Below, one piece after another: positions 1 through 64,000 of a DNA stretch of 64,000 bases. The DNA lies in assembly GCA_965219855.1 (NCBI GenBank), contig CBDCOR010000026.1, positions 134,372-198,371 on the forward strand. Direction: 5' to 3'. A model generated the notes under the pieces. It was not told where the DNA came from, searched no databases, and saw only the letters and a list, made by a program, of their open reading frames with translations. Positions within the stretch are counted from its first letter, which is position 1. Each line of letters begins with the position of its first letter. Source of the stretch: Acidobacteriota bacterium (GTDB taxonomy: Bacteria > Acidobacteriota > UBA6911 > RPQK01 > JAJDTT01). Both the position numbers and the translations under genes were made by a program.

Positions 1-8845: not shown

Positions 8846-10093
8846 ATGATGAGACTCTTCGGTGGTGCTCTAGCTGTTTCGTTTTTCCTTCTTTTCTTCT
8901 TGGGTCCCGCTGAATGGGACCTTGAGTGGCCACGTTCCAGGTCCCGAGTACAGATGTCCACGCAGCGCTCCAGTGCACAAGCCAGGCTCGAATTGCCGGC
9001 CGATTTTCCAACCGGAATGCCCGCTCCCCTGGTTGCCACCCTCGAGGGTGGAGCCTCCCAACATCGAAGTTTCTCGTTGCGAGCGCATTCTGGAAAAGGA
9101 CCTCCTGTTCTGGCCCAGCTCGACCCCACCTCAGGGCACCTGTGGATGATCAGAGGAATCCAGTCGGAGGAGCGAGGCTCGACCGTCGAGTTCGACGCAA
9201 CCCCAGTCGCGGTGGAACCCCTTCTGAAGCTAACCCGGAAGTCGGGTGGCCTCCTTTTCTCTGAGTCGCAACGGCCCGTTCTCTTCTATCAAGAGACTCC
9301 CAAGGCGCTCGACGGCAAGTACAGACGAGCCAATTACGTCCATCCTGTATATGGCCTGGACGGGGAGACCATGACCCAGGATTTTCCAGAAGACCACCCG
9401 CACCATCGGGGCGTGTTCTGGGCTTGGCACCAGCTCCTTGTGAACCAGTTGCGCGCCGGCGATCCCTGGGATACGACTGACTTCCTGGCGGTGGTGCGCA
9501 GCGCCGAAGTAACCGATGAAGGTCCAGTCTTCGCGGCGCTCAAGGTCAACGTATTGTGGACCTCTTCACGGTATCAGGACAGTGCTGGGCAGCCTCAACC
9601 CATAGTTGAGGAGAACTTGACGATCAGGGTATTTCGATCGTCTCAGGAGGGCCAGTGTCTGGATTTCGAGATCGCCCTGAAACCCCTGGTAACTGGTCTC
9701 CGTCTCGGCGGTTCCGAGAATTCACGGGGCTACTCGGGGTTTACCGTCAGGGTCAGACCTCCACGGGAAGGAGTGATCGACGACAGCATCGGGATCCTGG
9801 TTCAGGATCGTATCGGCGAAGCGAGCCCGTGGGCCGATTACCATGGGCGATTTGGAGAGGCTGACGAGGTTTCCGGGCTCGCCATTCTCAGCCACCCCTC
9901 CTTACCTCAGTTCCCACCGAAATGGGTCCTTCGCTACTACGGAATGATAAACGTGGCCTATCCGGGCCGCGACTCGGTTCCGATTCCCCAGAACAGCCTC
10001 CTGATGCTGCGCCATCGCATTGTGGTACATCGAGGGACCCAAGCTCAGGCGAGGATCCCCGAACACCAGAAAATCTATCAGACCGCCTGGTAG
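8846..10093 (+). CDS. Secreted DUF protein, PmoA-like family (non-methanotroph PmoA homologue)
   Basis: Signal peptide, then NYVHPVYGLDGETMTQDFPEDHPHHRGVFWAWHQL, which resembles the PmoA/DUF6807-type conserved core. Assignment is by memory only. Confidence 0.4.
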   Translation: MMRLFGGALAVSFFLLFFLGPAEWDLEWPRSRSRVQMSTQRSSAQARLELPADFPTGMPAPLVATLEGGASQHRSFSLRAHSGKGPPVLAQLDPTSGHLWMIRGIQSEERGSTVEFDATPVAVEPLLKLTRKSGGLLFSESQRPVLFYQETPKALDGKYRRANYVHPVYGLDGETMTQDFPEDHPHHRGVFWAWHQLLVNQLRAGDPWDTTDFLAVVRSAEVTDEGPVFAALKVNVLWTSSRYQDSAGQPQPIVEENLTIRVFRSSQEGQCLDFEIALKPLVTGLRLGGSENSRGYSGFTVRVRPPREGVIDDSIGILVQDRIGEASPWADYHGRFGEADEVSGLAILSHPSLPQFPPKWVLRYYGMINVAYPGRDSVPIPQNSLLMLRHRIVVHRGTQAQARIPEHQKIYQTAW

Positions 10094-10094
10094 G

Positions 10095-10625
10095 TTTCGT
10101 TCCAGCAGGTCCAGTCGCTCTCGGCTCTGCTGGTGGGCGATGCTTTGGCAAAATACGAGCCGTTCGGAATTTGGTGCTTGTGATTTGGAGCTTGTTTGTA
10201 TCTTGGGATTCTTAAGTTTCAGGTTTGTGGGACCCCCAGCGGAGCTGGCCCCATTCGAGAAACAGACTTTGGTCGTCTCTAGCGACGAACAGAGATAGCA
10301 GCGTGTCCGTTGTAGGACGGGCATTCCTGCCCGTCGAGGCCAACCGACGGGCAAGAATACCCATCCTACGCCGGGTACCTGCTCGATGAAGTTTCAGGTT
10401 TGTGGGGCCCCCAGTGGAGCTGGCCCGGCGTAGCGGTGGCCTCCAGGCCGCCGTGTATCGGGCCAAAGGCTCGAAGGAAGAAGACTTCGGCCTGGAGCCC
10501 AAAGCTACGTCCGCCCAATCAAGTTTCAGGTTAGCAGCGCCACCGGCTGCGCCGGATCGTACGTCAAAGAAACTCTGATTTGGGGTAGGGGCAATTCTGC
10601 TGTTGTCCGGCTCTCTCCTCGGACC
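10095..10625. repeat. Intergenic cluster of REP/MITE-like elements (AAGTTTCAGG-ended units and a GGCCTCCAGGCC...GGCCTGGAG hairpin unit)
   Basis: Related copies occur at 15245-15360, 39762-40170 and partially at 63369-63440. AAGTTTCAG occurs in this region at 10209, 10395, 10521 and 10761. Confidence 0.8.
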
Positions 10626-10796
10626 TTGGGCTCATATTGCAGACGAGTCAAGTCGTTCGTGGCTCTGTCGGACTTGGTTTCGCAATACTGGCAATCCATT
10701 TCTGTTGGCTGCAACTGGCTCCGCTACTGCTCACTGATCACTGCATCACTGTTCACAATTCAAGTTTCAGGTCAGGAACCCCCCTATAATAGGTGT

Positions 10797-12908
10797 GTGT
10801 CCAAGCAAGAAAGCATCTCATACTCGGGTATCGCTTATGGGAGCGCGCTCTCTTCCTCCGGCGAGTTCAAGCTGGAAAGCCCCTTTCAACCCTCCAAGGA
10901 GCAAGCCAGTGCGATCGATGAGCTGGTGAGAGGGGTGGACGGAGAATCCGGGCAGGTCCTGTTGGGCGTGACCGGCTCTGGAAAGACCTTCACCATGGCG
11001 AAGGTCATCGAGGCGGTGAATCGGCCCACTCTCGTCCTCAGCCACAACAAGACGCTGGCAGCGCAGCTCTACCAGGAGTTCCGGAACTTCTTCAAAGAGA
11101 ATGCAGTGGAGTACTTCGTCAGCTACTACGATTACTACCAGCCGGAGGCCTATATCGCCTCCACCGATACCTACATTGAGAAGGACGCCCTGATCAACGA
11201 CGAGATCGATCGACTCCGCCACTCCGCCACCCGGTCGTTGTTCGAACGCCGCGATTGCATCATCGTCTGCAGCGTGAGCTGTATCTACGGACTGGGATCT
11301 CCGGAAGCGTATTACGGCATGGTTATCATGTTGACCGAGGGGCAGCAGGTTTCACGCCGAGAGCTGCTTCAGCGGTTGGTTGAAATACAGTACGAGCGCA
11401 ACGATTTCGATCTTTCCCGGGGGGTATTCCGGGTCCGGGGTGATGTCATCGAAATCATTCCGTCCTATGAAGACTACGGTATCCGGATCGAGCTTTTCGG
11501 GGACGAGATCGAGGCGATCTACCAGTTCGATCCTCTGACCGGCGAGATCCTCAAGCAGCACGCCCGGATGCCCATTTATCCGCGCTCCCATTACGTCATC
11601 CCTCGCGACCGCTGGAATCGAGCTGTCGACGACATCAAGCAGGAGTTGGGGGAATGTCGAACCCAATTCGAGCAGGAAGGTCGGCTGCTGGAGGCCCAGA
11701 GGATTCATCAGCGAACCATGTTCGACCTCGAGATGATCAAGACCGTGGGCTATTGTCGTGGGATTGAAAACTACTCCAGGCATCTGACGGGTCGTCTCCC
11801 CGGCGAACCCCCTCCCACCCTGATGGATTACCTGCCGCAGGATGCTCTCCTGTTCGTGGACGAGAGCCACGTCACCATTCCACAGGTCCGTGGTATGTAC
11901 GCGGGAGACCGTTCCCGAAAGCTCAACCTGGTCAAGTATGGATTTCGGCTTCCCTCCGCACTGGACAATCGTCCTCTCAGCTTCAACGAATTCGAGGAGC
12001 GTCGTCCCCAGACACTCTACGTCTCGGCCACGCCCGCCAGCTATGAGCTGGAGCAATGCGGTGGGGAGATTGTGGAGCAGATCATTCGGCCAACCGGCCT
12101 GATGGATCCGGAGATCGAAGTCCGTCCGGTCAAGAATCAGATCGACGATCTGCTCGAGGAGATCAGGAAGCGGGCCGCCTGCAAGGAACGGGTCCTGGTC
12201 ACCACCCTCACCAAACGAATGTCCGAGGAGCTGACCGATTACTACACTGAAATCGGAGTGTCGGTTCGCTACCTTCACTCCGAAATAGACACGCTGGAGC
12301 GGATCAAGATCTTGCGGGATCTGAGGCTGGGTCGCTTCGATGTCCTGGTGGGAGTCAATCTGCTGCGGGAGGGCCTGGATCTACCCGAGGTATCACTGGT
12401 CGCGATTCTGGACGCCGACAAGGAAGGTTTCCTGCGCAGCGAAACCTCTTTGATCCAGACCGCTGGACGCGCAGCCCGGAACCTCAACGGAAGGGTGATC
12501 ATGTATGCGGATGTTACCACCCGCTCGATGGCTCGAGCGATCGAGGAGACTACCCGCCGCCGAGAGATCCAGGGTAGGTACAACCAGGCCAACGGAATCA
12601 CACCGGAGTCCATCGTCAAGCCGATCGATGCGACGCTCCTCGAGATGACCAAATTGGACTACTACGACATCTCGGCGGTGGCCGAGGAGATCGAAGAGTA
12701 CAATTCCCCCGAGGAGATCGAGAAGGAGATCGGGCGGATTGAAGTCGAGATGCAAGAGGCTGCAAAGCGATTCGAGTTTGAAAAAGCGGCAGGATTACGG
12801 GACCGCATCAAGCAGCTCAAGGAAACTCGATTGCTGCTCACTGGAAGGGCCGACGGGAGTAAGGCAGTGAGCAGTGAACACACTACTGTCCGGTTAAAAG
12901 TCGAATGA
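10797..12908 (+). CDS. uvrB: Excinuclease ABC subunit B
   Basis: [20 protein letters not shown]...[12 protein letters not shown]...DESHVT...UVR domain at the C-terminus; co-linear with E. coli UvrB. The track ORF starts at 10626 but UvrB homology begins at about 10870. A candidate GTG at 10797 would give MSKQES...; the start is uncertain. The last ~14 codons are encoded by the inserted repeat element. Confidence 0.85.
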
Positions 12909-13344
12909 TATCAAATGGTTAGCGATGTGACCTACTTGGACTTGAAAGTCCCAATGCCTAGTGTACTAAGTGGTTGAAGAATCAGGGTTTGCTCGAATGA
13001 GGTAGTTTTTGAAAATGGCGTCAACTTCTGGGAGTGATGGCGCCCTGAGTGCATAGGAAGGAGGTGAATCCTGAAGGGATTCCGTATTTCAGCCCAGGGT
13101 TTCCGAACCCTGGGTCAACGGCGTCGCCCCTGGATTTCAACCCTGAATGGGTTGCGTATAGAAGGGCAACGAATGGGTCAGGACACAACGCCTACAGGGT
13201 TGATCCTTAAGGGGTTGACTCTCTTACCCAGGGTTGGGAAACCCTGGGCTGGAAGACACAATCCCGTTGGGATTGACCTCGCTTGGTTTTGACAACACCC
13301 ATTTCCCATCCCTCGATCCCAAAGTCGATCCGATCCCACACGAG
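12865..13344 (+). repeat. Copy 1 of a ~500-bp structured repeat element (MITE-like or ncRNA candidate). It begins with CAGTGAG units and a CTGTCCGGTT terminus
   Basis: About 85-90% identical to 49466-49969. It contains paired hairpins CCCAGGGTT-tccg-AACCCTGGG and CCCAGGGTT-ggga-AACCCTGGG. Its right end has diverged and lacks the AACCGGACAG terminus. Confidence 0.8.
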
Positions 13345-13433
13345 AGGGAAGACAGCGATCTCAGCGATTCCAGCCTGTTTTCCTGCCAAACCAATGATTA
13401 TAAGCATAAGTTAGACTCAACGCGGGGAGGATC

Positions 13434-14753
13434 ATGATACGAATCGAGCCGGTTCGCTCCCTTCGCGGCGAGGTCCAGATACCCGGCGACAAGAGCATCT
13501 CTCACCGCTATGCCATGCTGGGAGCGATGGCCCAGGGTGTCACGCGAATCTCCAATTTTTCGGCGAGCCGTGACTGTCAGGCGACCCTCAACTGCGTGAG
13601 CGGCCTGGGTGTCGAAGTCAAGCAGTCACAAACGACCGTGGAGATCTCCAGCGCCGGCTGGGATAACTTCGTGCAGCCCGATCGGGTGCTGGACGCCGAG
13701 AACAGTGGGACAACGATTCGTCTCCTCTCTTCCTTGTTGGCTTGCCAGGAGTTCACTTCTTCCATACAGGGGGACCAATCGCTCAACCGCCGTCCCATGG
13801 GACGCATCATGAACCCCTTGACTCTGATGGGGGCTGAGATCGAGGCACGGGAGGGGCGATATCCTCCTCTCACTATCCATGGCGGCCGGCTTCAAGGGAT
13901 TCGCTACCCTTTGCCGGTAGCCAGTGCTCAAGTCAAATCCTGTGTTCTCCTGGCCGGGCTCACCGCGCGAGAACGAACCACCGTAGTCGAGCTCACGCCG
14001 TCACGAGACCACACCGAGCGCGCGCTCCCCTTCTTCGGAGCCCACCTCGAGCAGCGCCAGCATGGAGGTGGCGGTCGCTGCGAGATCAGCGTCAGCGGGC
14101 CGGCCGAGCTACAGGCAACCAGCATAGACATTCCTGGCGACTTCTCATCTGCCGTGTACTTTATCTTGGGTGCAGTCCTCGCTCCTGGAAGCGAGGTGGT
14201 GCTCCGGAATGTCGGAGTGAATCCTACTCGCATCGGGTTCCTCAGCCTGTTGGAGGAATCAGGCGCCCAGATCGCGAAATCCAATTGCAGGGAAGCCAAC
14301 GGCGAGCCGGTCTGTGATCTCCGAATTGGGTCGACGGACTCGGTTTGGGAGCGATTTCCCAGGGAGATCGGAGGCAGTTGGATACCCAATCTCATCGATG
14401 AGATTCCGGCCCTCGCCGTTTTGGCGGTCCGTCTGAAACAGGGTCTCATCGTCCGCGATGCACAGGAGCTCAGGAAAAAGGAATCTGACCGGATTCAGGC
14501 TGTGGTCTCCAATCTTCGACAGTTGGGAGTGGATGCCGAGGAACTCCCGGACGGGTTGGTGGTGCCCCCGAAACAGCGTGTTCGGGGAGGTAGGGTAGAG
14601 ACGTTCGGCGACCATAGGATCGCCATGGCGTTTGCGCTGGCCGCCCTGATCGCCGACGCTCCGGTGGAACTGGACCAGCCTGAGTGTGTAGACGTCTCCT
14701 TTCCAGGCTTCTTCGATCGCTTCCGTTCCCTCTGTAGTCAGGCAGCTCAGTGA
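13434..14753 (+). CDS. aroA: 3-phosphoshikimate 1-carboxyvinyltransferase (EPSP synthase)
   Basis: MIRIEPVRSLRGEVQIPGDKSISHRYAMLGAMAQG...; GGAGG RBS 5 nt upstream; overlaps aroK by 4 nt (ATGA). Confidence 0.9.
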   Translation: MIRIEPVRSLRGEVQIPGDKSISHRYAMLGAMAQGVTRISNFSASRDCQATLNCVSGLGVEVKQSQTTVEISSAGWDNFVQPDRVLDAENSGTTIRLLSSLLACQEFTSSIQGDQSLNRRPMGRIMNPLTLMGAEIEAREGRYPPLTIHGGRLQGIRYPLPVASAQVKSCVLLAGLTARERTTVVELTPSRDHTERALPFFGAHLEQRQHGGGGRCEISVSGPAELQATSIDIPGDFSSAVYFILGAVLAPGSEVVLRNVGVNPTRIGFLSLLEESGAQIAKSNCREANGEPVCDLRIGSTDSVWERFPREIGGSWIPNLIDEIPALAVLAVRLKQGLIVRDAQELRKKESDRIQAVVSNLRQLGVDAEELPDGLVVPPKQRVRGGRVETFGDHRIAMAFALAALIADAPVELDQPECVDVSFPGFFDRFRSLCSQAAQ

Positions 14754-15244
14754 CCCAACACATCTACCTGGTAGGCTTCATGGGAAGCGGTAAATCGACT
14801 GTCGGGCAGGCCCTTGCCCGGGAGCTGGGACGAGTCTGTCTCGATCTCGACGAACTGATCGAGGAGCGCGAAGGAATGGCCATTCCAGAGATCTTCGATC
14901 GTCACGGGGAGCCTCGCTTCCGAGAAATCGAAACCCAGCTGCTACTGGAGATCCTTGATTTGCCGCCGGCTGTAGTTGCCGTGGGCGGAGGGGCCTTCAT
15001 CCAGGAGTACAACCGAGATCTGATCCTGGACAGAGGTCTCGCCGTCTGGCTCAACGTTCCTGTCGACTTGGCTTGGAAGCGCTCCTCTCAGGTGGACAAT
15101 CGTCCCCTGGCGCAAAACCGGGAATCCTTCGAGGCACTTTTCTCCAAGCGACAAGGGATCTATAGGATGTCTCACCTCACCGTCGACATCGAAGAAAAAT
15201 CGCCAGAGGCGATCTGCGAGGAAATTGTTGGGCAGCTAAACTGA
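14750..15244 (+). CDS. aroK: Shikimate kinase
   Basis: IYLVGFMGSGKSTVGQALAREL is a P-loop with shikimate-kinase length and context. Confidence 0.85.
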   Translation: MTQHIYLVGFMGSGKSTVGQALARELGRVCLDLDELIEEREGMAIPEIFDRHGEPRFREIETQLLLEILDLPPAVVAVGGGAFIQEYNRDLILDRGLAVWLNVPVDLAWKRSSQVDNRPLAQNRESFEALFSKRQGIYRMSHLTVDIEEKSPEAICEEIVGQLN

Positions 15245-15458
15245 AACTTCATTGGCGAATGTAGCTTTGGCCTCCAGGCCGAAGTCTTATTCTTCCGAGC
15301 CTTCTGCTCGGACGACGGCCTGGAGGCCACCGCTACGTCCCTCGATTGAAGTTTCTTTCCTGTACGCTTGAGCAGTGAGCAGTTCCGAAAACAGGCGCGG
15401 TTCAACAGCACCGTCTTAGGGGTGAGCCGTCAGTAATTTGAACAGCTCTAAGTTTGGG
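15245..15458. repeat. REP-like palindromic element (GAAACTTCA...GGCCTCCAGGCC...GGCCTGGAGGCC...TGAAGTTTC) plus a short CAGTGAG run
   Basis: Reverse-complement copy of the units at 10404-10530 and 39762-39860, lying between convergent aroK and clpB. Confidence 0.8.
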
Positions 15459-18098
15459 TCATTCAACCGCTGCGTTAACCTCGGCCAGCGCCTCCTGGCT
15501 GAACACCAACTCCTGTTTCGCAGGCTCGTAATCCACCCGTAGATGGGTCCCGTCCCTGAGCTCGCCCGAGACAATGAGCCGAGCCAGTGGATTCTCAACT
15601 TCCCTTTGAATGGCACGCTTCAGCGGACGGGCTCCATAATTGGGGTCGTAGCCCACACGCACCAGGTGGGCGCGGGCGCCCTCGGTCAGCTCCACATCCA
15701 TCTGTCGCTCGGCGAGGCGCCGACGCAGCTGAACCATCTGGATGTCAACGATCTCCTTCAGGTGCTCTTCGGCAAGGGCATGAAAGACGATGCTCTCATC
15801 AATCCGGTTCAGGAACTCGGGGCGGAACTGGTGGCGCAGCTCCTCCAGAACCGCTTCCTTCATTCGTGAGTATCCATCTCCGCTGAGTTCTCCTGTGTAT
15901 TCAAGAATGCGACTACTTCCCACATTCGAGGTCATGATGATGATGGTGTTCTTGAAATCGACGGTCCGGCCTTTCCCGTCCGTGAGTCGGCCGTCATCCA
16001 GGATCTGCAGCATGGCATTGAATACATCGAAATGGGCCTTCTCTATCTCGTCGAACAGGATCACCGAAAAGGGTCGACGCCGGACTGCCTCGGTGAGTTG
16101 CCCTCCCTCTTCGTATCCCACATAGCCTGGTGGGGCACCGATGAGTCGGGCCACCGTATGTTTCTCTTGATACTCGGACATATCGATTCGAATCAGAGAG
16201 TGCTCATCATCGAAGAGGAATTCAGCCAGTGCTCGGGCCAACTCGGTTTTTCCGACGCCGGTGGGTCCCGGAAAGATGAAGCTGCCGATAGGCCGGTTGG
16301 GGTCCTTGAGACCGGAGCGCGCCCGAATCACCGCCTCCACGACTACGTGTACCGCCTCGTCCTGCCCCACCACACGTCGCCTCAGATCCTTCTCCAGGCT
16401 CATCAGTTTCTGCATTTCCCCTTCCAGCAACCTTGAGATTCGGATCCCTGTCCAGCGACTCACGACCTCGGCGATGTCGTCCTCACCCACTTCCTCCTTC
16501 AGCAGCGGTGCGACACCCTGTCGCTGGCCCAGAGCCTCCTGTTCGGCCTTAAGCTGTTGGTCCAGCGTCGCCAGCTTTCCGTATCTGAGCTCCGCGGCCT
16601 GGTTCAGGTCGTATTCACGTTCGGCCTTTTCGACGGCGACCTTGGTCTGCTCGATCTGCTCCCTCACCGACCGAAGGCGTCGGACTGCTTCCTGTTCCGA
16701 TTGCCATTGAGCCGTTAGGGCCTTGGCCACGGCCTTGTCCTCGGCCAGGGTTTTCTCCAGTTTGGAGAGACGTTCCTTCGACGACTCATCGGACTCTTTT
16801 CTGAGTGCTTCCCGTTCGATTTCCAGCTGCATGACCCGGCGCTGGACTTCGTCCAGCTCGGAGGGCATGGAATCCATCTCGGTTCGGAGTTTGGCCGCGG
16901 CCTCGTCCATCAGGTCAATAGCCTTGTCGGGCAGGAAGCGATCCGAGATATAGCGGTTGGAAAGAACCGCTGCAGCTACCAGTGCAGAGTCCCTGATTTG
17001 CACTCCATGGTGGACTTCGTAGCGCTCTTTCAAGCCCCGAAGAATCGAGATCGTATCCTCGACCGAGGGTTGATCGACCAGGACCGGCTGGAACCGGCGT
17101 TCTAGGGCTGCATCCGTTTCGATGTGTTTCCGGTACTCGTCGAGGGTGGTGGCTCCGATGCAGTGCAACTCCCCTCGAGCCAACATGGGCTTGAGCAGGT
17201 TTCCTGCATCCATTGCTCCCTCGACTCGGCCTGCACCTACTACGGTGTGAAGCTCGTCGATGAAGAGGATGACCTCTCCCTGCTGATCCTGCACCTCCTT
17301 GAGGACTGCCTTGAGTCGTTCCTCGAACTCTCCCCGGTACTTGGCACCAGCGATCAACGCACCCATGTCGAGCGAGATGACCCGTTTGTGCTTCAAGCCT
17401 TCAGGCACGTCACCGCGTACGATGCGCTGCGAGAGACCCTCCGCGATGGCCGTCTTTCCTACACCCGGCTCTCCGATCAGAACTGGATTGTTCTTGGTAC
17501 GGCGGGAAAGCACCTGCATCAAGCGCCGAATCTCGTCATCCCGGCCGATCACCGGATCCAGTTTTCCCTGGGACGCTTCTGAGGTTAGATCGCGCCCGTA
17601 CTGTTCCAGTGCCGCGTAGGTGGCTTCTGGATTGGGCGACATCACCCGTTGACTTCCTCTCACCTCCCGAAGCGTCTGCATCAGGCTCTCGCGTGACAAC
17701 CCCGAATCCCGAAGCAGTCGTCCCGCCATACCCTTGTCGTCCGCCATGACTAGTAACAGGTGCTCGACCGAGAGGTACTGGTCCTTCAGTTTCGCTGCCT
17801 CCTCTTCCGCTTGTGACAGCAGTAGGTTAAGGCGGGGCGTGATGTAGACCTGGTCGGGGGAGGCGGAGGGACCCGAGACCTTGGGCAAGCGGTTCAGCTC
17901 CTCTTCCAACCGCTGTTGTAGCCCGGCTATGTGTACTCCCGCTTTGTTCAGGATCGAGCCGGCGAGTCCCCGTTCCTGTTCCAAGAGGACTGCCAGCAGA
18001 TGCTCTACGTCTACTTGCTGATGGCCGTGGTGCAATGCCTTTGTTTGGGCCGAGTTCAAGGCACTCCGAACCATCTCTGTAAGCTGATTCATATCCAT
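15459..18098 (-). CDS. clpB: ATP-dependent chaperone ClpB
   Basis: Two AAA+ modules ([19 protein letters not shown]), a long middle coiled coil and a ClpN-type N-domain. The start is probably MDMNQLTE at 18098; the 18170 start is an extension. Confidence 0.9.
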
Positions 18099-18366
18099 CG
18101 TGCCTATAGTCTCCTTGACTTTCTGCTCTGAACTTGTCCGGCAGCGGTCTGAGATCTCTCTGGACGGCACCTCGAATATCTGCTGCCGGAGACAGTCCTT
18201 CTTATAGGATTCAGTCTGGGTGATTACAAGGAGGGCAGATGGGGTACTGCTTCCAGCGGTCTGGTTGGAGGTTTCCCCCGTTTGCTCCCGACGCTTTGGA
18301 GGGCACTCTTCGTGCTAGAATGATGCCGGTACAGAGGCGACACCCTCGAGAACGAACGAGAGAGAA

Positions 18367-18960
18367 ATGGAAGAAAATAGGGACGGAGACTCCTTCCAGG
18401 TAACCGATCGTCGAAGTTGGCTGGAGGACGAAGATCTAATCGAGCGGACACCGGCACCGGAGAAGCGATATCCCTCCTTCGTCGAGGAGCTGAAGGCACG
18501 TACCGAACTTGCCGAGCAAAAGCTCAAAGAGCGAATCAACGATCTGGAGGCTGAGAACGAGGCGTTTCGAGATCGGCTTGGCAAGGACATGGAGCGGCGG
18601 TTGGAGCAGCAGAAGATGGACTTGCTGCGAGGCTTTCTGGAGGTCATCGACAACTTTGAGCGGGCCCTGCAGGCTTTCGAGCAGACTTCCAGCCTGGAAG
18701 AGCTCAAGAAAGGAATTCAGCTCAACCTGGAGCTTTTTCTCCAAAAGCTCAAGTCGGCAGGAGTCGAGCCCCTCGATGTTCTCGAACAGCCCTTTGATCC
18801 TCACCAATCGGAAGCGGTCGGAGTCATCCCTGTCGCAGATCCTAAGCTGGACAACCACGTGGTCGAGGTGGTCCAGCAAGGCTATTGCTTTGGGGATCAA
18901 TTGCTCCGTCCCGCGCACACGCGGGTCGGGAAGTATCACGCCTCGGGCGACAATCTGTGA
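18367..18960 (+). CDS. grpE: Nucleotide exchange factor GrpE
   Basis: Coiled-coil N-terminus plus DLLRGFLEVIDNFERAL...GVEPLDVLEQPFDPHQSEAVGV, the GrpE signature; divergent from clpB. Confidence 0.85.
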   Translation: MEENRDGDSFQVTDRRSWLEDEDLIERTPAPEKRYPSFVEELKARTELAEQKLKERINDLEAENEAFRDRLGKDMERRLEQQKMDLLRGFLEVIDNFERALQAFEQTSSLEELKKGIQLNLELFLQKLKSAGVEPLDVLEQPFDPHQSEAVGVIPVADPKLDNHVVEVVQQGYCFGDQLLRPAHTRVGKYHASGDNL

Positions 18961-19043
18961 TTTTCTAGAGGCTGCTATCGAGGGATCCGGTTTCAGCCTG
19001 AACCCGAACGGGGAGACACCAGGTCACCTCCCAAGCCAGGCCC

Positions 19044-19078
19044 GTCTCCAGGCCGGCTTTTCTGGCCGGCCTGGAGAC
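19044..19078. terminator. Perfect 14-bp GC-rich hairpin (GTCTCCAGGCCGGC-ttttct-GCCGGCCTGGAGAC) between convergent grpE and the 19109 gene
   Basis: Read directly from the sequence; likely a bidirectional intrinsic terminator. Confidence 0.6.
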
Positions 19079-19108
19079 TGACTCTACCGGAATGGCCCTC
19101 CAAGAGAC

Positions 19109-19921
19109 CTATCGGGCGCTCAGTCCTCCACCCACGGTGCCATCTGGCAGCGGGATCACTTCGAACCCCAGCTTTCGAGTGGGCACACAGAGGACGCGAG
19201 GAGTTCCAACCAGCAACCCTTGGGCCCCGAATTGGTTGCTGATCTCGGTCCCGCCAACAAACGTATTGGCAGTCGTCATGGAATAACAGGTCAGGTGTGC
19301 CCCTTCATTGCTGATCGGGGCAATGAAATCCGTGTGCAGCTTCTCAGCCGGGTTGCAGAACGCCACGGGTGTCCGTACTCGATGACGCGTCGCAGGCGTT
19401 ATGAACTGGTCGCTCAAGCCCACACTCGGTCTTCTGACTCGGCGTCCAATGGCCCTGTAACACTTGAAGTGATCGAGGTCCAGAGGGGCGTCGTGAACAC
19501 CCTTCTTGGTCGGAACAGCCAGAAAAAGGGACTCATGGAGCCGTAACGACTGCTCGCCGAACTGATTCCGAATCTTGACCACGCGCTGTGGTTCGCGCTT
19601 TTCAGCACGTATCCAGTAGAAGGTCAAATGCTGCCTAGTGTCTCTGACGCCGAACGTTTCCCTGTTGTGAACCTTTCTGGTGGGATTGCAGAACCAATTC
19701 GCTCCGAGGACGCGTACCTTCTCGAACCGGTCGCTGAGGTTAGTGCTGAGGCTAAGGGTGAACTGATCGAATAAGCCGACGCCAGCCTCAACCTCAGGAT
19801 TGGCTCGAAGAACGGGATAGCACTGGAAGTGCTCCAGTCGGGGTGGTGCCTCGATCACCCCTGCGCTGAGAGTTCCGGTGAATGAGAGGACGAACACGAT
19901 CCAACAAAGATGCTTCGCCAT
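19109..19921 (-). CDS. Secreted protein of four tandem ~50-70-aa Cys-containing repeats (HxxCY...QF...FCNPxxK); unknown family
   Basis: Signal peptide MAKHLCWIVFVLSFTGTLSAGV with GGAGAAGGAG RBS. Repeats: LEHFQCY..WFCNPTRKVH / RQHLTFY..LAVPTKKGVH / LDHFKCY..AFCNPAEKLH / GAHLTCY..VLCVPTRKLG. Confidence 0.55.
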   Translation of the reverse strand: MAKHLCWIVFVLSFTGTLSAGVIEAPPRLEHFQCYPVLRANPEVEAGVGLFDQFTLSLSTNLSDRFEKVRVLGANWFCNPTRKVHNRETFGVRDTRQHLTFYWIRAEKREPQRVVKIRNQFGEQSLRLHESLFLAVPTKKGVHDAPLDLDHFKCYRAIGRRVRRPSVGLSDQFITPATRHRVRTPVAFCNPAEKLHTDFIAPISNEGAHLTCYSMTTANTFVGGTEISNQFGAQGLLVGTPRVLCVPTRKLGFEVIPLPDGTVGGGLSAR

Positions 19922-20050
19922 TGGTGCTCCTTCTCCTCCCCTTGAAAATACCGTCTCCTCCCCTTGGATTCGGACGCCAGGATCGGCGTCGTGTAGTGGC
20001 GGAAGGGTATACAAAGCCACCACCCTTGTCAAACCCATTTCGGAGTAAGG

Positions 20051-20569
20051 TTATGGGGCACAGCCTGAGCCGCGTCGGGTCCGCTGGATTGGTGATGCGT
20101 TGAAGACGTGACAGAGGGCCACTGCCAGCGCGTCCGAAGCGTCGTAGGGTTGGGGCTTTTCCTTCAAGTTCAGTAGGATGCGAACCATCGTCTGGGTCTG
20201 CTCTTTGTCCGCCCTTCCGTATCCGGATACGGATTTCTTGATTTCCAATGGAGAGTATTCAACCAGGGGGATCCCCAGCTGGGCGGCCGCCAGGAGGATG
20301 ACCCCACGGGCATGCCCCAGTTGAAGGGCGCTCCGGGCGTTCACAGCGTGAAAGACCTGTTCGACGGCAACAACGGAGGGCGAATACTCCTCGAGCAGCT
20401 TGGCCAGCTCTTCGTGAATTCTTCTGAGACGCTCTGGGAAAGGCGCTCCCTTGCTCAGGTTGGAGCCCTTGATGGCGCCGTATTTGACACACTGAAGACG
20501 GCTTCCCTGGCTCGAGACCACCCCATAGCCGGTGACCCGGCTACCAGGGTCAACGCCCATGATGACCAT
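20051..20569 (-). CDS. ruvC: Crossover junction endodeoxyribonuclease RuvC
   Basis: MVIMGVDPGSRVTGYGVV...; RuvC catalytic Asp positions and length. Confidence 0.85.
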   Translation of the reverse strand: MVIMGVDPGSRVTGYGVVSSQGSRLQCVKYGAIKGSNLSKGAPFPERLRRIHEELAKLLEEYSPSVVAVEQVFHAVNARSALQLGHARGVILLAAAQLGIPLVEYSPLEIKKSVSGYGRADKEQTQTMVRILLNLKEKPQPYDASDALAVALCHVFNASPIQRTRRGSGCAP

Positions 20570-20754
20570 ATCGAAATGATACTCGGCCTAGCTGACGGAA
20601 GGCCAGAATGTGAGAGTGAACCCGACATTCAGACGGCGCCGAATCGATCAACCCGGTATACAATTGCGCCGGCATTCGAGAGACTGTGGGAGGGCAAACT
20701 CCGCCCAGGTGGTTTCCTTCTCGGCTCGCCTCTTCAAGTGACGTGTCCAACAAG

Positions 20755-21801
20755 ATGCTAATTGAAGCCTACAAGCTTCGCACACTGGTGGCCGACATCC
20801 TCAGGGCCAAGGATGTGCGGCCGGAGGAAGCGGAACTGGTGGCGGATCAGCTGGTGGAATCCAACCTCGTCGGATACGACTCGCACGGGGTTATTCGCGT
20901 GGCGCGTTACGTCAAAGCGATCGAAAGGGGCGAGATCAATGTCAATTCGAGCATCCAGGTGACCCGCAAATCCCCCTCTTCGCTGACGATCGACGGGGAT
21001 TGGGGACTGGGCCAGGTGGTGGCCGGCGAAGCCCTGAGCCTGGCCATCGAGGGCGCGGCCAGGCAGGGAATGTGCCATGCCGGGGTACTCAACTGCAACG
21101 ATGTGGGGCGTCTCGGTGCCTACACTACGCATGCCGCGAGGAGGGATTTCGTGGCAATCATGATGATCAATGACGGAGGTGCCAATCCGCATGTGCCACC
21201 TTGGGGCGGAGGAAGCCCGCTGCTGAGTACCAATCCGATTGCCGCCTCGTTTCCGCAGGAAGGGCGCGAGCCGCTGGGGATCGATTTGTCCACCAGCATC
21301 TGGGCGGGAGGAAAGATCCAGGTCGCCATGAAACGGGGAGAGAGGTTGCCGGACGGCGTCCTCATCGATTCCGAGGGTAGGCCCACAAACGACGCCGAGG
21401 ATTTCTTCGGCGTCCCCCCCGGCGCCGTGCTACCACTCGGATCACCGGTTGCGGGGCACAAGGGCTTCGCCCTCGGCCTGATGGTCGACATCCTTGCAGG
21501 AGCATTGAGCGGAGCGGGATGCAGTGGCAGCGGAGGCAGAGATGCACAAGGTATCTTCCTTCTCCTGATGGACGTCGATGCCGTGACGAATCGAGACACG
21601 TTCAACACCCACGTCCGTGGGCTTACCGATGCGATCAGATCGGCACCCGTCGCACGAGGATTTGATGAAATTCGTATCCCGAGTGAACGGCAACGCTCGA
21701 TCAAGCAGGAGAGACTGGATAAGGGCATTGAGATCGAGGACCTGACTTGGTCGGAGCTTGCCCAAGTCGCCCATGAACTGGGAGTCGACGCGCCACCTTA
21801 G
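20755..21801 (+). CDS. Ldh_2 family (malate/L-lactate/ureidoglycolate/sulfolactate-type) oxidoreductase
   Basis: Length and the motifs SHGVIRV...GGANPHVPPWGG...HKGFALGLMVDIL are typical of the Ldh_2 family. Start taken at MLIEAYKL. Confidence 0.65.
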   Translation: MLIEAYKLRTLVADILRAKDVRPEEAELVADQLVESNLVGYDSHGVIRVARYVKAIERGEINVNSSIQVTRKSPSSLTIDGDWGLGQVVAGEALSLAIEGAARQGMCHAGVLNCNDVGRLGAYTTHAARRDFVAIMMINDGGANPHVPPWGGGSPLLSTNPIAASFPQEGREPLGIDLSTSIWAGGKIQVAMKRGERLPDGVLIDSEGRPTNDAEDFFGVPPGAVLPLGSPVAGHKGFALGLMVDILAGALSGAGCSGSGGRDAQGIFLLLMDVDAVTNRDTFNTHVRGLTDAIRSAPVARGFDEIRIPSERQRSIKQERLDKGIEIEDLTWSELAQVAHELGVDAPP

Positions 21802-21984
21802 GGTCTGCGCAAGAATAACTTGGCATTTTGGCATCCCGGCTTCACACCATCTTCGGCCGCTCCTCGATCGCGAAATCCTCAACGTAGACCTGGCTACGCC
21901 TGCGGTTTCGCTCGATCGTTCGCGGCCAAATCTGATGCAAATCCGAGCGCCAATTCTACCAAGTTATTCTTGCGCAGACCCTTA
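21799..21984. repeat. 186-bp MITE-like element with 25-bp near-perfect terminal inverted repeats (AAGGGTCTGCGCAAGAATAACTTGG)
   Basis: The terminal repeats were read directly. It is immediately followed by the palindrome GTACACTGGAATTCCAGTGCAC (21986-22008), a relative of the palindrome at 53716-53757. Confidence 0.7.
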
Positions 21985-22468
21985 GTACACTGGAATTCCA
22001 GTGCACTTAGTGAGACGCCCCGGGGGAGCTTCTTTTCACCTGAAGGCGAGGGGTTTCACCCTCCTCGATGGGGAGACTAACTGTCGTCGGAGAAAGCCTC
22101 GTAGAGCCCGTCGGGACCAGGCGCTTGAGTTCTTCAGACCAGTTGAGGACGACGTTGATTTAGCTCGGTTACCCCTGTTGGATGAGCACGAACTGCTGGT
22201 CGTCCGGGGCGATGTCGTAAGGCAGAAGGCGATCGAGCTAGTTGGGATTAGGTTGGAGGTCGGAGGCCGCCCGAAACGTGGGCCCGGGAAGCCGTCGTTG
22301 AACCTTACCTTGATGCTCTAATTCTAATCCCGTTCATCCTCATCCACCTTCCAGGAGCGTCTGTCCGTGGCTATCGGCTCTTCCCAGGAGCCGGACTGCC
22401 GGAAGTCAAATCGGTTCATTTCGAGGATGACATCAATTCCGAGATGGCTGCAACGCTCGCAGGGGAGA

Positions 22469-23227
22469 TCATTCGGTAATGACTTTTCCACGCGCTTTGA
22501 TTTGCTTCATGGCCACCGAGTCGCAAAGGACCACATCATTTGCTGCGAAAGAGGGGTTCTCCTTGGGCCACCAATATTCCCGAAAGAAGTGAGACTCACC
22601 AACAAAGGGTGCCAGAAAGCCGCGCGCCCTTTCCAAAAACAACTTACTGACGGAGACCACCGCTATCAGAGACGGTTTGTCCAACTGACGGATCATCTGA
22701 ACATGCTCCTTCGGCTCACAGATCGTGAGTTGATAAGGAGGACGCTCCCGAGGCAGGAACGCCTCGATCCGCGGACCCATACCCGGCAAGAATGTGACAA
22801 GGGCTCCGACTCCCAGCTCGGGATCTGATGCGAGGTCCTCCGGCAGGCTTTCCTTGATCGGACAACGCAACTCTTCCTCCAGCTCTGCTTTCAAGATTCG
22901 ACACATTCCCGGATCAGTTGAGACTACCAGAAGGTGATCTGGCGGCTGGATTCGCAGACGCCCCCAGACCCGTTGGCGAAGCTCTTCCATCGTGTACCCA
23001 CTCTCACGAGCCACTCGGATTGTGAGATTGATCAGACCATCCAGGTCCTGAGTTGGGGGCACGAGCTCCTCCACCGAAGCCACCTGCATAAGCTTCCCAG
23101 ACTTCGCGAGGTGGCCGATTGGGAGCCTTTGACCACGAAGGTCACGGTGGCAACCTGGCGGGCTCCCGACAGCGCCGTGCCCCACTCGATTCCCAACCTC
23201 CGGAGCCAATTGCTGGAAGGGCCCCAT
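22469..23227 (-). CDS. Hypothetical protein (possibly real from an internal start near 23000); overlaps the M24-like gene on the other strand
   Basis: The ORF is 252 aa with no recognised domain. The upstream ~150 bp overlap the convincing M24 homology on the + strand. Long antisense ORFs are common at this GC content. Confidence 0.3.
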   Translation of the reverse strand: MGPFQQLAPEVGNRVGHGAVGSPPGCHRDLRGQRLPIGHLAKSGKLMQVASVEELVPPTQDLDGLINLTIRVARESGYTMEELRQRVWGRLRIQPPDHLLVVSTDPGMCRILKAELEEELRCPIKESLPEDLASDPELGVGALVTFLPGMGPRIEAFLPRERPPYQLTICEPKEHVQMIRQLDKPSLIAVVSVSKLFLERARGFLAPFVGESHFFREYWWPKENPSFAANDVVLCDSVAMKQIKARGKVITE

Positions 23228-23758
23228 GTCGGATTGGCACTGACCCGGATCAACGGTTATGCAGCTGAAGCCGAACGTACCTACTTCACCTCCCCACCAT
23301 CAGCCGAGATCACCGAGGCATTCGACGCCATGATGGAGGCCCGTCGGATTGCCTTCGAGATGATTCGGCCGGGAGTTCGGTGCCATGAGCTTGATGCCAC
23401 CATCAACGAGTTTCTGAGTCAGGAAGGCTATCAGACGGAAGACCAACGGCTGCATCGTCTCGGGCATGGGCTGGGCCTAGGAAACCACGAGGCCCCTTGG
23501 CTGTCGGAGGGTAGCGAAGATCGTCTCTGCGAGAACATGGTGATCAGCATCGAGCCCGGAATCTATCTGCAGGAGATTGGCGGAGTGCGCCATTCAGATA
23601 CAGTTCTGGTTACGCAGGATGGCTTCCAACTACTCACTGTCTATCCGAGGAATATGGACTCCCTCGTTATCCAGGGTTGGAGATCACTTCCCAGAGTCAA
23701 AGGATGGTTGGTTCAGCGAGCGTTCCACCTGAGCCGGAGGGCAAACGGATCGACCTAA
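22934..23758 (+). CDS. M24 (pita-bread) family protein, single catalytic domain; several metal-ligand positions appear substituted
   Basis: VTVATWRAPDSAVPH...GYAAEAERTYF...HRLGHGLGLGNHEAPWL...MVISIEPGIYL...GGVRHSDTVLVTQDG aligns to the prolidase/PepP catalytic domain. By my hand alignment, the Asp before GY, the Asp in GYxxD and the Glu in RIED are T/R, E and S respectively. Confidence 0.55.
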   Translation: MIWRLDSQTPPDPLAKLFHRVPTLTSHSDCEIDQTIQVLSWGHELLHRSHLHKLPRLREVADWEPLTTKVTVATWRAPDSAVPHSIPNLRSQLLEGPHVGLALTRINGYAAEAERTYFTSPPSAEITEAFDAMMEARRIAFEMIRPGVRCHELDATINEFLSQEGYQTEDQRLHRLGHGLGLGNHEAPWLSEGSEDRLCENMVISIEPGIYLQEIGGVRHSDTVLVTQDGFQLLTVYPRNMDSLVIQGWRSLPRVKGWLVQRAFHLSRRANGST

Positions 23759-23895
23759 TCCGTTTACCAGCGAAGGTGATGTGGTGGCATACGCAAAGCT
23801 CTCAGACACGACTGCTTGGGCTCTTTCACTTCACGTAACTTTCAGCGTGGGTTAGAGGGCAGAATGTTAACAGGAATTGGTGTCTGTCCGCTCTT

Positions 23896-24459
23896 ATGAT
23901 CGATGCAGGATGCATGCCTCGGGAGGATCTGCCGATGGGAAAGATATTGGTGGGATTGCTCGCTGTTCTTCTGGCGCTGGCCGCTGCCCTCGTAATCCGA
24001 ACATTCACGCATCCCTGGAGGGAGCAGGCCCAGGTTCAGCAGTCCAAGGTCCAGGTCGATTCGGGTCTAATGGCCGCACACTTGGCGGAGGTGCTGCGCT
24101 TCCGAACCGTTTCCCAAGAACACACGGACGGGAATCACAGGGACGCCCTGCTGGCGTTACATGAATGCCTTGAGACGACCTATCCTGCAATCCACCGCGT
24201 GCTCAGACGGGAGGTCGTTAATCGCTACAGCTTGCTCTACACCTGGGAGGGACAGGATCCTTCCCTGGATCCAGTCATGCTCCTAGCACACATGGACGTG
24301 GTGCCGGCCGAGCCGGCCGGATGGAGCAGACCGCCCTTTGAAGGTGCGATTTCCGATCGCTTTGTCTGGGGACGGGGGGCGCTCGACATGAAAGGCATCC
24401 TCGTAGCCATGATGGAATCAATGGAGCATCTCATCGCCATCGCTCAAACACTTGCTTGA
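23896..24459 (+). pseudogene. N-terminal fragment of an M20 family peptidase/deacylase (truncated)
   Basis: HMDVVPAEPAGWSRPPFEGAISDRFVWGRGALDMKG is the M20 metal-binding region. The ORF stops after 187 aa, no M20 C-terminus follows in any frame, and IS21 copy A begins 210 bp downstream. Confidence 0.6.
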
Positions 24460-25211
24460 AAGAGCAGATATTGGCGGGCGATGGACAGGACCTCAGGCAT
24501 CTGAAGAGATCATGAAAACGACCTTCGACATCTTCAAAAACTATTCGTACCTGCTTCAGATGCAGAGGTAGTTGCTGTGAATGCTGCCCTATCCCATGCC
24601 AATGTTGCTTTCGAAAAGGTAGGGACTGCCCAGGGTTCCCCGTGCAACGCCCTGGTCCGAGGCAGGTCTGTCGGGGGCCACTTCAAAAGCGGCCAGGCGG
24701 GGCCGGGTCAAAAGCGGCCAGTGATTCAGTAGTTATATCCTCCGGTTCGAGTCATTTCAATCCCTTGTGAAGCCCTCCCCGCGAAGCGGGGGGAGGAGGC
24801 TTTGTTGTGTGTTCAGCCGTAGAAGCGGTGGGAACTGTGGGAAACTCCGTCCGGAGGAGTTTTCCAAGCGCTGTGGGAACGGTGGAAAAACTCGCCTCCT
24901 GGAGTCGTCTTCGCGAGGCAGCCGTTTTCCCACGGTTTCCATAGCGCGGCAGTTTCCACGGCTTTCCGGGGGTGTTGGGGGAAACTCGAGAAGCCTGGCT
25001 TCCATGGTCTCTGCTTGGTTTCAACGACACGGCTTCTTCCTGGCTTCCTTTTTTCAAAAAACATTCGCTCAGAGGCCCCTCAAGCAATGAGCTCTGCCCC
25101 ACCCTGTCCTGACCCCTCCCTCGGAGCGGGCAATCTACGAAGCCTGGGGCTGAGTCCCAGGGTCTGCGAGTAGGGGACAAGCCCGCACTCACAGCACTCG
25201 CCTCGCAGGTG

Positions 25212-25985
25212 TCATTTCTCTTTCCCTCGCTTCGGGGTGGATTTCTCTCGTTGCTGTCGCTCGTAGAGGCGATAGCTCTTGCCCCGAATGAAGGTGACTT
25301 CCGAAGTGTGCAGGAAGCGGTCCAGCAGCGCCGAGGTGGCCGCCGTATCTCCTCCCAGCATCGCGCCCCAGTCCTCCAGGGGTCGATTCGAACTGAGGAT
25401 CGTCGAGGTCTTCTGGTATCGGCGGTGCAGGATCTCCAACAGATCTTCTGCCGCCGACTCCGGCACTCTGCGGAGTCCCAGATCCTCGAGGATCAGCAGC
25501 GGGATCCGGGTCATCTCCGTAATGTAAGATCGGCGTCTGCCGGTGGCCGTGGCTTCGGCGATGTCTTCCAGCAGATCGAAAGCCGACTTGTACTGCACCC
25601 GGTGACCGGCTTCGACCGCCTTGATCCCGACGGTGATGATCAGATGGCTCTTGCCGACTCCGGTCTGACCGATGACCAACCAGCCGCGGCGCTGTTGGAT
25701 GAATCGGCCGGTAGCCAGATCGAAGATCTGCTGCCGGTTGATGGAGGGGTTAAAGGAGAAGTTAAAGTCCTCCAAGTGCTTTTGTTCCGGAAACTGGGCC
25801 TGGCGCAAACGTCGCTCCAACAGCCGGTCCCGACGGCGGGTCAGCTCGTCATCAATCAGCAGCTCAAAGAACTCCTGATGGCTGAGCCTTCCCTGGACGG
25901 CTTGTTGCAGGCGAACGTCAAAGACCTGAGCCAGGCCCGAGAGCCGGAGGTGACGAAGTTTTCGTTCCAGTTCTGATGAGATCAT
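25212..25985 (-). CDS. istB: IS21-family helper ATPase IstB
   Basis: IGQTGVGKSHL Walker A, 257 aa; overlaps istA by 4 nt. Confidence 0.85.
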   Translation of the reverse strand: MISSELERKLRHLRLSGLAQVFDVRLQQAVQGRLSHQEFFELLIDDELTRRRDRLLERRLRQAQFPEQKHLEDFNFSFNPSINRQQIFDLATGRFIQQRRGWLVIGQTGVGKSHLIITVGIKAVEAGHRVQYKSAFDLLEDIAEATATGRRRSYITEMTRIPLLILEDLGLRRVPESAAEDLLEILHRRYQKTSTILSSNRPLEDWGAMLGGDTAATSALLDRFLHTSEVTFIRGKSYRLYERQQREKSTPKRGKEK

Positions 25986-27478
25986 TCTGGTTCTCCTGTG
26001 GGATCGGTGATCTGGTACTCGGACAGCGGTCGGATCAACTCGTGCTCGGAGGTAAACAAAGAGCGCTGCGGCACGTCCAGTCGCTTACACAAAGCCACCA
26101 GAGTCCGGTAGCGGAAGGCGTCATGTGCGAGCGCCTTGCCGCAGGCTTCGTCGACGACCGAAGCGCGGTAGCGGCGGGTCAGCGAGATCATGCCCTGCAC
26201 GAGTCGGTAGGCGAGCATGTCTCGGACCTCCAGAGCTCGCTCGGCCCAGCGGTGCGCCTCTGGACCCACGGCTCGGGCTTGCTTCAGCAGATGATGCTCG
26301 GTTCGATAGTGCGCGTAGCGTTTGCGTTCCGGAAGATGGCTCGTTTCGGTTCGGAATCTCCCCGGCGGGTGCTTCGGATGCAGGGCCACCTGTTGCTCAC
26401 GAAAGAAGACGCGGACGATACGATCATCCCAGTGCACGGCGACTTCACAACCGAGCAGATGATTGGGCACCGAGTAGAACGCTCGGTCGACTTCGATGTG
26501 GCCATCGGTGGAGACCGTTCGACGGCCCACGCGGAAGAAACTGAAGCGGGAATCCGGAAGCGGTCGGAGATGCTTCTGTTCTTCGACAAAGCGGGGCCAG
26601 ACCTGCTGCTTGGTGGTGCCGTGGATGCGCTGGCGGGCGATTCGCTCGTTCCAACTCTGCAGATGCTCATTCTGCGCATCCAGGCTCTCGAAGCGGCGAG
26701 CTTTGAGCGCGCTGGAGTCGGTATATCCGATGCTTCTTTCGACTTTTCCGTTCTCGTTCGGAGCGCCCGGATGGATGGGCAGCACGGCGAAGCCGTAGTG
26801 GCGAGCGAGCGCACTGAAGACGGCATTGACCTCGGGGTCCACCAAGCAAGCCCGGGTGATCCCGGCCTTGAGGTTATCGAGGCGAACCACCTCCACGCCG
26901 CCTCCAAAAGCGTGAAAAGCCTCCTCGACACAGCGGATGAACGTCTTCAGTTCCTGCCGCCAGACGACTTCCTCATAGGAGTGGCGCGAGTGGCAGAGGA
27001 CGGCCTTGAACAGATGAGGACGGCGGTAACGACCCGATTCGGTCCGAGTCAGGGCTCCTTTGCCGAAGTCGATCTGCAGGTCCCGACCGGGGGGAGTTTC
27101 CACCCGAGCAAACACGCGAGGACTCTCCGCCTTGAGCTTTCCACAGAAGCGCTTGACGGAGTTGTAGGCTCCCCCGAATCCCTGCTCGAAGACCAGGTCC
27201 TGCCAGATCCGCTTGGCCTGCAATCCCTGCTGGAGTTTCTTTTCAATCTGCTCCCGAAAGGGCTCACAGAAGCTGCGCAGACCCGGGGGCCGCTTTGGCC
27301 GCTTTTGCTCCTCCGAGCCGGGGGCCGCTTTGGCCGGTTTTGAATCTCGGGAGGGATCATAGCGGGCAATCCTCTCTCGTCGGACTCCCACCTCTCGCTC
27401 GATCCGACGATACGACCAGCCCAGCTTCAGGAGCGCCAAAACCGTTTGCTTCTTTTCCATTTTCAATGTATTGGCCAT
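25982..27478 (-). CDS. istA: IS21-family transposase IstA (intact, 498 aa)
   Basis: N-terminal HTH (TVLALLKLGWSYRRIEREVGV) plus a DDE integrase core. The copy-B version is the same protein with an internal deletion. Confidence 0.85.
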   Translation of the reverse strand: MANTLKMEKKQTVLALLKLGWSYRRIEREVGVRRERIARYDPSRDSKPAKAAPGSEEQKRPKRPPGLRSFCEPFREQIEKKLQQGLQAKRIWQDLVFEQGFGGAYNSVKRFCGKLKAESPRVFARVETPPGRDLQIDFGKGALTRTESGRYRRPHLFKAVLCHSRHSYEEVVWRQELKTFIRCVEEAFHAFGGGVEVVRLDNLKAGITRACLVDPEVNAVFSALARHYGFAVLPIHPGAPNENGKVERSIGYTDSSALKARRFESLDAQNEHLQSWNERIARQRIHGTTKQQVWPRFVEEQKHLRPLPDSRFSFFRVGRRTVSTDGHIEVDRAFYSVPNHLLGCEVAVHWDDRIVRVFFREQQVALHPKHPPGRFRTETSHLPERKRYAHYRTEHHLLKQARAVGPEAHRWAERALEVRDMLAYRLVQGMISLTRRYRASVVDEACGKALAHDAFRYRTLVALCKRLDVPQRSLFTSEHELIRPLSEYQITDPTGEPE

Positions 27479-27574
27479 CGGCGCATCCTACGCCGGATGC
27501 GGCCCTCAATGGCTCTTGAAAATGGCCGGTTTTGAAGTGGCCCTCACTGGCCGCTTTTGGGTGGCCCCTGACAG

Positions 27575-27862
27575 CAGGTCGGACGAAATGCCCGTTACGA
27601 TCATGGTCATCTCGAGCAGCTCAGGCAGATCTCGATTCTTAAGGAGAAAGGGCTAACTTTGTCCGAGATTGCGGTCCAGTTGACTGGGGAGCGGAAAGAG
27701 CCGGCCCTTCCCCCGCCGACCAGCTGGCTTGAATTCGGAATCTCGAACGACGTCAGCGTGATAGTGCGAAGTGAGGTGGTGCCCTGGCGGATGCGAAAGA
27801 TTCGCCGGTGGTTGGCAGACAGCAGCCGATGGCTTGAGGAGCCCACGCAGAAGGAGGATTGA
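27575..27862 (+). pseudogene. 3' part of a small MerR-like HTH regulator gene split by IS21 copy A; ends 1 nt before the vWA gene
   Basis: Reading across the target-site duplication gives ...GFPVQRPGPRQVGRNARYDHGHLEQLRQISILKEKGLTLSEIAVQL. This matches the MerR pattern GLLPP.R...GYR.Y...DLERLRFI...LGFSLEEI. The first HTH helix is not recognisable upstream of the IS. Confidence 0.35.
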
Positions 27863-27863
27863 A

Positions 27864-30284
27864 ATGAACTCAACACAAAACGTGGCTCAAGCGTTTGCGG
27901 TGCAGAATGAGAAAGGTCAGGAAGTCCAATTGGTCATGCAGGAATTGAGCCTGGCTGGACACATTTTGCCAGTAGGAGCTCGAATCGCGGTGCGCCATGT
28001 CTTCCGTTCTGCCGAGGTGCAGCCTGTTGAGGCCGTATATGCGTTTGGAATGCCCCGGGACGCCGCCCTGCGGCAGTTCAGGATCGAGGGCGAAGACTTC
28101 AGCGTGCGCTCAGATCTGCACGACGTGGAGGAGGCGGCCAAGCTCTACGAAGCAGGAATTCAGGAGGGAAGACTGTCCGCCTTGGCGCGACAATATGGCG
28201 ACGGCTTGGTGAATCTGTCAATCGGAAATCTCCGGCCCGAGGAAGAAGTCTCTGTCTTTCTGGAGGTGATAGCTGGGGTCGAGGCCCACGATGACGGATA
28301 TCGCTTCCGTTTCCCCTTCAGCCTGGCTCCCAGTTATCACCGCGATGCCCGCGCAGCTGAGGCGGAGCCAGGAACGGGAGAGATCGAACTCCCGGAAGAC
28401 CGCTTCGGGGATCTCCTTTTACCCCGGTTCAGGAAGAATGGCGAAGGCCTGCATCAGATTGGCTTCGACATCACCCTCAATCAGCCGGACCCCCAAGGGG
28501 AAGTCAGCTCTCCTTCTCACACCATTCGGGTGCGTCCAGAGGGACGAGATGTAGTTCAGGTTTCACTTGCTCGGGAGAAGGACCTGCCCAACCGCGATCT
28601 AGTTGTCGATGTGAAGCACGTCAACAGGGAACCGATGGTTTTCACTGGCTTGGATGCCCAGGGTCAAGGCCAACTGGCGGCCCTGATTCCCTCAACTTGT
28701 TTTGGGACTCCTGCGCAGGATCCTGTCCGGGTTGTTTTGGTTCTCGATCGCTCTGGATCGATGGATGGAACTCCCATTCAACAGGCCAAGAAAGCGGTCG
28801 AGGCTTGTCTGGCAGCTCTTTCGCCTCGCGATATGTTTGGCATTGTGGTGTTTGACCAGGATGCCGAACAGTTCATGCCGACGTTGACCCCAGCCGACAA
28901 AGAGAACCGAAACCTGGCGTGCAAGTTTTTGAAGAAGCATCAAGCTCGCGGAGGGACAGAGCTAGAGCAGGCCCTGCGCAGCGCCGCCTCGCTCGTTGAA
29001 GGACCAGGAGGCGATCTGCTCGTAGTGACAGACGGACAGGTCTTCGAGACCGAGCCGATTCTCAAGACGGCTCGAAAAATGGGGCATCGTCTGCATGTAC
29101 TCGGGATTGGAAGCGCTAGCCAGGATCGATTTCTGTCCCTCCTGGCGAGGGAAACGGGCGGCATCAGCCGATTTCTCACAGCAAGGGAGCGAGTCGACTT
29201 GGGGGCTCTCGAACTTTTCACCGCCATCGGGAGTCCCTTGGCAGAACAGCTCACTCTCGGATCGACCGGAGCTCAGAAGGTGGACCTGGCACCGGAACCT
29301 GCAAAGGCTGTCTTCGCGGATTCTCCCGTGAATCTATGGGGTGAAACGAGCGGCCAAGGAAAGGGCGAAATAGAACTTACCTGGAAAGGCCGCCAGCCAA
29401 GTTCGATGAGTATCGACTACGAGGTCCCCGAATCAGCGGAACCGCTGGCTGAGACACTTCGTCTACTTCGTGGTGCACGCTTGCTGACTGACCTGGATGG
29501 CAAACTGGTGCCAGGTAAAGGAGCGGAGGGAAGACGCCAGGTGAAACGAATCGAAGAGCGAATCCAGAGATTGAGCGAGGAGTTCCAGCTGGCCAGCCGA
29601 CGGATGGCGCTAGTGGCTGTGGTGCGAAGAGAAGGGGACCGTGCAGGTACCCTACCCACAACTCATATCGTGCCTGTGGGGATACCTGAGGACGTAGCCT
29701 TTGATAGCTACTTTGGAACTCTCCGTGAAGGATATGTCGATCGCATGCCCATGGTGCTTAGTTCTCCAGTAGTCGCATCGGGGCTGTCATTAGACTTCAT
29801 GCTGGGCGAACCGACGTCCGAGTCACCAGCACCAAGGTTTTCGCGTATCGGGAGACTCCTGTCCTCGAGTCGCCCCCGGCACGACGAATTGGCAGAGCCA
29901 CCCCTTGAGGAAACGGAGTTCCTGTTAGAGCTGGCGACTCTGATCGAGCCGGATGGTGGGATGGCGGGAGACAACCTGACGGAACGTCTACAGCGCACTC
30001 TGTTGACCTTGCTCTGTTTCCGTGCCGAAGAAAACATCCATCGAAGCGGTATCTTCAAAAAGCATGTGGAAAGGCTGATGAATTTCATTCAGGACCTCGA
30101 TCGCGATCAGATTTCTCTTACCCTACGAAGCCGATGTGACCAGAGCCTGCGGCTTCTCGAACGACCGGATTTCGAGTGGGAGACCTGGGCAGAGGCAGCG
30201 GAGAAGCTCGCGGACAAGAAGGAATTGACAGAAGACGAACTGAAGCGACTGCTCGCTTCAGTTCTGTCGACCTATCCGGTGTAA
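27864..30284 (+). CDS. VIT-domain and von Willebrand factor A (vWA, MIDAS DxSxS) domain protein, ~807 aa
   Basis: N-terminal VIT-like region, then VRVVLVLDRSGSMDGTPIQQAKKAV...GIVVFDQDAEQF (vWA with MIDAS). A long C-terminal extension follows. No MoxR/AAA partner is adjacent. Confidence 0.7.
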   Translation: MNSTQNVAQAFAVQNEKGQEVQLVMQELSLAGHILPVGARIAVRHVFRSAEVQPVEAVYAFGMPRDAALRQFRIEGEDFSVRSDLHDVEEAAKLYEAGIQEGRLSALARQYGDGLVNLSIGNLRPEEEVSVFLEVIAGVEAHDDGYRFRFPFSLAPSYHRDARAAEAEPGTGEIELPEDRFGDLLLPRFRKNGEGLHQIGFDITLNQPDPQGEVSSPSHTIRVRPEGRDVVQVSLAREKDLPNRDLVVDVKHVNREPMVFTGLDAQGQGQLAALIPSTCFGTPAQDPVRVVLVLDRSGSMDGTPIQQAKKAVEACLAALSPRDMFGIVVFDQDAEQFMPTLTPADKENRNLACKFLKKHQARGGTELEQALRSAASLVEGPGGDLLVVTDGQVFETEPILKTARKMGHRLHVLGIGSASQDRFLSLLARETGGISRFLTARERVDLGALELFTAIGSPLAEQLTLGSTGAQKVDLAPEPAKAVFADSPVNLWGETSGQGKGEIELTWKGRQPSSMSIDYEVPESAEPLAETLRLLRGARLLTDLDGKLVPGKGAEGRRQVKRIEERIQRLSEEFQLASRRMALVAVVRREGDRAGTLPTTHIVPVGIPEDVAFDSYFGTLREGYVDRMPMVLSSPVVASGLSLDFMLGEPTSESPAPRFSRIGRLLSSSRPRHDELAEPPLEETEFLLELATLIEPDGGMAGDNLTERLQRTLLTLLCFRAEENIHRSGIFKKHVERLMNFIQDLDRDQISLTLRSRCDQSLRLLERPDFEWETWAEAAEKLADKKELTEDELKRLLASVLSTYPV

Positions 30285-30647
30285 AAGTTGAACGGGAAGG
30301 CAGTCCCTTGAATTGAACAGAGGGGGCATTGTCAAATTAAGCAGCGGTTGTCGACAATTGCCGGATCAATTCAATCTATCGAGGTCATCGTTAATCCCGC
30401 TGGGGACGAGGATGTTGACATCGTCTGCACGTTGCCCAACGCGGCAGCGTTGGTTTCCGTAGCGCCCGAGTCGCCCGAGTCTCGAGCTGCAGACGGGCGG
30501 GCCACGGTGCCGGCGTTGTCAGCGGTGGTGTTCATGGAGAGCGGATAGTTGGACCAGTCCGACAGGTCCGAGTAGCTGTGTCTTCGGACGAATCGCCGAC
30601 TCGCTGGGACGGTTTCTCGCAGTAGTTGCGTGACAGGGTACTAGTAT

Positions 30648-30720
30648 CTGTTTAGCTCCGCACCCTTTGCCCTGACCGTGGCCCTTACCATGGCCAGGGC
30701 AAGGATAGGACGCTAAACAG
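30648..30720. terminator. Long imperfect hairpin (CTGTTTAGC...GCTAAACAG with an internal GCCCTG/CAGGGC stem) between convergent vWA and yebC
   Basis: Inverted repeats read directly; likely a bidirectional terminator. Confidence 0.5.
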
Positions 30721-30744
30721 CACCGGGGGTACTCACGCGTTCTG

Positions 30745-31494
30745 TCAATTCAGGAGCGCTTCCATCTCCTTCTCGTCGATATCGAAATTCCCGTAGACGC
30801 TCTGGACGTCGTCTTGTTCTTCCAGGGCTTCCATCAATTTGAGAGTCTTTTCTGCTTGTTTGCCCTCGACAGAGATCGCATTCTGCGGAAGCATCGTCAG
30901 CTCGCCGGATTCGATTGGGATTTTGGCCTCTTCGACCTTCGACTTCACCTGATAGAAGTCCTCGTAGGAGGTGTAGATGGCCAAGCTATCGCCCTCCGTC
31001 TTGAGATCTTCAGCTCCTGCATCCAGAGCTACTTCAAGCAGGTCCTCTTCCGAGACCGATTCGGCGCTGACCGAGATGTAGCCCTTCTTCTCGAACATCC
31101 ACTGAACGCTTCCGTTCTCTGCCAGGTTGCCCCCGTTCTTCGTGAAAATGTGTCGCAGCTCTGCAACGGTCCGATTCTTGTTGTCGGTCAAGACATCCAC
31201 CAGGATCGCGATACCACCGGGTCCATAGCCTTCATAGAGAAACGGTTCGAAGTTTTGCCCCGGGAGTGCCCCTGTGCCCTTCAGGATGGCGCGTTCGATA
31301 TTGTCCAGAGGCATATTGCTGCCCTTGGCCGTCTGAACTGCGGTGCGGAGTCGGGGATTGGATTCGGTGTCGCCACCTCCGATTCGGGCTGCCACCGTGA
31401 TCTCCCGAATCAGCTTGCTGAACACTTTCCCCCTCTTGGCGTCAGTGGCTGCCTTCTTGTGTTTGATAGAGCTCCACTTGGAATGTCCTGACAT
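30745..31494 (-). CDS. yebC: YebC/PmpR family DNA-binding transcriptional regulator
   Basis: MSGHSKWSSIKHKKAATDAKRGKVFSKLIREI... is the canonical YebC start; the track start at 31599 is an over-extension. Confidence 0.85.
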   Translation of the reverse strand: MSGHSKWSSIKHKKAATDAKRGKVFSKLIREITVAARIGGGDTESNPRLRTAVQTAKGSNMPLDNIERAILKGTGALPGQNFEPFLYEGYGPGGIAILVDVLTDNKNRTVAELRHIFTKNGGNLAENGSVQWMFEKKGYISVSAESVSEEDLLEVALDAGAEDLKTEGDSLAIYTSYEDFYQVKSKVEEAKIPIESGELTMLPQNAISVEGKQAEKTLKLMEALEEQDDVQSVYGNFDIDEKEMEALLN

Positions 31495-31585
31495 AACCGT
31501 CGTCTCCGATAGTGGTTTTGGCGGGTATTGTACCATGGGAGGGACCTTCGTAAACCGCTCTGTGGTGAGGCAATAGGAGACGAAA

Positions 31586-32326
31586 GTGACGAAGTACAAA
31601 GTAGTCCTGCAGTACCTGGCTACCGGCTACGCAGGCTGGCAAGTGCAGCGAGATCGACCCACCATTGGGGGGACCATCGAATCGGTCCTGAGCCGCTTGA
31701 CTGGGGAATCACCTGCTGTCGTGGGTTCCGGGAGGACCGATGCCGGTGTCCACGCCCTGGGCCAGGTTGCCCATTTTCGGTTGGAGAAGCCCTGGTGCAG
31801 CAAACGGCTCCTGCGCAGCCTCAACGGTCTGCTACCGACGAATATCCGAGTGCTCCGGCTGGAGTCGACCTCCCCTTCCTTTCACGCTCAAAGAGACGCT
31901 GTGAAGAAGCGTTATGTTTATCGGATCTACAACGGTCCGATTCTTTCTCCCTTTCTCCATGGACGTGTGTACCAGGTCTTCCCGGCCCTGGACTTCGAGC
32001 GTATGCAGGAGGCCGCCGAATCGATTTGCGGAAGTCACGATTTCAGCGGGTTCGCCGCTTCCACTACACGAGTCAAGAATCGTACCCGAAATCTGCTGAT
32101 CTCCCGCTGGCAGCGCAAGGGCCGTGCCTTGGAGTATCAGATCGAGGCCAAGGGTTTTCTGCACCACATGGTCCGAAACATCGTGGGAACCCTGGTCCAG
32201 GTAGGTCTGGGCAAGCGACCTCCCGAGGGCATGTTGGAGATCCTCAAGGCCCGAGACCGCCGCCGGGCAGGCCCGACGGCACCGGCTGAGGGGCTCTATC
32301 TGGCAAGGGTCTGGTACTCTCGATGA
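31586..32326 (+). CDS. truA: tRNA pseudouridine(38-40) synthase
   Basis: GTG start; RTDAGVHALGQV is the catalytic Asp motif. Confidence 0.85.
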   Translation: MTKYKVVLQYLATGYAGWQVQRDRPTIGGTIESVLSRLTGESPAVVGSGRTDAGVHALGQVAHFRLEKPWCSKRLLRSLNGLLPTNIRVLRLESTSPSFHAQRDAVKKRYVYRIYNGPILSPFLHGRVYQVFPALDFERMQEAAESICGSHDFSGFAASTTRVKNRTRNLLISRWQRKGRALEYQIEAKGFLHHMVRNIVGTLVQVGLGKRPPEGMLEILKARDRRRAGPTAPAEGLYLARVWYSR

Positions 32327-32439
32327 TCCAAGCACCGCTAGATTTGGAATTTGAAATTTGGCTGTATCTTGTATCTTGTATCTTGTACCTTGTATCTTGG
32401 AATCTCGTCCTCAGCCCTGATAAGTGACGCAGCAGATGG

Positions 32440-33231
32440 ATGGTTGACCTATTCGAGAGTTTCCGCGGTGTTCTGGATCCCGAAAGCGCTGAAGCTCGCC
32501 TGATTCTTGGCCTCGACCCCCGCCGACTCCCACGCCATGTCGCCGTTATCATGGATGGGAACGGGCGTTGGGCCAACCAGCGCGGTCTGCGGCGGGTCGA
32601 AGGACATTCCGCTGGGATCAAGTCGGTCCGGGCCACGGTTGAGACCTGTGCTAGGCTCAAGCTTCCGGTTCTCACCCTTTACGCCTTTTCAGCGGAAAAC
32701 TGGAAGCGCCCGATCAGCGAGGTCAATACCCTCATGGAGCTGCTCAAGGAGTACCTCCGAAAGGAGCTCCCCGAGATCCAGGAGAACGATATCCGTTTTC
32801 TGACAATCGGTCGTGTCGATGAACTCCCTTCGTCGGTCCAACGCGAGCTGAAACACGTAGAGACCGAGACTCAATTCAATCGAGGCATGCAGATGGTTCT
32901 GGCCCTCAACTATGGAGGTCGAACCGAGCTGGTCGACGCCTTCAACGCTCTGATCAAGAAAGGGAGCCGGCGTAGGATTCGGGAGAGGGACATTGAGGAA
33001 AATCTTTACACCGCCGGTCTGCCAGAACCCGATCTGTTGATTCGTACCAGCGGGGAGATGCGAGTCAGCAATTTTTTACTCTGGCAGATCGCCTACTCCG
33101 AAATATATGTGACGGACGTATTGTGGCCGGACTTCCGTGGCGTCCATCTGCTCGAAGCCATCCTTGACTTCCAGAAGCGAGAACGCCGGTACGGAGGGAT
33201 CCTGTCCGCGCGATTCCAAAGCTCCCGATGA
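32440..33231 (+). CDS. uppS: Isoprenyl transferase (undecaprenyl diphosphate synthase)
   Basis: HVAVIMDGNGRWA...; cis-prenyltransferase signature. Confidence 0.9.
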   Translation: MVDLFESFRGVLDPESAEARLILGLDPRRLPRHVAVIMDGNGRWANQRGLRRVEGHSAGIKSVRATVETCARLKLPVLTLYAFSAENWKRPISEVNTLMELLKEYLRKELPEIQENDIRFLTIGRVDELPSSVQRELKHVETETQFNRGMQMVLALNYGGRTELVDAFNALIKKGSRRRIRERDIEENLYTAGLPEPDLLIRTSGEMRVSNFLLWQIAYSEIYVTDVLWPDFRGVHLLEAILDFQKRERRYGGILSARFQSSR

Positions 33232-34037
33232 TCCCACGGGTTGTCAGCGGAGCCGTACTCGCAGTCCTGGCTCTTACCTCGATACTGTATCTACCCCAGA
33301 CGCTCTTTCTTCTGCTTCTGGATCTCGTTCTACTCTTTTCGCTTCGGGAGTTTTTCCAGCTGCTCTCGGGCTACCACAGGAGAAAGCAGACGGGCGCTAT
33401 CAGAGGCTCCGGGAGGTTGGGATGGGTGTGCCTTTTCCTGGGATTGCTGCTGACCTGGATCTGGGTGTTTCAGCCGAGCTGGGTCCCTCCCTATCTCTTC
33501 CTTGTCTTTCTGCTTGTTATGGTTCTGAGTCTCACTGTTGGCGATGTCGAGTGGAGATTTCCCTCGGCCGCCGGTCACTTCTTCGGTCTCTGCTATTTGA
33601 GCTTCCCTGTATGCCTTGCTGTTTCCTATCAGAAACTGCCCCACGAGCTATTGCTGATTCTGCTCACGGTGGCGGTGGCAGACATCGGGGCGTTCCTGGT
33701 AGGAAGACGTTGGGGAGCGCATAGGATGGCCCCTCGGATCAGCCCCAAGAAGTCGTGGGAGGGCTTCTTGGGAGGGATGGTTTTGTGTGTTCTCTTTTCG
33801 CTGCTATACGGCACCAGTTTCTTGCCGCAGAAGACCCCGCTAATCTTGACTCTGTTGGCCCTGGTGTTGGGGACGGTTGCGACGATGGGAGATCTTTTCG
33901 AGTCGGCGATCAAGCGGGGAGCGGGTGTAAAGGACAGCGGAACCTCGATCCCCGGTCACGGTGGCTTTCTGGACCGGATCGACGGTCTCCTGTTCGCTTT
34001 GCCCACCTATTACGCCCTCTCCTTTCTGCTAGAATGA
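33228..34037 (+). CDS. cdsA: Phosphatidate cytidylyltransferase
   Basis: Polytopic membrane protein with the C-terminal PKKSWEGFLGG...GDLFESAIKR CTP-transferase signature; overlaps uppS by 4 nt. Confidence 0.85.
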   Translation: MIPRVVSGAVLAVLALTSILYLPQTLFLLLLDLVLLFSLREFFQLLSGYHRRKQTGAIRGSGRLGWVCLFLGLLLTWIWVFQPSWVPPYLFLVFLLVMVLSLTVGDVEWRFPSAAGHFFGLCYLSFPVCLAVSYQKLPHELLLILLTVAVADIGAFLVGRRWGAHRMAPRISPKKSWEGFLGGMVLCVLFSLLYGTSFLPQKTPLILTLLALVLGTVATMGDLFESAIKRGAGVKDSGTSIPGHGGFLDRIDGLLFALPTYYALSFLLE

Positions 34038-34046
34038 CCCGTCACC

Positions 34047-35204
34047 ATGAAGAGACTGGCGATCCTCGGTTCAACTGGCTCCATCGGACGCAACACTCTG
34101 AGCTTGGTGGATCTCTACCCTGACCGATTTCAGGTCGTGGCCCTGGCAGCCAGGCAACAGGCCGAGTTGCTATTCGAGCAGGCTCAAAAATACCGGCCAG
34201 AAGTAGTCGCCCTTGAGGACGATCAGGGGGCGGCCTATCTCCGTGAGCAGCTACCTGGAGTCCGAGTCGTTGCCGGAGCCGAGGGTGTGATCGAAGTGGC
34301 CACGCAGAAGAGCGCCGACATGGTTGTGGCAGCAATTACGGGCGGTGCCGGCCTGCTGCCAACCTACCATGCCATCCTCGAAAACAAGGATATAGCCCTG
34401 GCCAACAAGGAGACCCTGGTGATGGCCGGGGAGCTCATCATGGGTGAGGTAGTTGCGCGCCCGACCCGTCTTTTGCCGGTGGATAGCGAACACGGCGCCC
34501 TTCATCAATGCTTGGGTGAGGCGAGCCAGAAGGAGGTTCGGCGGCTGCTCCTGACCGCCTCCGGTGGGCCATTCTTCCGGAAGAGCAGAGAAGAGCTGGA
34601 AACGGTCAGCGTCGAGGAGACCCTCAATCACCCGACCTGGGAAATGGGTCCAAAAATTACAGTTGACTCAGCCACCTTGATGAACAAGGGCCTGGAGGTG
34701 ATCGAGGCTCACCACTTGTTCGGTCTTTCGGCTGACCGGATCTCGATCGTCGTCCATCCCCAGTCCACGATTCACTCCATGGTTGAGTTCATCGATGGCA
34801 CCCTGTTGGCTCAAATGAGCATTACCGACATGCGTCTCGCCATCGTCTATGCACTCTCGTATCCGGAGCGCTGGGACTCGGCGCTACCCTACCTCGATCT
34901 TTTCTCCGTTAAATCTCTTGAGTTTTTTCCTCCGGATGCCGATAAGTTTCCATGTCTGCACCTTGCTCGCGAGGCTCTCGAGCTGGGTCGGACCTATCCA
35001 GCGGTCCTCAATGCGGCGAATGAGGTCGCGGTTGAATCGTTTTTGAAGCGTGAGATTCCGTTTTCCGCGATCGCAGGGATCGTCGAAGAGACGCTGGGGC
35101 GACATCGCGCCGGCTCCGCCCTGGATCTGGATGCGGTGTTGGCAGAAGACCGCGACGCCCGCCGATTGGCGGGAGAAGCGGTGCACAGCATGGTTGCGTC
35201 CTGA
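34047..35204 (+). CDS. dxr: 1-deoxy-D-xylulose 5-phosphate reductoisomerase
   Basis: MKRLAILGSTGSIGRNTL...LANKE...; Dxr length and motifs. Confidence 0.9.
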   Translation: MKRLAILGSTGSIGRNTLSLVDLYPDRFQVVALAARQQAELLFEQAQKYRPEVVALEDDQGAAYLREQLPGVRVVAGAEGVIEVATQKSADMVVAAITGGAGLLPTYHAILENKDIALANKETLVMAGELIMGEVVARPTRLLPVDSEHGALHQCLGEASQKEVRRLLLTASGGPFFRKSREELETVSVEETLNHPTWEMGPKITVDSATLMNKGLEVIEAHHLFGLSADRISIVVHPQSTIHSMVEFIDGTLLAQMSITDMRLAIVYALSYPERWDSALPYLDLFSVKSLEFFPPDADKFPCLHLAREALELGRTYPAVLNAANEVAVESFLKREIPFSAIAGIVEETLGRHRAGSALDLDAVLAEDRDARRLAGEAVHSMVAS

Positions 35205-35446
35205 GATGGAAGGGAGCACTGAATTTGCGGGACCTGAGTCCTGGACGATACAATCAACATGAGTAAGCACCTTGATCTTTTGGAACCCCGCGCCTTCAAC
35301 AGCGTCCTTAATGAGAAAATGAGGCGATGTGAGACTGCACCTGGCTGCTCTTCTACTCGCAGATTCACCCTGGCCTCAGCTGGCTTTGACAAGTTATCAG
35401 CCGGCGAGGCGGATTTTGTTCCGGGTACTAAGGAAGGACCATCCTC

Positions 35447-36778
35447 TTGGATTTGATTAGTTCGGTTGGTACGAGTTTGATCGCTTTCGTCTTTGTTCTG
35501 GGCGTCATGATCTTTGTCCACGAGCTGGGACACTACGCGGTTGCCAAGTTTCTGGGCATTGGGGTCGAAGTCTTTTCTCTTGGTTTTGGCCCCAGAATCC
35601 TTGGCTTTAGCAGAGGGGACACTGATTATCGGGTGAGCCTGCTCCCGCTAGGCGGCTATGTGAAGATGGCCGGAGAGACTTACGACGAGGAGCTTACCGG
35701 TTCCGAGGACGAGTTCCTCTCCCGTCCCAAGCTCCATCGCTTCGCCGTGGCCGTGGCTGGCCCAGTCATGAACATCTTTCTTGCCTGGCTTCTATTGGCT
35801 GTGAACTACACAGCGGGCGTTGAGGTAGCTGCCTACCGTGGTCAGCCCGCAGTTATTGGTGTGATCGCACCTGACTCTCCCGCCGAGCGCGCCGGGATAC
35901 GGCTCAACGATCGAATCGTGTCGATCGACGGAGAGCCCACTCCGGCCTGGGCACAGGTAGAACTCAGCATTGCTACCAGCCCTAATCAGACCCTCAGGAT
36001 GAGTCTGGAGCGAGAGGATGGCAGCCTGATCGACACGGAGGTCCAAACGGCAACCCAGGGGACCTCTGAGATGGGCACGATAGGGGCGGGTCCTTTGGTT
36101 CCCTATGGGATAGAACGCGTTGAATCCGACTCCCCCGCCGCCACAGCTGGCATTCGTCAGGGGGATGAACTCCTTCACGTTGAGTACGAGAGCAAGAGGG
36201 CCTCCGGTTTTTATGAGATTCCCCAGTTCGTAGCGCAACATGAGGGCAAGCCCTTGCTCTTTACGATTCGTCGGCAGGACCAGACCCTCGAGAAAACCAT
36301 TGCTCCAGTCAAGATGGGAGAGAGGGCGCGGATTGGAATCGTGGGTAAGGATCATTTTGTCGTAGAGCGCTATGGTCCTCTCGAAGCCGTGGTGAAGTCG
36401 TTCCAGCGCAACGTTCAGATTACCGGACTGACTTTTTACATCGTGGGCAAGATCGTGACGGGTCGCGCCTCCTTGAAAACCATGTCGGGTCCTATTGAAA
36501 TCGCCCGCTATTCGGGGGCCGCGGCGTCGAGCGGTCTGATTCATCTGATGGGTTTCATGGCCCTGGTATCGCTTCAGCTGGGTATATTCAATTTATTTCC
36601 CATCCCCATTCTGGATGGTGGGGTTATCGCCATGCTGGCCATCGAAGGGCTCATCGGCCGCGACCTCAGTCTTGGAGTAAAGGAGCGAATCTTCCAGGTC
36701 GGCTTCATTTTCCTGGTGCTGCTCATGGGGGTTGTGATCTTCAATGACATTTCGAAGAACCTGCCCTTCTTCGATTGA
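35447..36778 (+). CDS. rseP: RIP metalloprotease (site-2 protease) RseP
   Basis: HELGHY zinc motif in TM1, PDZ domain(s), C-terminal LDGG; conserved uppS-cdsA-dxr-rseP context. Confidence 0.85.
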   Translation: MDLISSVGTSLIAFVFVLGVMIFVHELGHYAVAKFLGIGVEVFSLGFGPRILGFSRGDTDYRVSLLPLGGYVKMAGETYDEELTGSEDEFLSRPKLHRFAVAVAGPVMNIFLAWLLLAVNYTAGVEVAAYRGQPAVIGVIAPDSPAERAGIRLNDRIVSIDGEPTPAWAQVELSIATSPNQTLRMSLEREDGSLIDTEVQTATQGTSEMGTIGAGPLVPYGIERVESDSPAATAGIRQGDELLHVEYESKRASGFYEIPQFVAQHEGKPLLFTIRRQDQTLEKTIAPVKMGERARIGIVGKDHFVVERYGPLEAVVKSFQRNVQITGLTFYIVGKIVTGRASLKTMSGPIEIARYSGAAASSGLIHLMGFMALVSLQLGIFNLFPIPILDGGVIAMLAIEGLIGRDLSLGVKERIFQVGFIFLVLLMGVVIFNDISKNLPFFD

Positions 36779-36882
36779 GTGAGAGCTCTCCGACCGATCC
36801 AGCTCCTGATTCCTTCGTCTGGACGCAACTCTTACCAGTACCCTGGACTGGCCTTTCGTACACATAAAGAGGATCACTTGAA

Positions 36883-39621
36883 ATGGCACCTAGTCTGAAC
36901 ACCTATGGTTCTAGATCTTCCCTGAAAACGAGCGGTGGAGAACTCGATTTTTTCGGTTTGGAAGCCCTCGAGAAGCGGGTGGGAGGAGTGAGTAGACTCC
37001 CGTTTTCCCTCAAGATCCTGCTGGAAGGGATGCTCCGCCACGAGGATGGAGTGGCGGTTTCCGCCGATGATATCGAATCTTTGGCGAGTTGGAGTCCAGG
37101 CAATTCTTCCAATCGTGAGATCGCCTTCAGGCCGGGGCGCGTCCTGCTGCAAGACTTCACCGGTGTTCCCAGTGTGGTGGACCTGGCCGCGATGAGGGAT
37201 GCCCTGGCGGAAATCGGCGGGCGGCCCGAGCGGATCAATCCCCTGGTTCCGGCCGAACTCGTGATCGATCATTCGGTTCAGGTGGATTTCTTTGGGACCG
37301 GGCGATCCTTTCAGCTCAACGTCGAGAAGGAGTTCGAACGAAATCGAGAGCGGTATGCCTTTTTGCGTTGGGGGCAGACGGCCTTCGACAATTTTCGAGT
37401 GGTGCCCCCGGCGACGGGAATCGTGCATCAAGTCAACCTGGAATATCTGGCCCGAGTCGTCCTCGAAACCGAGGAAAATGGCCGCCGTCTCTGCTTTCCG
37501 GACACTCTGGTGGGCACTGACAGCCACACCACCATGATCAATGGTTTGGGTGTTCTGGGTTGGGGAGTGGGCGGAATCGAGGCCGAAGCCGCCATGCTGG
37601 GGCAGCCCATCAGTCTGCTTGCACCGCAGGTGGTCGGATTCAAGCTCTACGGAAACCTACCCGAGGGAACCACCGCCACGGATCTGGTTCTGACCATTAC
37701 CCAGCGACTGCGAGAAAAGGGAGTAGTGGGCAAGTTCGTTGAGTTCTACGGCAGTGGTATTTCCAGTCTTTCCCTGGCAGACCGGGCAACGATCGGAAAC
37801 ATGTCTCCTGAATACGGCGCGACTTGTGCCCTTTTCCCCATCGATTCAGAGACCTCCAACTATCTGCGTCTCACGGCGCGCCCTCCGGAGCAGATCGAGC
37901 TGGTGGAGACCTACGCCAAGGCCCAGGGATGGTTTCATACCCCTGACAGTCCCGAGCCCGATTACAGCGAAACGCTGGAGCTCGACCTGAGCACGGTCGA
38001 ACCCAGTCTGGCTGGACCCAAGAGGCCTCAGGATCGCATCCCGCTGACACAAGCCAAGGTTGCCTTCGCGCAGGTGCTTCCCACGCTGGTCAAGTCTCCT
38101 TCCCCATCTGGAGTCGAAGAAGCCGAACCGGGGCAGAGTCCCGTTGGTCCCGGTGTGCTCGTGAACGTCCAGAGTGAGGACGGGGTTCCTGTAGCAGTCG
38201 AGTTGCGTCATGGGGCCGTCGTTATCGCCGCCATCACCAGCTGCACCAATACCTCCAATCCCTCGGTGATGATCGGGGCTGGTCTGCTGGCTCAGAAGGC
38301 GGTTGAGAGGGGCTTGAGGCGGAAGCCTTGGGTCAAGACGAGTCTGGCCCCGGGATCCAAGGTGGTCAGTGAATATCTGGAGACGGCCGGTTTGATGCCT
38401 TACCTGAGCCAGCTGGGATTCGATCTTGTGGGCTATGGTTGCACGACCTGCATCGGCAACAGCGGCCCTCTGCCTGAGTCCATCTCTGAGGCGGTCCGTG
38501 ATCATGATCTGGTGGTGTGCGCGGTCCTTTCAGGCAATCGCAATTTTGAAGGGCGCATCAATCCCGATGTCAGGGCCAACTATCTGGCTTCTCCGCCCCT
38601 GGTTGTGGCCTACGCCTTGGCCGGTTCAATGAACGTAGATCTCTACCGCGAGCCTCTGGGTCAGGACTCAGATGGGCGAGATGTCTTCTTCAAAGAGCTC
38701 TGGCCCTCCCAGCAGGAGGTCGAGGAGGCAATGGCAACGGCAGTCAGTCCGGAGATGTTTCGGCGGAAGTACCAGGATGTTTTCAGCGGCGACGAACGCT
38801 GGCAATCTCTTCCCAGTCCCAGCGGTCAGCGCTTTGCTTGGGAAGAACAGTCGACCTATGTGCGCAAGCCGTCGTTCTTCGAAGGAATGCGACCCGAACC
38901 CGATCCAATTCACGACATCACTGGGATGCGGGTGCTGGCTATGGTGGGTGATTCGGTAACCACGGATCATATTTCGCCGGCGGGAGCGATACCGAAAGGG
39001 GGCCCTGCAGGCAGTTATCTGCTGGATCAAGGTGTATCTGCGAGTGAGTTCAACTCCTTTGGCTCCCGTCGGGGAAACCACGAAGTGATGATGCGTGGGA
39101 CCTTCGGCAACATCCGGCTTCGCAATCTTCTGGTGCCTGGAATCGAAGGTGGATACACCCGTCACGCGTCTAGTGGCGAGCCCATTTCAATCTACGATGC
39201 CGCCATGAAATACCGTGACGAAGGGGTTTCCCTACTCGTGATTGCCGGCAAGGAATACGGTTCTGGATCCTCTCGGGATTGGGCCGCCAAGGGCACAAGC
39301 CTGCTCGGTGTCGAGGTGGTTCTGGCAGAGAGCTTCGAGCGCATCCATCGCAGCAACCTGATTGGGATAGGAGTCCTGCCCCTGGAGTTCGAGGAAGGCC
39401 AGAACCGGGAGAGCCTCGGCTTGAATGGTTCCGAGACCTATGATCTCCTGGGTCTCTCGAACGGTATGGAACCTGGCCAGAAGCTCAAGTTGCGGGTGAT
39501 TTCAGAAGACGGATCCGAAAGGGAGCTGAGTGTCAGGTCGCGAATCGATACTCCCAACGAGCTGATCTATTTCCAGCACAAGGGCATTCTTCCCTATGTG
39601 CTCAGAGCGAGCGCGTCCTAG
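36883..39621 (+). CDS. acnA: Aconitate hydratase A
   Basis: 912 aa; Fe-S cluster Cys ligands and AcnA/IRP-type motifs throughout ([25 protein letters not shown]). Confidence 0.9.
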
Positions 39622-40357
39622 GGCTGTAAAAAGCAGCTTCGCATTACAGCATTTCATCTTCAAACCATCTTCGGCCGCTCTTCCAGGGTTCGCAGCGCTG
39701 TTGACTGCAGCTGTTTCCGGTACTCCTCACTGCTCACTGGATCACTCAGGGGAAAACTTTGGGTCCGGCGTAGCGGTGGGCTCCAGGCCGCCGTCCGAGC
39801 CAAAGGCTCGGAAAAATAAGACTTCGGCCTGGAGGCCAAATCTACATTCGCCAATGAAGTTTCAGCTTGGTGGCCCCCCAGCGGTGCTGTCCCATTCGAG
39901 AACGAAACTTTGGTTGTCTTTAGCCCGCATTTCTCATCGCTGGTCTACTGCGACGCCGCAATCATCCGCCCTGGCTGTGTTATGCTCGGTCGGCCTCCTC
40001 GACGTACTGTGCAAGTACGACTGCGGCGGCCTCGGTCGCAAGCCTTGCCAGGACGGCCCTTGCGGCGCCTCGCTACGACAAGCGATGAGAAATCCGGGTT
40101 AGCCACGAACATCGATAGCAGCATGCCCATCCTACGCCGGTCACTGCTCGATGAAGTTTCAGCTCAGACGAAAGGAAGAAATTGGGTCTAGCTCTGTTTC
40201 AACTTCGAGAGTATAATCTTGTCCCAAGGTCGGGAGGGTAGGAAGCCCGGTCTTTACTCTCGACTCATCCTAGTATCGGTCGGCCAGAGGGATCTGATAG
40301 TCTTAGGCGTACCAGGTTTTCCAACTGTCGAGTTTCGGTGCTGCCGCGGGGGACCAC
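39622..40357. repeat. Dense intergenic array of REP/MITE-like repeats (CTCACTG run, GGCCTCCAGGCC hairpin unit, AAGTTTCAG-ended ~300-bp unit)
   Basis: 39762-39860 matches 10404-10530 and 15245-15360. 39846-40170 matches 10222-10400. Confidence 0.8.
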
Positions 40358-41107
40358 GTGAGGAAGATCGATAGTGCCAGACGCCAGGGTCAGAAATCGG
40401 GGTCCAATCTCTATCTCCTGAAGCTCCCGTTACTATTTTTGTCTTTTTCTTTCCTGACCTCGGATCTGAGCGGACAGATCGCCAAATCGTTTACTGGCTG
40501 GAAGGCCCCAAGGTTGGATCCACCGATTGACGAGGTGGATTTGAGCCCGCTTTGGGACCTGGCCCAACAGCGGAGCACCGAGGTGCCAGAGGCCGAGCTC
40601 AGAACGTTGGTCTGGTCCAACTTCCGATTCCTGTTCTACAACAAATTGAATAGGGAGCGCTTCCTTGCGACTCCCAGACCAAACCTTGTCGTAAAGAAGA
40701 TCGTTGGTGTTTTGAACCTGAATGAAAGGTTGAGCCTCTTAATAGAAGAGGCCCGAAGAAGCTCCGACCGAGAAGCCTCCTGGAGAAAGAAGGCACAGCT
40801 CGTCAGCGAAATTGACCGATCGGCTCGGAAGCTGCGCAGTGCCTTTTCTCAGTACTTTGTGGATGAGGGATCTACTACCTATCGGATCAGGCTAGCCAGG
40901 ACAAAAGCAAAGCCGGTCCAGTTCAAGTACTGTTTGACCGAGTTGAATCATGTCAATATGTCTTTGACCAGAGAATTGGATCGTTACTTCTTCAATCCCG
41001 CCCCCGGTCTGGTGAGGCTGTCAGAATACCAGAGCAGCTCCATTGGCGTACTCTGTGAGTCGCTTGTGAGACTGTCCGTTTTTACCAAAAAGGTGCTACG
41101 GAACTAG
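40358..41107 (+). CDS. Hypothetical protein (start uncertain)
   Basis: Long ORF with no recognised domain. An N-terminal hydrophobic stretch (LLKLPLLFLSFSFL) suggests a signal or TM segment. Confidence 0.4.
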   Translation: MRKIDSARRQGQKSGSNLYLLKLPLLFLSFSFLTSDLSGQIAKSFTGWKAPRLDPPIDEVDLSPLWDLAQQRSTEVPEAELRTLVWSNFRFLFYNKLNRERFLATPRPNLVVKKIVGVLNLNERLSLLIEEARRSSDREASWRKKAQLVSEIDRSARKLRSAFSQYFVDEGSTTYRIRLARTKAKPVQFKYCLTELNHVNMSLTRELDRYFFNPAPGLVRLSEYQSSSIGVLCESLVRLSVFTKKVLRN

Positions 41108-41271
41108 TCCGGATCTCACCGGGCTTCGTGCGCCGTACTCGGCAGTCCGGGCCCCGAAGTCGTTGTCTCAGAGGGTGATCACTGGATCAATCCGGGATCG
41201 CTTGCGGGCTGGAATACGGTCAGGAGTGTCCCCATTGCGATTTTGCTGGGTGCTCAAGGACGAGGAGGACA

Positions 41272-43050
41272 ATGATGAAGTGCCTTAGAGTGCTCGGACT
41301 ACTGCTGCTCTTCTCCTCTCCTGCAATCCTGGCCAAGGACGACGACAGGCTGCAGGAGCACCTGCGTTATCTCTCTTCTGATGAGCTGATGGGGCGGGGG
41401 AATGATCGCCCCGAGATCGACATAGCTGCCAAGTATCTGGCAGAAGAGTTCCGGCGCTACGGGCTCACACCCTTCGGCGACGACGGAAGCTATTTTCAGC
41501 ATTTCTCGGTCAAGATGGGCCAAAAGAAGGGCCTGAAGAACTCCCTGACGGTCGAGCAGACCGACACGACTTTCCAGCTGTATCAGGATAGGGATTATCA
41601 GCTTCTGACTTTCGGAGCCCAGGACTGGATCCGTGGTCCGTTAGCATTCGCCGGTTTCGGTATCACGGCTCCAGAGCTCAACTATGACGACTATGCAAGC
41701 CTCGATGTGCGGGGAAAAATCGTCCTGGTGTTCGAGCATGAGCCTCAGGAGAATTCCCCCAATAGTCCGTTTCGTGGGCAGGAACTGACTCACTACGGGA
41801 CCGTCACCTACAAGGTCATGAATGCCAAGCAGAGAGGGGCTCTGGCGGTGATTCTACTGCCTGACAGATTCAGTCACCCCAGACCCGAAGACGCTCCTCC
41901 GGGATCGCCGGAGACGGTCGCTAATATGGGTATCCCGGCGGTAAGACTCTTCGATCCCTGGGGACGACGGCTGCTCGAAATGAGTGGTCGGGATCCCGGC
42001 GAGATCAATCTCTGGCTCCATATCCACCTGACGCCCTACTCGTTCGAGTTCGGCGATGTCTCAGTCGAGCTGGAGGCGGACGTTGTCGAGATCAGGCGCG
42101 AACTGAAGAACGTTCTCGGATTCGTCCGGGGGCAAACGGATGAAGTGATCGTCGTAGGGGCTCACTACGACCATCTGGGACTCCGGGATAACGCCTCCCT
42201 TGCCTTGGACAAGATCGGGGAGGTTCACAACGGGGCAGATGATAATGCGTCGGGGGTTTCCGGCTTACTGTTGTTGGCGGAAGAGCTCTCACTGATGTCT
42301 CCCCGACGGAGCCTTTTGTTCATCGCCTTCTCCGGGGAGGAGCTTGGCTTGTTAGGGTCAAAGTTCTATACAGAGCATCCTGTGGTTCCTTTGGAGAAGA
42401 CCGTTGCTATGGTAAATCTGGATATGATCGGACGTAGCGATGGCGATGTGCTCATTGGAGGCATCGGCACTGCATCCGTGTTTCGCCCGATCCTGGATGA
42501 TATCGGAGCCGACTATCCGTTGCGGTTCAAGTATTCGCAGACTCCCCGCGGGTCCAGCGATCACCTTTCCTTTGCCTCGAAGAGGGTTCCCGTACTCTTC
42601 TTCTTCTCAGGGCTACATCGCGACTATCACAAGCCCACGGACGATTGGGAGAAAATCAACCTGGTTCGCACTCGCCAGATCATCGGGGTAGTGCAGAAGC
42701 TGGTACTGCGTGTGGACCTGTTGGATCAGCCGCCCCAGTACGTCGATCTCCGCAGCGATCGCGTAAGCAGTCGGCGGCATCCCCAGTTCGGCTTTGTTCC
42801 GGATATGAGCTGGACTCTGGGCGGTGTCCGATTGGGTCGTGTTCTCGAGGACACGCCGGCCGAACGCGCGGGACTCGTGGGTGGGGACGTTTTGGTTCGA
42901 TTCGACGGAATCGAAGTCAACAATCTACGTGCTTTTCGATCCCTTCTGGAGGAAAAGAATCCCGGCGATCGGGTTGAGGTAGAGGTGGTCCGCCAGGGAA
43001 GCATAGAGAGTTTGACAGTCCAGCTGCAGCCCTCGGCGAACCCTAAATGA
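41272..43050 (+). CDS. Secreted M28 family aminopeptidase with PA domain and C-terminal PDZ domain
   Basis: Signal peptide; HYDHLG, NADDNASGVSGLLLLAEEL and MVNLDMIGR M28 motifs; C-terminal GVRLGRVLEDTPAERAGLVGGDVLVRFDG PDZ. Confidence 0.8.
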   Translation: MMKCLRVLGLLLLFSSPAILAKDDDRLQEHLRYLSSDELMGRGNDRPEIDIAAKYLAEEFRRYGLTPFGDDGSYFQHFSVKMGQKKGLKNSLTVEQTDTTFQLYQDRDYQLLTFGAQDWIRGPLAFAGFGITAPELNYDDYASLDVRGKIVLVFEHEPQENSPNSPFRGQELTHYGTVTYKVMNAKQRGALAVILLPDRFSHPRPEDAPPGSPETVANMGIPAVRLFDPWGRRLLEMSGRDPGEINLWLHIHLTPYSFEFGDVSVELEADVVEIRRELKNVLGFVRGQTDEVIVVGAHYDHLGLRDNASLALDKIGEVHNGADDNASGVSGLLLLAEELSLMSPRRSLLFIAFSGEELGLLGSKFYTEHPVVPLEKTVAMVNLDMIGRSDGDVLIGGIGTASVFRPILDDIGADYPLRFKYSQTPRGSSDHLSFASKRVPVLFFFSGLHRDYHKPTDDWEKINLVRTRQIIGVVQKLVLRVDLLDQPPQYVDLRSDRVSSRRHPQFGFVPDMSWTLGGVRLGRVLEDTPAERAGLVGGDVLVRFDGIEVNNLRAFRSLLEEKNPGDRVEVEVVRQGSIESLTVQLQPSANPK

Positions 43051-43603
43051 AGATTTCCTCGTCGGAGGATGCGTCCATCGACCTGCCTCGATTGGGGGTG
43101 GAGAGTAGGCGTGATAACGCTGCCAGAACCGCCCTCATCACTGCGGATACCTCGAGGGCTGGCTCCAGGATGGCCCGGTGGACCCGGAAAGTCTGGCGCG
43201 ACAGCTGGCTTAAGACTCTGTCTACTTGGCCGGATACCGGACTCAGATTGTCCCGCAGGACAGCCAGCGCCTGTTGCGTGGTGCGGTCCGCCTGCTGTAT
43301 CGCGGACCCTATCCGGGTGAGCTCTAGCGACAACCTCTCCTGGGCTGCCGTTACACCCCTTGCCACGCTCTGAATCTGAGTGAGAATTCCGGAAGTCAGC
43401 TGCAAGGCGTCTTCTACTCGTCGAGCAACCAGAGGCACTTGCTCTCTCAGTTTTTTCAGGTTTCTTGAAAACGTGAGACTGAAGATGAGATAGACGATCG
43501 CCTGGAAAATGACGATAGCCGCCATTGTGATGACACAAAAAGCCACCAGTTGCGGATTCTCTCCATTCATCGAGAATAACCCCCAGGTGCCTCCGCCGGA
43601 CAA
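43043..43603 (-). CDS. Hypothetical single-pass membrane protein with a long coiled-coil/helical C-terminus (DUF948/YtxG-like)
   Basis: A TM segment (VAFCVITMAAIVIFQAIVYLIF) is followed by helical heptad-like repeats. Assignment is by pattern only. Confidence 0.45.
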   Translation of the reverse strand: MSGGGTWGLFSMNGENPQLVAFCVITMAAIVIFQAIVYLIFSLTFSRNLKKLREQVPLVARRVEDALQLTSGILTQIQSVARGVTAAQERLSLELTRIGSAIQQADRTTQQALAVLRDNLSPVSGQVDRVLSQLSRQTFRVHRAILEPALEVSAVMRAVLAALSRLLSTPNRGRSMDASSDEEIFI

Positions 43604-43639
43604 CCCGACCGGAGTCAGGCTAGACAGCCGCAGCGGCCC

Positions 43640-43766
43640 TCAGAAAGCCGAGCGCCCAGAGCGCTCGAACCAACGCAGACGGATCACTCGAAATAGGATG
43701 TAGACCGAAAGGAAGACGTAAAATCCAGCGATCGATAACAAGACGGCTAAGACCGGCCAGCTACTC
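43640..43766 (-). CDS. Possible small membrane protein (42 aa); not in the ORF track
   Basis: Minus-strand ATG at 43766: MSSWPVLAVLLSIAGFYVFLSVYILFRVIRLRWFERSGRSAF. A hydrophobic helix; located upstream of the 43043-43603 gene. Confidence 0.25.
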
Positions 43767-43963
43767 ATGGGTCCTCTCGACTATCCCCTCCCCGATACCT
43801 GTTCTCTTTTCTCTATAACGGAATAGATGCATATCAAGTGCCAAAGTCGGCAAACAAAGTGCGTATTCCGGTGAAACCGGCCACCGAATCCGGAGCAAAC
43901 CGGCCGGGTCGGAGCGAAGCGACGCCGGAGGTTGATAATCATCTCCGAAGTGGCCGGTTTGAG

Positions 43964-44719
43964 TCAATCCACAGGAGTCTCTTGGGTTGAGAACACATCA
44001 TCTCGTCTCTCCTTTCCTGAGTGAGTTGCTGAGGCAAAGCTTGCTTCAGCAGAGTGTTGTTTCCATTGTTGCCTCAGAGTCTTCAGGCGACTCCTGAGAT
44101 AATCCCAGTATTGATCGGAGACAGGTTGTTGTCTCACTTCCTGGATTAGAGGTTCGAAGTAGCTCAGGGAAGTGATCGGTCCACCGGTGTGGCCGTTGAG
44201 CCAGGCGACGTGCTTGCGGGCGCAGCCGAGAAGCAGGGTCTGCTCGATCTGCCGCAAGGACAGGCCCTGGCGGTAGAGGCGAGCGGCCAGCTGCCGATCG
44301 GCCGGGGAGAAGGAGCACTGAACGCCAGGGGCATCGAGCAGCAGACAGGCCACCTGATCGAGGTATTGGGATTCGGCCGCTTCGGGCTCCTGGACGAGGG
44401 ATCTTTGGTAGGGCCAGAAGGCCTAGCTGATCTGGATGTGAGTGCGCTCGTGTTGATTGCGAGCGAGGCTGAGCTGAACTAGACCTCGGGACTGGAGTTC
44501 TCCCAGGTAGGTGAACAGGGAGCGGCGAGATTTGCGCAAGGCCGGAGCCAACTGGGTAGGCGAGACGGTCAGTTCGCCGGTGCAGCGATCCGCTTTCAGG
44601 CACAGATAGACAAAGAGTTTGAAGGCGCCGTCGCTGACGCTCTCCATCGCCTGTAGCAACGGAGCACCGGCGGCGGCGAACCAGCCACCTTGGACTTTCA
44701 ACTGCGGTGTTGGACTCAT
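43964..44719 (-). pseudogene. Passenger ORF inside the second IS21 element: winged-helix-like protein interrupted by one in-frame TAG (98 aa + stop + 22 codons + 129 aa)
   Basis: ORFs 44423-44719 and 43964-44353 are in the same phase, separated by a single TAG at 44420-44422. The N-terminal part FKLFVYLCLKADRCTGELTVSPTQLAPALRKSRRSLFTYLGELQSRGLV looks like a winged-helix DNA-binding domain. Confidence 0.45.
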
Positions 44720-45471
44720 GATTCGTCCTTTGCTTTGGTGGGAGGATGACGATGCCGGCGCATGGAAGCCCCTTCGAGCTCAATGCGGTAGGCATTATGG
44801 ACCAGACGATCCAGGATGGAATCAGCGGTGGTCGGATCTCCGATCTGCTCATGCCAATGGGCGACGGGAAGCTGGGAGGTCAGGATCGTGGATCGACTGT
44901 CGTAGCGATCCTCGCAGATCTCGTAGAAGTCCCGTCGCTCGCTCTCGGCCAAGGGATTCATGGCCCAGTCATCGACGATCAGCACGTCGGTGCGGGCGAT
45001 CTTACGCAGGAGCTTGTCGAGCGAGCCGTCGGCTCGAGCCAAAGCCAGATCGCGAAAGAGTCGAGCGGCACGAGTGTACAGAGCCGTCCACCCGTCGCGA
45101 GCGGCCTTCTGAGCAAAGGCACAGGCCAAGAAGGTTTTCCCGACTCCACAGGGACCGATGATCAGGAGATTGTGGTGGGTCTGGATCCAACGGCAGGTGG
45201 CGAGGCTGGCAATCAGCGAGCGATCCAGCCCCCGAGGTCGGCGATAGTTGACATCTTCCAGACAGGCCGAGAGCTTCAATCGGGCATTCTTCAGACGACG
45301 CTCCAAGGCCCGATTCTCTCGCCAGGTCCACTGCCGATCCACCAACAGGGCAAAGCGTTCTTCAAAGCTCAGTTGGGCCATCTCCGGGTCGGAGAGTTGC
45401 TCGGTGAAGGCCTCAGCCATGGCCCTGAGCCGCATGGCGTGAAGTTTTTCGACGGTGGGATTAACCAACAT
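44716..45471 (-). CDS. istB: IS21-family IstB helper ATPase (second element)
   Basis: IIGPCGVGKTFLACAFA is a Walker A motif; 251 aa. Confidence 0.8.
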   Translation of the reverse strand: MLVNPTVEKLHAMRLRAMAEAFTEQLSDPEMAQLSFEERFALLVDRQWTWRENRALERRLKNARLKLSACLEDVNYRRPRGLDRSLIASLATCRWIQTHHNLLIIGPCGVGKTFLACAFAQKAARDGWTALYTRAARLFRDLALARADGSLDKLLRKIARTDVLIVDDWAMNPLAESERRDFYEICEDRYDSRSTILTSQLPVAHWHEQIGDPTTADSILDRLVHNAYRIELEGASMRRHRHPPTKAKDES

Positions 45472-47032
45472 GAGAGGCTCCTTTCTCGCCTTCGAAGTAC
45501 TCGGCCCCTCGCACGTTGGCGTGCTCGATCGGAGGACGTTCCGGCAACGGTTGCGGTTCCGCTTGACGGTCCAGACCGTTCTTCAACATGGACTGGATAC
45601 TCTTGTAGGAGCAGGCCTGAAGTCGCAGGGCCCGACGGCAAGCCTGCTCCAAACGGTCTTCCCCAAAGCTGGAGCCCAGGCGCAGGATACCCAAGCAGGA
45701 GCGATAGCTTTGCTCGGGATAGCGACGGGATTGGAGGATCTTCTCGACCACCGATGCGGTATGGGGCCCGACTTTCTGAGCCCAGTGGATCAGACGCGAG
45801 GGTGACCACTCCAGATAGCGGCGATGGCATTCGGGCCGGTGCTCGTCCAAGGTCGTGGCCTTGCCCGGCTGATAGGAGCGACGGTGAGAGGTCACGCGGC
45901 GACCTTGATGGAAGATCTCCACGGTGGTGACGGTGGTGCGCAGCTCGACCTTCTGACCCACCAGGACATAAGGGACGCTGTAGTAGTGGCGGTCGAACTC
46001 GATGTGGTAATCGATGTTGACGCGGGCCTTCTTCCACTGGGCGAAGACGTAGCGTTGGGCCGGCAGGGGCCCCAGAGCCGGACGATCCAGGTCCTGGAAG
46101 CGCTGGCGGCGGTTGCCGGGGAGCTTGTGAAAGTTTCGAGTGTTGAGACGCTCCAGCAGCTCGGCAATGGCTTCGTTGAGCTCTCCCAGGGAAAAGAAGG
46201 TCCGGTGACGCAAGGCGGCCAAGATCCAGCGCTCGACGACTAACACACCCGACTCCGCCTTCGCTTTATCTCGAGGACGGCGCACTCGAGCCGGGATCAC
46301 CGCGACGCCGTAGTGCGAGGCCCAATCCGAATAGCTCGCATTGAGATCCGGTTCATAGCGACAGGGGCGATGGACCGCATCTTTGGTGTTGTCTGGAACC
46401 ACGACGCAGGGGCAACCCCCCAGGAACTCCAGAGCCCGAGTGTGGGCCGCGAGCCACGAGGGTAAGTCCTGCCTTAGGGAGGCTTCCGCATAGGTATAGT
46501 TGCTTGCCCCCAGCCCGGCCACGAAGATCGAGGCCTCTTGGGTTTCCCCCGTATGGCGATCCACGATCGGGACCGTGTCGCCGGCATAGTCCACGAAGAG
46601 CTTCTCGCCGGCCCGGTGTTCCTGCCGCAGCACCAGATCCAGCTTGCCCCGCCAGCGATGGTACAGATCGCAGAACTGACTGTACTGATAGCCCTCCGGA
46701 TACGCCTGCTTGTACTCATCCCAGAGCAGCATCAAGGTCACATGTTTGTGTCGGCAGCGCTCCTCATGGACGGTGGCGAAGTCGGGGAGGGGACGTTGCT
46801 CCGGGGGAGATTTACCCGTGGGAGGAAACACCCGGTTCTGAATCGCCCGGTCATCCCACCCCTCAGGGAGTGGCCAACTCAGACCGGCTCCTTGGGCCCG
46901 GCGCACATACTCTGCCACGGTGCTGCGCGCGAGGGCACAGCTACGGGCGATCTGCCGATCCGAAAGATGAAGCTGAAACTTCAGGCGTAGGACATTTTTG
47001 ATTTTGCGCATGGACTTCCTTTGGTTCGGCAC
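45461..47032 (-). CDS. istA: IS21-family IstA transposase (second element, 523 aa)
   Basis: N-terminal HTH plus a DDE core; only distantly related to the 498-aa IstA of copies A/B. Confidence 0.8.
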   Translation of the reverse strand: MPNQRKSMRKIKNVLRLKFQLHLSDRQIARSCALARSTVAEYVRRAQGAGLSWPLPEGWDDRAIQNRVFPPTGKSPPEQRPLPDFATVHEERCRHKHVTLMLLWDEYKQAYPEGYQYSQFCDLYHRWRGKLDLVLRQEHRAGEKLFVDYAGDTVPIVDRHTGETQEASIFVAGLGASNYTYAEASLRQDLPSWLAAHTRALEFLGGCPCVVVPDNTKDAVHRPCRYEPDLNASYSDWASHYGVAVIPARVRRPRDKAKAESGVLVVERWILAALRHRTFFSLGELNEAIAELLERLNTRNFHKLPGNRRQRFQDLDRPALGPLPAQRYVFAQWKKARVNIDYHIEFDRHYYSVPYVLVGQKVELRTTVTTVEIFHQGRRVTSHRRSYQPGKATTLDEHRPECHRRYLEWSPSRLIHWAQKVGPHTASVVEKILQSRRYPEQSYRSCLGILRLGSSFGEDRLEQACRRALRLQACSYKSIQSMLKNGLDRQAEPQPLPERPPIEHANVRGAEYFEGEKGASHVG

Positions 47033-47533
47033 GATCGCTCCTCCGAAAAGGAGTCATGGTACCGAAGGAGTCCAACGTCGCTTCCGTCCGCTCTGGAAAC
47101 CGATTCCGGGAAACCGGCCGCCTTTCCGGGAAACCGGCCACCCTTCCGGGAAATCGGCCACCCTTCCGGAAACCCCGTTTCTAGTGGCCGGTTTCCCGCC
47201 GGATTGGGTGGCCGGTTTGCTCCGGAATCAGTGGCCGGTTTGCTCCGGAATCAGTGGCCGGTTTGCTCTGGAATCACCGGCCGGTTTCGTCCGGAATACG
47301 CAAACAAAGTGGAAGGAATCCGAAATCCTGGCTCCAGTCGATCTCTGCTGTTTCGTTTTCCTCTCTCGCGAGGGGTTAAGGCGTCAGGTGAGCCGCCGGC
47401 CCGTGGTACCATTGAAGCAGGTCGGCGGCCGGAGATCTTCCAATGTGAGGACCTAGGAAGAGCGGTCTGCCCGGCTTCCCTTTTGGAATTGGTTGAAGAA
47501 GAATACCCTAGTAGCGATCGCGGTTTCTGACAG

Positions 47534-48076
47534 GTGGAGCTTCTGATGAGGACGGCTTCTCGAGTGCCAGAGCATCATCCTTTGAGAAGGCTCTTCTTGG
47601 GCCTCACTGATCGAGCCCTCACGCACACCTCCTTGAGAGACAGGGATATCCTCAAGTATCTAAGCAACCTGCTCATGTCCTTCATGTACGTAGAGAATCT
47701 CTACATGCTCAAGGACCAGAACGGGAAACGCCTCGAGTACCTGGTGGATATGTTGGAGCACGCCTCCCAGCAGGGTTCGGTGGTTGAGAGAAAGGGTTCG
47801 TACTAACAGATCGGTGACTATAGTTTGTTCGTTCTGGGCATGTTCCCGGAGAGCCTCGGTCAGGGGAGAGTAGCCCTCCCACCTTCCTACTACGCAGAAA
47901 CTGGCCGATGTAGTTACAGCGCCGCCAGTGAATTGGAGTCAGATCCGAAGACGACTGTTGTGTTCAAGAAGCTCGCGGGAAAGTTCGAGCGCTGCGTCTT
48001 GTCCTTGAACTGGGTAAAAGAGTATACCGGCGACCCCTTCTTTCAGTATATGCTGCGGCAGTTCGGTATCACCTGA
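47534..48076 (+). pseudogene. Hypothetical ~180-aa protein interrupted by a single in-frame TAA (47807-47809)
   Basis: ORFs 47534-47806 and 47825-48076 share a phase (2 mod 3) and are separated by one TAA plus 5 codons. No family recognised. Confidence 0.4.
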
Positions 48077-48330
48077 GTAATCGTCTGAACGTCTGAACGT
48101 CGCACGTTGCTGAGGAAGGCCTTTATTGATGTGAACTGCAATATTGCAAGGCCCTGTCCGGCAGAGTCGCGAACGACTTGACTTGTCAGCAAGATCAGCC
48201 CAAGTTTCGAGGAGAGAGCCGGACAACAGCAGAACCTCCCTCCTATGCCCGAGGAAAGTTTCTTTCTCGAATGGGGCCAGTGCTCCTTGACTAGGAGCCG
48301 CGAATCTTACCGAGCCGCGCGAATTCCATT

Positions 48331-49467
48331 GTGAGCGCTTCTATCAGAGATCTGACCCATCAGATCAAGGCAAAGGCCAGCGAACTGGGATTTGACGCAG
48401 TGGGTGTTGCGCCAGCGACGGTGATTCCCGAGGATCGTCTCCGGACCTGGCTGAAGAGCGGTTACCACGGCAAGATGGACTACATGACCCGTCAGGCCGA
48501 GAAGCGCTTGAATCCGGATAAAGTGCTGCCTGGAGTCCGATCGGTCCTTTGCGTCTTGCTCGACTACTACCATCCCTACGAGCTTCCCTATGACCAGCCC
48601 CACCTTGGCGTCGTCTCACGTTACGCGTCTGGAGAGGAATACCACCAGCTCATCCAGGAAAGACTGCGACAACTGTTGTTCGGCATCCGCTCTCTTCTGC
48701 CCCAGGTACAAGCCAAGCTCTACGTGGACACGGGGCCGGTCATGGATAAATACTGGGCCGCTCAGGCAGGTCTGGGTTGGCTGGGCAAACACACCAATCT
48801 GCTGGACCGGGATCGTGGCTCCTGGTTCTTCCTGGGTGAGATTCTGTTGGATGTCGAGTTGGAATACGACCAGCCCAGTTTCGATTTCTGTGGCACCTGC
48901 ACCCGCTGCATCGATGCCTGTCCCACCGACGCCATCGTCGATCCCTATGTGCTGGACGCCCGGCGCTGTATCTCTTATCTAACGATCGAGCTGCGCGACG
49001 ATATCCCGAACGAGCTCCGGGAGCCGATGAGCAACCTGGTTTTCGGCTGCGATATCTGTCAGGACGTTTGTCCCTGGAACCGGTCTGCTCCCGATTCCTC
49101 GGTTGCAGAATTCAAACCGCGTGAGCTAAATCGACAGCCAGAATTGAAGCGACTCGCCCAGATCACGCCAGAGCAGTTTCCCAAGAGATTTAGGAATAGC
49201 CCCATCAAACGGGCCAAGTGGAGAGGCTTGATGCGCAACGTCGCCGTCGCGATGGGCAATAGTAGAGATCCCAACCTGGTTCCGGAACTCAGCAAGCTTC
49301 TCGATTCGGAGGAGGCCATGGTTCGACGTCACGCCGCCTGGGCGCTGGCGCAAATCGCGACCTCGGAGGCGCTCGAGAGCATTCAAAGGCGCCTGGACCA
49401 GGAAGAAGACCGATCGACACGCGAGACTCTCGAGAGTCTGTTGGCCCCAGTCGCGCCCGGCCAGTGA
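48331..49467 (+). CDS. queG: tRNA epoxyqueuosine(34) reductase
   Basis: CGTCTRCIDACPTDAI and CDICQDVCPWN are the 4Fe-4S motifs; C-terminal HEAT-like repeats; 378 aa. Confidence 0.85.
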   Translation: MSASIRDLTHQIKAKASELGFDAVGVAPATVIPEDRLRTWLKSGYHGKMDYMTRQAEKRLNPDKVLPGVRSVLCVLLDYYHPYELPYDQPHLGVVSRYASGEEYHQLIQERLRQLLFGIRSLLPQVQAKLYVDTGPVMDKYWAAQAGLGWLGKHTNLLDRDRGSWFFLGEILLDVELEYDQPSFDFCGTCTRCIDACPTDAIVDPYVLDARRCISYLTIELRDDIPNELREPMSNLVFGCDICQDVCPWNRSAPDSSVAEFKPRELNRQPELKRLAQITPEQFPKRFRNSPIKRAKWRGLMRNVAVAMGNSRDPNLVPELSKLLDSEEAMVRRHAAWALAQIATSEALESIQRRLDQEEDRSTRETLESLLAPVAPGQ

Positions 49468-50110
49468 GCGGTGAGTAGTGAGCAGTGAGCAGTGAGTAGT
49501 GATCACTGCTGTCCGGTTAAAAGTCGAATGATATCAGGTGGTTAGCGATGCGACCTACTGGCCTTGCACGTCCCAATTCCTAAGTGGTTGAAGAATCAGG
49601 AGTTGCTAGAACGGGGTAATGCTGAAAATTGGCGTTAGCTTCTGGAGTGTTGGCGCCCTGAGCGCACGAGAACGAGGTGAATCCTGAAGGGATTCCGTAT
49701 TGCAGCCCAGGGTTTCCGAACCCTGGGTCAACGTCGTCTCCCCTTGGATTTCAACCCTGAATGGGTTGCGTACAGAAGGGCAGCGAGTGGGTCGGGGCGC
49801 AACCCTTACAGGGTTGATTAACAAGGGGTTAAATCTCTTACCCAGGGTTCGGAAACCCTGGGCTGGAATACGCAATCCCGTTGGGATTGACCTGGCTTGG
49901 TCGGACGGGACCCATTTCCCATCGTTTCCAACGCCAGGGTCGAACCGAACCCACACGAGTCGGGTAGGGGCGGCAGTCCGAGTTGAAGTCGATTCCAGTG
50001 TGCTATCCTTGTAACTAATTGATTAGACTTATGTTATCAAGATATCTGAATAGTTCAACCGGACAGTAGTGAGTAGTGATCAGTGGTCAGTGATTAGCAG
50101 TGAGCAGTTC
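49466..50110 (+). repeat. Copy 2 of the ~560-bp structured element, complete, with 10-bp terminal inverted repeats CTGTCCGGTT/AACCGGACAG and heptamer tracts on both sides
   Basis: It starts exactly at the queG stop codon. Element core 49503-50063; heptamers at 49466-49502 and 50061-50110. Internal CCCAGGGTT/AACCCTGGG hairpin pairs as in copy 1. Confidence 0.8.
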
Positions 50111-50197
50111 ACAGAAAACTTTGGGTTGCTTGCTAGCCGATGCCTCATCATTTGCCGATCGCGAAAAAACTACTCCCACTGCTCACTGTTCTACTCA

Positions 50198-50686
50198 CTA
50201 GTTCACGCGCTGGTTCGCAGCCTTGGCTTTTGCCGCTTTGGCCTGGGCAAACTTCTGCTTGAGTTCTTCGAGCTTTTCCTTATTTTCTTCCAGCGTCTTT
50301 TGGTTGATGACCTGGCCGATGAATTCTACGTGCAGAGTCCACGCCTGCTCGATCTGCAGGGTCTCAGGGTTGCGAAACCAGCACTCTTCCCAGAGGCGCT
50401 TGTTGTTGAGGTTGAGGGTGACCAGCTGCCCCGGTTGATACTCTTTCCGAGTTGGGAGTACATCCACCTCCATTAGCTCGTCGTCGGGGTCCAGGCCCTC
50501 AAGAATCACAATACGCGCGTCGGTCACCTCTTTCTCGCAAGCGGGATCGTCGTAGAAGGGAAGATCCATGTGGAGGACTCGGTAGGGGATAAAGGGTAGC
50601 TCATCGGTTTCTTCAGGCTTGGGATCAAAGCTTTCAGTGAGCGGTGCTGCCGACTTGCTCTTGAATAACTTTTTCAACTTCCCCAT
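50198..50686 (-). CDS. Hypothetical protein with a Lys/Ala-rich C-terminus
   Basis: 162 aa, no recognised domain. Its TAG stop is embedded in a degenerate CTCACTG tract (50175-50205). Confidence 0.45.
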   Translation of the reverse strand: MGKLKKLFKSKSAAPLTESFDPKPEETDELPFIPYRVLHMDLPFYDDPACEKEVTDARIVILEGLDPDDELMEVDVLPTRKEYQPGQLVTLNLNNKRLWEECWFRNPETLQIEQAWTLHVEFIGQVINQKTLEENKEKLEELKQKFAQAKAAKAKAANQRVN

Positions 50687-51038
50687 CGGAGTAACTCCTT
50701 TCGTCGTCCCTTTGGCGTGACTGGCAAGCGTGCTGCCGAAAGAAGAATCATACCAGGTAGAAGTGCTGCCTGTAACCGTATCTCCAAGCTGGTGGAAAAG
50801 GCAGATCTGCCCTCGAAATCGAGTCGCTTTCAGTGCCGAAAAAAGAGGTACTACAATCCTGTCGGATGAGGCAAGTTTCCTGCGGCTCTTCGGCTTGACC
50901 TGGGTCGGGAAAAAATGCTAGAAAGTAGCGTTTCCAAGCTAAGTGTCAGGGGCCACCCAAAAGCGGCCAGTGAGGGCCACTTCAAAACCGGCCATTTTCA
51001 AGAGCCATTGAGGGCCGCATCCGGCGTAGGATGCGCCG

Positions 51039-52428
51039 ATGGCCAATACATTGAAAATGGAAAAGAAGCAAACGGTTTTGGCGCTCCTGAAGCTGGGCTG
51101 GTCGTATCGTCGGATCGAGCGAGAGGTGGGAGTCCGACGAGAGACGATTGCCCGCTATGATCCCTCCCGAGATTCAAAACCGGCCAAAGTGGCCCCCGGC
51201 TCGGAGGAGCAAAAGCGGCCAAAGCGGCCCCCGGGTCTGCGCAGCTTCTGTGAGCCCTTTCGGGAGCAGATTGAAAAGAAACTCCAGCAGGGATTGCAGG
51301 CCAAGCGGATCTGGCAGGACCTGGTCTTCGAGCAGGGATTCGGGGGAGCCTACAACTCCGTCAAGCGCTTCTGTGGAAAGCTCAAGGCGGAGAGTCCTCG
51401 CGTGTTTGCTCGGGTGGAAACTCCCCCCGGTCGGGACCTGCAGATCGACTTCGGCAAAGGAGCCCTGACTCGGACCGAATCGGGTCGTTACCGCCGTCCT
51501 CATCTGAGGCGGCGTGGAGGTGGTTCGCCTCGATAACCTCAAGGCCGGGATCACCCGGGCTTGCTTGGTGGACCCCGAGGTCAATGCCGTCTTCAGTGCG
51601 CTCGCTCGCCACTACGGCTTCGCCGTGCTGCCCATCCATCCGGGCGCTCCGAACGAGAACGGAAAAGTCGAAAGAAGCATCGGATATACCGACTCCAGCG
51701 CGCTCAAAGCTCGCCGCTTCGAGAGCCTGGATGCGCAGAATGAGCATCTGCAGAGTTGGAACGAGCGAATCGCCCGCCAGCGCATCCACGGCACCACCAA
51801 GCAGCAGGTCTGGCCCCGCTTTGTCGAAGAACAGAAGCATCTCCGACCGCTTCCGGATTCCCGCTTCAGTTTCTTCCGCGTGGGCCGTCGAACGGTCTCC
51901 ACCGATGGCCACATCGAAGTCGACCGAGCGTTCTACTCGGTGCCCAATCATCTGCTCGGTTGTGAAGTCGCCGTGCACTGGGATGATCGTATCGTCCGCG
52001 TCTTCTTTCGTGAGCAACAGGTGGCCCTGCATCCGAAGCACCCGCCGGGGAGATTCCGAACCGAAACGAGCCATCTTCCGGAACGCAAACGCTACGCGCA
52101 CTATCGAACCGAGCATCATCTGCTGAAGCAAGCCCGAGCCGTGGGTCCAGAGGCGCACCGCTGGGCCGAGCGAGCTCTGGAGGTCCGAGACATGCTCGCC
52201 TACCGACTCGTGCAGGGCATGATCTCGCTGACCCGCCGCTACCGCGCTTCGGTCGTCGACGAAGCCTGCGGCAAGGCGCTCGCACATGACGCCTTCCGCT
52301 ACCGGACTCTGGTGGCTTTGTGTAAGCGACTGGACGTGCCGCAGCGCTCTTTGTTTACCTCCGAGCACGAGTTGATCCGACCGCTGTCCGAGTACCAGAT
52401 CACCGATCCCACAGGAGAACCAGAATGA
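51039..52428 (+). pseudogene. istA: istA with ~109-bp internal deletion and frameshift (two ORFs 51039-51536 and 51514-52428)
   Basis: Compared to copy A, the segment FKAVLCHSRHSYEEVVWRQELKTFIRCVEEAFHAFGGG is missing and the frame changes after ...RRPHL. Confidence 0.85.
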
Positions 52429-53198
52429 TCTCATCAGAACTGGAACAAAAACTTCGTCACCTCCGGCTCTCGGGCCTGGCTCAGGTCTTTGACGTTCGCC
52501 TGCAACAAGCCGTCCAGGGAAGGCTCAGCCATCAGGAGTTCTTTGAGCTGCTGATTGATGACGAGCTGACCCGCCGTCGGGACCGGCTGTTGGAGCGACG
52601 TTTGCGCCAGGCCCAGTTTCCGGAACAAAAGCACTTGGAGGACTTTAACTTCTCCTTTAACCCCTCCATCAACCGGCAGCAGATCTTCGATCTGGCTACC
52701 GGCCGATTCATCCAACAGCGCCGCGGCTGGTTGGTCATCGGTCAGACCGGAGTCGGCAAGAGCCATCTGATCATCACCGTCGGGATCAAGGCGGTCGAAG
52801 CCGGTCACCGGGTGCAGTACAAGTCGGCTTTCGATCTGCTGGAAGACATCGCCGAAGCCACGGCCACCGGCAGACGCCGATCTTACATTACGGAGATGAC
52901 CCGGATCCCGCTGCTGATCCTCGAGGATCTGGGACTCCGCAGAGTGCCGGAGTCGGCGGCAGAAGATCTGTTGGAGATCCTGCACCGCCGATACCAGAAG
53001 ACCTCGACGATCCTCAGTTCGAATCGACCCCTGGAGGACTGGGGCGCGATGCTGGGAGGAGATACGGCGGCCACCTCGGCGCTGCTGGACCGCTTCCTGC
53101 ACACTTCGGAAGTCACCTTCATTCGGGGCAAGAGCTATCGCCTCTACGAGCGACAGCAACGAGAGAAATCCACCCCGAAGCGAGGGAAAGAGAAATGA
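52425..53198 (+). CDS. istB: IS21-family IstB (copy B)
   Basis: Identical to the copy A IstB except for a single Q/R substitution near the N-terminus (MISSELEQKLR... vs MISSELERKLR...). Confidence 0.85.
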   Translation: MISSELEQKLRHLRLSGLAQVFDVRLQQAVQGRLSHQEFFELLIDDELTRRRDRLLERRLRQAQFPEQKHLEDFNFSFNPSINRQQIFDLATGRFIQQRRGWLVIGQTGVGKSHLIITVGIKAVEAGHRVQYKSAFDLLEDIAEATATGRRRSYITEMTRIPLLILEDLGLRRVPESAAEDLLEILHRRYQKTSTILSSNRPLEDWGAMLGGDTAATSALLDRFLHTSEVTFIRGKSYRLYERQQREKSTPKRGKEK

Positions 53199-53816
53199 CA
53201 CCTGCGAGGCGAGTGCTGTGAGTGCGGGCTTGTCCCCTACTCGCAGACCCTGGGACTCAGCCCCAGGCTTCGTAGATTGCCCGCTCCGAGGGAGGGGTCA
53301 GGACAGGGTGGGGCAGAGCTCATTGCTTGAGGGGCCTCTGAGCGAATGTTTTTTGAAAAAAGGAAGCCAGGAAGAAGCCGTGTCGTTGAAACCAAGCAGA
53401 GACCATGGAAGCCAGGCTTCTCGAGTTTCCCCCAACACCCCCGGAAAGCCGTGGAAACTGCCGCGCTATGGAAACCGTGGGAAAACGGCTGCCTCGCGAA
53501 GACGACTCCAGGAGGCGAGTTTTTCCACCGTTCCCACGGCGCTTGGAAAACTCCTCCGGACGGAGTTTCCCACAGTTCCCACCGCTTCTACGGCTGAACA
53601 CACAACAAAGCCTCCTCCCCCCGCTTCGCGGGGAGGGCTTCACAAGGGATTGAAATGACTCGAACCGGAGGATATAACTACTGAATCACTGGCCGCTTTT
53701 GAAGTGGCCCCCGACACTAAGTACACTGGAACGTATTTACGTTCCAGTGTACTAAGGAGAAATAGAGGTAAGGGTCTCGAAGCATCAAGCTCAGGATAGA
53801 ACTCGAGGATAGTGGA

Positions 53817-54356
53817 ATGACGTCCGCTGCGGCTCGAAAATATGCCCAGGCCCTGTTGGAGGTGACGGTCTCCGAGAAGCTGGAGGATCAGGTTCTGGAA
53901 GACCTTGGCTCCTTTGGAGAACTGCTGGAGGGCTCCTCCGAACTCACGGAGACACTCGCGAGTCCCGCGATTCCGATTGCGGTCAAGAGGGAGGTTCTGA
54001 GGCAGTTGGCCAGCAGGCTGTCTCTAGCTCCAATTGTGACCAACTTCATCCTGGTCCTCCTGCAAAACGCTCGACTCCCGCAGTTCGACGAATGTCTGGA
54101 AGCCTATCAACAAGCCTTGGACGCAAGTCACGGTGTTTTGAGGGCCGAGGTGTTTACATCGCGGAGATTGGACGACGGCCTCCGGCAGCGTCTCGAGGGG
54201 GAGGTCTCCTCGATGACCGGCAAGCAGTTGAAACTGCAGTACCATGAGGATGAGTCCCTGATTGGGGGGTTGAGAATCGAAGTTGGATCGAAAGTCTTTG
54301 ATGCTTCGGTCCGGACTCAATTGGACGGCATCCACCGACGTTTTGTGGGCTTGTAA
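53817..54356 (+). CDS. atpH: F0F1 ATP synthase subunit delta
   Basis: OSCP/delta length and motifs; first gene of the atpHAGDC block. Confidence 0.8.
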   Translation: MTSAAARKYAQALLEVTVSEKLEDQVLEDLGSFGELLEGSSELTETLASPAIPIAVKREVLRQLASRLSLAPIVTNFILVLLQNARLPQFDECLEAYQQALDASHGVLRAEVFTSRRLDDGLRQRLEGEVSSMTGKQLKLQYHEDESLIGGLRIEVGSKVFDASVRTQLDGIHRRFVGL

Positions 54357-54374
54357 GAGGGGATACCAAAGAGA

Positions 54375-55895
54375 ATGGCCATTAGAGCGGAAGAGATCAG
54401 TCAGATCATCAAGGAACAGATAAAAGACTACGATGCCGGCGTCGTGGTAAGCGAAGTGGGCACCGTTATCTCGTGCGGCGATGGCATTGCTCGCGTGCAT
54501 GGGCTCGAGAAGGCGATGGCTCTGGAACTGATCGAGTTCCCACACGAGGTGTACGGGCTGGCGTTCAATCTGGAGGAAGACAATGTCGGAACCGTACTTT
54601 TCGGGGAGTTCCATCACGTAAAAGAGGGTGATGTCGTCAAGCGAACCGGGGAAATCATGCAGGTCCCGGCGGGCGAGGCGATGCTGGGCCGTGTCGTGGA
54701 TGCCCTGGGGCGACCAGTGGACGGAAAGGGTCCTATCGACACCAAGGACTTTTGTCCGATCGAGAGGATAGCGCCTGGCGTTATCGAGCGACAGCCAGTC
54801 AGTGAGCCGCTTCAGACGGGTTTGAAGGCAATCGATTCCATGATTCCGATCGGTCGTGGACAGAGGGAGCTGATCATTGGTGATCGCCAGACCGGCAAGA
54901 CGGCCGTCGCTCTCGATACCATCATCAACCAGAAGGAATCCGGAGTCATCTCGATCTATGTGGCGATCGGACAGAAGCGGTCCACCATCGCTCAGGTGGT
55001 GAAGACCCTTGAGGAAGAAGGTGTGATGGACCAGAGCATCGTGGTGGCGGCATCGGCCTCCGACCCCGCGACCATGCAGTATCTGGCCCCCTACACCGGC
55101 TGTGCCATTGGAGAATACTTTCGCGACAGCGGCGAACACGCGCTGATTATCTATGATGATCTGTCCAAGCACGCTGCTTCTTATCGGGAGATTTCCCTGC
55201 TGATGAGACGACCGCCAGGACGCGAGGCTTTCCCTGGGGACGTCTTCTACCTCCACAGCCGTCTCCTGGAGCGGGCGGCCAAGCTCAGTGACGACCTCGA
55301 TGGGGGTAGCCTCACCGCTCTCCCCATCATCGAGACCCAGGCGGGCGATGTCTCAGCCTATATCCCCACCAACGTCATTTCTATTACCGACGGCCAGATC
55401 TATCTGGAGACCGATCTCTTTCACTCCGGAATCCGCCCCGCCATCAGCGTAGGCGTATCGGTAAGTCGAGTCGGAGGTTCGGCTCAAAGGAAGGCGATGA
55501 AGCAGGTGGCCGGTACACTTCGTCTGGATTTGGCGCAGTACCGTGAGCTAGCCGCGTTCGCCCAGTTTGGTTCCGACCTCGACGTTGCCTCCCAGCGCCA
55601 GTTGGCCCGAGGAGTCCGTTTGACCGAAATCCTCAAGCAGCCACAGTATCAGCCGGTGCCCGTGGAAAGACAGATCCTCCTCATTTTCGCTGGCACTCAG
55701 GGCCACCTGGATGATCTCGAACTGTCGGAGATTCGTGCATTCGAGCTTGGATTGTATGATTTCGTCGAGGCCAGTCACCCGTCTCTATTTACAGACATCC
55801 TTGAAAAGAAGACCCTGGATGATGAGCTGAAGCAGAACGTGACGGACGTTATCACCGAGTTCAAAGAGCGCTTTGAAGCAGAAAAGGCCGCATAA
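54375..55895 (+). CDS. atpA: F0F1 ATP synthase subunit alpha
   Basis: GDRQTGKT P-loop; 506 aa. Confidence 0.95.
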
Positions 55896-55912
55896 GCACT
55901 TAGATCCCCGAC

Positions 55913-58257
<2,345 letters not shown>

Positions 58258-58300
58258 AATTCGTCTGAACGTTGCTTGGATTGGGTAAAGTGGGGTCGAG

Positions 58301-58705
58301 ATGATCAAGTTGGAAGTCGTGGTTCCGGATGGCCTGGTCTTCAGCGGCGAGGTGGATGAGGTGACGCTGCCCGGTGCCGGGGGCTATTTCGGGATCTTGC
58401 CCCAGCATGCTCCGCTGCTTTCGGAGCTCCGGGTCGGCATCCTCTCCTATCGGGTGGGATCGGATGTTACCGAGCTCTTCTGTCGGGCAGGATTTGCCGA
58501 GGTGCTCGCTGACAAGGTGACCGTCCTGGCGGAGAAGGCAGAGAGCGCCGATCAGGTCGATGCGGATCAAGCTCGCGAAGACAAGGAGCAGGCGCGGCGG
58601 GTACTGGCGGCTAACGATCCGGATACCGACTACGATGAAGCGATGCTGCTTTTGGAGCAAGCCGAAACTCGTCTGCAACTGCTTGGGCCCTCGACCCACC
58701 TGTGA
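58301..58705 (+). CDS. atpC: F0F1 ATP synthase subunit epsilon
   Basis: 134 aa; N-terminal beta-sandwich plus a C-terminal helical hairpin; follows atpD. Confidence 0.85.
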   Translation: MIKLEVVVPDGLVFSGEVDEVTLPGAGGYFGILPQHAPLLSELRVGILSYRVGSDVTELFCRAGFAEVLADKVTVLAEKAESADQVDADQAREDKEQARRVLAANDPDTDYDEAMLLLEQAETRLQLLGPSTHL

Positions 58706-58867
58706 GCTTTGGGTTGATCAAGGCTCTCACCCTTCCCGAATTCACCTCCCCCATCGTCTCACTAGGCTGGGCTGGAAAACCCGGGTTGGGCCGCGGTCGT
58801 GCCGACACCCGGCTGCTAGACCCGATGTGAGAAATTCGGGATAATAGGTGCTGTTACGAGCTTGTGG

Positions 58868-58941
58868 TGGGGGATGGTGTAATGGCAACACGCGTGGCTC
58901 TGGACCACATGATCGGGGTTCGACTCCCTGTCCCCCAGCCA
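58868..58941 (+). tRNA. tRNA-Gln (anticodon CUG)
   Basis: Hand fold: 7-bp acceptor TGGGGGA/TCCCCCA, D arm GTGT-AATGGCA-ACAC, anticodon stem with loop CTCTGGA, T arm CGGGG-TTCGACT-CCCTG, discriminator G plus CCA. The 3' half is near-identical to E. coli tRNA-Gln. Confidence 0.75.
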
Positions 58942-59030
58942 ACCTCCACGCGCTCGGTACGAGCTTCAACTCTGATCTCTTGACGCGAAGTTCCAACTCC
59001 ATTGGAAAGGTTTCTTCGAGGAGGCTTAAG

Positions 59031-59540
59031 ATGACGAGAAGACTGACTGTCCTGTTCTTACTCTGTACGCATTTTTCTGTGATTGTTTATTCGGCCGACC
59101 GGGGGCTTTCGACAGTTAAACTGGCTGGTGGGCCCGTCACCGTCAAGTATGGTCGTCCGGAGCTGGGTGGGCGCGATATGCTCGGAAGGGCCGAGCAGGG
59201 TATGGTGTGGCGGTTGGGTATGAACCAGACAACCACCTTGACCACCGAAGTGCCGCTCAGGCTTGGAGACAGTAAGGTAGACAGGGGTATCTATTCCTTG
59301 CTTGCAGAGTGCACTAGGGTGGACAGCTGGCAGCTGATCGTGAACTCTGTGCCGGAACTGCGGGGCAGTAATCGAGATCCTGCAAAGGACGTAGCGGTGG
59401 TCGCTCTGCAGACGAGCGAAGTAAAGCCGAGTATCGAGATACTCACTCTTTCCTTGAAACGCACCAGCGACACGTCCGTTGAGTTTTCAATAGAGTGGGG
59501 AAACCGAAAACTCACAACGGTTTTCGAAACCCCGGAATGA
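59031..59540 (+). CDS. Hypothetical secreted protein (~169 aa)
   Basis: GAGGAGG RBS at 59019-59025 precedes ATG 59031. Signal peptide MTRRLTVLFLLCTHFSVIVYSA. The track ORF start at 58848 overlaps the tRNA and is an over-extension. Confidence 0.55.
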   Translation: MTRRLTVLFLLCTHFSVIVYSADRGLSTVKLAGGPVTVKYGRPELGGRDMLGRAEQGMVWRLGMNQTTTLTTEVPLRLGDSKVDRGIYSLLAECTRVDSWQLIVNSVPELRGSNRDPAKDVAVVALQTSEVKPSIEILTLSLKRTSDTSVEFSIEWGNRKLTTVFETPE

Positions 59541-59544
59541 GGCT

Positions 59545-60084
59545 TTACTTTCCGGGAAGACGCTCGAGTTCGATGTCTAGATGCAGTGTCCGATCGGGAA
59601 CGACTTCCATCCTCGCGTTGAACGCACGGTAGCCTGGGTATTCGACCTTCAGGTCGTGCTCTCCCTCAAGGACGGAGTAGCTGTTCCGCTTGGTGGAAAA
59701 AGCCTGAGCGCTGCCGATCACCCGGCCATCCACATAGACCCGAGCCCTCACCGGCACTACGCGAAAGATCAGATCCGAGGTGTTGGCCCTAATCAGGCCT
59801 TTGTCTCTGGGGCTGTTGAGGATGATCTGGTAGGTGCCCCGAGGTTGAAGGCCGGGAAATAGCCGATCGTCGGCATTAGGGTAGTAATCATAGTAGCTGG
59901 GCGGATGATACACATAACTTCGATTGTAGTGCAGCCTGGACACGTAGAGGTCAGGGCGGACGTGGAACAGGTTACGCGGCGGCAGGAAAAAGTGTCCGCG
60001 GGACTTCGAACCTCGGTACTGCTCACCTCGACCCATGCCGACCAGAAACGAGCAGAGCGCAATAAGCACCAGGAACTTCCGCAT
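59545..60084 (-). CDS. Secreted protein with a C-terminal PEGA-like domain
   Basis: Signal peptide MRKFLVLIALCSFLVG; C-terminal VYVDGRVIGSAQ...LEGEHDLKVEYPGYRAFNARMEVVPDRTLHLDIEL resembles PEGA. Confidence 0.5.
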   Translation of the reverse strand: MRKFLVLIALCSFLVGMGRGEQYRGSKSRGHFFLPPRNLFHVRPDLYVSRLHYNRSYVYHPPSYYDYYPNADDRLFPGLQPRGTYQIILNSPRDKGLIRANTSDLIFRVVPVRARVYVDGRVIGSAQAFSTKRNSYSVLEGEHDLKVEYPGYRAFNARMEVVPDRTLHLDIELERLPGK

Positions 60085-60180
60085 GGTTTCTCTATTCTAG
60101 CATTCTAGATGGAAAACGCATGTCAAAAGGTTCATCGAGGTGATGCAGTCGGTCTTTGATCTCTCCGTTCCTACGATCCC

Positions 60181-60795
60181 TCAGTAAGTACCGGAGCCCT
60201 CGCTCGGGGACGACAGGGGACGTGCCAACTCGATGATGCCGCACGCCAAGGGCACCCCGGCGCCTCCTGCGGGCTGGGTCTGGAGGTCATCTTCTTGCGA
60301 ATGAACCATGATCCCGAGTCCCAGAACGGACTTCGGACCCTCAGACAGGGTAGCGAAGTCCACCGTCATTTCCAGATGAGCTACTCCACTCCCATCAGCC
60401 TCGATATTTCCTAGATCTCCGACGTGGTGTTCGGACGAGGTGGGTCCGCCATGTTTACTCTGCTGAGGGTTGAAGTGTTCTCCGGGGTCTTGCGTCTGGG
60501 GCGAGCTGCAGTCGCCGTTTTGGTGAATATGCAGGCCGTGTCTCCCAGCCAGAAGCCCGGCTACGTGGGCCACGATCTGGAGCTTGCCATCCGCCTCCCG
60601 AAGACTGACGATTCCTTCGACCGCGCTCCCAGGTGTGGGCTTCAGCTGCGAAACTGCCTCCAGGACTGAAGCCGGCGTCCGGTTTTCTTGCTGACCGCCA
60701 TGCTCTTCGTTCTTTGGCGGCTGATCCGACGACGGTGCACAGACCGCCAGGAGCAGCAAGGGAAGCGCTGTTTCCCATCCCATCCCTATCTTCAT
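60181..60795 (-). CDS. sodC: Periplasmic Cu/Zn superoxide dismutase
   Basis: HGLHIHQNGDC...GEHFNP...HGGP...HVGDLGN...GLGIMVHS...ACGII are the SodC metal-ligand motifs. Start taken at MKIGMGW (60795); the track start at 60840 reads into the heptamer tract. Confidence 0.85.
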   Translation of the reverse strand: MKIGMGWETALPLLLLAVCAPSSDQPPKNEEHGGQQENRTPASVLEAVSQLKPTPGSAVEGIVSLREADGKLQIVAHVAGLLAGRHGLHIHQNGDCSSPQTQDPGEHFNPQQSKHGGPTSSEHHVGDLGNIEADGSGVAHLEMTVDFATLSEGPKSVLGLGIMVHSQEDDLQTQPAGGAGVPLACGIIELARPLSSPSEGSGTY

Positions 60796-60828
60796 GGGTT
60801 CAAACTGCTCTCTATTCTCTATTGTCTT

Positions 60829-60863
60829 TTCATTGCTCACTGCTCACTGCTCACTGCTCACTG
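60829..60863. repeat. CTCACTG x5 tandem heptamers abutting the stop codon of the 60858-61826 gene (CAGTGAG on its sense strand)
   Basis: Read directly from the sequence. Confidence 0.85.
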
Positions 60864-61826
60864 GGCCGGGAGACTGCTTTCGTAGAGCTGGGCGATCTTC
60901 CTCGTGTCGCTGCGGACCTTTGCAATGAACTCAGGCGGGCTGACCGGGCGTGCATGAGGTGCGAAGTTCAGAACCAGCCGAGACGGGAATTCCAGGGTTT
61001 CGCTGACAAATGTGAGTACCACTCCTCCATCCTGTGGTTCGCAGGCCGACGAGCCCCATTGTTCCTCAATCCAAGGAGCCACCGCTCCGTCGAAGTAGAC
61101 CTGGATCTTCCGGTTTCCCAATGAGCTCAGAAAGTTCTCTTTATACTTGTCCACGTCGAGGTCTTGAAGCGGAGGAAAGGGTTCGTTCAGAGAATCTACC
61201 GAAAGGACTCGTTCAAACTTGAAGGTTCGAAGGTCCTGACGCAGTTCGCAGTAGGCGGTCAGGTACCAGTAGCCCAAGTGCTTCATCAGCAGGTAGGGAT
61301 GAACGACGCGTTTGGAGGTCTTGTCGCGGGTCAAGGAATAGTAGTCGATCCTCACCTTTTCGTGGTCCTCGACCGCCTGACGTAGTAGAGAAAAATGCTC
61401 AGAAATCGGGCGCGAGGGACGTTCCAATACGATCCGGTCCTCCACCCGAGCTTTGGGATCGACCGATTTGGAGATGACTTCTTTGATCTTCGTCTTGAGG
61501 GACTCCACGCTGTCCGGATCCACTTCCGGATCGAGCAACTGCAGTGATACCAGCAGTGACATCGCTTCCGGCCGCGTGAACCGAAGCGGCCGATTCAGCA
61601 TCTGGTCGTATTCGACATAGACCTTCTGATTCTCAACATAGATGTCCACGTAGTCATCGGGTCGGAAAGGAGGTTTGCCGATCAGGAGCATGAACTCCAG
61701 TTCTTTCAGCAACTGTTTGGGCCGCATTCCGACCCGCTCGGCCAGTTCCTCGACGACGATCCCCTGGTTCTGGGACACATAACTCAGAATCAGGAGAATT
61801 CGATTGATCCTGTCGGCGATGTTCAT
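60858..61826 (-). CDS. WYL-domain transcriptional regulator (HTH + WYL + C-terminal extension; PafC/YafY-like), paralog 1
   Basis: N-terminal HTH RILLILSYVSQNQGIVVEELAERVGMRPKQLLKELEFM; a WYL region with HPYLLMKHLGYWYLTAYC; 322 aa. Confidence 0.65.
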   Translation of the reverse strand: MNIADRINRILLILSYVSQNQGIVVEELAERVGMRPKQLLKELEFMLLIGKPPFRPDDYVDIYVENQKVYVEYDQMLNRPLRFTRPEAMSLLVSLQLLDPEVDPDSVESLKTKIKEVISKSVDPKARVEDRIVLERPSRPISEHFSLLRQAVEDHEKVRIDYYSLTRDKTSKRVVHPYLLMKHLGYWYLTAYCELRQDLRTFKFERVLSVDSLNEPFPPLQDLDVDKYKENFLSSLGNRKIQVYFDGAVAPWIEEQWGSSACEPQDGGVVLTFVSETLEFPSRLVLNFAPHARPVSPPEFIAKVRSDTRKIAQLYESSLPAQ

Positions 61827-62797
61827 AGCAGGCTTTTCATCGCACGCTGGACCTCGCCAATCATCTCGGGGGGGGCCAGTACCCGACTATCCGTCTTCTG
61901 GGACAGAATCCAGGATACGAAGCCAGATCGGTTTGTGACGCTCACTTCAAAGGTCCTCTTACCCGTCTGTTTCGCTCTCATTAGCTGCGGACGCAGTTCG
62001 GGGAGACGGTGATCTGAAACCTCAATTGCGACATTGACGGGTTCATGGACTTCTAGTTCCCAAGGTTGTTGATTCTGATAGGGCTCTAGCGAAAAGTCGG
62101 CGGGAATCTCATAATCCGGACTGCCGGGCTTCTTGGGGTTCACGCTCAGCGAACTGATTCGAGTCAAGACGAAACAGCGAAGCCCTTGCCTCAGATGGTC
62201 CCAGCCTACGAGTGTCCAATTGCCCCTCCTGAAGATCAATCCGTAGGAATCTAGTTTGCGCCGTGTGATCCTGCCAGTGGAGAAGGCATGATATTGAATC
62301 TCGATCTGCTTGCGACGGTCCAGGGCATCCTGGATCTGATGCACCAGCCTGGATCGCCCCGCGGACTTCGCTTCGGTCGGATAGGTAATGGTCATCGCCG
62401 GCGAGGGAGGAGCGATATGATTGTTGATGCTGGTGATTTTATGGAGGGCGGACTCCAGCTGATCCCGGTAGGGAAAGTTGGTGTTCTCCAGAACGGCTCC
62501 CGCTGAAAGCATCAAAAGGGATGACTCCTCCGCCGTAAACTCTATTTCTGGCAGGAAGAGCTTCTCCTCTCGAATCAGATAGCCTTCCTTGGTGTTCTCG
62601 GAGCCACTCTGGTAGTCGATTGGAATTCCAAGGGAGATCAGCTCTGCCTTGTCCCTCTCAAACTTTCTCTGGTTGGATTCCTCTACTCCCCGCGCGTAGT
62701 CTTCAGGGAAGTGGTTCTTGATCTCGTGCCAGGAAACCGGCTCTTTCGCGTTGAGAAGGTAGGCGATGAGATCAAGGAGCCGCTCGGTACGATTCAC
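61823..62797 (-). CDS. WYL-domain transcriptional regulator (PafB/YafY-like), paralog 2; 4-nt overlap with paralog 1
   Basis: MNRTERLLDLIAYLLNAKEPVSWHEIKNHF is the canonical YafY-family HTH start; a WYL region with LIFRRGNWTLVGWDH; 324 aa. Confidence 0.65.
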   Translation of the reverse strand: MNRTERLLDLIAYLLNAKEPVSWHEIKNHFPEDYARGVEESNQRKFERDKAELISLGIPIDYQSGSENTKEGYLIREEKLFLPEIEFTAEESSLLMLSAGAVLENTNFPYRDQLESALHKITSINNHIAPPSPAMTITYPTEAKSAGRSRLVHQIQDALDRRKQIEIQYHAFSTGRITRRKLDSYGLIFRRGNWTLVGWDHLRQGLRCFVLTRISSLSVNPKKPGSPDYEIPADFSLEPYQNQQPWELEVHEPVNVAIEVSDHRLPELRPQLMRAKQTGKRTFEVSVTNRSGFVSWILSQKTDSRVLAPPEMIGEVQRAMKSLL

Positions 62798-63007
62798 TGA
62801 CCTAGTTTATGAGAAGCAGAGTCGAGAATTCAACCGCCAGATGGGCTCTTCGAAGGGTAGCTGGAATCCGTCTGTGCTTTTCTCCTCCACCTACGTAGCT
62901 GGCGTCTCAGGTAGCCTGCTAGGGTAGGGGTTAAGAGCGGTTTTTGGGGTTGACCGACGGGAATTTTCAGCTACATTAGGGGGGCACTGTAGAGCGGAGG
63001 GTCGAGA

Positions 63008-63274
63008 ATGGCTTTCATCATTTGTGAACCTTGCATCGGCACCAAGGATGCGGCTTGTGTTGACGCTTGTCCGGTCGACTGCATTCATCCGCGGACCGAT
63101 GAATCGGACTTCAACCCGGAAACCATGCTGTACATCGATCCAGTGGAATGTATCGACTGTGGAGCCTGTGTCCCAGAATGCCCCGTGGAAGCGATTTTTC
63201 CAGAGGACGAGGTCCCGGAACAGTGGGAGCATTACATCGGGATCAACAAAGAGTGGTACCAGAATAAGGAGTAG
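63008..63274 (+). CDS. fdxA: 7Fe-type ferredoxin (FdxA-like)
   Basis: CEPCIGTKDAACVDACPVDCIHP...CIDCGACVPECPVEAIF; 88 aa. Confidence 0.8.
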   Translation: MAFIICEPCIGTKDAACVDACPVDCIHPRTDESDFNPETMLYIDPVECIDCGACVPECPVEAIFPEDEVPEQWEHYIGINKEWYQNKE

Positions 63275-63330
63275 ACAAATTATTCATAAGTTTTCCTGCC
63301 GCCGCCGAAAATTTATGAATAATTTGTCTA
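63272..63330. promoter_or_regulatory. AT-rich perfect 18-bp palindrome (TAGACAAATTATTCATAA - 23 nt - TTATGAATAATTTGTCTA) beginning in the ferredoxin stop codon
   Basis: Read directly; it is atypically AT-rich for this genome. It is either an intrinsic terminator lacking a U-tract or a protein-binding operator. Confidence 0.5.
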
Positions 63331-63445
63331 TAAGAGCACTCCTACCGGGTAGGAGATACAGAAAAGCTGAGCGGTCGTAGAGCCGGGCTCCAGGCCGGCC
63401 GCGTTAGCAGCCTTGGGTGGCCTGGAGCCCGACTCTGCTGGAGAC

Positions 63446-64000
63446 CTATCGGTTGGCCTGGCCCACCGGTATGCTGGACATCTGCAGGTCCGATTGCGTT
63501 CGCAGCGCGGTGATGACGACGGGAATGTCGGAACTGATCACCACAGTTCCCGTGAAGTCGTCACCCACCTCCGTCGGGAACAGCTCTTGAAGGAACTGAG
63601 CAATCTGTGCCCCCGCGGCCAAGAAAATGTCCTTGTCAGCGATTTCCGTCCCTCCTTGATTCAACAGGCCCACTGACACTTTGGCCGTTTCATCAAGGGG
63701 CGCCGAAATTGCGACACCGGTGTTAAAACCGGGGCCGCCTCCAGTCCGGGAAGCGAAGGTATTGGCCTCCCCGGTTGGAACAGAGTCCGCGATGCCTGCC
63801 TCAAACAGAATGTCGCCCCCTTGCGAGAACTGAAAGATCGCGCTCCCCCGGATAGGCTGATCGGACTCAGCCCGAGCCCACCCGGTTTGTACCACGGGGC
63901 CACCCAGGGTTTGGACCTTGGTAGAAGCCCGTGGGGGGATGGAGAAGGGGATCTCCGAGGTGTCCCCGGCGAAGTCTTCTATGGGAAGCTCGAGAGGGCT
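63446..64000 (-). CDS. C-terminal part of a hypothetical Gly/Thr-rich secreted-type protein; the gene continues beyond the right edge
   Basis: The minus-strand frame is open from 64000 down to the stop at 63446. The GTG at 63895 listed in the track is internal. No domain recognised. Confidence 0.4.
   Translation of the reverse strand, partial: SPLELPIEDFAGDTSEIPFSIPPRASTKVQTLGGPVVQTGWARAESDQPIRGSAIFQFSQGGDILFEAGIADSVPTGEANTFASRTGGGPGFNTGVAISAPLDETAKVSVGLLNQGGTEIADKDIFLAAGAQIAQFLQELFPTEVGDDFTGTVVISSDIPVVITALRTQSDLQMSSIPVGQANR

Follow-up and report, generated by a model that had tools for sequence, protein, structure and literature searches.

Two related repeats follow uvrB and queG

The window (the whole 64-kb stretch of DNA analysed here) contains two related repeats: copy 1, which lies after uvrB, and copy 2, which lies downstream of queG (Table 1). 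The relationship noticed in the first-pass annotation is real, as the two align by blastn with E=4e-141, they are 86% identical over 509 aligned nt, and the mean column identity of their alignment is 83%. The hairpin pattern CCCAGGGTT-N4-AACCCTGGG is found four times in the window, each time within one of the two copies, against an expectation of 0.03; a 22-mer from the left end is found twice against 0 expected. The boundaries do change, from 12865-13344 to 12881-~13405 for copy 1 and from 49466-50063 to 49504-50071 for copy 2.

The alignment of the copies contains indels of 1, 2, 7, and 8 nt. These include lengths that are not multiples of three, which argues that the element is non-coding. 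Copy 1 has lost its right end, as had been proposed: ~30 bp, which include the right inverted repeat, are missing, and the left repeat (12881-12897) is the only one present. This loss of one end has immobilised copy 1. Judged by their 86% mutual identity, both copies are old.

Table 1. Coordinates of the two repeats and their parts in the window
Feature	Coordinates	Strand	Comment
Copy 1	12881..~13405	.	MITE with truncated right end, after uvrB
Eight uvrB codons (TTVRLKVE) and TGA stop	12882..12908	+	lie within the left end of copy 1
Unit(+), copy 1	13062..13156	+	
Unit(-), copy 1	13186..13279	-	
Copy 2	49504..50071	.	complete MITE, 568 bp, downstream of queG
(CAGTGAG)n heptamer tract	49462..49503, resumes 50067-50110	+	insertion target of copy 2, outside the element
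Left target-site duplication, copy 2	49495..49503	+	AGTAGTGAT, 9 bp, read directly from the sequence
Left terminal inverted repeat, copy 2	49504..49520	+	CACTGCTGTCCGGTTAA; counterpart of the parental IRR
Left module, copy 2	49521..49643	.	homology to the IS4-family element at its IRR end
Unit(+), copy 2	49675..49770	+	96 nt, three hairpins
Unit(-), copy 2	49798..49893	-	inverted second unit, 27-nt spacer from unit(+)
Right module, copy 2	49894..50054	.	last ~90 nt show weak homology to the IS at its IRL end
Right terminal inverted repeat, copy 2	50055..50071	-	TCAACCGGACAGTAGTG; counterpart of the parental IRL
Right target-site duplication, copy 2	50072..50080	+	AGTAGTGAT, 9 bp

Inverted repeats and target-site duplications define the element

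The ends of the element were defined from 10 left ends and 7 right ends in the window and other genomes. Homology among copies extends exactly from CACTACTGTCCGGTTAA to its inverted counterpart, with unrelated flanks in the window, in four Acidobacteriota MAGs, and in metagenome contigs. This comparison lengthens the terminal inverted repeats from the 10 bp first described to 17 bp (CACTACTGTCCGGTTAA / TTAACCGGACAGTAGTG). Both repeats are present in copy 2 and at two loci from other genomes (L019 and L026), and a single one is present in at least 15 further copies.

Target duplications of 9 bp accompany these ends: 9/9 positions agree at copy 2, 8/9 at L019, 8/9 at L089+L024, and 9/9 around a full-length insertion sequence (IS) at L115. 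At L026, where the left end is degenerate, no target duplication was seen. The duplication at copy 2 sits in a tandem heptamer tract, a setting in which chance 9-bp repeats come more easily. Excising the element along with one duplicate restores the heptamer register, which argues that this duplication is real.

The first-pass annotation described the element as embedded in heptamer runs. These are present beside copy 2 and are flanking genomic DNA, absent at copies elsewhere. Heptamer tracts are a feature of the source lineage; since no copy outside it is flanked by them, they are ruled out as a component of the element. The element may prefer (CAGTGAG)n tracts as targets, owing to their likeness to its own terminal CAGTAGTG.

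Related copies are dispersed across genomes

Comparison with other genomes recovers dozens of related copies, with ends fixed at the inverted repeats. The Langseth_Bin_00184 MAG alone contains at least eight copies of the same composite, which are 90-97% identical to one another and have unrelated flanks. Further copies are found in CBDCLS, CBDCMS, and UBA6911 MAGs and in metagenome contigs, again with unrelated flanks throughout. Genes around these copies lie in every orientation and in varied contexts. In the alignment, copy 1 seems nearest to L087 and L046.

This distribution bears on the simplest account of the window, a segmental duplication within the source genome that produced two non-mobile copies. 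That account would fit the presence of just two copies in the window, in the same orientation and each after a gene. It is at odds with homology that ends exactly at the inverted repeats between unrelated flanks, with the similarity of each window copy to copies in other genomes, which is as close as that between the two window copies (84-87% for copy 2 against the Langseth copies, 86% for copy 1 against copy 2), and with the dozens of related copies in other genomes. The first-pass annotation had set such a lone duplicated pair against a mobile element; many copies in several genomes are found instead. The multi-genome distribution and the target duplications already refute segmental duplication, and we assign it a negligible probability.

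An IS4-family element shares the ends of the repeat

The autonomous partner is an IS of 1,328 bp (L115, L129) with the same inverted repeats. Relatives that share these inverted repeats span 1,311-1,332 bp in L115, L129, L127, and L122, and a 1,329-bp copy in L110 has degenerate inverted repeats and a disrupted ORF. No target duplication was recognisable at the full IS copies in L122 and L110. The product of the partner IS is a protein of 389 aa that matches Pfam DUF4372 (117 bits) and DDE_Tnp_1 (114 bits) and scores 272.7 bits against the NCBIfam IS4-family model NF033592 (cut-off 115). By tblastn to elements annotated as IS4-like, it is ~57% identical to ISGme2 and ISPosp4. The IS4Sa subgroup is listed with a size of 1150-1750 bp, ends of the form CA------T, and direct repeats of 8-10 bp (Table 1 of PMC2266710). 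An IS of 1,311-1,332 bp with ends CACTACTGT and a 9-bp duplication falls within all of these ranges, and the size, ends, and duplication length of the parental IS thus appear to fit IS4Sa.

If the direction of the parental transposase gene is taken as sense, copy 2 is on the minus strand. In the parent, IRR overlaps the transposase stop codon, and the L115 transposase ORF ends within the repeat. The left module of the element holds a decayed remnant of these last codons on the minus strand (..NHLISFDF and stop, as compared to ..NQLILFDF and stop). This module is ~70% identical to L115, L129, and L111 across 130 nt (blastn), and homology of the left ~140 nt of the element to the IS end has a z of about 6-9, with 0/500 shuffles reaching it. 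Homology of the right module has a z of about 5 against L115 and L129 only and is weak against other IS copies; the module recurs in six copies of the Langseth_Bin_00184 MAG.

The element is identified as a MITE by an IS4-family partner that shares its inverted repeats and is homologous to it in the subterminal regions. The earlier suggestion of a non-autonomous, MITE-like element is therefore upheld: it is small, non-coding, and multi-copy, it has inverted repeats and 9-bp duplications, and it has an autonomous partner. The 64-kb window contains neither a full-length IS4Sa partner nor a gene for a Y1 transposase (see below). Two candidates for the autonomous partner were rejected. The 2.8-kb perfect inverted repeats of the window are IS21-family elements (IstA/IstB) with unrelated ends, and a 1.9-kb insert in L087 is an IS110-family element located inside the core.

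The left end of copy 1 supplies the end of uvrB

The number of uvrB codons attributed to the element falls from ~14 to eight (TTVRLKVE) plus the stop; the AVSSE(H) residues derive from heptamer-like flank. Among UvrB homologues the tails are variable, and the TTVRLKVE tail is found in none. The left end of copy 1 inserted into the dispensable 3' tail of uvrB and is now the source of its last eight codons and the stop. A search for an orthologous empty uvrB-aroA site reached nearest UvrB homologues that are just 75% identical and lie on short contigs, and an exact-protein look-up of AroA returned the source contig alone.

A palindrome from a separate repeat family forms the core

Between its end modules, the element carries a 220-nt imperfect palindrome (49675-49893 in copy 2), whose arms are 79% complementary and which consists of two inverted 96-nt units of three hairpins each. 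In unit(+), these are GAATCC..GGATTC, CCCAGGGTT-TCCG-AACCCTGGG, and CAACCCTG..GGGTTG. The two CCCAGGGTT hairpins first reported in each copy are both parts of this one palindrome. The fold of the core is far more stable than that of shuffled sequences on either strand (z = -9.3 plus strand, -9.7 minus strand). Across the hairpins, 97.9% of cells are paired and six pairs are changed on both sides, values equalled by 0/500 shuffles.

The loci and the window together give at least 129 unit matches, mostly in convergent pairs, and these pairs recur in at least about 30 loci; since loci were picked by the exact sequence of hairpin B, these are minimum copy numbers, and covariation could not show up in that hairpin. 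Many of the units at these loci lack the MITE frame; in the window 4/4 units are inside the MITE copies. Matches to Planctomycetaceae in the genome scan mostly share just a 22-nt hairpin and are not counted as copies of the element.

Two further features bear on the origin of these units. The first is a gene for a Y1 transposase, found at L109 (5030-5485) and L063 (272-724), flanked by unit(+) and unit(-) and matching Pfam Y1_Tnp with 82 and 89 bits, respectively. When the gene is removed from L109, the joined flanks align along the entire core at 81% identity. The Y1 proteins pass the NCBIfam IS200 model by a narrow to moderate amount (56.8-71.3 bits, cut-off 55). They fail the NCBIfam RAYT model REP_Tyr_transpos (cut-off 80), with 25.4 bits for L109, 19.7 bits for L063, and no match for L006. 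The label 'RAYT' is thus one of resemblance in gene context, and membership is not demonstrated. The IS200/RAYT probe sequences served only as bait, with every match re-tested against Pfam and NCBIfam. The second feature is a 1,207-bp IS110-family element, whose insertions in hairpin B share one fixed position and come with a CT duplication. The junctions are complete in L048, L054, and L108, and the left junction is also seen in L044 and L095. Targeting of REPs by IS110-family elements has been described previously (PMC1525189). Taken in aggregate, the apparent dispersal of units on their own, the compensatory changes, the site-specific IS110 insertion, and the flanked Y1 gene argue that the core is a REPIN-like element nested in the MITE.

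A nested core raises the possibility that it alone is mobile. The core would then be a REPIN moved by a Y1/RAYT enzyme, the IS4-type ends would be dead relics, and the 568-bp composite would never have transposed whole. Consistent with this, the core or single units occur without the MITE frame at CBDCUP, CBDCMS, and UBA6911 loci, and many copies lack one IS4-type end. This proposal meets its difficulty in the Langseth MAG, where at least eight loci share the same left or right module, core, and junctions at 90-97% identity between unrelated flanks, and in the target duplications, which lie outside the IS4-type inverted repeats. The shared composite architecture and the outer target duplications require mobilisation from the outer ends, and movement of the core alone is very unlikely as the explanation of the window copies.

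RNA-level alternatives

The most direct alternative to mobile DNA is a structured ncRNA gene, either an sRNA of Acido-Lenti-1 type or a larger RNA, that is co-transcribed with the upstream gene; the repeats would then be paralogous RNA genes. A plus-strand gene does precede both window copies, the predicted folds are far more stable than shuffles, and the hairpins contain compensatory changes and G-U pairs. The minus strand of unit(+), the left arm, also matches Rfam family RF01687 (Acido-Lenti-1) with 31.2 bits in copy 2 and 33.1 bits in copy 1 (E about 1e-5). The gathering score of this family is 37, and every score across the window and 26 loci (28-33 bits) is below it; at gathering, none of 18 loci matched, and a Verrucomicrobiia locus reached 28.4 and 30.6 bits. 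Over the whole window, Rfam at gathering threshold returned one tRNA and nothing else. Matches to snoRNA, lncRNA, and miRNA families at permissive Rfam thresholds were set aside as noise, which leaves the sub-threshold Acido-Lenti-1 matches as the only meaningful ones.

Other observations also count against an RNA gene. As the core is palindromic, both strands fold equally well. Copies elsewhere occupy all orientations and gene contexts, and the scans found no promoter-like or terminator-like site within either copy. The inverted repeats, the target duplications, and the transposase-encoding partner account for the multiplicity of the element without any RNA function. A structured ncRNA family, the identity that the first-pass annotation offered as its second choice, is therefore not supported, given copies in every orientation and no Rfam family at threshold; we consider it improbable to a high degree.

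A host role is compatible with the MITE origin. The element could have been exapted to act at 3' ends, where it would stabilise transcripts, separate convergent genes as a barrier, or terminate transcription. Each window copy comes immediately after a gene, and the core can fold into a long hairpin with a very low free energy. Like roles have been proposed for REP/BIME elements, and PMC3733652 gives mRNA stabilisation and termination as hypothesised functions of REPs. A terminator role is countered by the absence from both copies of an intrinsic (Rho-independent) terminator, i.e., a GC-rich hairpin followed by a U-tract. Positions and orientations elsewhere are inconsistent, and the copies are decaying, with truncations and 14% divergence. 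Exaptation is thus unlikely, if less so than the RNA gene, and we would infer, not observe, any effect of the element on host transcripts.

A probable nested, non-autonomous element

Direct observation covers the anatomy of the repeats, their occurrence in many copies, the duplicated target sites, the partner IS, and the surroundings of the Y1 gene. We conclude that the two repeats are, with high probability, decayed copies of an IS4-derived MITE with a nested REPIN-like palindrome. The MITE, which encodes no protein, retains the 17-bp inverted repeats and the subterminal sequence needed for recognition by the IS transposase. It would have moved by cut-and-paste, with the DDE transposase supplied in trans from a full-length IS in the same cell, and each insertion would have generated a 9-bp target duplication. 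In place of the transposase gene, it carries the 220-nt palindrome of a separate repeat family, a core that probably arose through loss of the Y1 gene. The window element would therefore represent one non-autonomous element nested within another. It is selfish DNA of a known kind, and all of the mechanisms involved are already known.

Under this assignment, two 'structured' blocks between genes and the odd tail of UvrB are accounted for as debris of a transposon in the genome of an uncultured member of the Acidobacteriota. The exact ends, target duplications, and parental IS allow other copies to be masked or to serve as markers. The element also illustrates three layers of nested mobile DNA: a REPIN-like doublet within an IS4-derived MITE, interrupted in related genomes by a site-specific IS110.

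The results also suggest that one of the curated 'sRNA' families of Rfam may consist of DNA repeats of REP type. A broader proposal, which we put forward tentatively and hold at somewhat under even chances, is that the three-hairpin units, and by extension the Acido-Lenti-1 motif, are not RNA genes. They would be REP/REPIN-type repeats of a Y1 (RAYT-like) lineage common to Acidobacteriota and Planctomycetes-Verrucomicrobia-Lentisphaerae, spread both by their own Y1 enzyme and inside the IS4-derived MITE, and serving as landing pads for RNA-guided IS110.

Comparison with known systems

In its outer frame, the element resembles MITEs derived from DDE-type IS (IS4 family, IS4Sa; ISGme2, ISPosp4): it is <600 bp, non-coding, and multi-copy, and a full-length IS has inverted repeats identical to its own. 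As for an IS4Sa-type MITE, the 9-bp duplication is within the 8-10 bp range, the ends are CA------T, and there is subterminal homology to both IS ends. It differs in that its internal segment is a foreign palindromic repeat and not IS sequence, in that neither this IS nor this MITE is named in the databases searched, and in its host, an uncultured Acidobacteriota lineage.

The core shares with REP/REPIN sequences and their RAYTs (PMC3116915, PMC3337134) two inverted palindromic units that are separated by a short spacer and form a long hairpin. Units appear to be scattered between genes, some alone and some as doublets, a Y1 transposase gene lies between inverted units, and the units are targeted by IS110-family elements. 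In contrast to classical REPs of 20-40 nt, the units here are ~96 nt with three hairpins, and a GTAG or CGTC tag was not seen by eye. Of the two models, the Y1 proteins pass that for IS200 alone and fail the curated RAYT model where matched, and the window units are confined to the MITE.

The first half of each unit resembles Acido-Lenti-1 (RF01687) in its 8-9-bp hairpin, its 12-nt linker starting CU(A/G), its 5-7-bp hairpin with a 3-nt loop, and its trailing U. The taxa, Acidobacteria and the PVC group, also agree, and both motifs are multi-copy per genome; of the 89 representatives of Acido-Lenti-1 described by Weinberg et al. (2010, PMC2864571), a single Lentisphaerae assembly contributes many. 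The scores here are sub-gathering, and the model picks out just one arm per palindrome. In the present repeats the motif makes up the first half of a 96-nt unit in DNA that is plainly repeated and mobile, as opposed to a stand-alone sRNA gene.

Finally, the element is similar to composite small bacterial repeats, of which pneumococcal BOX elements and Neisseria Correia elements are examples. Like these, it lies between genes as a mosaic of modules rich in hairpins, and it is able to supply stop codons or extend reading frames. It is distinguished from BOX and Correia elements by its unrelated sequence, its different parental transposase family, and its 9-bp target duplication.

Two copies of one element in the window

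Reading and aligning the regions after uvrB and queG reveals two related non-coding blocks, copy 1 and copy 2 respectively, which are 86% identical over 509 aligned nucleotides. The hairpin pattern CCCAGGGTT-N4-AACCCTGGG is confined to these blocks, with four occurrences in the window as compared to 0.03 expected, and a 22-mer from the left end occurs twice against an expectation of zero. The pair of similar repeats reported in the first-pass annotation is therefore real, and beyond chance in both measures.

Features of the window and of loci fetched from other genomes
Feature	Position	Remark
uvrB ORF	10626-12908	UvrB domains; upstream of copy 1
aroA	13434-14753	downstream of copy 1
queG	48331-49467	upstream of copy 2
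Copy 2	49504-50071	
Core arms of copy 2	49675-49770; 49798-49893	
ORF convergent with the queG side	50198-50686	minus; faces copy 2
Heptamer tracts, (CAGTGAG)n and variants	6893-7098; 60830-60863; 49462-49503; 50067-50110; 10726-10756; 15369-15383	intergenic; up to 27 units
GGCCTGGAGGCC/AAGTTTCAGGTTTG family	10214-10560; 10595-10690; 15230-15337; 39762-39924; 48139-48280	
Repeat adjoining the L114 MITE end	21819-21865; 39637-39683	
IS21-family element, two copies	24699-27573; 50944-53711	inverted orientation
IstA; IstB of the IS21 copy	25982-27478; 25212-25985	both minus
Third IS21-like element	44716-47032	
IstA of third element	45461-47032	minus; rve, Mu-transpos_C_2
Tandem repeats of 20 and 23 nt	47104-47297	contain GGCCGGTTT
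Y1 region with flanking units, L109	4917-5605	Acidobacteriota MAG
Y1 regions with flanking units, L063	160-830; 830-1260	Pirellulaceae MAG

Element ends and target duplications

Comparison of 10 left and 7 right ends shows that homology starts precisely at CACTACTGTCCGGTTAA and stops at TTAACCGGACAGTAGTG, beyond which the flanks of the copies are unrelated. Because these limits coincide with CACTACTGTCCGGTTAA and TTAACCGGACAGTAGTG, the terminal inverted repeats are 17 bp long, not the 10 bp first annotated. Copy 2 lies between perfectly matching 9-bp direct repeats, AGTAGTGAT (49495-49503 and 50072-50080), and excising it with one AGTAGTGAT re-forms the heptamer register of the surrounding tract. 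Target duplications are present in locus L019 (ATTATCACT / GTTATCACT) and in the pair L089 and L024 (ACCTATCTT / ACCTATCTC), whose outer flanks share the duplication. This last pair (L089 1-217, L024 718-1080) represents contig ends of one MAG that break inside the same copy, evidence that short-read assemblies are broken up by the repeat. Copy 1 has the left inverted repeat only (12881-12897); its similarity dwindles near 13405 and the final ~30 bp are absent, in line with the earlier description of a lost right end.

An autonomous IS4-family partner

Scanning metagenomes with a degenerate pattern of the left end returned 22 loci, five of which have paired inverted repeats spaced 1.31-1.33 kb apart. 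The element at L115 561-1888 (1,328 bp) has perfect inverted repeats, with ATATATATT at each flank, and encodes a 389-aa protein with DUF4372 and DDE_Tnp_1 domains. On the NCBIfam IS4-family model (cut-off 115) this protein reaches 272.7 bits, and it is ~57% identical to transposases annotated ISGme2 and ISPosp4. In IS size, CA------T ends and 9-bp duplication, L115 agrees with the values that De Palmenaer et al. (PMC2266710, Table 1) give for IS4Sa.

The transposase stop codon lies within one inverted repeat of the IS. Homology to this IS end covers the left 140 nt of the window element (shuffle z = 6-9), whose minus strand still reads ..NHLISFDF* where the IS has ..NQLILFDF*. The right ~90 nt show a weaker likeness to the other IS end (z ~5; L115 and L129 only), and the palindromic core is contained in none of the IS copies. 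Given a partner IS with shared ends and homologous terminal segments, the window element is an internally deleted IS4-family derivative, i.e. a MITE. The non-autonomous, MITE-like nature originally proposed is supported and can now be specified as IS4-family (IS4Sa-like), with 17-bp repeats, 9-bp duplications and a partner IS.

The palindromic core and its units

A long imperfect palindrome is central in each block; in copy 2 its two inverted 96-nt arms, unit(+) and unit(-), are 79% complementary. Both strands fold well relative to shuffles (z = -9.3 and -9.7) because the core is such a palindrome. With one arm as blastn query, at least 129 matches were obtained in the loci and window: mostly convergent inverted pairs, some solitary units and some comprising the first 54 nt only. 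Many lie outside a MITE frame and are flanked by other repeats.

Alignment of 49 distinct units favours three hairpins (A-C), with 97.9% of all cells paired. The covariation check suggested with the initial annotation is positive: six pairs changed on both sides (e.g. columns 7-23 with CG/GC, columns 10-20 with UA/CG and columns 89-93 with UA/AU/GC/UG), and 0/500 shuffles reach the observed values. Hairpin B, whose sequence was set by the search pattern, contributes no covariation information.

On the minus strand, the left arms match Rfam Acido-Lenti-1 with the same geometry. The suggested Rfam scan supports a likeness but not a match at the gathering score (31-33 bits against 37), which no unit in 18 further loci reached; a Verrucomicrobiia locus scores 28-31 bits. 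The Acido-Lenti-1 motif (89 representatives) is described as a likely but uncertain RNA without cis action, sometimes near group II introns in Lentisphaerae (Weinberg et al., PMC2864571). Neither a sigma-70-like promoter nor a U-tract terminator was found within copy 1 or copy 2, and none of the results demonstrates a role in the host. The element may influence the 3' ends of transcripts as REPs would.

Copies in other genomes

The hairpin-pattern scan, covering one genome per species, yielded at least 108 stretches. Among the matches listed, most come from Acidobacteriota MAGs (Langseth_Bin_00184, CBDCLS, CBDCMS, CBDCUP, UBA6911), accompanied by MAGs of Planctomycetaceae, Pirellulaceae, Verrucomicrobia and Lentisphaerae. 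The blastn check for further copies, with copy 2 as query, recovered a full-length 570-bp copy in L019 (83.5% identity) and, among the matches listed, numerous partial ones. Neighbouring genes of copies elsewhere are tandem, convergent or divergent, with the element in both orientations. Within Langseth_Bin_00184, copies share 90-97% identity, which indicates that the composite MITE was amplified there as a unit. The two window copies diverge as much from one another as from those of other genomes, ruling out local duplication.

Coding effects at uvrB

As the element starts at 12881 and the uvrB stop codon is at 12906-12908, copy 1 encodes TTVRLKVE and the stop. Of the ~14 codons formerly assigned to the element, these eight and the stop hold; the AVSSE(H) before them comes from two heptamer-like repeats in the flank. 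In the 760-residue ORF, the UVR motif extends to residue 733. UvrB homologues (at most 75% identity, all Acidobacteria-like) have short, variable tails after this motif, and TTVRLKVE occurs in none of those compared. The altered tail probably has no functional consequence. The uvrB ORF as listed starts ~75 codons before the helicase domains begin (10626-10850 region) and includes a short heptamer tract; its start codon is probably further downstream.

Two of the three reading frames of the MITE left end contain stop codons. In L114, as at uvrB, an ORF (4217-5017) runs 27 nt into a left end (at 4990) and stops there; the repeat adjoining that end also occurs in the window.

Heptamer tracts and other repeats

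The eight (CAGTGAG)n tracts occupy well under 1% of the window. They recur in UBA6911-type Acidobacteria contigs (L076/L118 3319-3346, L119 3509-3543) and are found neither in the other loci examined nor beside copies in other genomes. The tracts, initially described as embedding the element, are not part of it; they are a lineage feature that served here as insertion target. Since both window copies abut these scarce tracts, which resemble the element terminal CAGTAGTG, the MITE may have a target preference for them.

The two IS21-family copies are 100% identical except for a 106-nt segment (26905-27010) missing from the second, which breaks its istA; perfect identity with such an indel could reflect an assembly artefact. 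A third, different IS21-like element has a probable IstB ORF directly downstream of IstA and is adjoined by the tandem repeats. A further intergenic family has GGCCTGGAGGCC-type palindromes as well as AAGTTTCAGGTTTG motifs and bears no relation to the MITE; its copies precede both uvrB and queG and follow the shikimate-kinase gene.

Signs of REP-like behaviour in the units

CBDCMS contains a 1,207-bp IS110-family element in five copies, 99-100% identical (L048 2570-3776; L054, L108, L095, L044). At all readable junctions (both in L048, L054 and L108; left only in L044 and L095), it occupies one fixed position in hairpin B, AAACCCT / IS / CTGGGCTG, with CT duplicated. A different IS110-family element (L087 3534-5414; 403-aa transposase, NF033542 at 149.8 bits) lies in hairpin C of the right arm inside a MITE copy, so that mobile DNA is nested three deep in L087. 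IS110 elements are known to target REPs (PMC1525189) and select their sites by means of a bridge RNA (PMC11208160).

A search of the loci for Y1 (IS200/RAYT-type) transposases identified Y1_Tnp genes of 151 aa in L109 and 150 aa in L063, with unit(+) upstream and unit(-) downstream. When the gene is left out, the L109 flanks and the complete MITE core align at 81% identity, and the alignment extends past the units. The L063 Y1 gene is followed by units in tandem array. The hairpin B sequence is common to different phyla, suggesting horizontal spread.

Together, unit-targeted IS110 insertions and unit-flanked Y1 genes point to REP-like behaviour, and the data support an IS4Sa-like MITE within which a REPIN-like doublet of Acido-Lenti-1-like units is nested. 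The nested structure is of modest interest, as is the hint that what Rfam lists as an sRNA family could be a REP-type repeat. The unit-flanked arrangement of the Y1 genes in L109 and L063 is the one known for RAYT genes and REPIN derivatives (PMC3116915, PMC3337134), but their proteins pass the IS200 model alone and fall short of the curated RAYT model wherever it matches them at all.

Follow-up and report, generated by a model that had tools for sequence, protein, structure and literature searches.

The window analysed here, a 64,000-bp stretch of Acidobacteriota DNA, contains two copies of an insertion sequence, A and B, in opposite orientations on either side of a chromosomal segment, with the ATP synthase genes atpHAGDC immediately to the right of copy B and no atpBEF upstream of them. 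This arrangement raises the question of whether the pair has mobilized or inverted the segment between them, and whether it has divided an atp operon. We conclude that, very probably, A and B each arose by a separate simple insertion of one IS21-family IS not described before, that B is a non-autonomous derivative, that the interval is ancestral and uninverted, and that the atp genes were never joined to atpBEF at this locus. The finding is an ordinary one, the IS being an undescribed member of a known family, and its main value is as a correction, with atp genes that are naturally separate in this lineage, a segment that is not inverted, and a pair that is not a composite transposon. The features are listed in Table 1.

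Table 1. Coordinates of the features discussed, in window positions
Feature	Position	Strand	Basis or remark
Left target duplication of A, GCAGGTC, 7 bp	24662..24668	.	
Copy A, complete IS21-family element, 2905 bp, ends 5'-TGTC...GACA-3'	24669..27573	-	Alignment, Pfam
Right end (IRR) of A, direct repeats R1 and R2	24669..24722	-	Architecture per PMC10122671
Non-coding tail after istB of A	24723..25211	-	
istB of A, AAA+ helper, 257 aa	25212..25985	-	PF01695 IstB_IS21, E 1.8e-62, full length
istA of A, intact, 498 aa	25982..27478	-	Pfam and structure match
107-bp istA segment of A, missing from B; about residues 157-192	26905..27011	-	
Left end (IRL) of A, repeats L1 and L2	27515..27573	-	
Right target duplication of A, GCAGGTC	27574..27580	.	
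Interval between A and B, 23,370 bp	27574..50943	.	
merR-family small gene, 3' part from about codon 37, interrupted by A	27575..27862	+	
IS-C, third, unrelated IS21-family element, 3443 bp	43860..47302	-	
Promoter-like block, TTGACC-18 nt-TAGAAA preceded by TG	50895..50924	+	Near-invariant in six relatives
Left target duplication of B, CTAAG, 5 bp	50939..50943	.	Right copy 53717-53721
Copy B, defective derivative, 2773 bp (107-bp istA deletion and 25-bp R2 deletion)	50944..53716	+	
istA N-terminal fragment of B, 165 aa, HTH domains and frameshifted tail	51039..51536	+	
istA C-terminal remnant ORF of B, 304 aa, without first catalytic Asp	51514..52428	+	
istB of B, intact, one substitution (R8Q) relative to A	52425..53198	+	
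Right end of B, single repeat, R1 only	53687..53716	+	
30-bp perfect palindrome abutting B, followed by a third CTAAG (53752-53756)	53722..53751	.	
atpH-atpA-atpG-atpD-atpC	53817..58705	+	Starts 100 bp after B

Over a full element alignment the two copies, both with IstA and IstB, are inverted repeats about 99.9% identical, and differ by 4 SNPs, a 107-bp gap in B, and a 25-bp gap at the right end of B. The repeats resolve into an arm of 2206 nt (24699-26904 and 51506-53711) and one of 563 nt (27011-27573 and 50944-51506), each 100% complementary after rounding. The repeat arms, the alignment and the Pfam matches bear out the initial annotation, which had recognized two inverted IS21-family copies; its placement of them holds, with three of the ends displaced by one base, and the identity obtained from the base-by-base alignment for which it called is far above the 90% below which it would have abandoned the proposal.

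Copy A has the organization of an IS21-family element. Its IstA has the N-terminal HTH, DDE RNase H-like core and C-terminal beta-barrel of the family, matches the Pfam families rve/rve_3 and Mu-transpos_C_2, and contains the DDE motifs LQIDFG (from residue 134), RLDNLK (199) and GKVERS (244); it also matches the IS5376 IstA structures 8b4h and 8q4d, weakly, across residues 17-365 (E 2.7e-24). The istB gene follows directly, its start overlapping the istA stop by 4 nt, and both ends have TG...CA termini and two direct repeats 25 bp apart, with the 13-bp repeats TCAAAAGCGGCCA of the right end at 24683-24695 and 24708-24720. The target duplications of A (7 bp) and B (5 bp) fall within the short 4-8 bp range of the family, and in 24 other copies (22 relatives at 83-86% identity, plus L028 and L029) duplications are 4-8 bp long with a mode of 7. 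With these components, namely an intact DDE transposase, an intact IstB and paired repeats at each end, copy A looks autonomous from its sequence. Its activity is not certain, because residue 36 of IstA, which is Thr in most relatives and in IS5376, is Arg in A and adjoins DNA-contacting residues, despite the presence of R36 in a 38-member cluster as well.

The closest known systems, IS21 of plasmid R68.45 and IS5376 of Geobacillus stearothermophilus (8b4h/8q4d), share with A an istA gene (HTH-HTH-DDE-beta-barrel) followed by an overlapping istB AAA+ gene, TG...CA termini, short target duplications, and two direct repeats per end in which GC-rich boxes are separated by an AT-rich spacer. However, the IstA of A reaches no more than about 38% identity with annotated plasmid IstA proteins, the repeats are spaced at 25 bp rather than 23 bp, the duplications are variable rather than fixed at 5 bp as for IS5376, and the non-coding tail after istB, at about 490 bp, is unusually long. 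This tail includes about 242 bp absent from the 83-86% relatives. A 146-aa ORF within it (24752-25192) was considered as a passenger gene and rejected, having no Pfam family match and lying in a region that is not conserved in relatives; antisense ORFs in the tail likewise match no Pfam family, and an Rfam search of the tail and the atp leader gave no match. A contig scan for copies identical to A or B found only the relatives at 83-86%, and exact-sequence look-ups with the window IstA, AtpH, Dxr and AtpA gave no match. The analysis adds to the record an IS21-family lineage, undescribed until now and apparently very active, from Acidobacteriota-like metagenome genomes.

Copy A appears to have inserted into a small merR-like gene, at about codon 37, generating a perfect 7-bp duplication that had been reported initially and is seen on both flanks. 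Homologues of the merR-family gene align for 5-6 residues across the rebuilt junction, with one alignment reaching 32 residues; the merR N-terminus was not detected by Pfam in the left flank of A, and no IS-free allele of this site was retrieved. Copy B has a duplication of its own, CTAAG, which had gone unreported.

The interval contains the merR-like fragment, a VIT/VWA gene, yebC, truA, uppS, cdsA, dxr, rseP and acnA, together with an M28/PDZ peptidase gene, IS-C, queG, a MITE-like repeat, and a gene coding for 162 aa. The essential genes described earlier as bracketed by the pair (truA, uppS, cdsA, dxr, rseP, acnA and queG) are indeed there, but not to the exclusion of non-essential items, which include the 3.4-kb IS-C, the MITE-like repeat, the VIT/VWA gene and the disrupted merR-like gene. 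IS-C, not mentioned previously, encodes an IstA of 523 aa and an IstB of 251 aa, has many 23-nt terminal repeats and a 7-bp duplication (AACAAAG), and is absent from relatives. From 36.2 kb to 64 kb the relatives L031 and L033 are collinear with the window and on the same strand, with IS breaks exactly at IS-C and at copy B, and between rseP and atpC the relatives without copy B have the same genes in the same order and on the same strand; in six of them the empty B site reads ...GTTTCCAAG / CTGAGGAG... The left part of the interval is not comparable in this way, as close orthologues of the VIT/VWA gene are lacking and its next best match is 70%. The sign of the GC skew does not change at the IS boundaries.

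Because A and B each retain an intact duplication, and because order and strand are those of the relatives, there is neither an inversion nor a composite transposon to be accounted for; judged by these comparisons, the interval is a part of the ancestral chromosome that keeps its original orientation, and no inversion has been fixed. The initial argument from the duplication of A is thus supported, with the duplication intact on both sides, although two inversions, or any other even number, would also leave them intact. Inversions between inverted IS copies are common in IS-rich genomes, and A and B, like the repeats of other IS-flanked invertible segments, form 2.8-kb inverted repeats of about 99.9% identity around 23 kb; they differ from such systems in that both duplications are intact and the order is that of IS-free relatives. 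RecA could mediate an inversion between the two copies. In one related genome, CBDDCF01, several IS copies lack duplications and two contigs have the same flank in opposite orientation.

That A, the interval and B, 29 kb in all, form or once formed a composite transposon and moved together is scarcely credible. The segment is bracketed by two copies of one IS, and its outer ends are both right ends, a combination that IS5376 IstA can use in vitro; but the outer flanks, GCAGGTC and CTAAG, share no duplication around the unit, each IS having its own, the outer end of B lacks R2, and the passenger is not foreign, the interval from rseP (36.2 kb) rightwards being collinear with IS-free relatives and continuous with atpHAGDC. 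The same separate duplications and collinearity agree with the earlier judgement that this is not a mobile composite transposon. An assembly artefact, with chimeric joins or a wrongly oriented segment at the IS copies of a metagenome-assembled genome, is also highly improbable. Repeats of 2.8 kb are classic break points, and a short-read assembly of the same organism (L036, a 4.4-kb contig) breaks at the end of A, yet each copy is flanked on both sides by its matching duplication, and order and strand agree with six independent relatives.

Copy B differs from A in two ways that bear on its mobility. The larger deletion, with its junction between 51505 and 51506, removes a part of istA that lies between the first and second catalytic Asp codons; the initial annotation had described the loss and the resulting frameshift correctly, with a length of about 109 bp rather than 107. 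At the ends, B keeps L1 and L2 on the left and only R1 on the right, R2 having been removed by a 25-bp deletion between 13-bp direct repeats, and among the copies compared this loss is confined to B. We suggest that R2 was lost after insertion, through slippage between these repeats. Two complete repeats per end are needed by IS5376 IstA (PMC10122671), and by analogy copy B should be immobile even when transposase is supplied. It offers a natural example of the loss of a repeat predicted from the IS5376 structural work to be necessary for transposition. The IstA of IS5376, the source of this extrapolation, matches that of A weakly (E about 3e-24).

All 21 of the related copies with 83-86% nucleotide identity (L001-L021, L024, L025) contain the 107-bp segment and are collinear across it; hundreds of IstA homologues of about 498 aa cover it, and IS5376 IstA aligns through it. 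Because these related copies and IS5376 IstA retain it, the difference is a deletion in B and not an insertion in A, an alternative that had been raised at the outset. The same 563/670 junction is found in L028, L037 and L038, which are 99.6-99.9% identical, have flanks that are all different, and have duplications of GAAA, TAGTTGCC and GGTAGTAG; these three metagenome copies retain full ends, and their contigs may come from other species. Since the identical deletion is found at three further loci, all with separate duplications, B probably arrived already deleted, the deletion having arisen before its insertion and not in place. A lineage lacking 107 bp of the istA catalytic core would thus have spread to several loci, and we infer that its members are non-autonomous and were mobilized by transposase that intact copies supplied; that the IS transposes is suggested, indirectly, by 99.9%-identical copies at several loci with different duplications. 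Like trans-mobilized derivatives, such as MITE-like or internally deleted IS elements, this form keeps both ends and occurs at several loci with separate duplications, and it provides a natural case of an IS21 derivative with an internal deletion that occupies several independent sites. The form differs from such elements in that the deletion is only 107 bp, istB is intact, an HTH-only IstA fragment is potentially expressed, and mobilization in trans is deduced. On a rather doubtful reading, taken up again below, the 165-aa fragment could compete for the terminal repeats and dampen transposition.

The initial annotation also proposed that the atp operon had been split at the IS. In six relatives without copy B, whose AtpH proteins are 88-93% identical, a divergent gene of 162-164 aa is followed by about 310 bp and then atpH, with no atpBEF upstream; no ATP-synt_A, ATP-synt_B or ATP-synt_C genes were found within 10 kb on either side of the atp cluster in these six, and neither the window nor the relatives' loci contain an atpE-like sequence. 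Because IS-free relatives have the same upstream gene and no F0 genes nearby, the operon was not split by B, and, going by these relatives, a separate atpHAGDC cluster is the ancestral state of the lineage.

These data bear on two other accounts of copy B. A spread of the deletion through gene conversion (homologous recombination) among copies already in place, and not through transposition of the deleted element, is unlikely. In its favour are the 99.9% identity of the copies and the presence among them of all four combinations of the polymorphic IstA residues 36 and 51, which suggests exchange between copies; even so, the same deletion would have to be placed in at least four separately inserted full-length copies, and trans-mobilization of a derivative with intact ends, as the three metagenome copies have, is simpler. 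Very unlikely, and largely refuted, is the initial version of events, by which the deletion occurred in place after insertion and the IS or a rearrangement separated atpHAGDC from atpBEF. Copy B is the sole deleted copy within the window and atpBEF is missing upstream of atpH, but three other loci share the deletion junction and have independent duplications, the 5-bp duplication of B is intact, and six IS-free relatives share the upstream neighbour and have no F0 genes nearby.

We return to B as a simple insertion of an already deleted copy, which would have entered the atpHAGDC leader with a 5-bp duplication and in the same orientation as the operon. The promoter-like block ends 19 bp upstream of the insertion point, and its conservation and weak consensus match point to a putative native atpH promoter, with B probably lying downstream of it within the leader. 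A strict sigma-70 scan did not call this block, the -10 hexamer of which lacks the final T; the sole site called is on the minus strand, for the 162-aa gene. A 2.8-kb element in the leader of an essential operon is noteworthy at the transcript level. We offer, tentatively and as a rather doubtful joint reading, that the deleted form is a self-propagating non-autonomous IS21 derivative and that copy B has been domesticated in the atpHAGDC leader, in which case transcripts begun at the conserved native promoter would extend across the dead IS, which has the same orientation. If atp expression relies on such read-through, inversion between A and B would uncouple promoter from operon and be selected against.

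The palindrome and the third CTAAG form a 35-bp insertion directly next to B that is absent from relatives. No second copy of the palindrome was found in the relatives' loci examined, and a metagenome scan recovered only unrelated chance hairpins. The IS5-like elements of relatives have different ends, and a match after acnA in relatives is apparent only, with the partner arm missing. On the same doubtful reading, the 35-bp insertion may help to restore atp expression; TTGAAG at the IS end, a 17-nt spacer, and TACACT in the palindrome make up a predicted weak outward hybrid promoter.

The two inverted copies that surround the 23.4-kb interval are independent insertions of a new member of the IS21 family, one of which, copy B, is a doubly defective derivative. 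Two independent IS insertions are ordinary in an IS-rich genome, and the modest interest lies in the spreading lineage with a 107-bp deletion, the natural loss of an end repeat (R2), and the apparent position of copy B within an essential operon's leader.

Features of the window discussed in the text
Feature	Position	Strand	Length	Details
Shorter palindrome	21979-22012			TACACTGGAATTCCAGTGCA, flanked by CTTAG repeats
M24 peptidase ORF	22934-23758			upstream of the M20 fragment
M20 peptidase fragment	23896-24459			followed by 209 bp of unassigned sequence, then copy A
Copy A	24669-27573	minus	2905 bp	ends read and whole-element alignment; GCAGGTC at 24662-24668 and 27574-27580
IS-C	43860-47302	minus	3443 bp	IS21-family, unrelated to copies A and B
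MITE-like non-coding repeat	49498-50074		~577 bp	second copy at 12881-13344, 84% identical; large internal inverted repeat at 49675-49893
Promoter-like site of the divergent gene	50747-50776	minus		GTTACA-18-TATGAT, upstream TG
Putative atpH promoter	50895-50924			TTGACC, 18 nt ending TGC, TAGAAA
Copy B	50944-53716	plus	2773 bp	ends read and whole-element alignment; CTAAG at 50939-50943 and 53717-53721
Perfect palindrome	53722-53751		30 bp	TACACTGGAACGT-ATTT-ACGTTCCAGTGTA
tRNA gene	58868-58938			directly downstream of atpC

In a repeat search of 23.0-55.5 kb, 24699-26904 pairs with 51506-53711 (2206 nt), and 27011-27573 pairs with 50944-51506 (563 nt), as inverted repeats, each pair being 100% complementary after rounding. 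The termini of the two copies are alike (5'-TGTC...GACA-3'), and a whole-element alignment separates them by four SNPs and by gaps of 107 bp and 25 bp in copy B; the 3-nt substitution that the alignment places beside the 25-bp gap is an artefact of a deletion between a pair of 13-bp direct repeats, TGGCCGCTTTTGA. Copy A encodes an IstA of 498 aa with Pfam matches to rve, rve_3 and Mu-transpos_C_2, and an IstB of 257 aa that matches PF01695 (E 1.8e-62); for residues 17-365 of IstA there is also a match to 8b4h and 8q4d, the solved structures of IS5376 IstA (E about 3e-24). As far as they can be tested, the element has all the defining features of the IS21 family, and annotated plasmid IstA proteins share no more than about 38% identity with its IstA. 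In copy B istA is reduced to a 165-aa and a 304-aa ORF, and its IstB carries one substitution relative to that of copy A, R8Q. The initial annotation of inverted IS21-family copies with a broken istA in copy B thus stands on the repeat search, the alignment and the Pfam matches, with its numbers slightly corrected. We note that about 242 bp directly 3' of istB (window 24964-25205, IS positions 2363-2604) are present in both copies and in the 99.9% copies but missing from relatives at 83-86% identity, in which another segment, about 100 bp long, occurs further along; the tail of the IS is non-coding and variable.

The missing 107 bp encode approximately residues 157-192 of IstA, a stretch that lies between the motifs of the first (LQIDFG, from 134) and second (RLDNLK, from 199) catalytic Asp. 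That the difference might instead be an insertion in copy A was a reservation of the initial annotation, but 21 related elements in two metagenome-assembled genomes of Acidobacteriota, with nucleotide identities of 83-86%, are gapless there and collinear with copy A over positions 1-2362, many IstA homologues of about 498 aa span the region, and the alignment to IS5376 IstA runs through it, so the segment is ancestral and copy B carries the deletion. A look-up of copy A's IstB led to a 99.9%-identical element on a metagenome contig (L028), whose 563/670 junction is precisely that of copy B, and a look-up of the 165-aa fragment to two further deleted elements (L037 and L038). Each is 2798 bp, i.e. 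2905 minus 107, with a complete right end, unrelated flanks, and target duplications of GAAA, TAGTTGCC and GGTAGTAG, respectively. Copy B has T36 and V51 in IstA, as in the family consensus, whereas copy A has R36 and A51, and copy B is therefore no direct derivative of copy A. Most simply read, the deleted form is a non-autonomous derivative, mobilised several times, and copy B was already deleted on arrival; instead of such mobilisation, the copies could have come to share the deletion by gene conversion. The L037 element (3906-6703) is nested within another transposase gene, of the DDE_Tnp_ISAZ013 family, and a different internal deletion of this IS, lacking positions 44-456, is seen at L029 3826-6317 with a 7-bp duplication.

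The second defect of copy B is at its right end. Copy A has two direct repeats at each end, 25 bp apart and each composed of GC-rich boxes around an AT-rich spacer, matching the L1/L2 and R1/R2 architecture of IS21 and IS5376. Integration of IS5376 requires two complete repeats per end for IstA, and R2, the inner right-end repeat, is bound by non-catalytic IstA subunits (PMC10122671). It is R2 that the 25-bp deletion has removed from copy B, alone among the four copies bearing the 107-bp deletion, although an independent loss of the same kind is found in an 86%-related copy (L019). By analogy with that system, copy B is predicted to be immobile even with transposase supplied in trans.

The initial annotation held that the interval is not a mobile composite transposon and argued that no inversion has occurred through copy A since insertion, and both views are supported. 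The two copies have separate duplications (GCAGGTC and CTAAG), whose lengths of 7 bp and 5 bp are normal for an element that gives 4-8 bp (mode 7) among 24 other copies examined. In the right flank of copy A lies the 3' portion, from about codon 37, of a small gene of the merR family, and homologues align over the rebuilt junction into the left flank, showing a simple insertion in that gene. Since the copies have matching duplications of their own and their outer flanks are unlike each other, they were inserted independently; the A-interval-B unit has not moved as a composite, and any odd number of inversions between the two copies is excluded. With both duplications intact, gene order points the same way: six contigs with AtpH 88-93% identical share rseP-acnA-...-queG-(162-164 aa, minus strand)-atpHAGDC in the order and strand of the window, and the IS-free relatives L031 and L033 are collinear with it from 36.2 kb to 64 kb by nucleotide alignment. 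The IS-related breaks in that alignment fall exactly at 43861/47300 (IS-C, the third IS21-family element) and 50943/53752 (copy B plus 35 bp); the alignment is also interrupted by the MITE-like insertion and a few shorter unaligned gaps. GC skew remains positive over both IS boundaries, which adds weak support. The pair is nonetheless a plausible substrate for homologous inversion. In CBDDCF01, a related genome, target duplications are missing from seven or eight of the 21 copies examined, and an IS-mediated inversion or rearrangement polymorphism is suggested in this population. On two of its contigs the same flank lies beside the IS in opposite orientation, the right flank of L014 being the reverse complement of the left flank of L015; L021 and L015 have a common right flank.

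Contrary to the initial annotation, the atp operon is not split at copy B. The IS-free relatives carry no F0 genes up to 10 kb to the left or right of atpH, so a separate atpHAGDC is the ancestral state; an atpE probe has no match in the window or the fetched loci. Alignment of the empty sites reveals a block, near-invariant in the six relatives and the window, that ends 19 bp before the insertion point of copy B and whose conservation makes it the putative native promoter of atpH, of the extended -10 type; a strict promoter scan does not call it, the -10 hexamer lacking its final T. If this reading is right, copy B lies inside the atp leader, co-oriented with the operon, and atp expression would now need either transcription through the 2.8-kb dead IS or a new promoter. 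The same intergenic region contains a conserved promoter-like site for the divergent 162-aa gene. Of the Rfam matches in the window, that to the tRNA gene beyond the operon alone reaches the gathering score.

Directly after copy B there is a 35-bp insertion relative to the empty sites, consisting of a third CTAAG and the perfect palindrome, whose RNA would form a 15-bp hairpin including two flanking bases, with no U-tract. The palindromes at 53717-53756 and 21979-22012 are perfect or near-perfect, with a common core TACACTGGAA...TTCCAGTGTA and 5-bp direct repeats, CTAAG and CTTAG, respectively. Both look like remnants of an element targeting CTWAG, and no parent element was found in the fetched loci, a metagenome scan, or the IS5-like elements of the relatives. 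Speculatively, if the IS came first, its duplication would have made a second CTAAG target, which would account for the shared pentamer.

The interval genes include yebC, truA, uppS, cdsA, dxr, rseP, acnA and queG, together with an M28/PDZ peptidase gene, several hypothetical genes, and a VIT/VWA gene of which the relatives have no close orthologue. IS-C, also not present in the relatives, encodes an IstA of 523 aa and an IstB of 251 aa, with a tail of 850 bp behind istB; the element has many 23-nt terminal repeats (about nine at the left end) and a 7-bp target duplication, AACAAAG. The MITE-like repeat has terminal inverted repeats of about 15 bp (CACTRCTGTCCGGTT), and its copy after queG, within a run of AGTGAGC heptads, is likewise not in the relatives. 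Left of copy A, the M20 fragment retains the N-terminal ~186 residues only of a peptidase of about 500 aa, and the M24 ORF matches only the C-terminal part of family models; this stretch may be a decayed region.

Follow-up and report, generated by a model that had tools for sequence, protein, structure and literature searches.

A three-gene variant of the IS21 family with a putative DNA-binding accessory factor encoded after istB

Members of the IS21 family (IS21, IS5376, IS408) share the istA gene, which codes for a DDE transposase, followed by the overlapping istB gene for an AAA+ helper ATPase, together with TG...CA tips, several subterminal repeats at either end, target duplications of 5-7 bp within a family range of 4-8 bp, and a usual length in ISfinder of about 1.75-2.6 kb. 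The element considered here lies in a window of 64,000 nucleotides from an Acidobacteriota bacterium and has the same core, ends and type of duplication, but it belongs to a group of 3.3-3.45-kb elements with three genes instead of two, the third of which (ORF3) encodes a winged-helix protein coupled to istB. The locus raises the question of whether this additional DNA is flanking sequence, a captured passenger or a component of the transposition system, and of how to read the in-frame TAG codon that interrupts ORF3 in this copy. Judged from gene position, coupling to istB and conservation, the element probably represents a new three-gene IS21 variant, and ORF3 a putative DNA-binding accessory factor of transposition. 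The two-ORF form of 1.75-2.6 kb is a descriptive norm and not a defining trait, and the element is therefore filed as a variant within the IS21 family.

Boundaries, ends and the istA-istB core

The boundaries were established by blastn of the whole element against the loci L001, L003-L007 and L009 (Table 1). The 12-bp terminal repeats are perfect, and their exact matches, searched on both strands, are confined to the two ends of the element, whose TG...CA tips are classic for IS21. The same tips are found in eight independent copies from other Acidobacteriota genomes (L001, L003-L007, L009 and, for the ORF3-side end only, L008), which have different flanks and target duplications of 5-7 bp; this range also holds for 33 other copies, and the duplication is 7 bp long in the window copy, whose surroundings are apparently intergenic. 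Because the eight copies end at identical bases, ORF3 lies inside the IS and not in flanking DNA, and an IS end near 44716 accompanied by a chance direct repeat, the scenario against which the earlier note had set its own reading, is ruled out. The ends of the other copies thus bear out an oversized IS21-family element with some 850 bp of extra internal DNA, as first described, the distance between 43860 and the istB stop being 856 bp. The terminal repeats had rightly been called perfect, but they are 12 bp long and occupy 43860-43871 and 47291-47302, so that the element starts at 43860 and not at 43862, while the supposed 11-bp direct repeat consists of the 7-bp target duplication extended by a chance match of the flank to the TG/CA tips.

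Table 1. Features of the three-gene IS21 element in the window
Feature	Position	Strand	Description and evidence
Complete IS21-family element	43860..47302	-	3,443 bp; order istA-istB-ORF3; ends of blastn homology and inverted repeat
Target-site duplication, left copy	43853..43859		AACAAAG; read from sequence
IRR, ORF3-side terminal inverted repeat	43860..43871		TGCGTATTCCGG; repeat search
ORF3-side subterminal repeats	43873..43961		Cores at 43873-43884 (-), ~43896-43905 (-) and 43950-43961 (+)
ORF3, C-terminal part	43964..44422	-	152 codons and TGA, same frame; five-helix domain (AlphaFold2)
ORF3, N-terminal part	44423..44719	-	98 codons; winged-helix domain; ends at TAG 44423-44425
istB, AAA+ helper ATPase	44716..45471	-	251 aa; NF038214 IS21_help_AAA 7e-78; PF01695 2e-70
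istA, DDE transposase	45461..47032	-	NF033546 transpos_IS21 6.5e-88, above cutoff; Pfam rve and Mu-transpos_C_2
Three 20-bp repeats	47104..47175		Core GTGGCCGGTTTG, opposite orientation; flanked by the start of istA and the 23-bp array
Four to five 23-bp subterminal repeats, istA-side end	47176..47290		Core GTGGCCGGTTTG; repeat search
IRL, istA-side terminal inverted repeat	47291..47302		CCGGAATACGCA; repeat search
Target-site duplication, right copy	47303..47309		AACAAAG; read from sequence

Iterated repeats of the type bound by IstA had been noticed at both ends, and the search agrees: seven GTGGCCGGTTTG-type matches were retrieved where 0.41 would be expected, and each of them lies in one of the element's two ends. 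The 23-bp array on the istA side presumably contains the IstA binding sites, and the repeats on the other side occupy the 104 bp that separate the ORF3 stop from the IS tip. One repeat class is visible per lineage in the IS ends, and a second class, as a possible operator for ORF3, was seen in the IS ends of neither lineage a nor lineage c.

That the element has its own istA and istB was confirmed by the family models listed in Table 1, with a score of 261 bits for istB against an NF038214 cutoff of 200. Counted from its GTG at 47032, the istA frame has 523 aa, although the ATG at 47013, preceded by AAGGAAG and giving 516 aa, is the more likely start; istB begins before istA has ended. ORF3 is lacking from the window's two other IS21 copies. 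A small neighbour-joining tree of IstB is compatible with a single clade of ORF3-bearing IS21 elements without resolving their monophyly, and the IstB of lineage c is 40% identical to that of lineage a and 42% identical to that of an ORF3-less IS21.

ORF3 across IS21 lineages and in a second operon

ORF3 directly follows istA-istB in four or more IS21 lineages that have diverged to 31-95% IstA identity (92-95%, 55-61% and ~31% to the IstA of the window), and the loci L081-L084 form a further lineage with the same layout. In all 13 of the 13 elements compared, from every lineage, the start of ORF3 overlaps the stop of istB (as ATGA, GTGA or TGATG) and is preceded by AGGAGG; in the window copy, the ORF3 ATG (44719-44717) and the istB TGA are fused as ATGA. 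The earlier note had proposed to look for the additional frame in other copies of the element, where it is indeed kept in the same position, with an intact gene at 75 of 80 loci; nonsense alleles are present in the window copy, L008, L021, L066 and L068, and their existence indicates that ORF3 is dispensable for keeping a resident copy and could act in trans. The dN/dS values are 0.16-0.32 for ORF3, 0.09-0.16 for istA and 0.06-0.16 for istB; hence, ORF3 is under purifying selection and evolves faster than the two other genes. Elements of a second lineage measure 3,327 or 3,338 bp and have TGTC...GACA ends; their three-gene copies are >99.9% identical and number about 30 and 20 in two genomes, and the end of ORF3 is ~31 bp away from the tip, within the terminal repeats. 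On these comparative grounds, ORF3 is regarded as an integral, conserved third gene of the element.

At the protein level, 476 homologues were retrieved by a word-indexed search and 1,808 cluster representatives by an exhaustive one, both at E <= 1e-3, and the cluster members are unnamed or annotated as "hypothetical protein"; ORF3 matches no NCBIfam family and has no match in the PLSDB plasmids. The suspected winged-helix-like N-terminus is supported, since HTH_36 (PF13730) is recognized in 51 of 58 family members (best E 1.4e-7, below cutoff in the copy of the window) and the AlphaFold2 model (pLDDT 85) places a winged helix at residues 13-97, followed by a helical domain at residues 112-234 that, modelled alone, reaches pLDDT 86.8 and pTM 0.73. 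A short conserved peptide, LKxxxGWFAAG, is also present in the N-terminal region.

The family also occurs in a second mobile context, at 12-14 loci with the four-gene order of a tyrosine recombinase of 467 aa, a second one of 793 aa, a 155-aa gene and an ORF3 homologue, an order that the loci L085-L087 share. Both large proteins have Phage_integrase matches, and the Phage_integrase and Xer matches are weak. The same kind of layout is known from Tn554 and from strand-biased circularizing integrative elements, with their dependence on small auxiliary proteins (PMC10214605). The likeness of this operon to Tn554-type and SE systems (TnpA/TnpB/TnpC; IntA/Tfp/IntB/Srap) concerns the layout alone, and it differs from them in having a fourth gene, the ORF3 homologue, after the small protein. 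That the family also occurs in tyrosine-recombinase transposons suggests that it is an accessory module passed between transposition systems of unrelated kinds. Lastly, distant family members lie outside any recognizable transposon, for example beside genes for SSB, LexA-like or small HTH_36 proteins, and the family may originally have had a role that has nothing to do with transposition.

Proposed role of ORF3 and its alternatives

The favored proposal is that ORF3 functions as a DNA-binding accessory factor of transposition of ~250 aa, which would be made together with IstB through translational coupling, as suggested by the overlap of its start with the istB stop and by the Shine-Dalgarno sequence before it. 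Its winged helix would most likely act on the DNA of the element or of a transposition intermediate, and contacts with a partner protein would be made by the LKxxxGWFAAG peptide and by the helical domain conserved at the C-terminus. Because the family also supplies the last gene in the operon of a tyrosine-recombinase transposon, whose chemistry is unrelated, the job of ORF3 is probably a generic one, such as regulation, architecture or host-factor recruitment, and not a step specific to DDE chemistry. A broader and more tentative reading is that ORF3 might be an unrecognized third transposition component in a widespread IS21 clade and a portable winged-helix module shared with Tn554-like transposons.

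The view that ORF3 is cargo or a captured host-type regulatory gene, with the element acting as a transporter IS, was put forward in the earlier note and is now very improbable. The oversized element of 3,443 bp, the resemblance of the winged helix fold to MarR-, ArsR- and CodY-type regulators and the family members outside IS elements would all suit a passenger, but the position of ORF3 and its start/stop overlap with istB are constant down to 31% IstA identity, ORF3 extends into the terminal repeats without spare DNA, three-gene copies have been amplified to 20-30 per genome, and all relatives with recognizable neighbours are in a mobile-element context. The fixed position, the coupling to istB and the cross-lineage conservation therefore argue against passenger status, to which the purifying selection on ORF3 adds. 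Slightly better placed, and still improbable, is a target-site selector that would work with IstB, an AAA+ protein, in the manner of TniQ/TnsD with TnsC/TniB. The istA-istB-ORF3 order parallels tniA-tniB-tniQ, or more generally the succession of DDE transposase, AAA+ regulator and DNA-binding third gene in Tn7 and Tn5053/Tn402 (tnsB/tniA - tnsC/tniB - tnsD/tniQ); the coupling to the gene of an AAA+ regulator fits with it, and three independent lineage-c insertions (L031, L042, L061) in the same orientation lie <=10 bp apart in a repeated sequence. Conversely, no TniQ match was obtained in Pfam or NCBIfam and no structural match to TniQ/TnsD, and ORF3 is also present in elements without IstB. 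Apart from that local hot spot, 33 insertion sites have no common flank sequence, their duplications differ and the local GC equals the background. A TniQ-like selector was thus rejected, and the comparison with Tn7/Tn402, from which ORF3 differs in sequence, in fold and in showing no target-site specificity, is an analogy of layout only.

Recruitment of host replication or repair by a DnaD-like or replisome-organizer-like ORF3, which would load the machinery onto the strand-transfer product or a circular intermediate, is unlikely, albeit with more in its favor. DnaD, phage replisome organizers and HTH_36 initiator-like proteins may have in common with ORF3 an HTH_36-type N-terminal winged helix, a domain typical of replication initiators, and IstB itself is a member of the DnaC/DnaI loader clade. 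Moreover, two PHROG families are matched in the N-terminal region, PHROG_186, "DnaD-like helicase loader" (E 1.4e-4), and phrog_270, "replication initiation protein" (0.01); in BFVD, Foldseek retrieves phage proteins labelled "replication initiator" and "replisome organizer" as full-length matches (E 6e-6 to 1e-3), and a weak DnaD match appears in the PDB search (9a5c_B, E 4e-3). These PHROG and Foldseek matches are weak, however, with TM-scores of just 0.2-0.3 for those in BFVD and the PDB, and no relative was found in the IMG/VR viral contigs. The confidently modelled C-terminal domain matches no PDB structure in Foldseek, DnaD C-terminal domains included (best E 1.3), and neither a profile search of the PDB sequences nor Pfam returned a match, so that a DnaD-like C-terminal (DDBH2) domain was discarded. 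In addition, site-specific recombination by tyrosine recombinases, the chemistry of the second context, requires no replication.

If ORF3 is indeed a third component, it would control or assist transposition by means of a new helical domain. IS21 is the structural model for the control of a DDE transposase by an AAA+ ATPase and is described as a two-protein system in the recent structural literature (PMC12486865), and under the same reading it would have natural three-component relatives. No description of a three-gene IS21 was found in the literature searched, and a curated three-ORF entry may exist in ISfinder. The comparison points to an IS21 clade in which a third protein, probably coupled to istB in its translation, is invariably present and which has reached dozens of copies in soil Acidobacteriota. 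It raises the question of what advantage an additional DNA-binding subunit gives a transposon, for which the regulation, architecture or host-factor recruitment mentioned above are the candidates. For annotation, IS21 elements of 3.3-3.5 kb should be kept whole instead of being divided into an IS and a "hypothetical protein".

The TAG codon of the window copy

The ORF3 frame of the window was correctly perceived as one of ~250 aa split by a single TAG: it comprises 252 codons (43964..44719, minus strand), and its only interruption is the TAG at 44423-44425. The second ATG placed 22 codons past the TAG is absent, and a GTG is found instead ~23 codons after it. The amber codon, presented as a notable feature whose conservation in other copies was to be checked, is absent from all of them: nine of nine close copies have GAG or GAC at this position (GAG in L001, L002, L008 and L009, GAC in L003-L007). 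GAG is also the codon of P0001, an intact homologue that is 99% identical, 251 aa long and has Glu there. The TAG is thus a private nonsense mutation of this copy, generated by a single G-to-T change that converted GAG (Glu) to TAG.

The frame remains open for 152 further codons and, apart from the TAG, the copy shares 99% identity with that intact homologue, as would be expected if the TAG were decoded, by programmed read-through or amber reassignment, and full-length ORF3 were still made. This possibility is nevertheless close to nil and was rejected. The TAG is restricted to this copy, the same codon terminates 9 of the 31 long ORFs of the window and is a normal stop there, and no suppressor tRNA is encoded in the window, whose sole tRNA is tRNA-Gln(CTG); a very recent mutation accounts for the otherwise clean frame. 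The amber codon of this ORF3 should accordingly be recorded as a pseudogene lesion, and the window copy can make IstA, IstB and at most an isolated winged-helix fragment of ORF3.

Boundaries and composition of the element

The earlier note had placed an IS21-family element with its own istA and istB in this part of the window, and the profile matches of both genes bear this out (see the table below). Every defining IS21 feature that was tested is present in the element, including IstA, IstB, the gene order, the TG...CA tips, the subterminal repeats and the target duplication. Unlike the usual description of IS21 members, which have two ORFs and about 2-2.6 kb, the element contains a third ORF downstream of istB (ORF3, coding for a winged-helix protein) and spans 3,443 bp. 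The terminal inverted repeats were rightly called perfect: their 12 bp are the longest perfect match of the two ends, the exact 12-mer is absent elsewhere in the window, and the repeat sets the outer bases and, therefore, both the TG...CA tips typical of IS21 and the size of the element. The iterated subterminal repeats are likewise confirmed, with seven matches to the GTGGCCGGTTTG-type motif against 0.41 expected, every one within the two ends; specifically, the istA-side end carries four to five 23-bp units and three oppositely oriented 20-bp units, and the ORF3-side end three repeat cores. Once the true tips are set, the proposed 11-bp direct repeat resolves into a 7-bp target duplication, AACAAAG, extended by flanking bases that happen to match the TG and CA tips. 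The insertion site appears intergenic, since the junction of the flanks joined in silico is crossed by short ORFs only.

Positions of the three-gene element, its parts and other features in the window
Feature	Position	Strand	Characteristics
Three-gene IS21-family element	43860-47302	-	order istA, istB, ORF3
istA	45461..47032	-	NF033546 at 6.5e-88; Pfam rve and Mu-transpos_C_2
istB	44716..45471	-	NF038214 at 7e-78; PF01695 at 2e-70
ORF3 frame	43964..44719	-	252 codons; interrupted by one TAG at 44423-44425
Terminal inverted repeat, ORF3-side end	43860-43871		TGCGTATTCCGG; perfect 12 bp
Terminal inverted repeat, istA-side end	47291-47302		CCGGAATACGCA; perfect 12 bp
Hairpin-capable sequence	47033-47100		CTCCTCCGAAAAGGAG
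Other IS21-type element, copy 1	24669-27573		istA 25982..27478 (-), istB 25212..25985 (-)
Tail of copy 1	24669-25211		between istB stop and end
Other IS21-type element, copy 2	50944-53716		istA with 106-bp internal deletion
tRNA-Gln(CTG)	58868-58941		sole tRNA gene in the window

The segment of about 850 bp that holds ORF3 lies inside the insertion sequence, as had been supposed. A scan with the ORF3 alignment of genomes chosen one per GTDB species yielded 217 confirmed loci; 80 of them were retained, and the ends were mapped by blastn against these loci, with the window element plus 300-bp flanks as the query. In seven copies (L001, L003-L007 and L009) homology extends through the very last base on the ORF3 side, which rules out a true end near 44716, and in L008 homology reaches the tip at that end only. 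The matched copies share the same 12-bp inverted repeat, in unrelated flanks and with target duplications of 5-7 bp.

Directly upstream of the istA start, a short hairpin-capable sequence overlaps the presumed ribosome-binding region, and an analogous 16-nt imperfect palindrome covers the Shine-Dalgarno sequence in a more distant element (lineage c, L026 3624-3668); both could control istA translation.

A conserved third gene in IS21 lineages and recombinase operons

Searches with the IstA, IstB and ORF3 proteins of the window (tblastn, 80 loci) defined three lineages in which ORF3 lies immediately downstream of istA-istB, and the same layout recurs in lineage d (L081-L084). IstA is 92-95% identical to that of the window in lineage a, the window's own, and 55-61% in lineage b, found in Acidobacteriota and Planctomycetota bins and in a few tiny contigs assigned elsewhere; in lineage c, IstA is about 31%, IstB about 36% and ORF3 39-44% identical. 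Two genomes hold lineage-c elements of 3,327 bp and 3,338 bp, respectively, in about 30 and 20 copies that are more than 99.9% identical to each other, with TGTC...GACA tips, target duplications of 5-7 bp and an ORF3 stop about 31 bp from the tip, within the second terminal repeat. In all 13 elements examined, drawn from all lineages, the ORF3 start overlaps the istB stop (ATGA, GTGA or TGATG) and is preceded, 6-9 nt upstream, by an AGGAGG-like sequence. No internal stop interrupts the gene in 75 of the 80 loci, and its dN/dS among lineage-a copies (Nei-Gojobori) is 0.16-0.32, next to 0.09-0.16 for istA and 0.06-0.16 for istB. ORF3, retained across lineages a-d and overlapping istB, is a conserved third gene of the element and does not look like the cargo that had been suggested.

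The third gene is a clade-specific trait within IS21, as shown by the window's two copies of another IS21-type element, which have no ORF3 homologue. A small neighbour-joining tree of IstB sets ORF3-bearing elements on one side and ORF3-less ones on the other, without resolving the deep branching. Recent literature treats IS21 as a two-protein system (PMC12486865), and no description of a third gene was found in the literature searched; prior curation in ISfinder or TnPedia is possible.

The ORF3-less copies are 99.6-99.8% identical, about 2.9 kb long and inverted relative to each other; they flank about 23 kb holding the three-gene element, so that they could form a composite transposon or an inversion substrate. 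The tail of copy 1, some 540 bp in which no convincing ORF is seen, is packed with GTGGGAAAC/GTTTCCCAC-like repeats; for an IS21 end its length is unusual. In the lineage-a copy L009 (5248-6753), istB and ORF3 share one frame without an intervening stop; this 501-codon ORF reflects either a genuine fusion of IstB with ORF3 or an erroneous 1-nt indel in the long-read assembly. Two contigs of 3.5-4 kb made almost entirely of the three-gene IS21 (L065, L067) sit in bins labelled "Thermoplasmatales archaeon" and "Hyphomicrobiaceae", likely a mis-binned repeat contig and not the true host range.

The family has a second home. istA and istB are absent at 14 of the 80 loci, and in 12-13 of these an ORF3 homologue closes a conserved operon, after genes for a 467-aa, a 793-aa and a 155-aa protein, and stop and start codons overlap here too; the 467-aa and 793-aa proteins both match Phage_integrase (tyrosine recombinase). 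The same four genes lie between two DUF932 genes in L085-L087. In a neighbour-joining tree of ORF3 (no support values), the sequences from the recombinase operons cluster together within the IS21-associated ones. The element points to a conserved, uncharacterised third component in one clade of a model family of transposons, and an unrelated transposon class shares it.

In L085 (1131-6064), the recombinase unit also adjoins SSB and a Mu-type transposase, suggesting insertion into a conjugative-element-like region. Farther family members adjoin integrases, SSB, a LexA-like gene or a small HTH_36 gene; one of 389 aa (P0161, L088 6001-7170) has a 155-residue N-terminal extension, and its gene is divergent from a Phage_integrase gene (426 aa), after which come two large genes (615 and 733 aa).

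The ORF3 protein and its possible role

The ORF3 family counts 476 members at E <= 1e-3 in a word-indexed search and, in an exhaustive search, 1,808 at the same cutoff, each standing for a 50%-identity cluster (215 at E <= 1e-30), all unnamed or annotated as "hypothetical protein"; no NCBIfam model matched ORF3. Among 58 members, Pfam HTH_36 covers the N-terminal part in 51, and the C-terminal part gives weak RepB_primase_C and HTH matches only. The AlphaFold2 model of the closest homologue, P0001 (pLDDT 85), comprises a winged helix (residues 13-97) and a five-helix domain (residues 112-234). Modelled alone, the C-terminal domain reaches pLDDT 86.8 and pTM 0.73, with a best structural match in the PDB at E = 1.3 and no PDB match by sequence. 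Searches of IMG/VR viral contigs and PLSDB plasmids yielded no relatives.

Taking gene order, coupling signals, conservation, three-gene amplification and the DNA-binding fold as established, ORF3 would be produced in a fixed ratio with IstB, would work for the element and not the host, and may be a DNA-binding accessory factor of transposition, acting in transposase expression control, in architecture on the element DNA or in host-factor recruitment. This role is probably generic, because the same family closes the tyrosine-recombinase transposon operon. That ORF3 is a genuine third subunit or regulator of IS21 transposition is put forward tentatively, at somewhat less than even likelihood. 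Support for a DnaD-like role is confined to the N-terminal domain. PHROG_186, "DnaD-like helicase loader", hits that region at 1.4e-4. Foldseek against BFVD returns phage proteins named "replication initiator" and "replisome organizer" as full-length matches of low TM; against the PDB the winged helix alone is matched (MarR, ArsR and CodY-type domains), along with one weak DnaD model. A sequence-specific target selector is disfavoured, since 33 insertion sites have no sequence in common and do not differ from the background in GC content; the sole exception, which would fit such a function, is one hot spot with three independent insertions within 10 bp inside the transposase gene of another IS.

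These three insertions are lineage-c copies (L031, L042, L061) in the same orientation, with left junctions near 3486, in a 401-aa transposase-like gene of another repeated element; in L053 the same flank appears in reverse complement.

The amber codon of the window copy

The TAG that splits the window's ORF3 is not a trait of other copies: the matching codon is GAG in L001, L002, L008 and L009 and GAC in L003-L007, and P0001 (251 aa, 99% identical, on a 500-kb metagenome contig) has Glu there. A single G-to-T change explains it, and the "second ATG" formerly placed after it is in fact a GTG, about 23 codons past the TAG. Amber recoding, which would keep the frame readable, is out: the TAG is private to this copy, the triplet serves as an ordinary stop (it terminates 9 of the 31 window ORFs of at least 300 aa), and the only tRNA gene in the window is tRNA-Gln(CTG). 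By comparison of the copies, the codon is a private nonsense mutation, ordinary in itself, and the feature as flagged, cargo and amber codon together, is now largely explained. The allele leaves istA and istB untouched, so the window copy might remain mobile, provided that ORF3 is not required or comes from elsewhere in trans.
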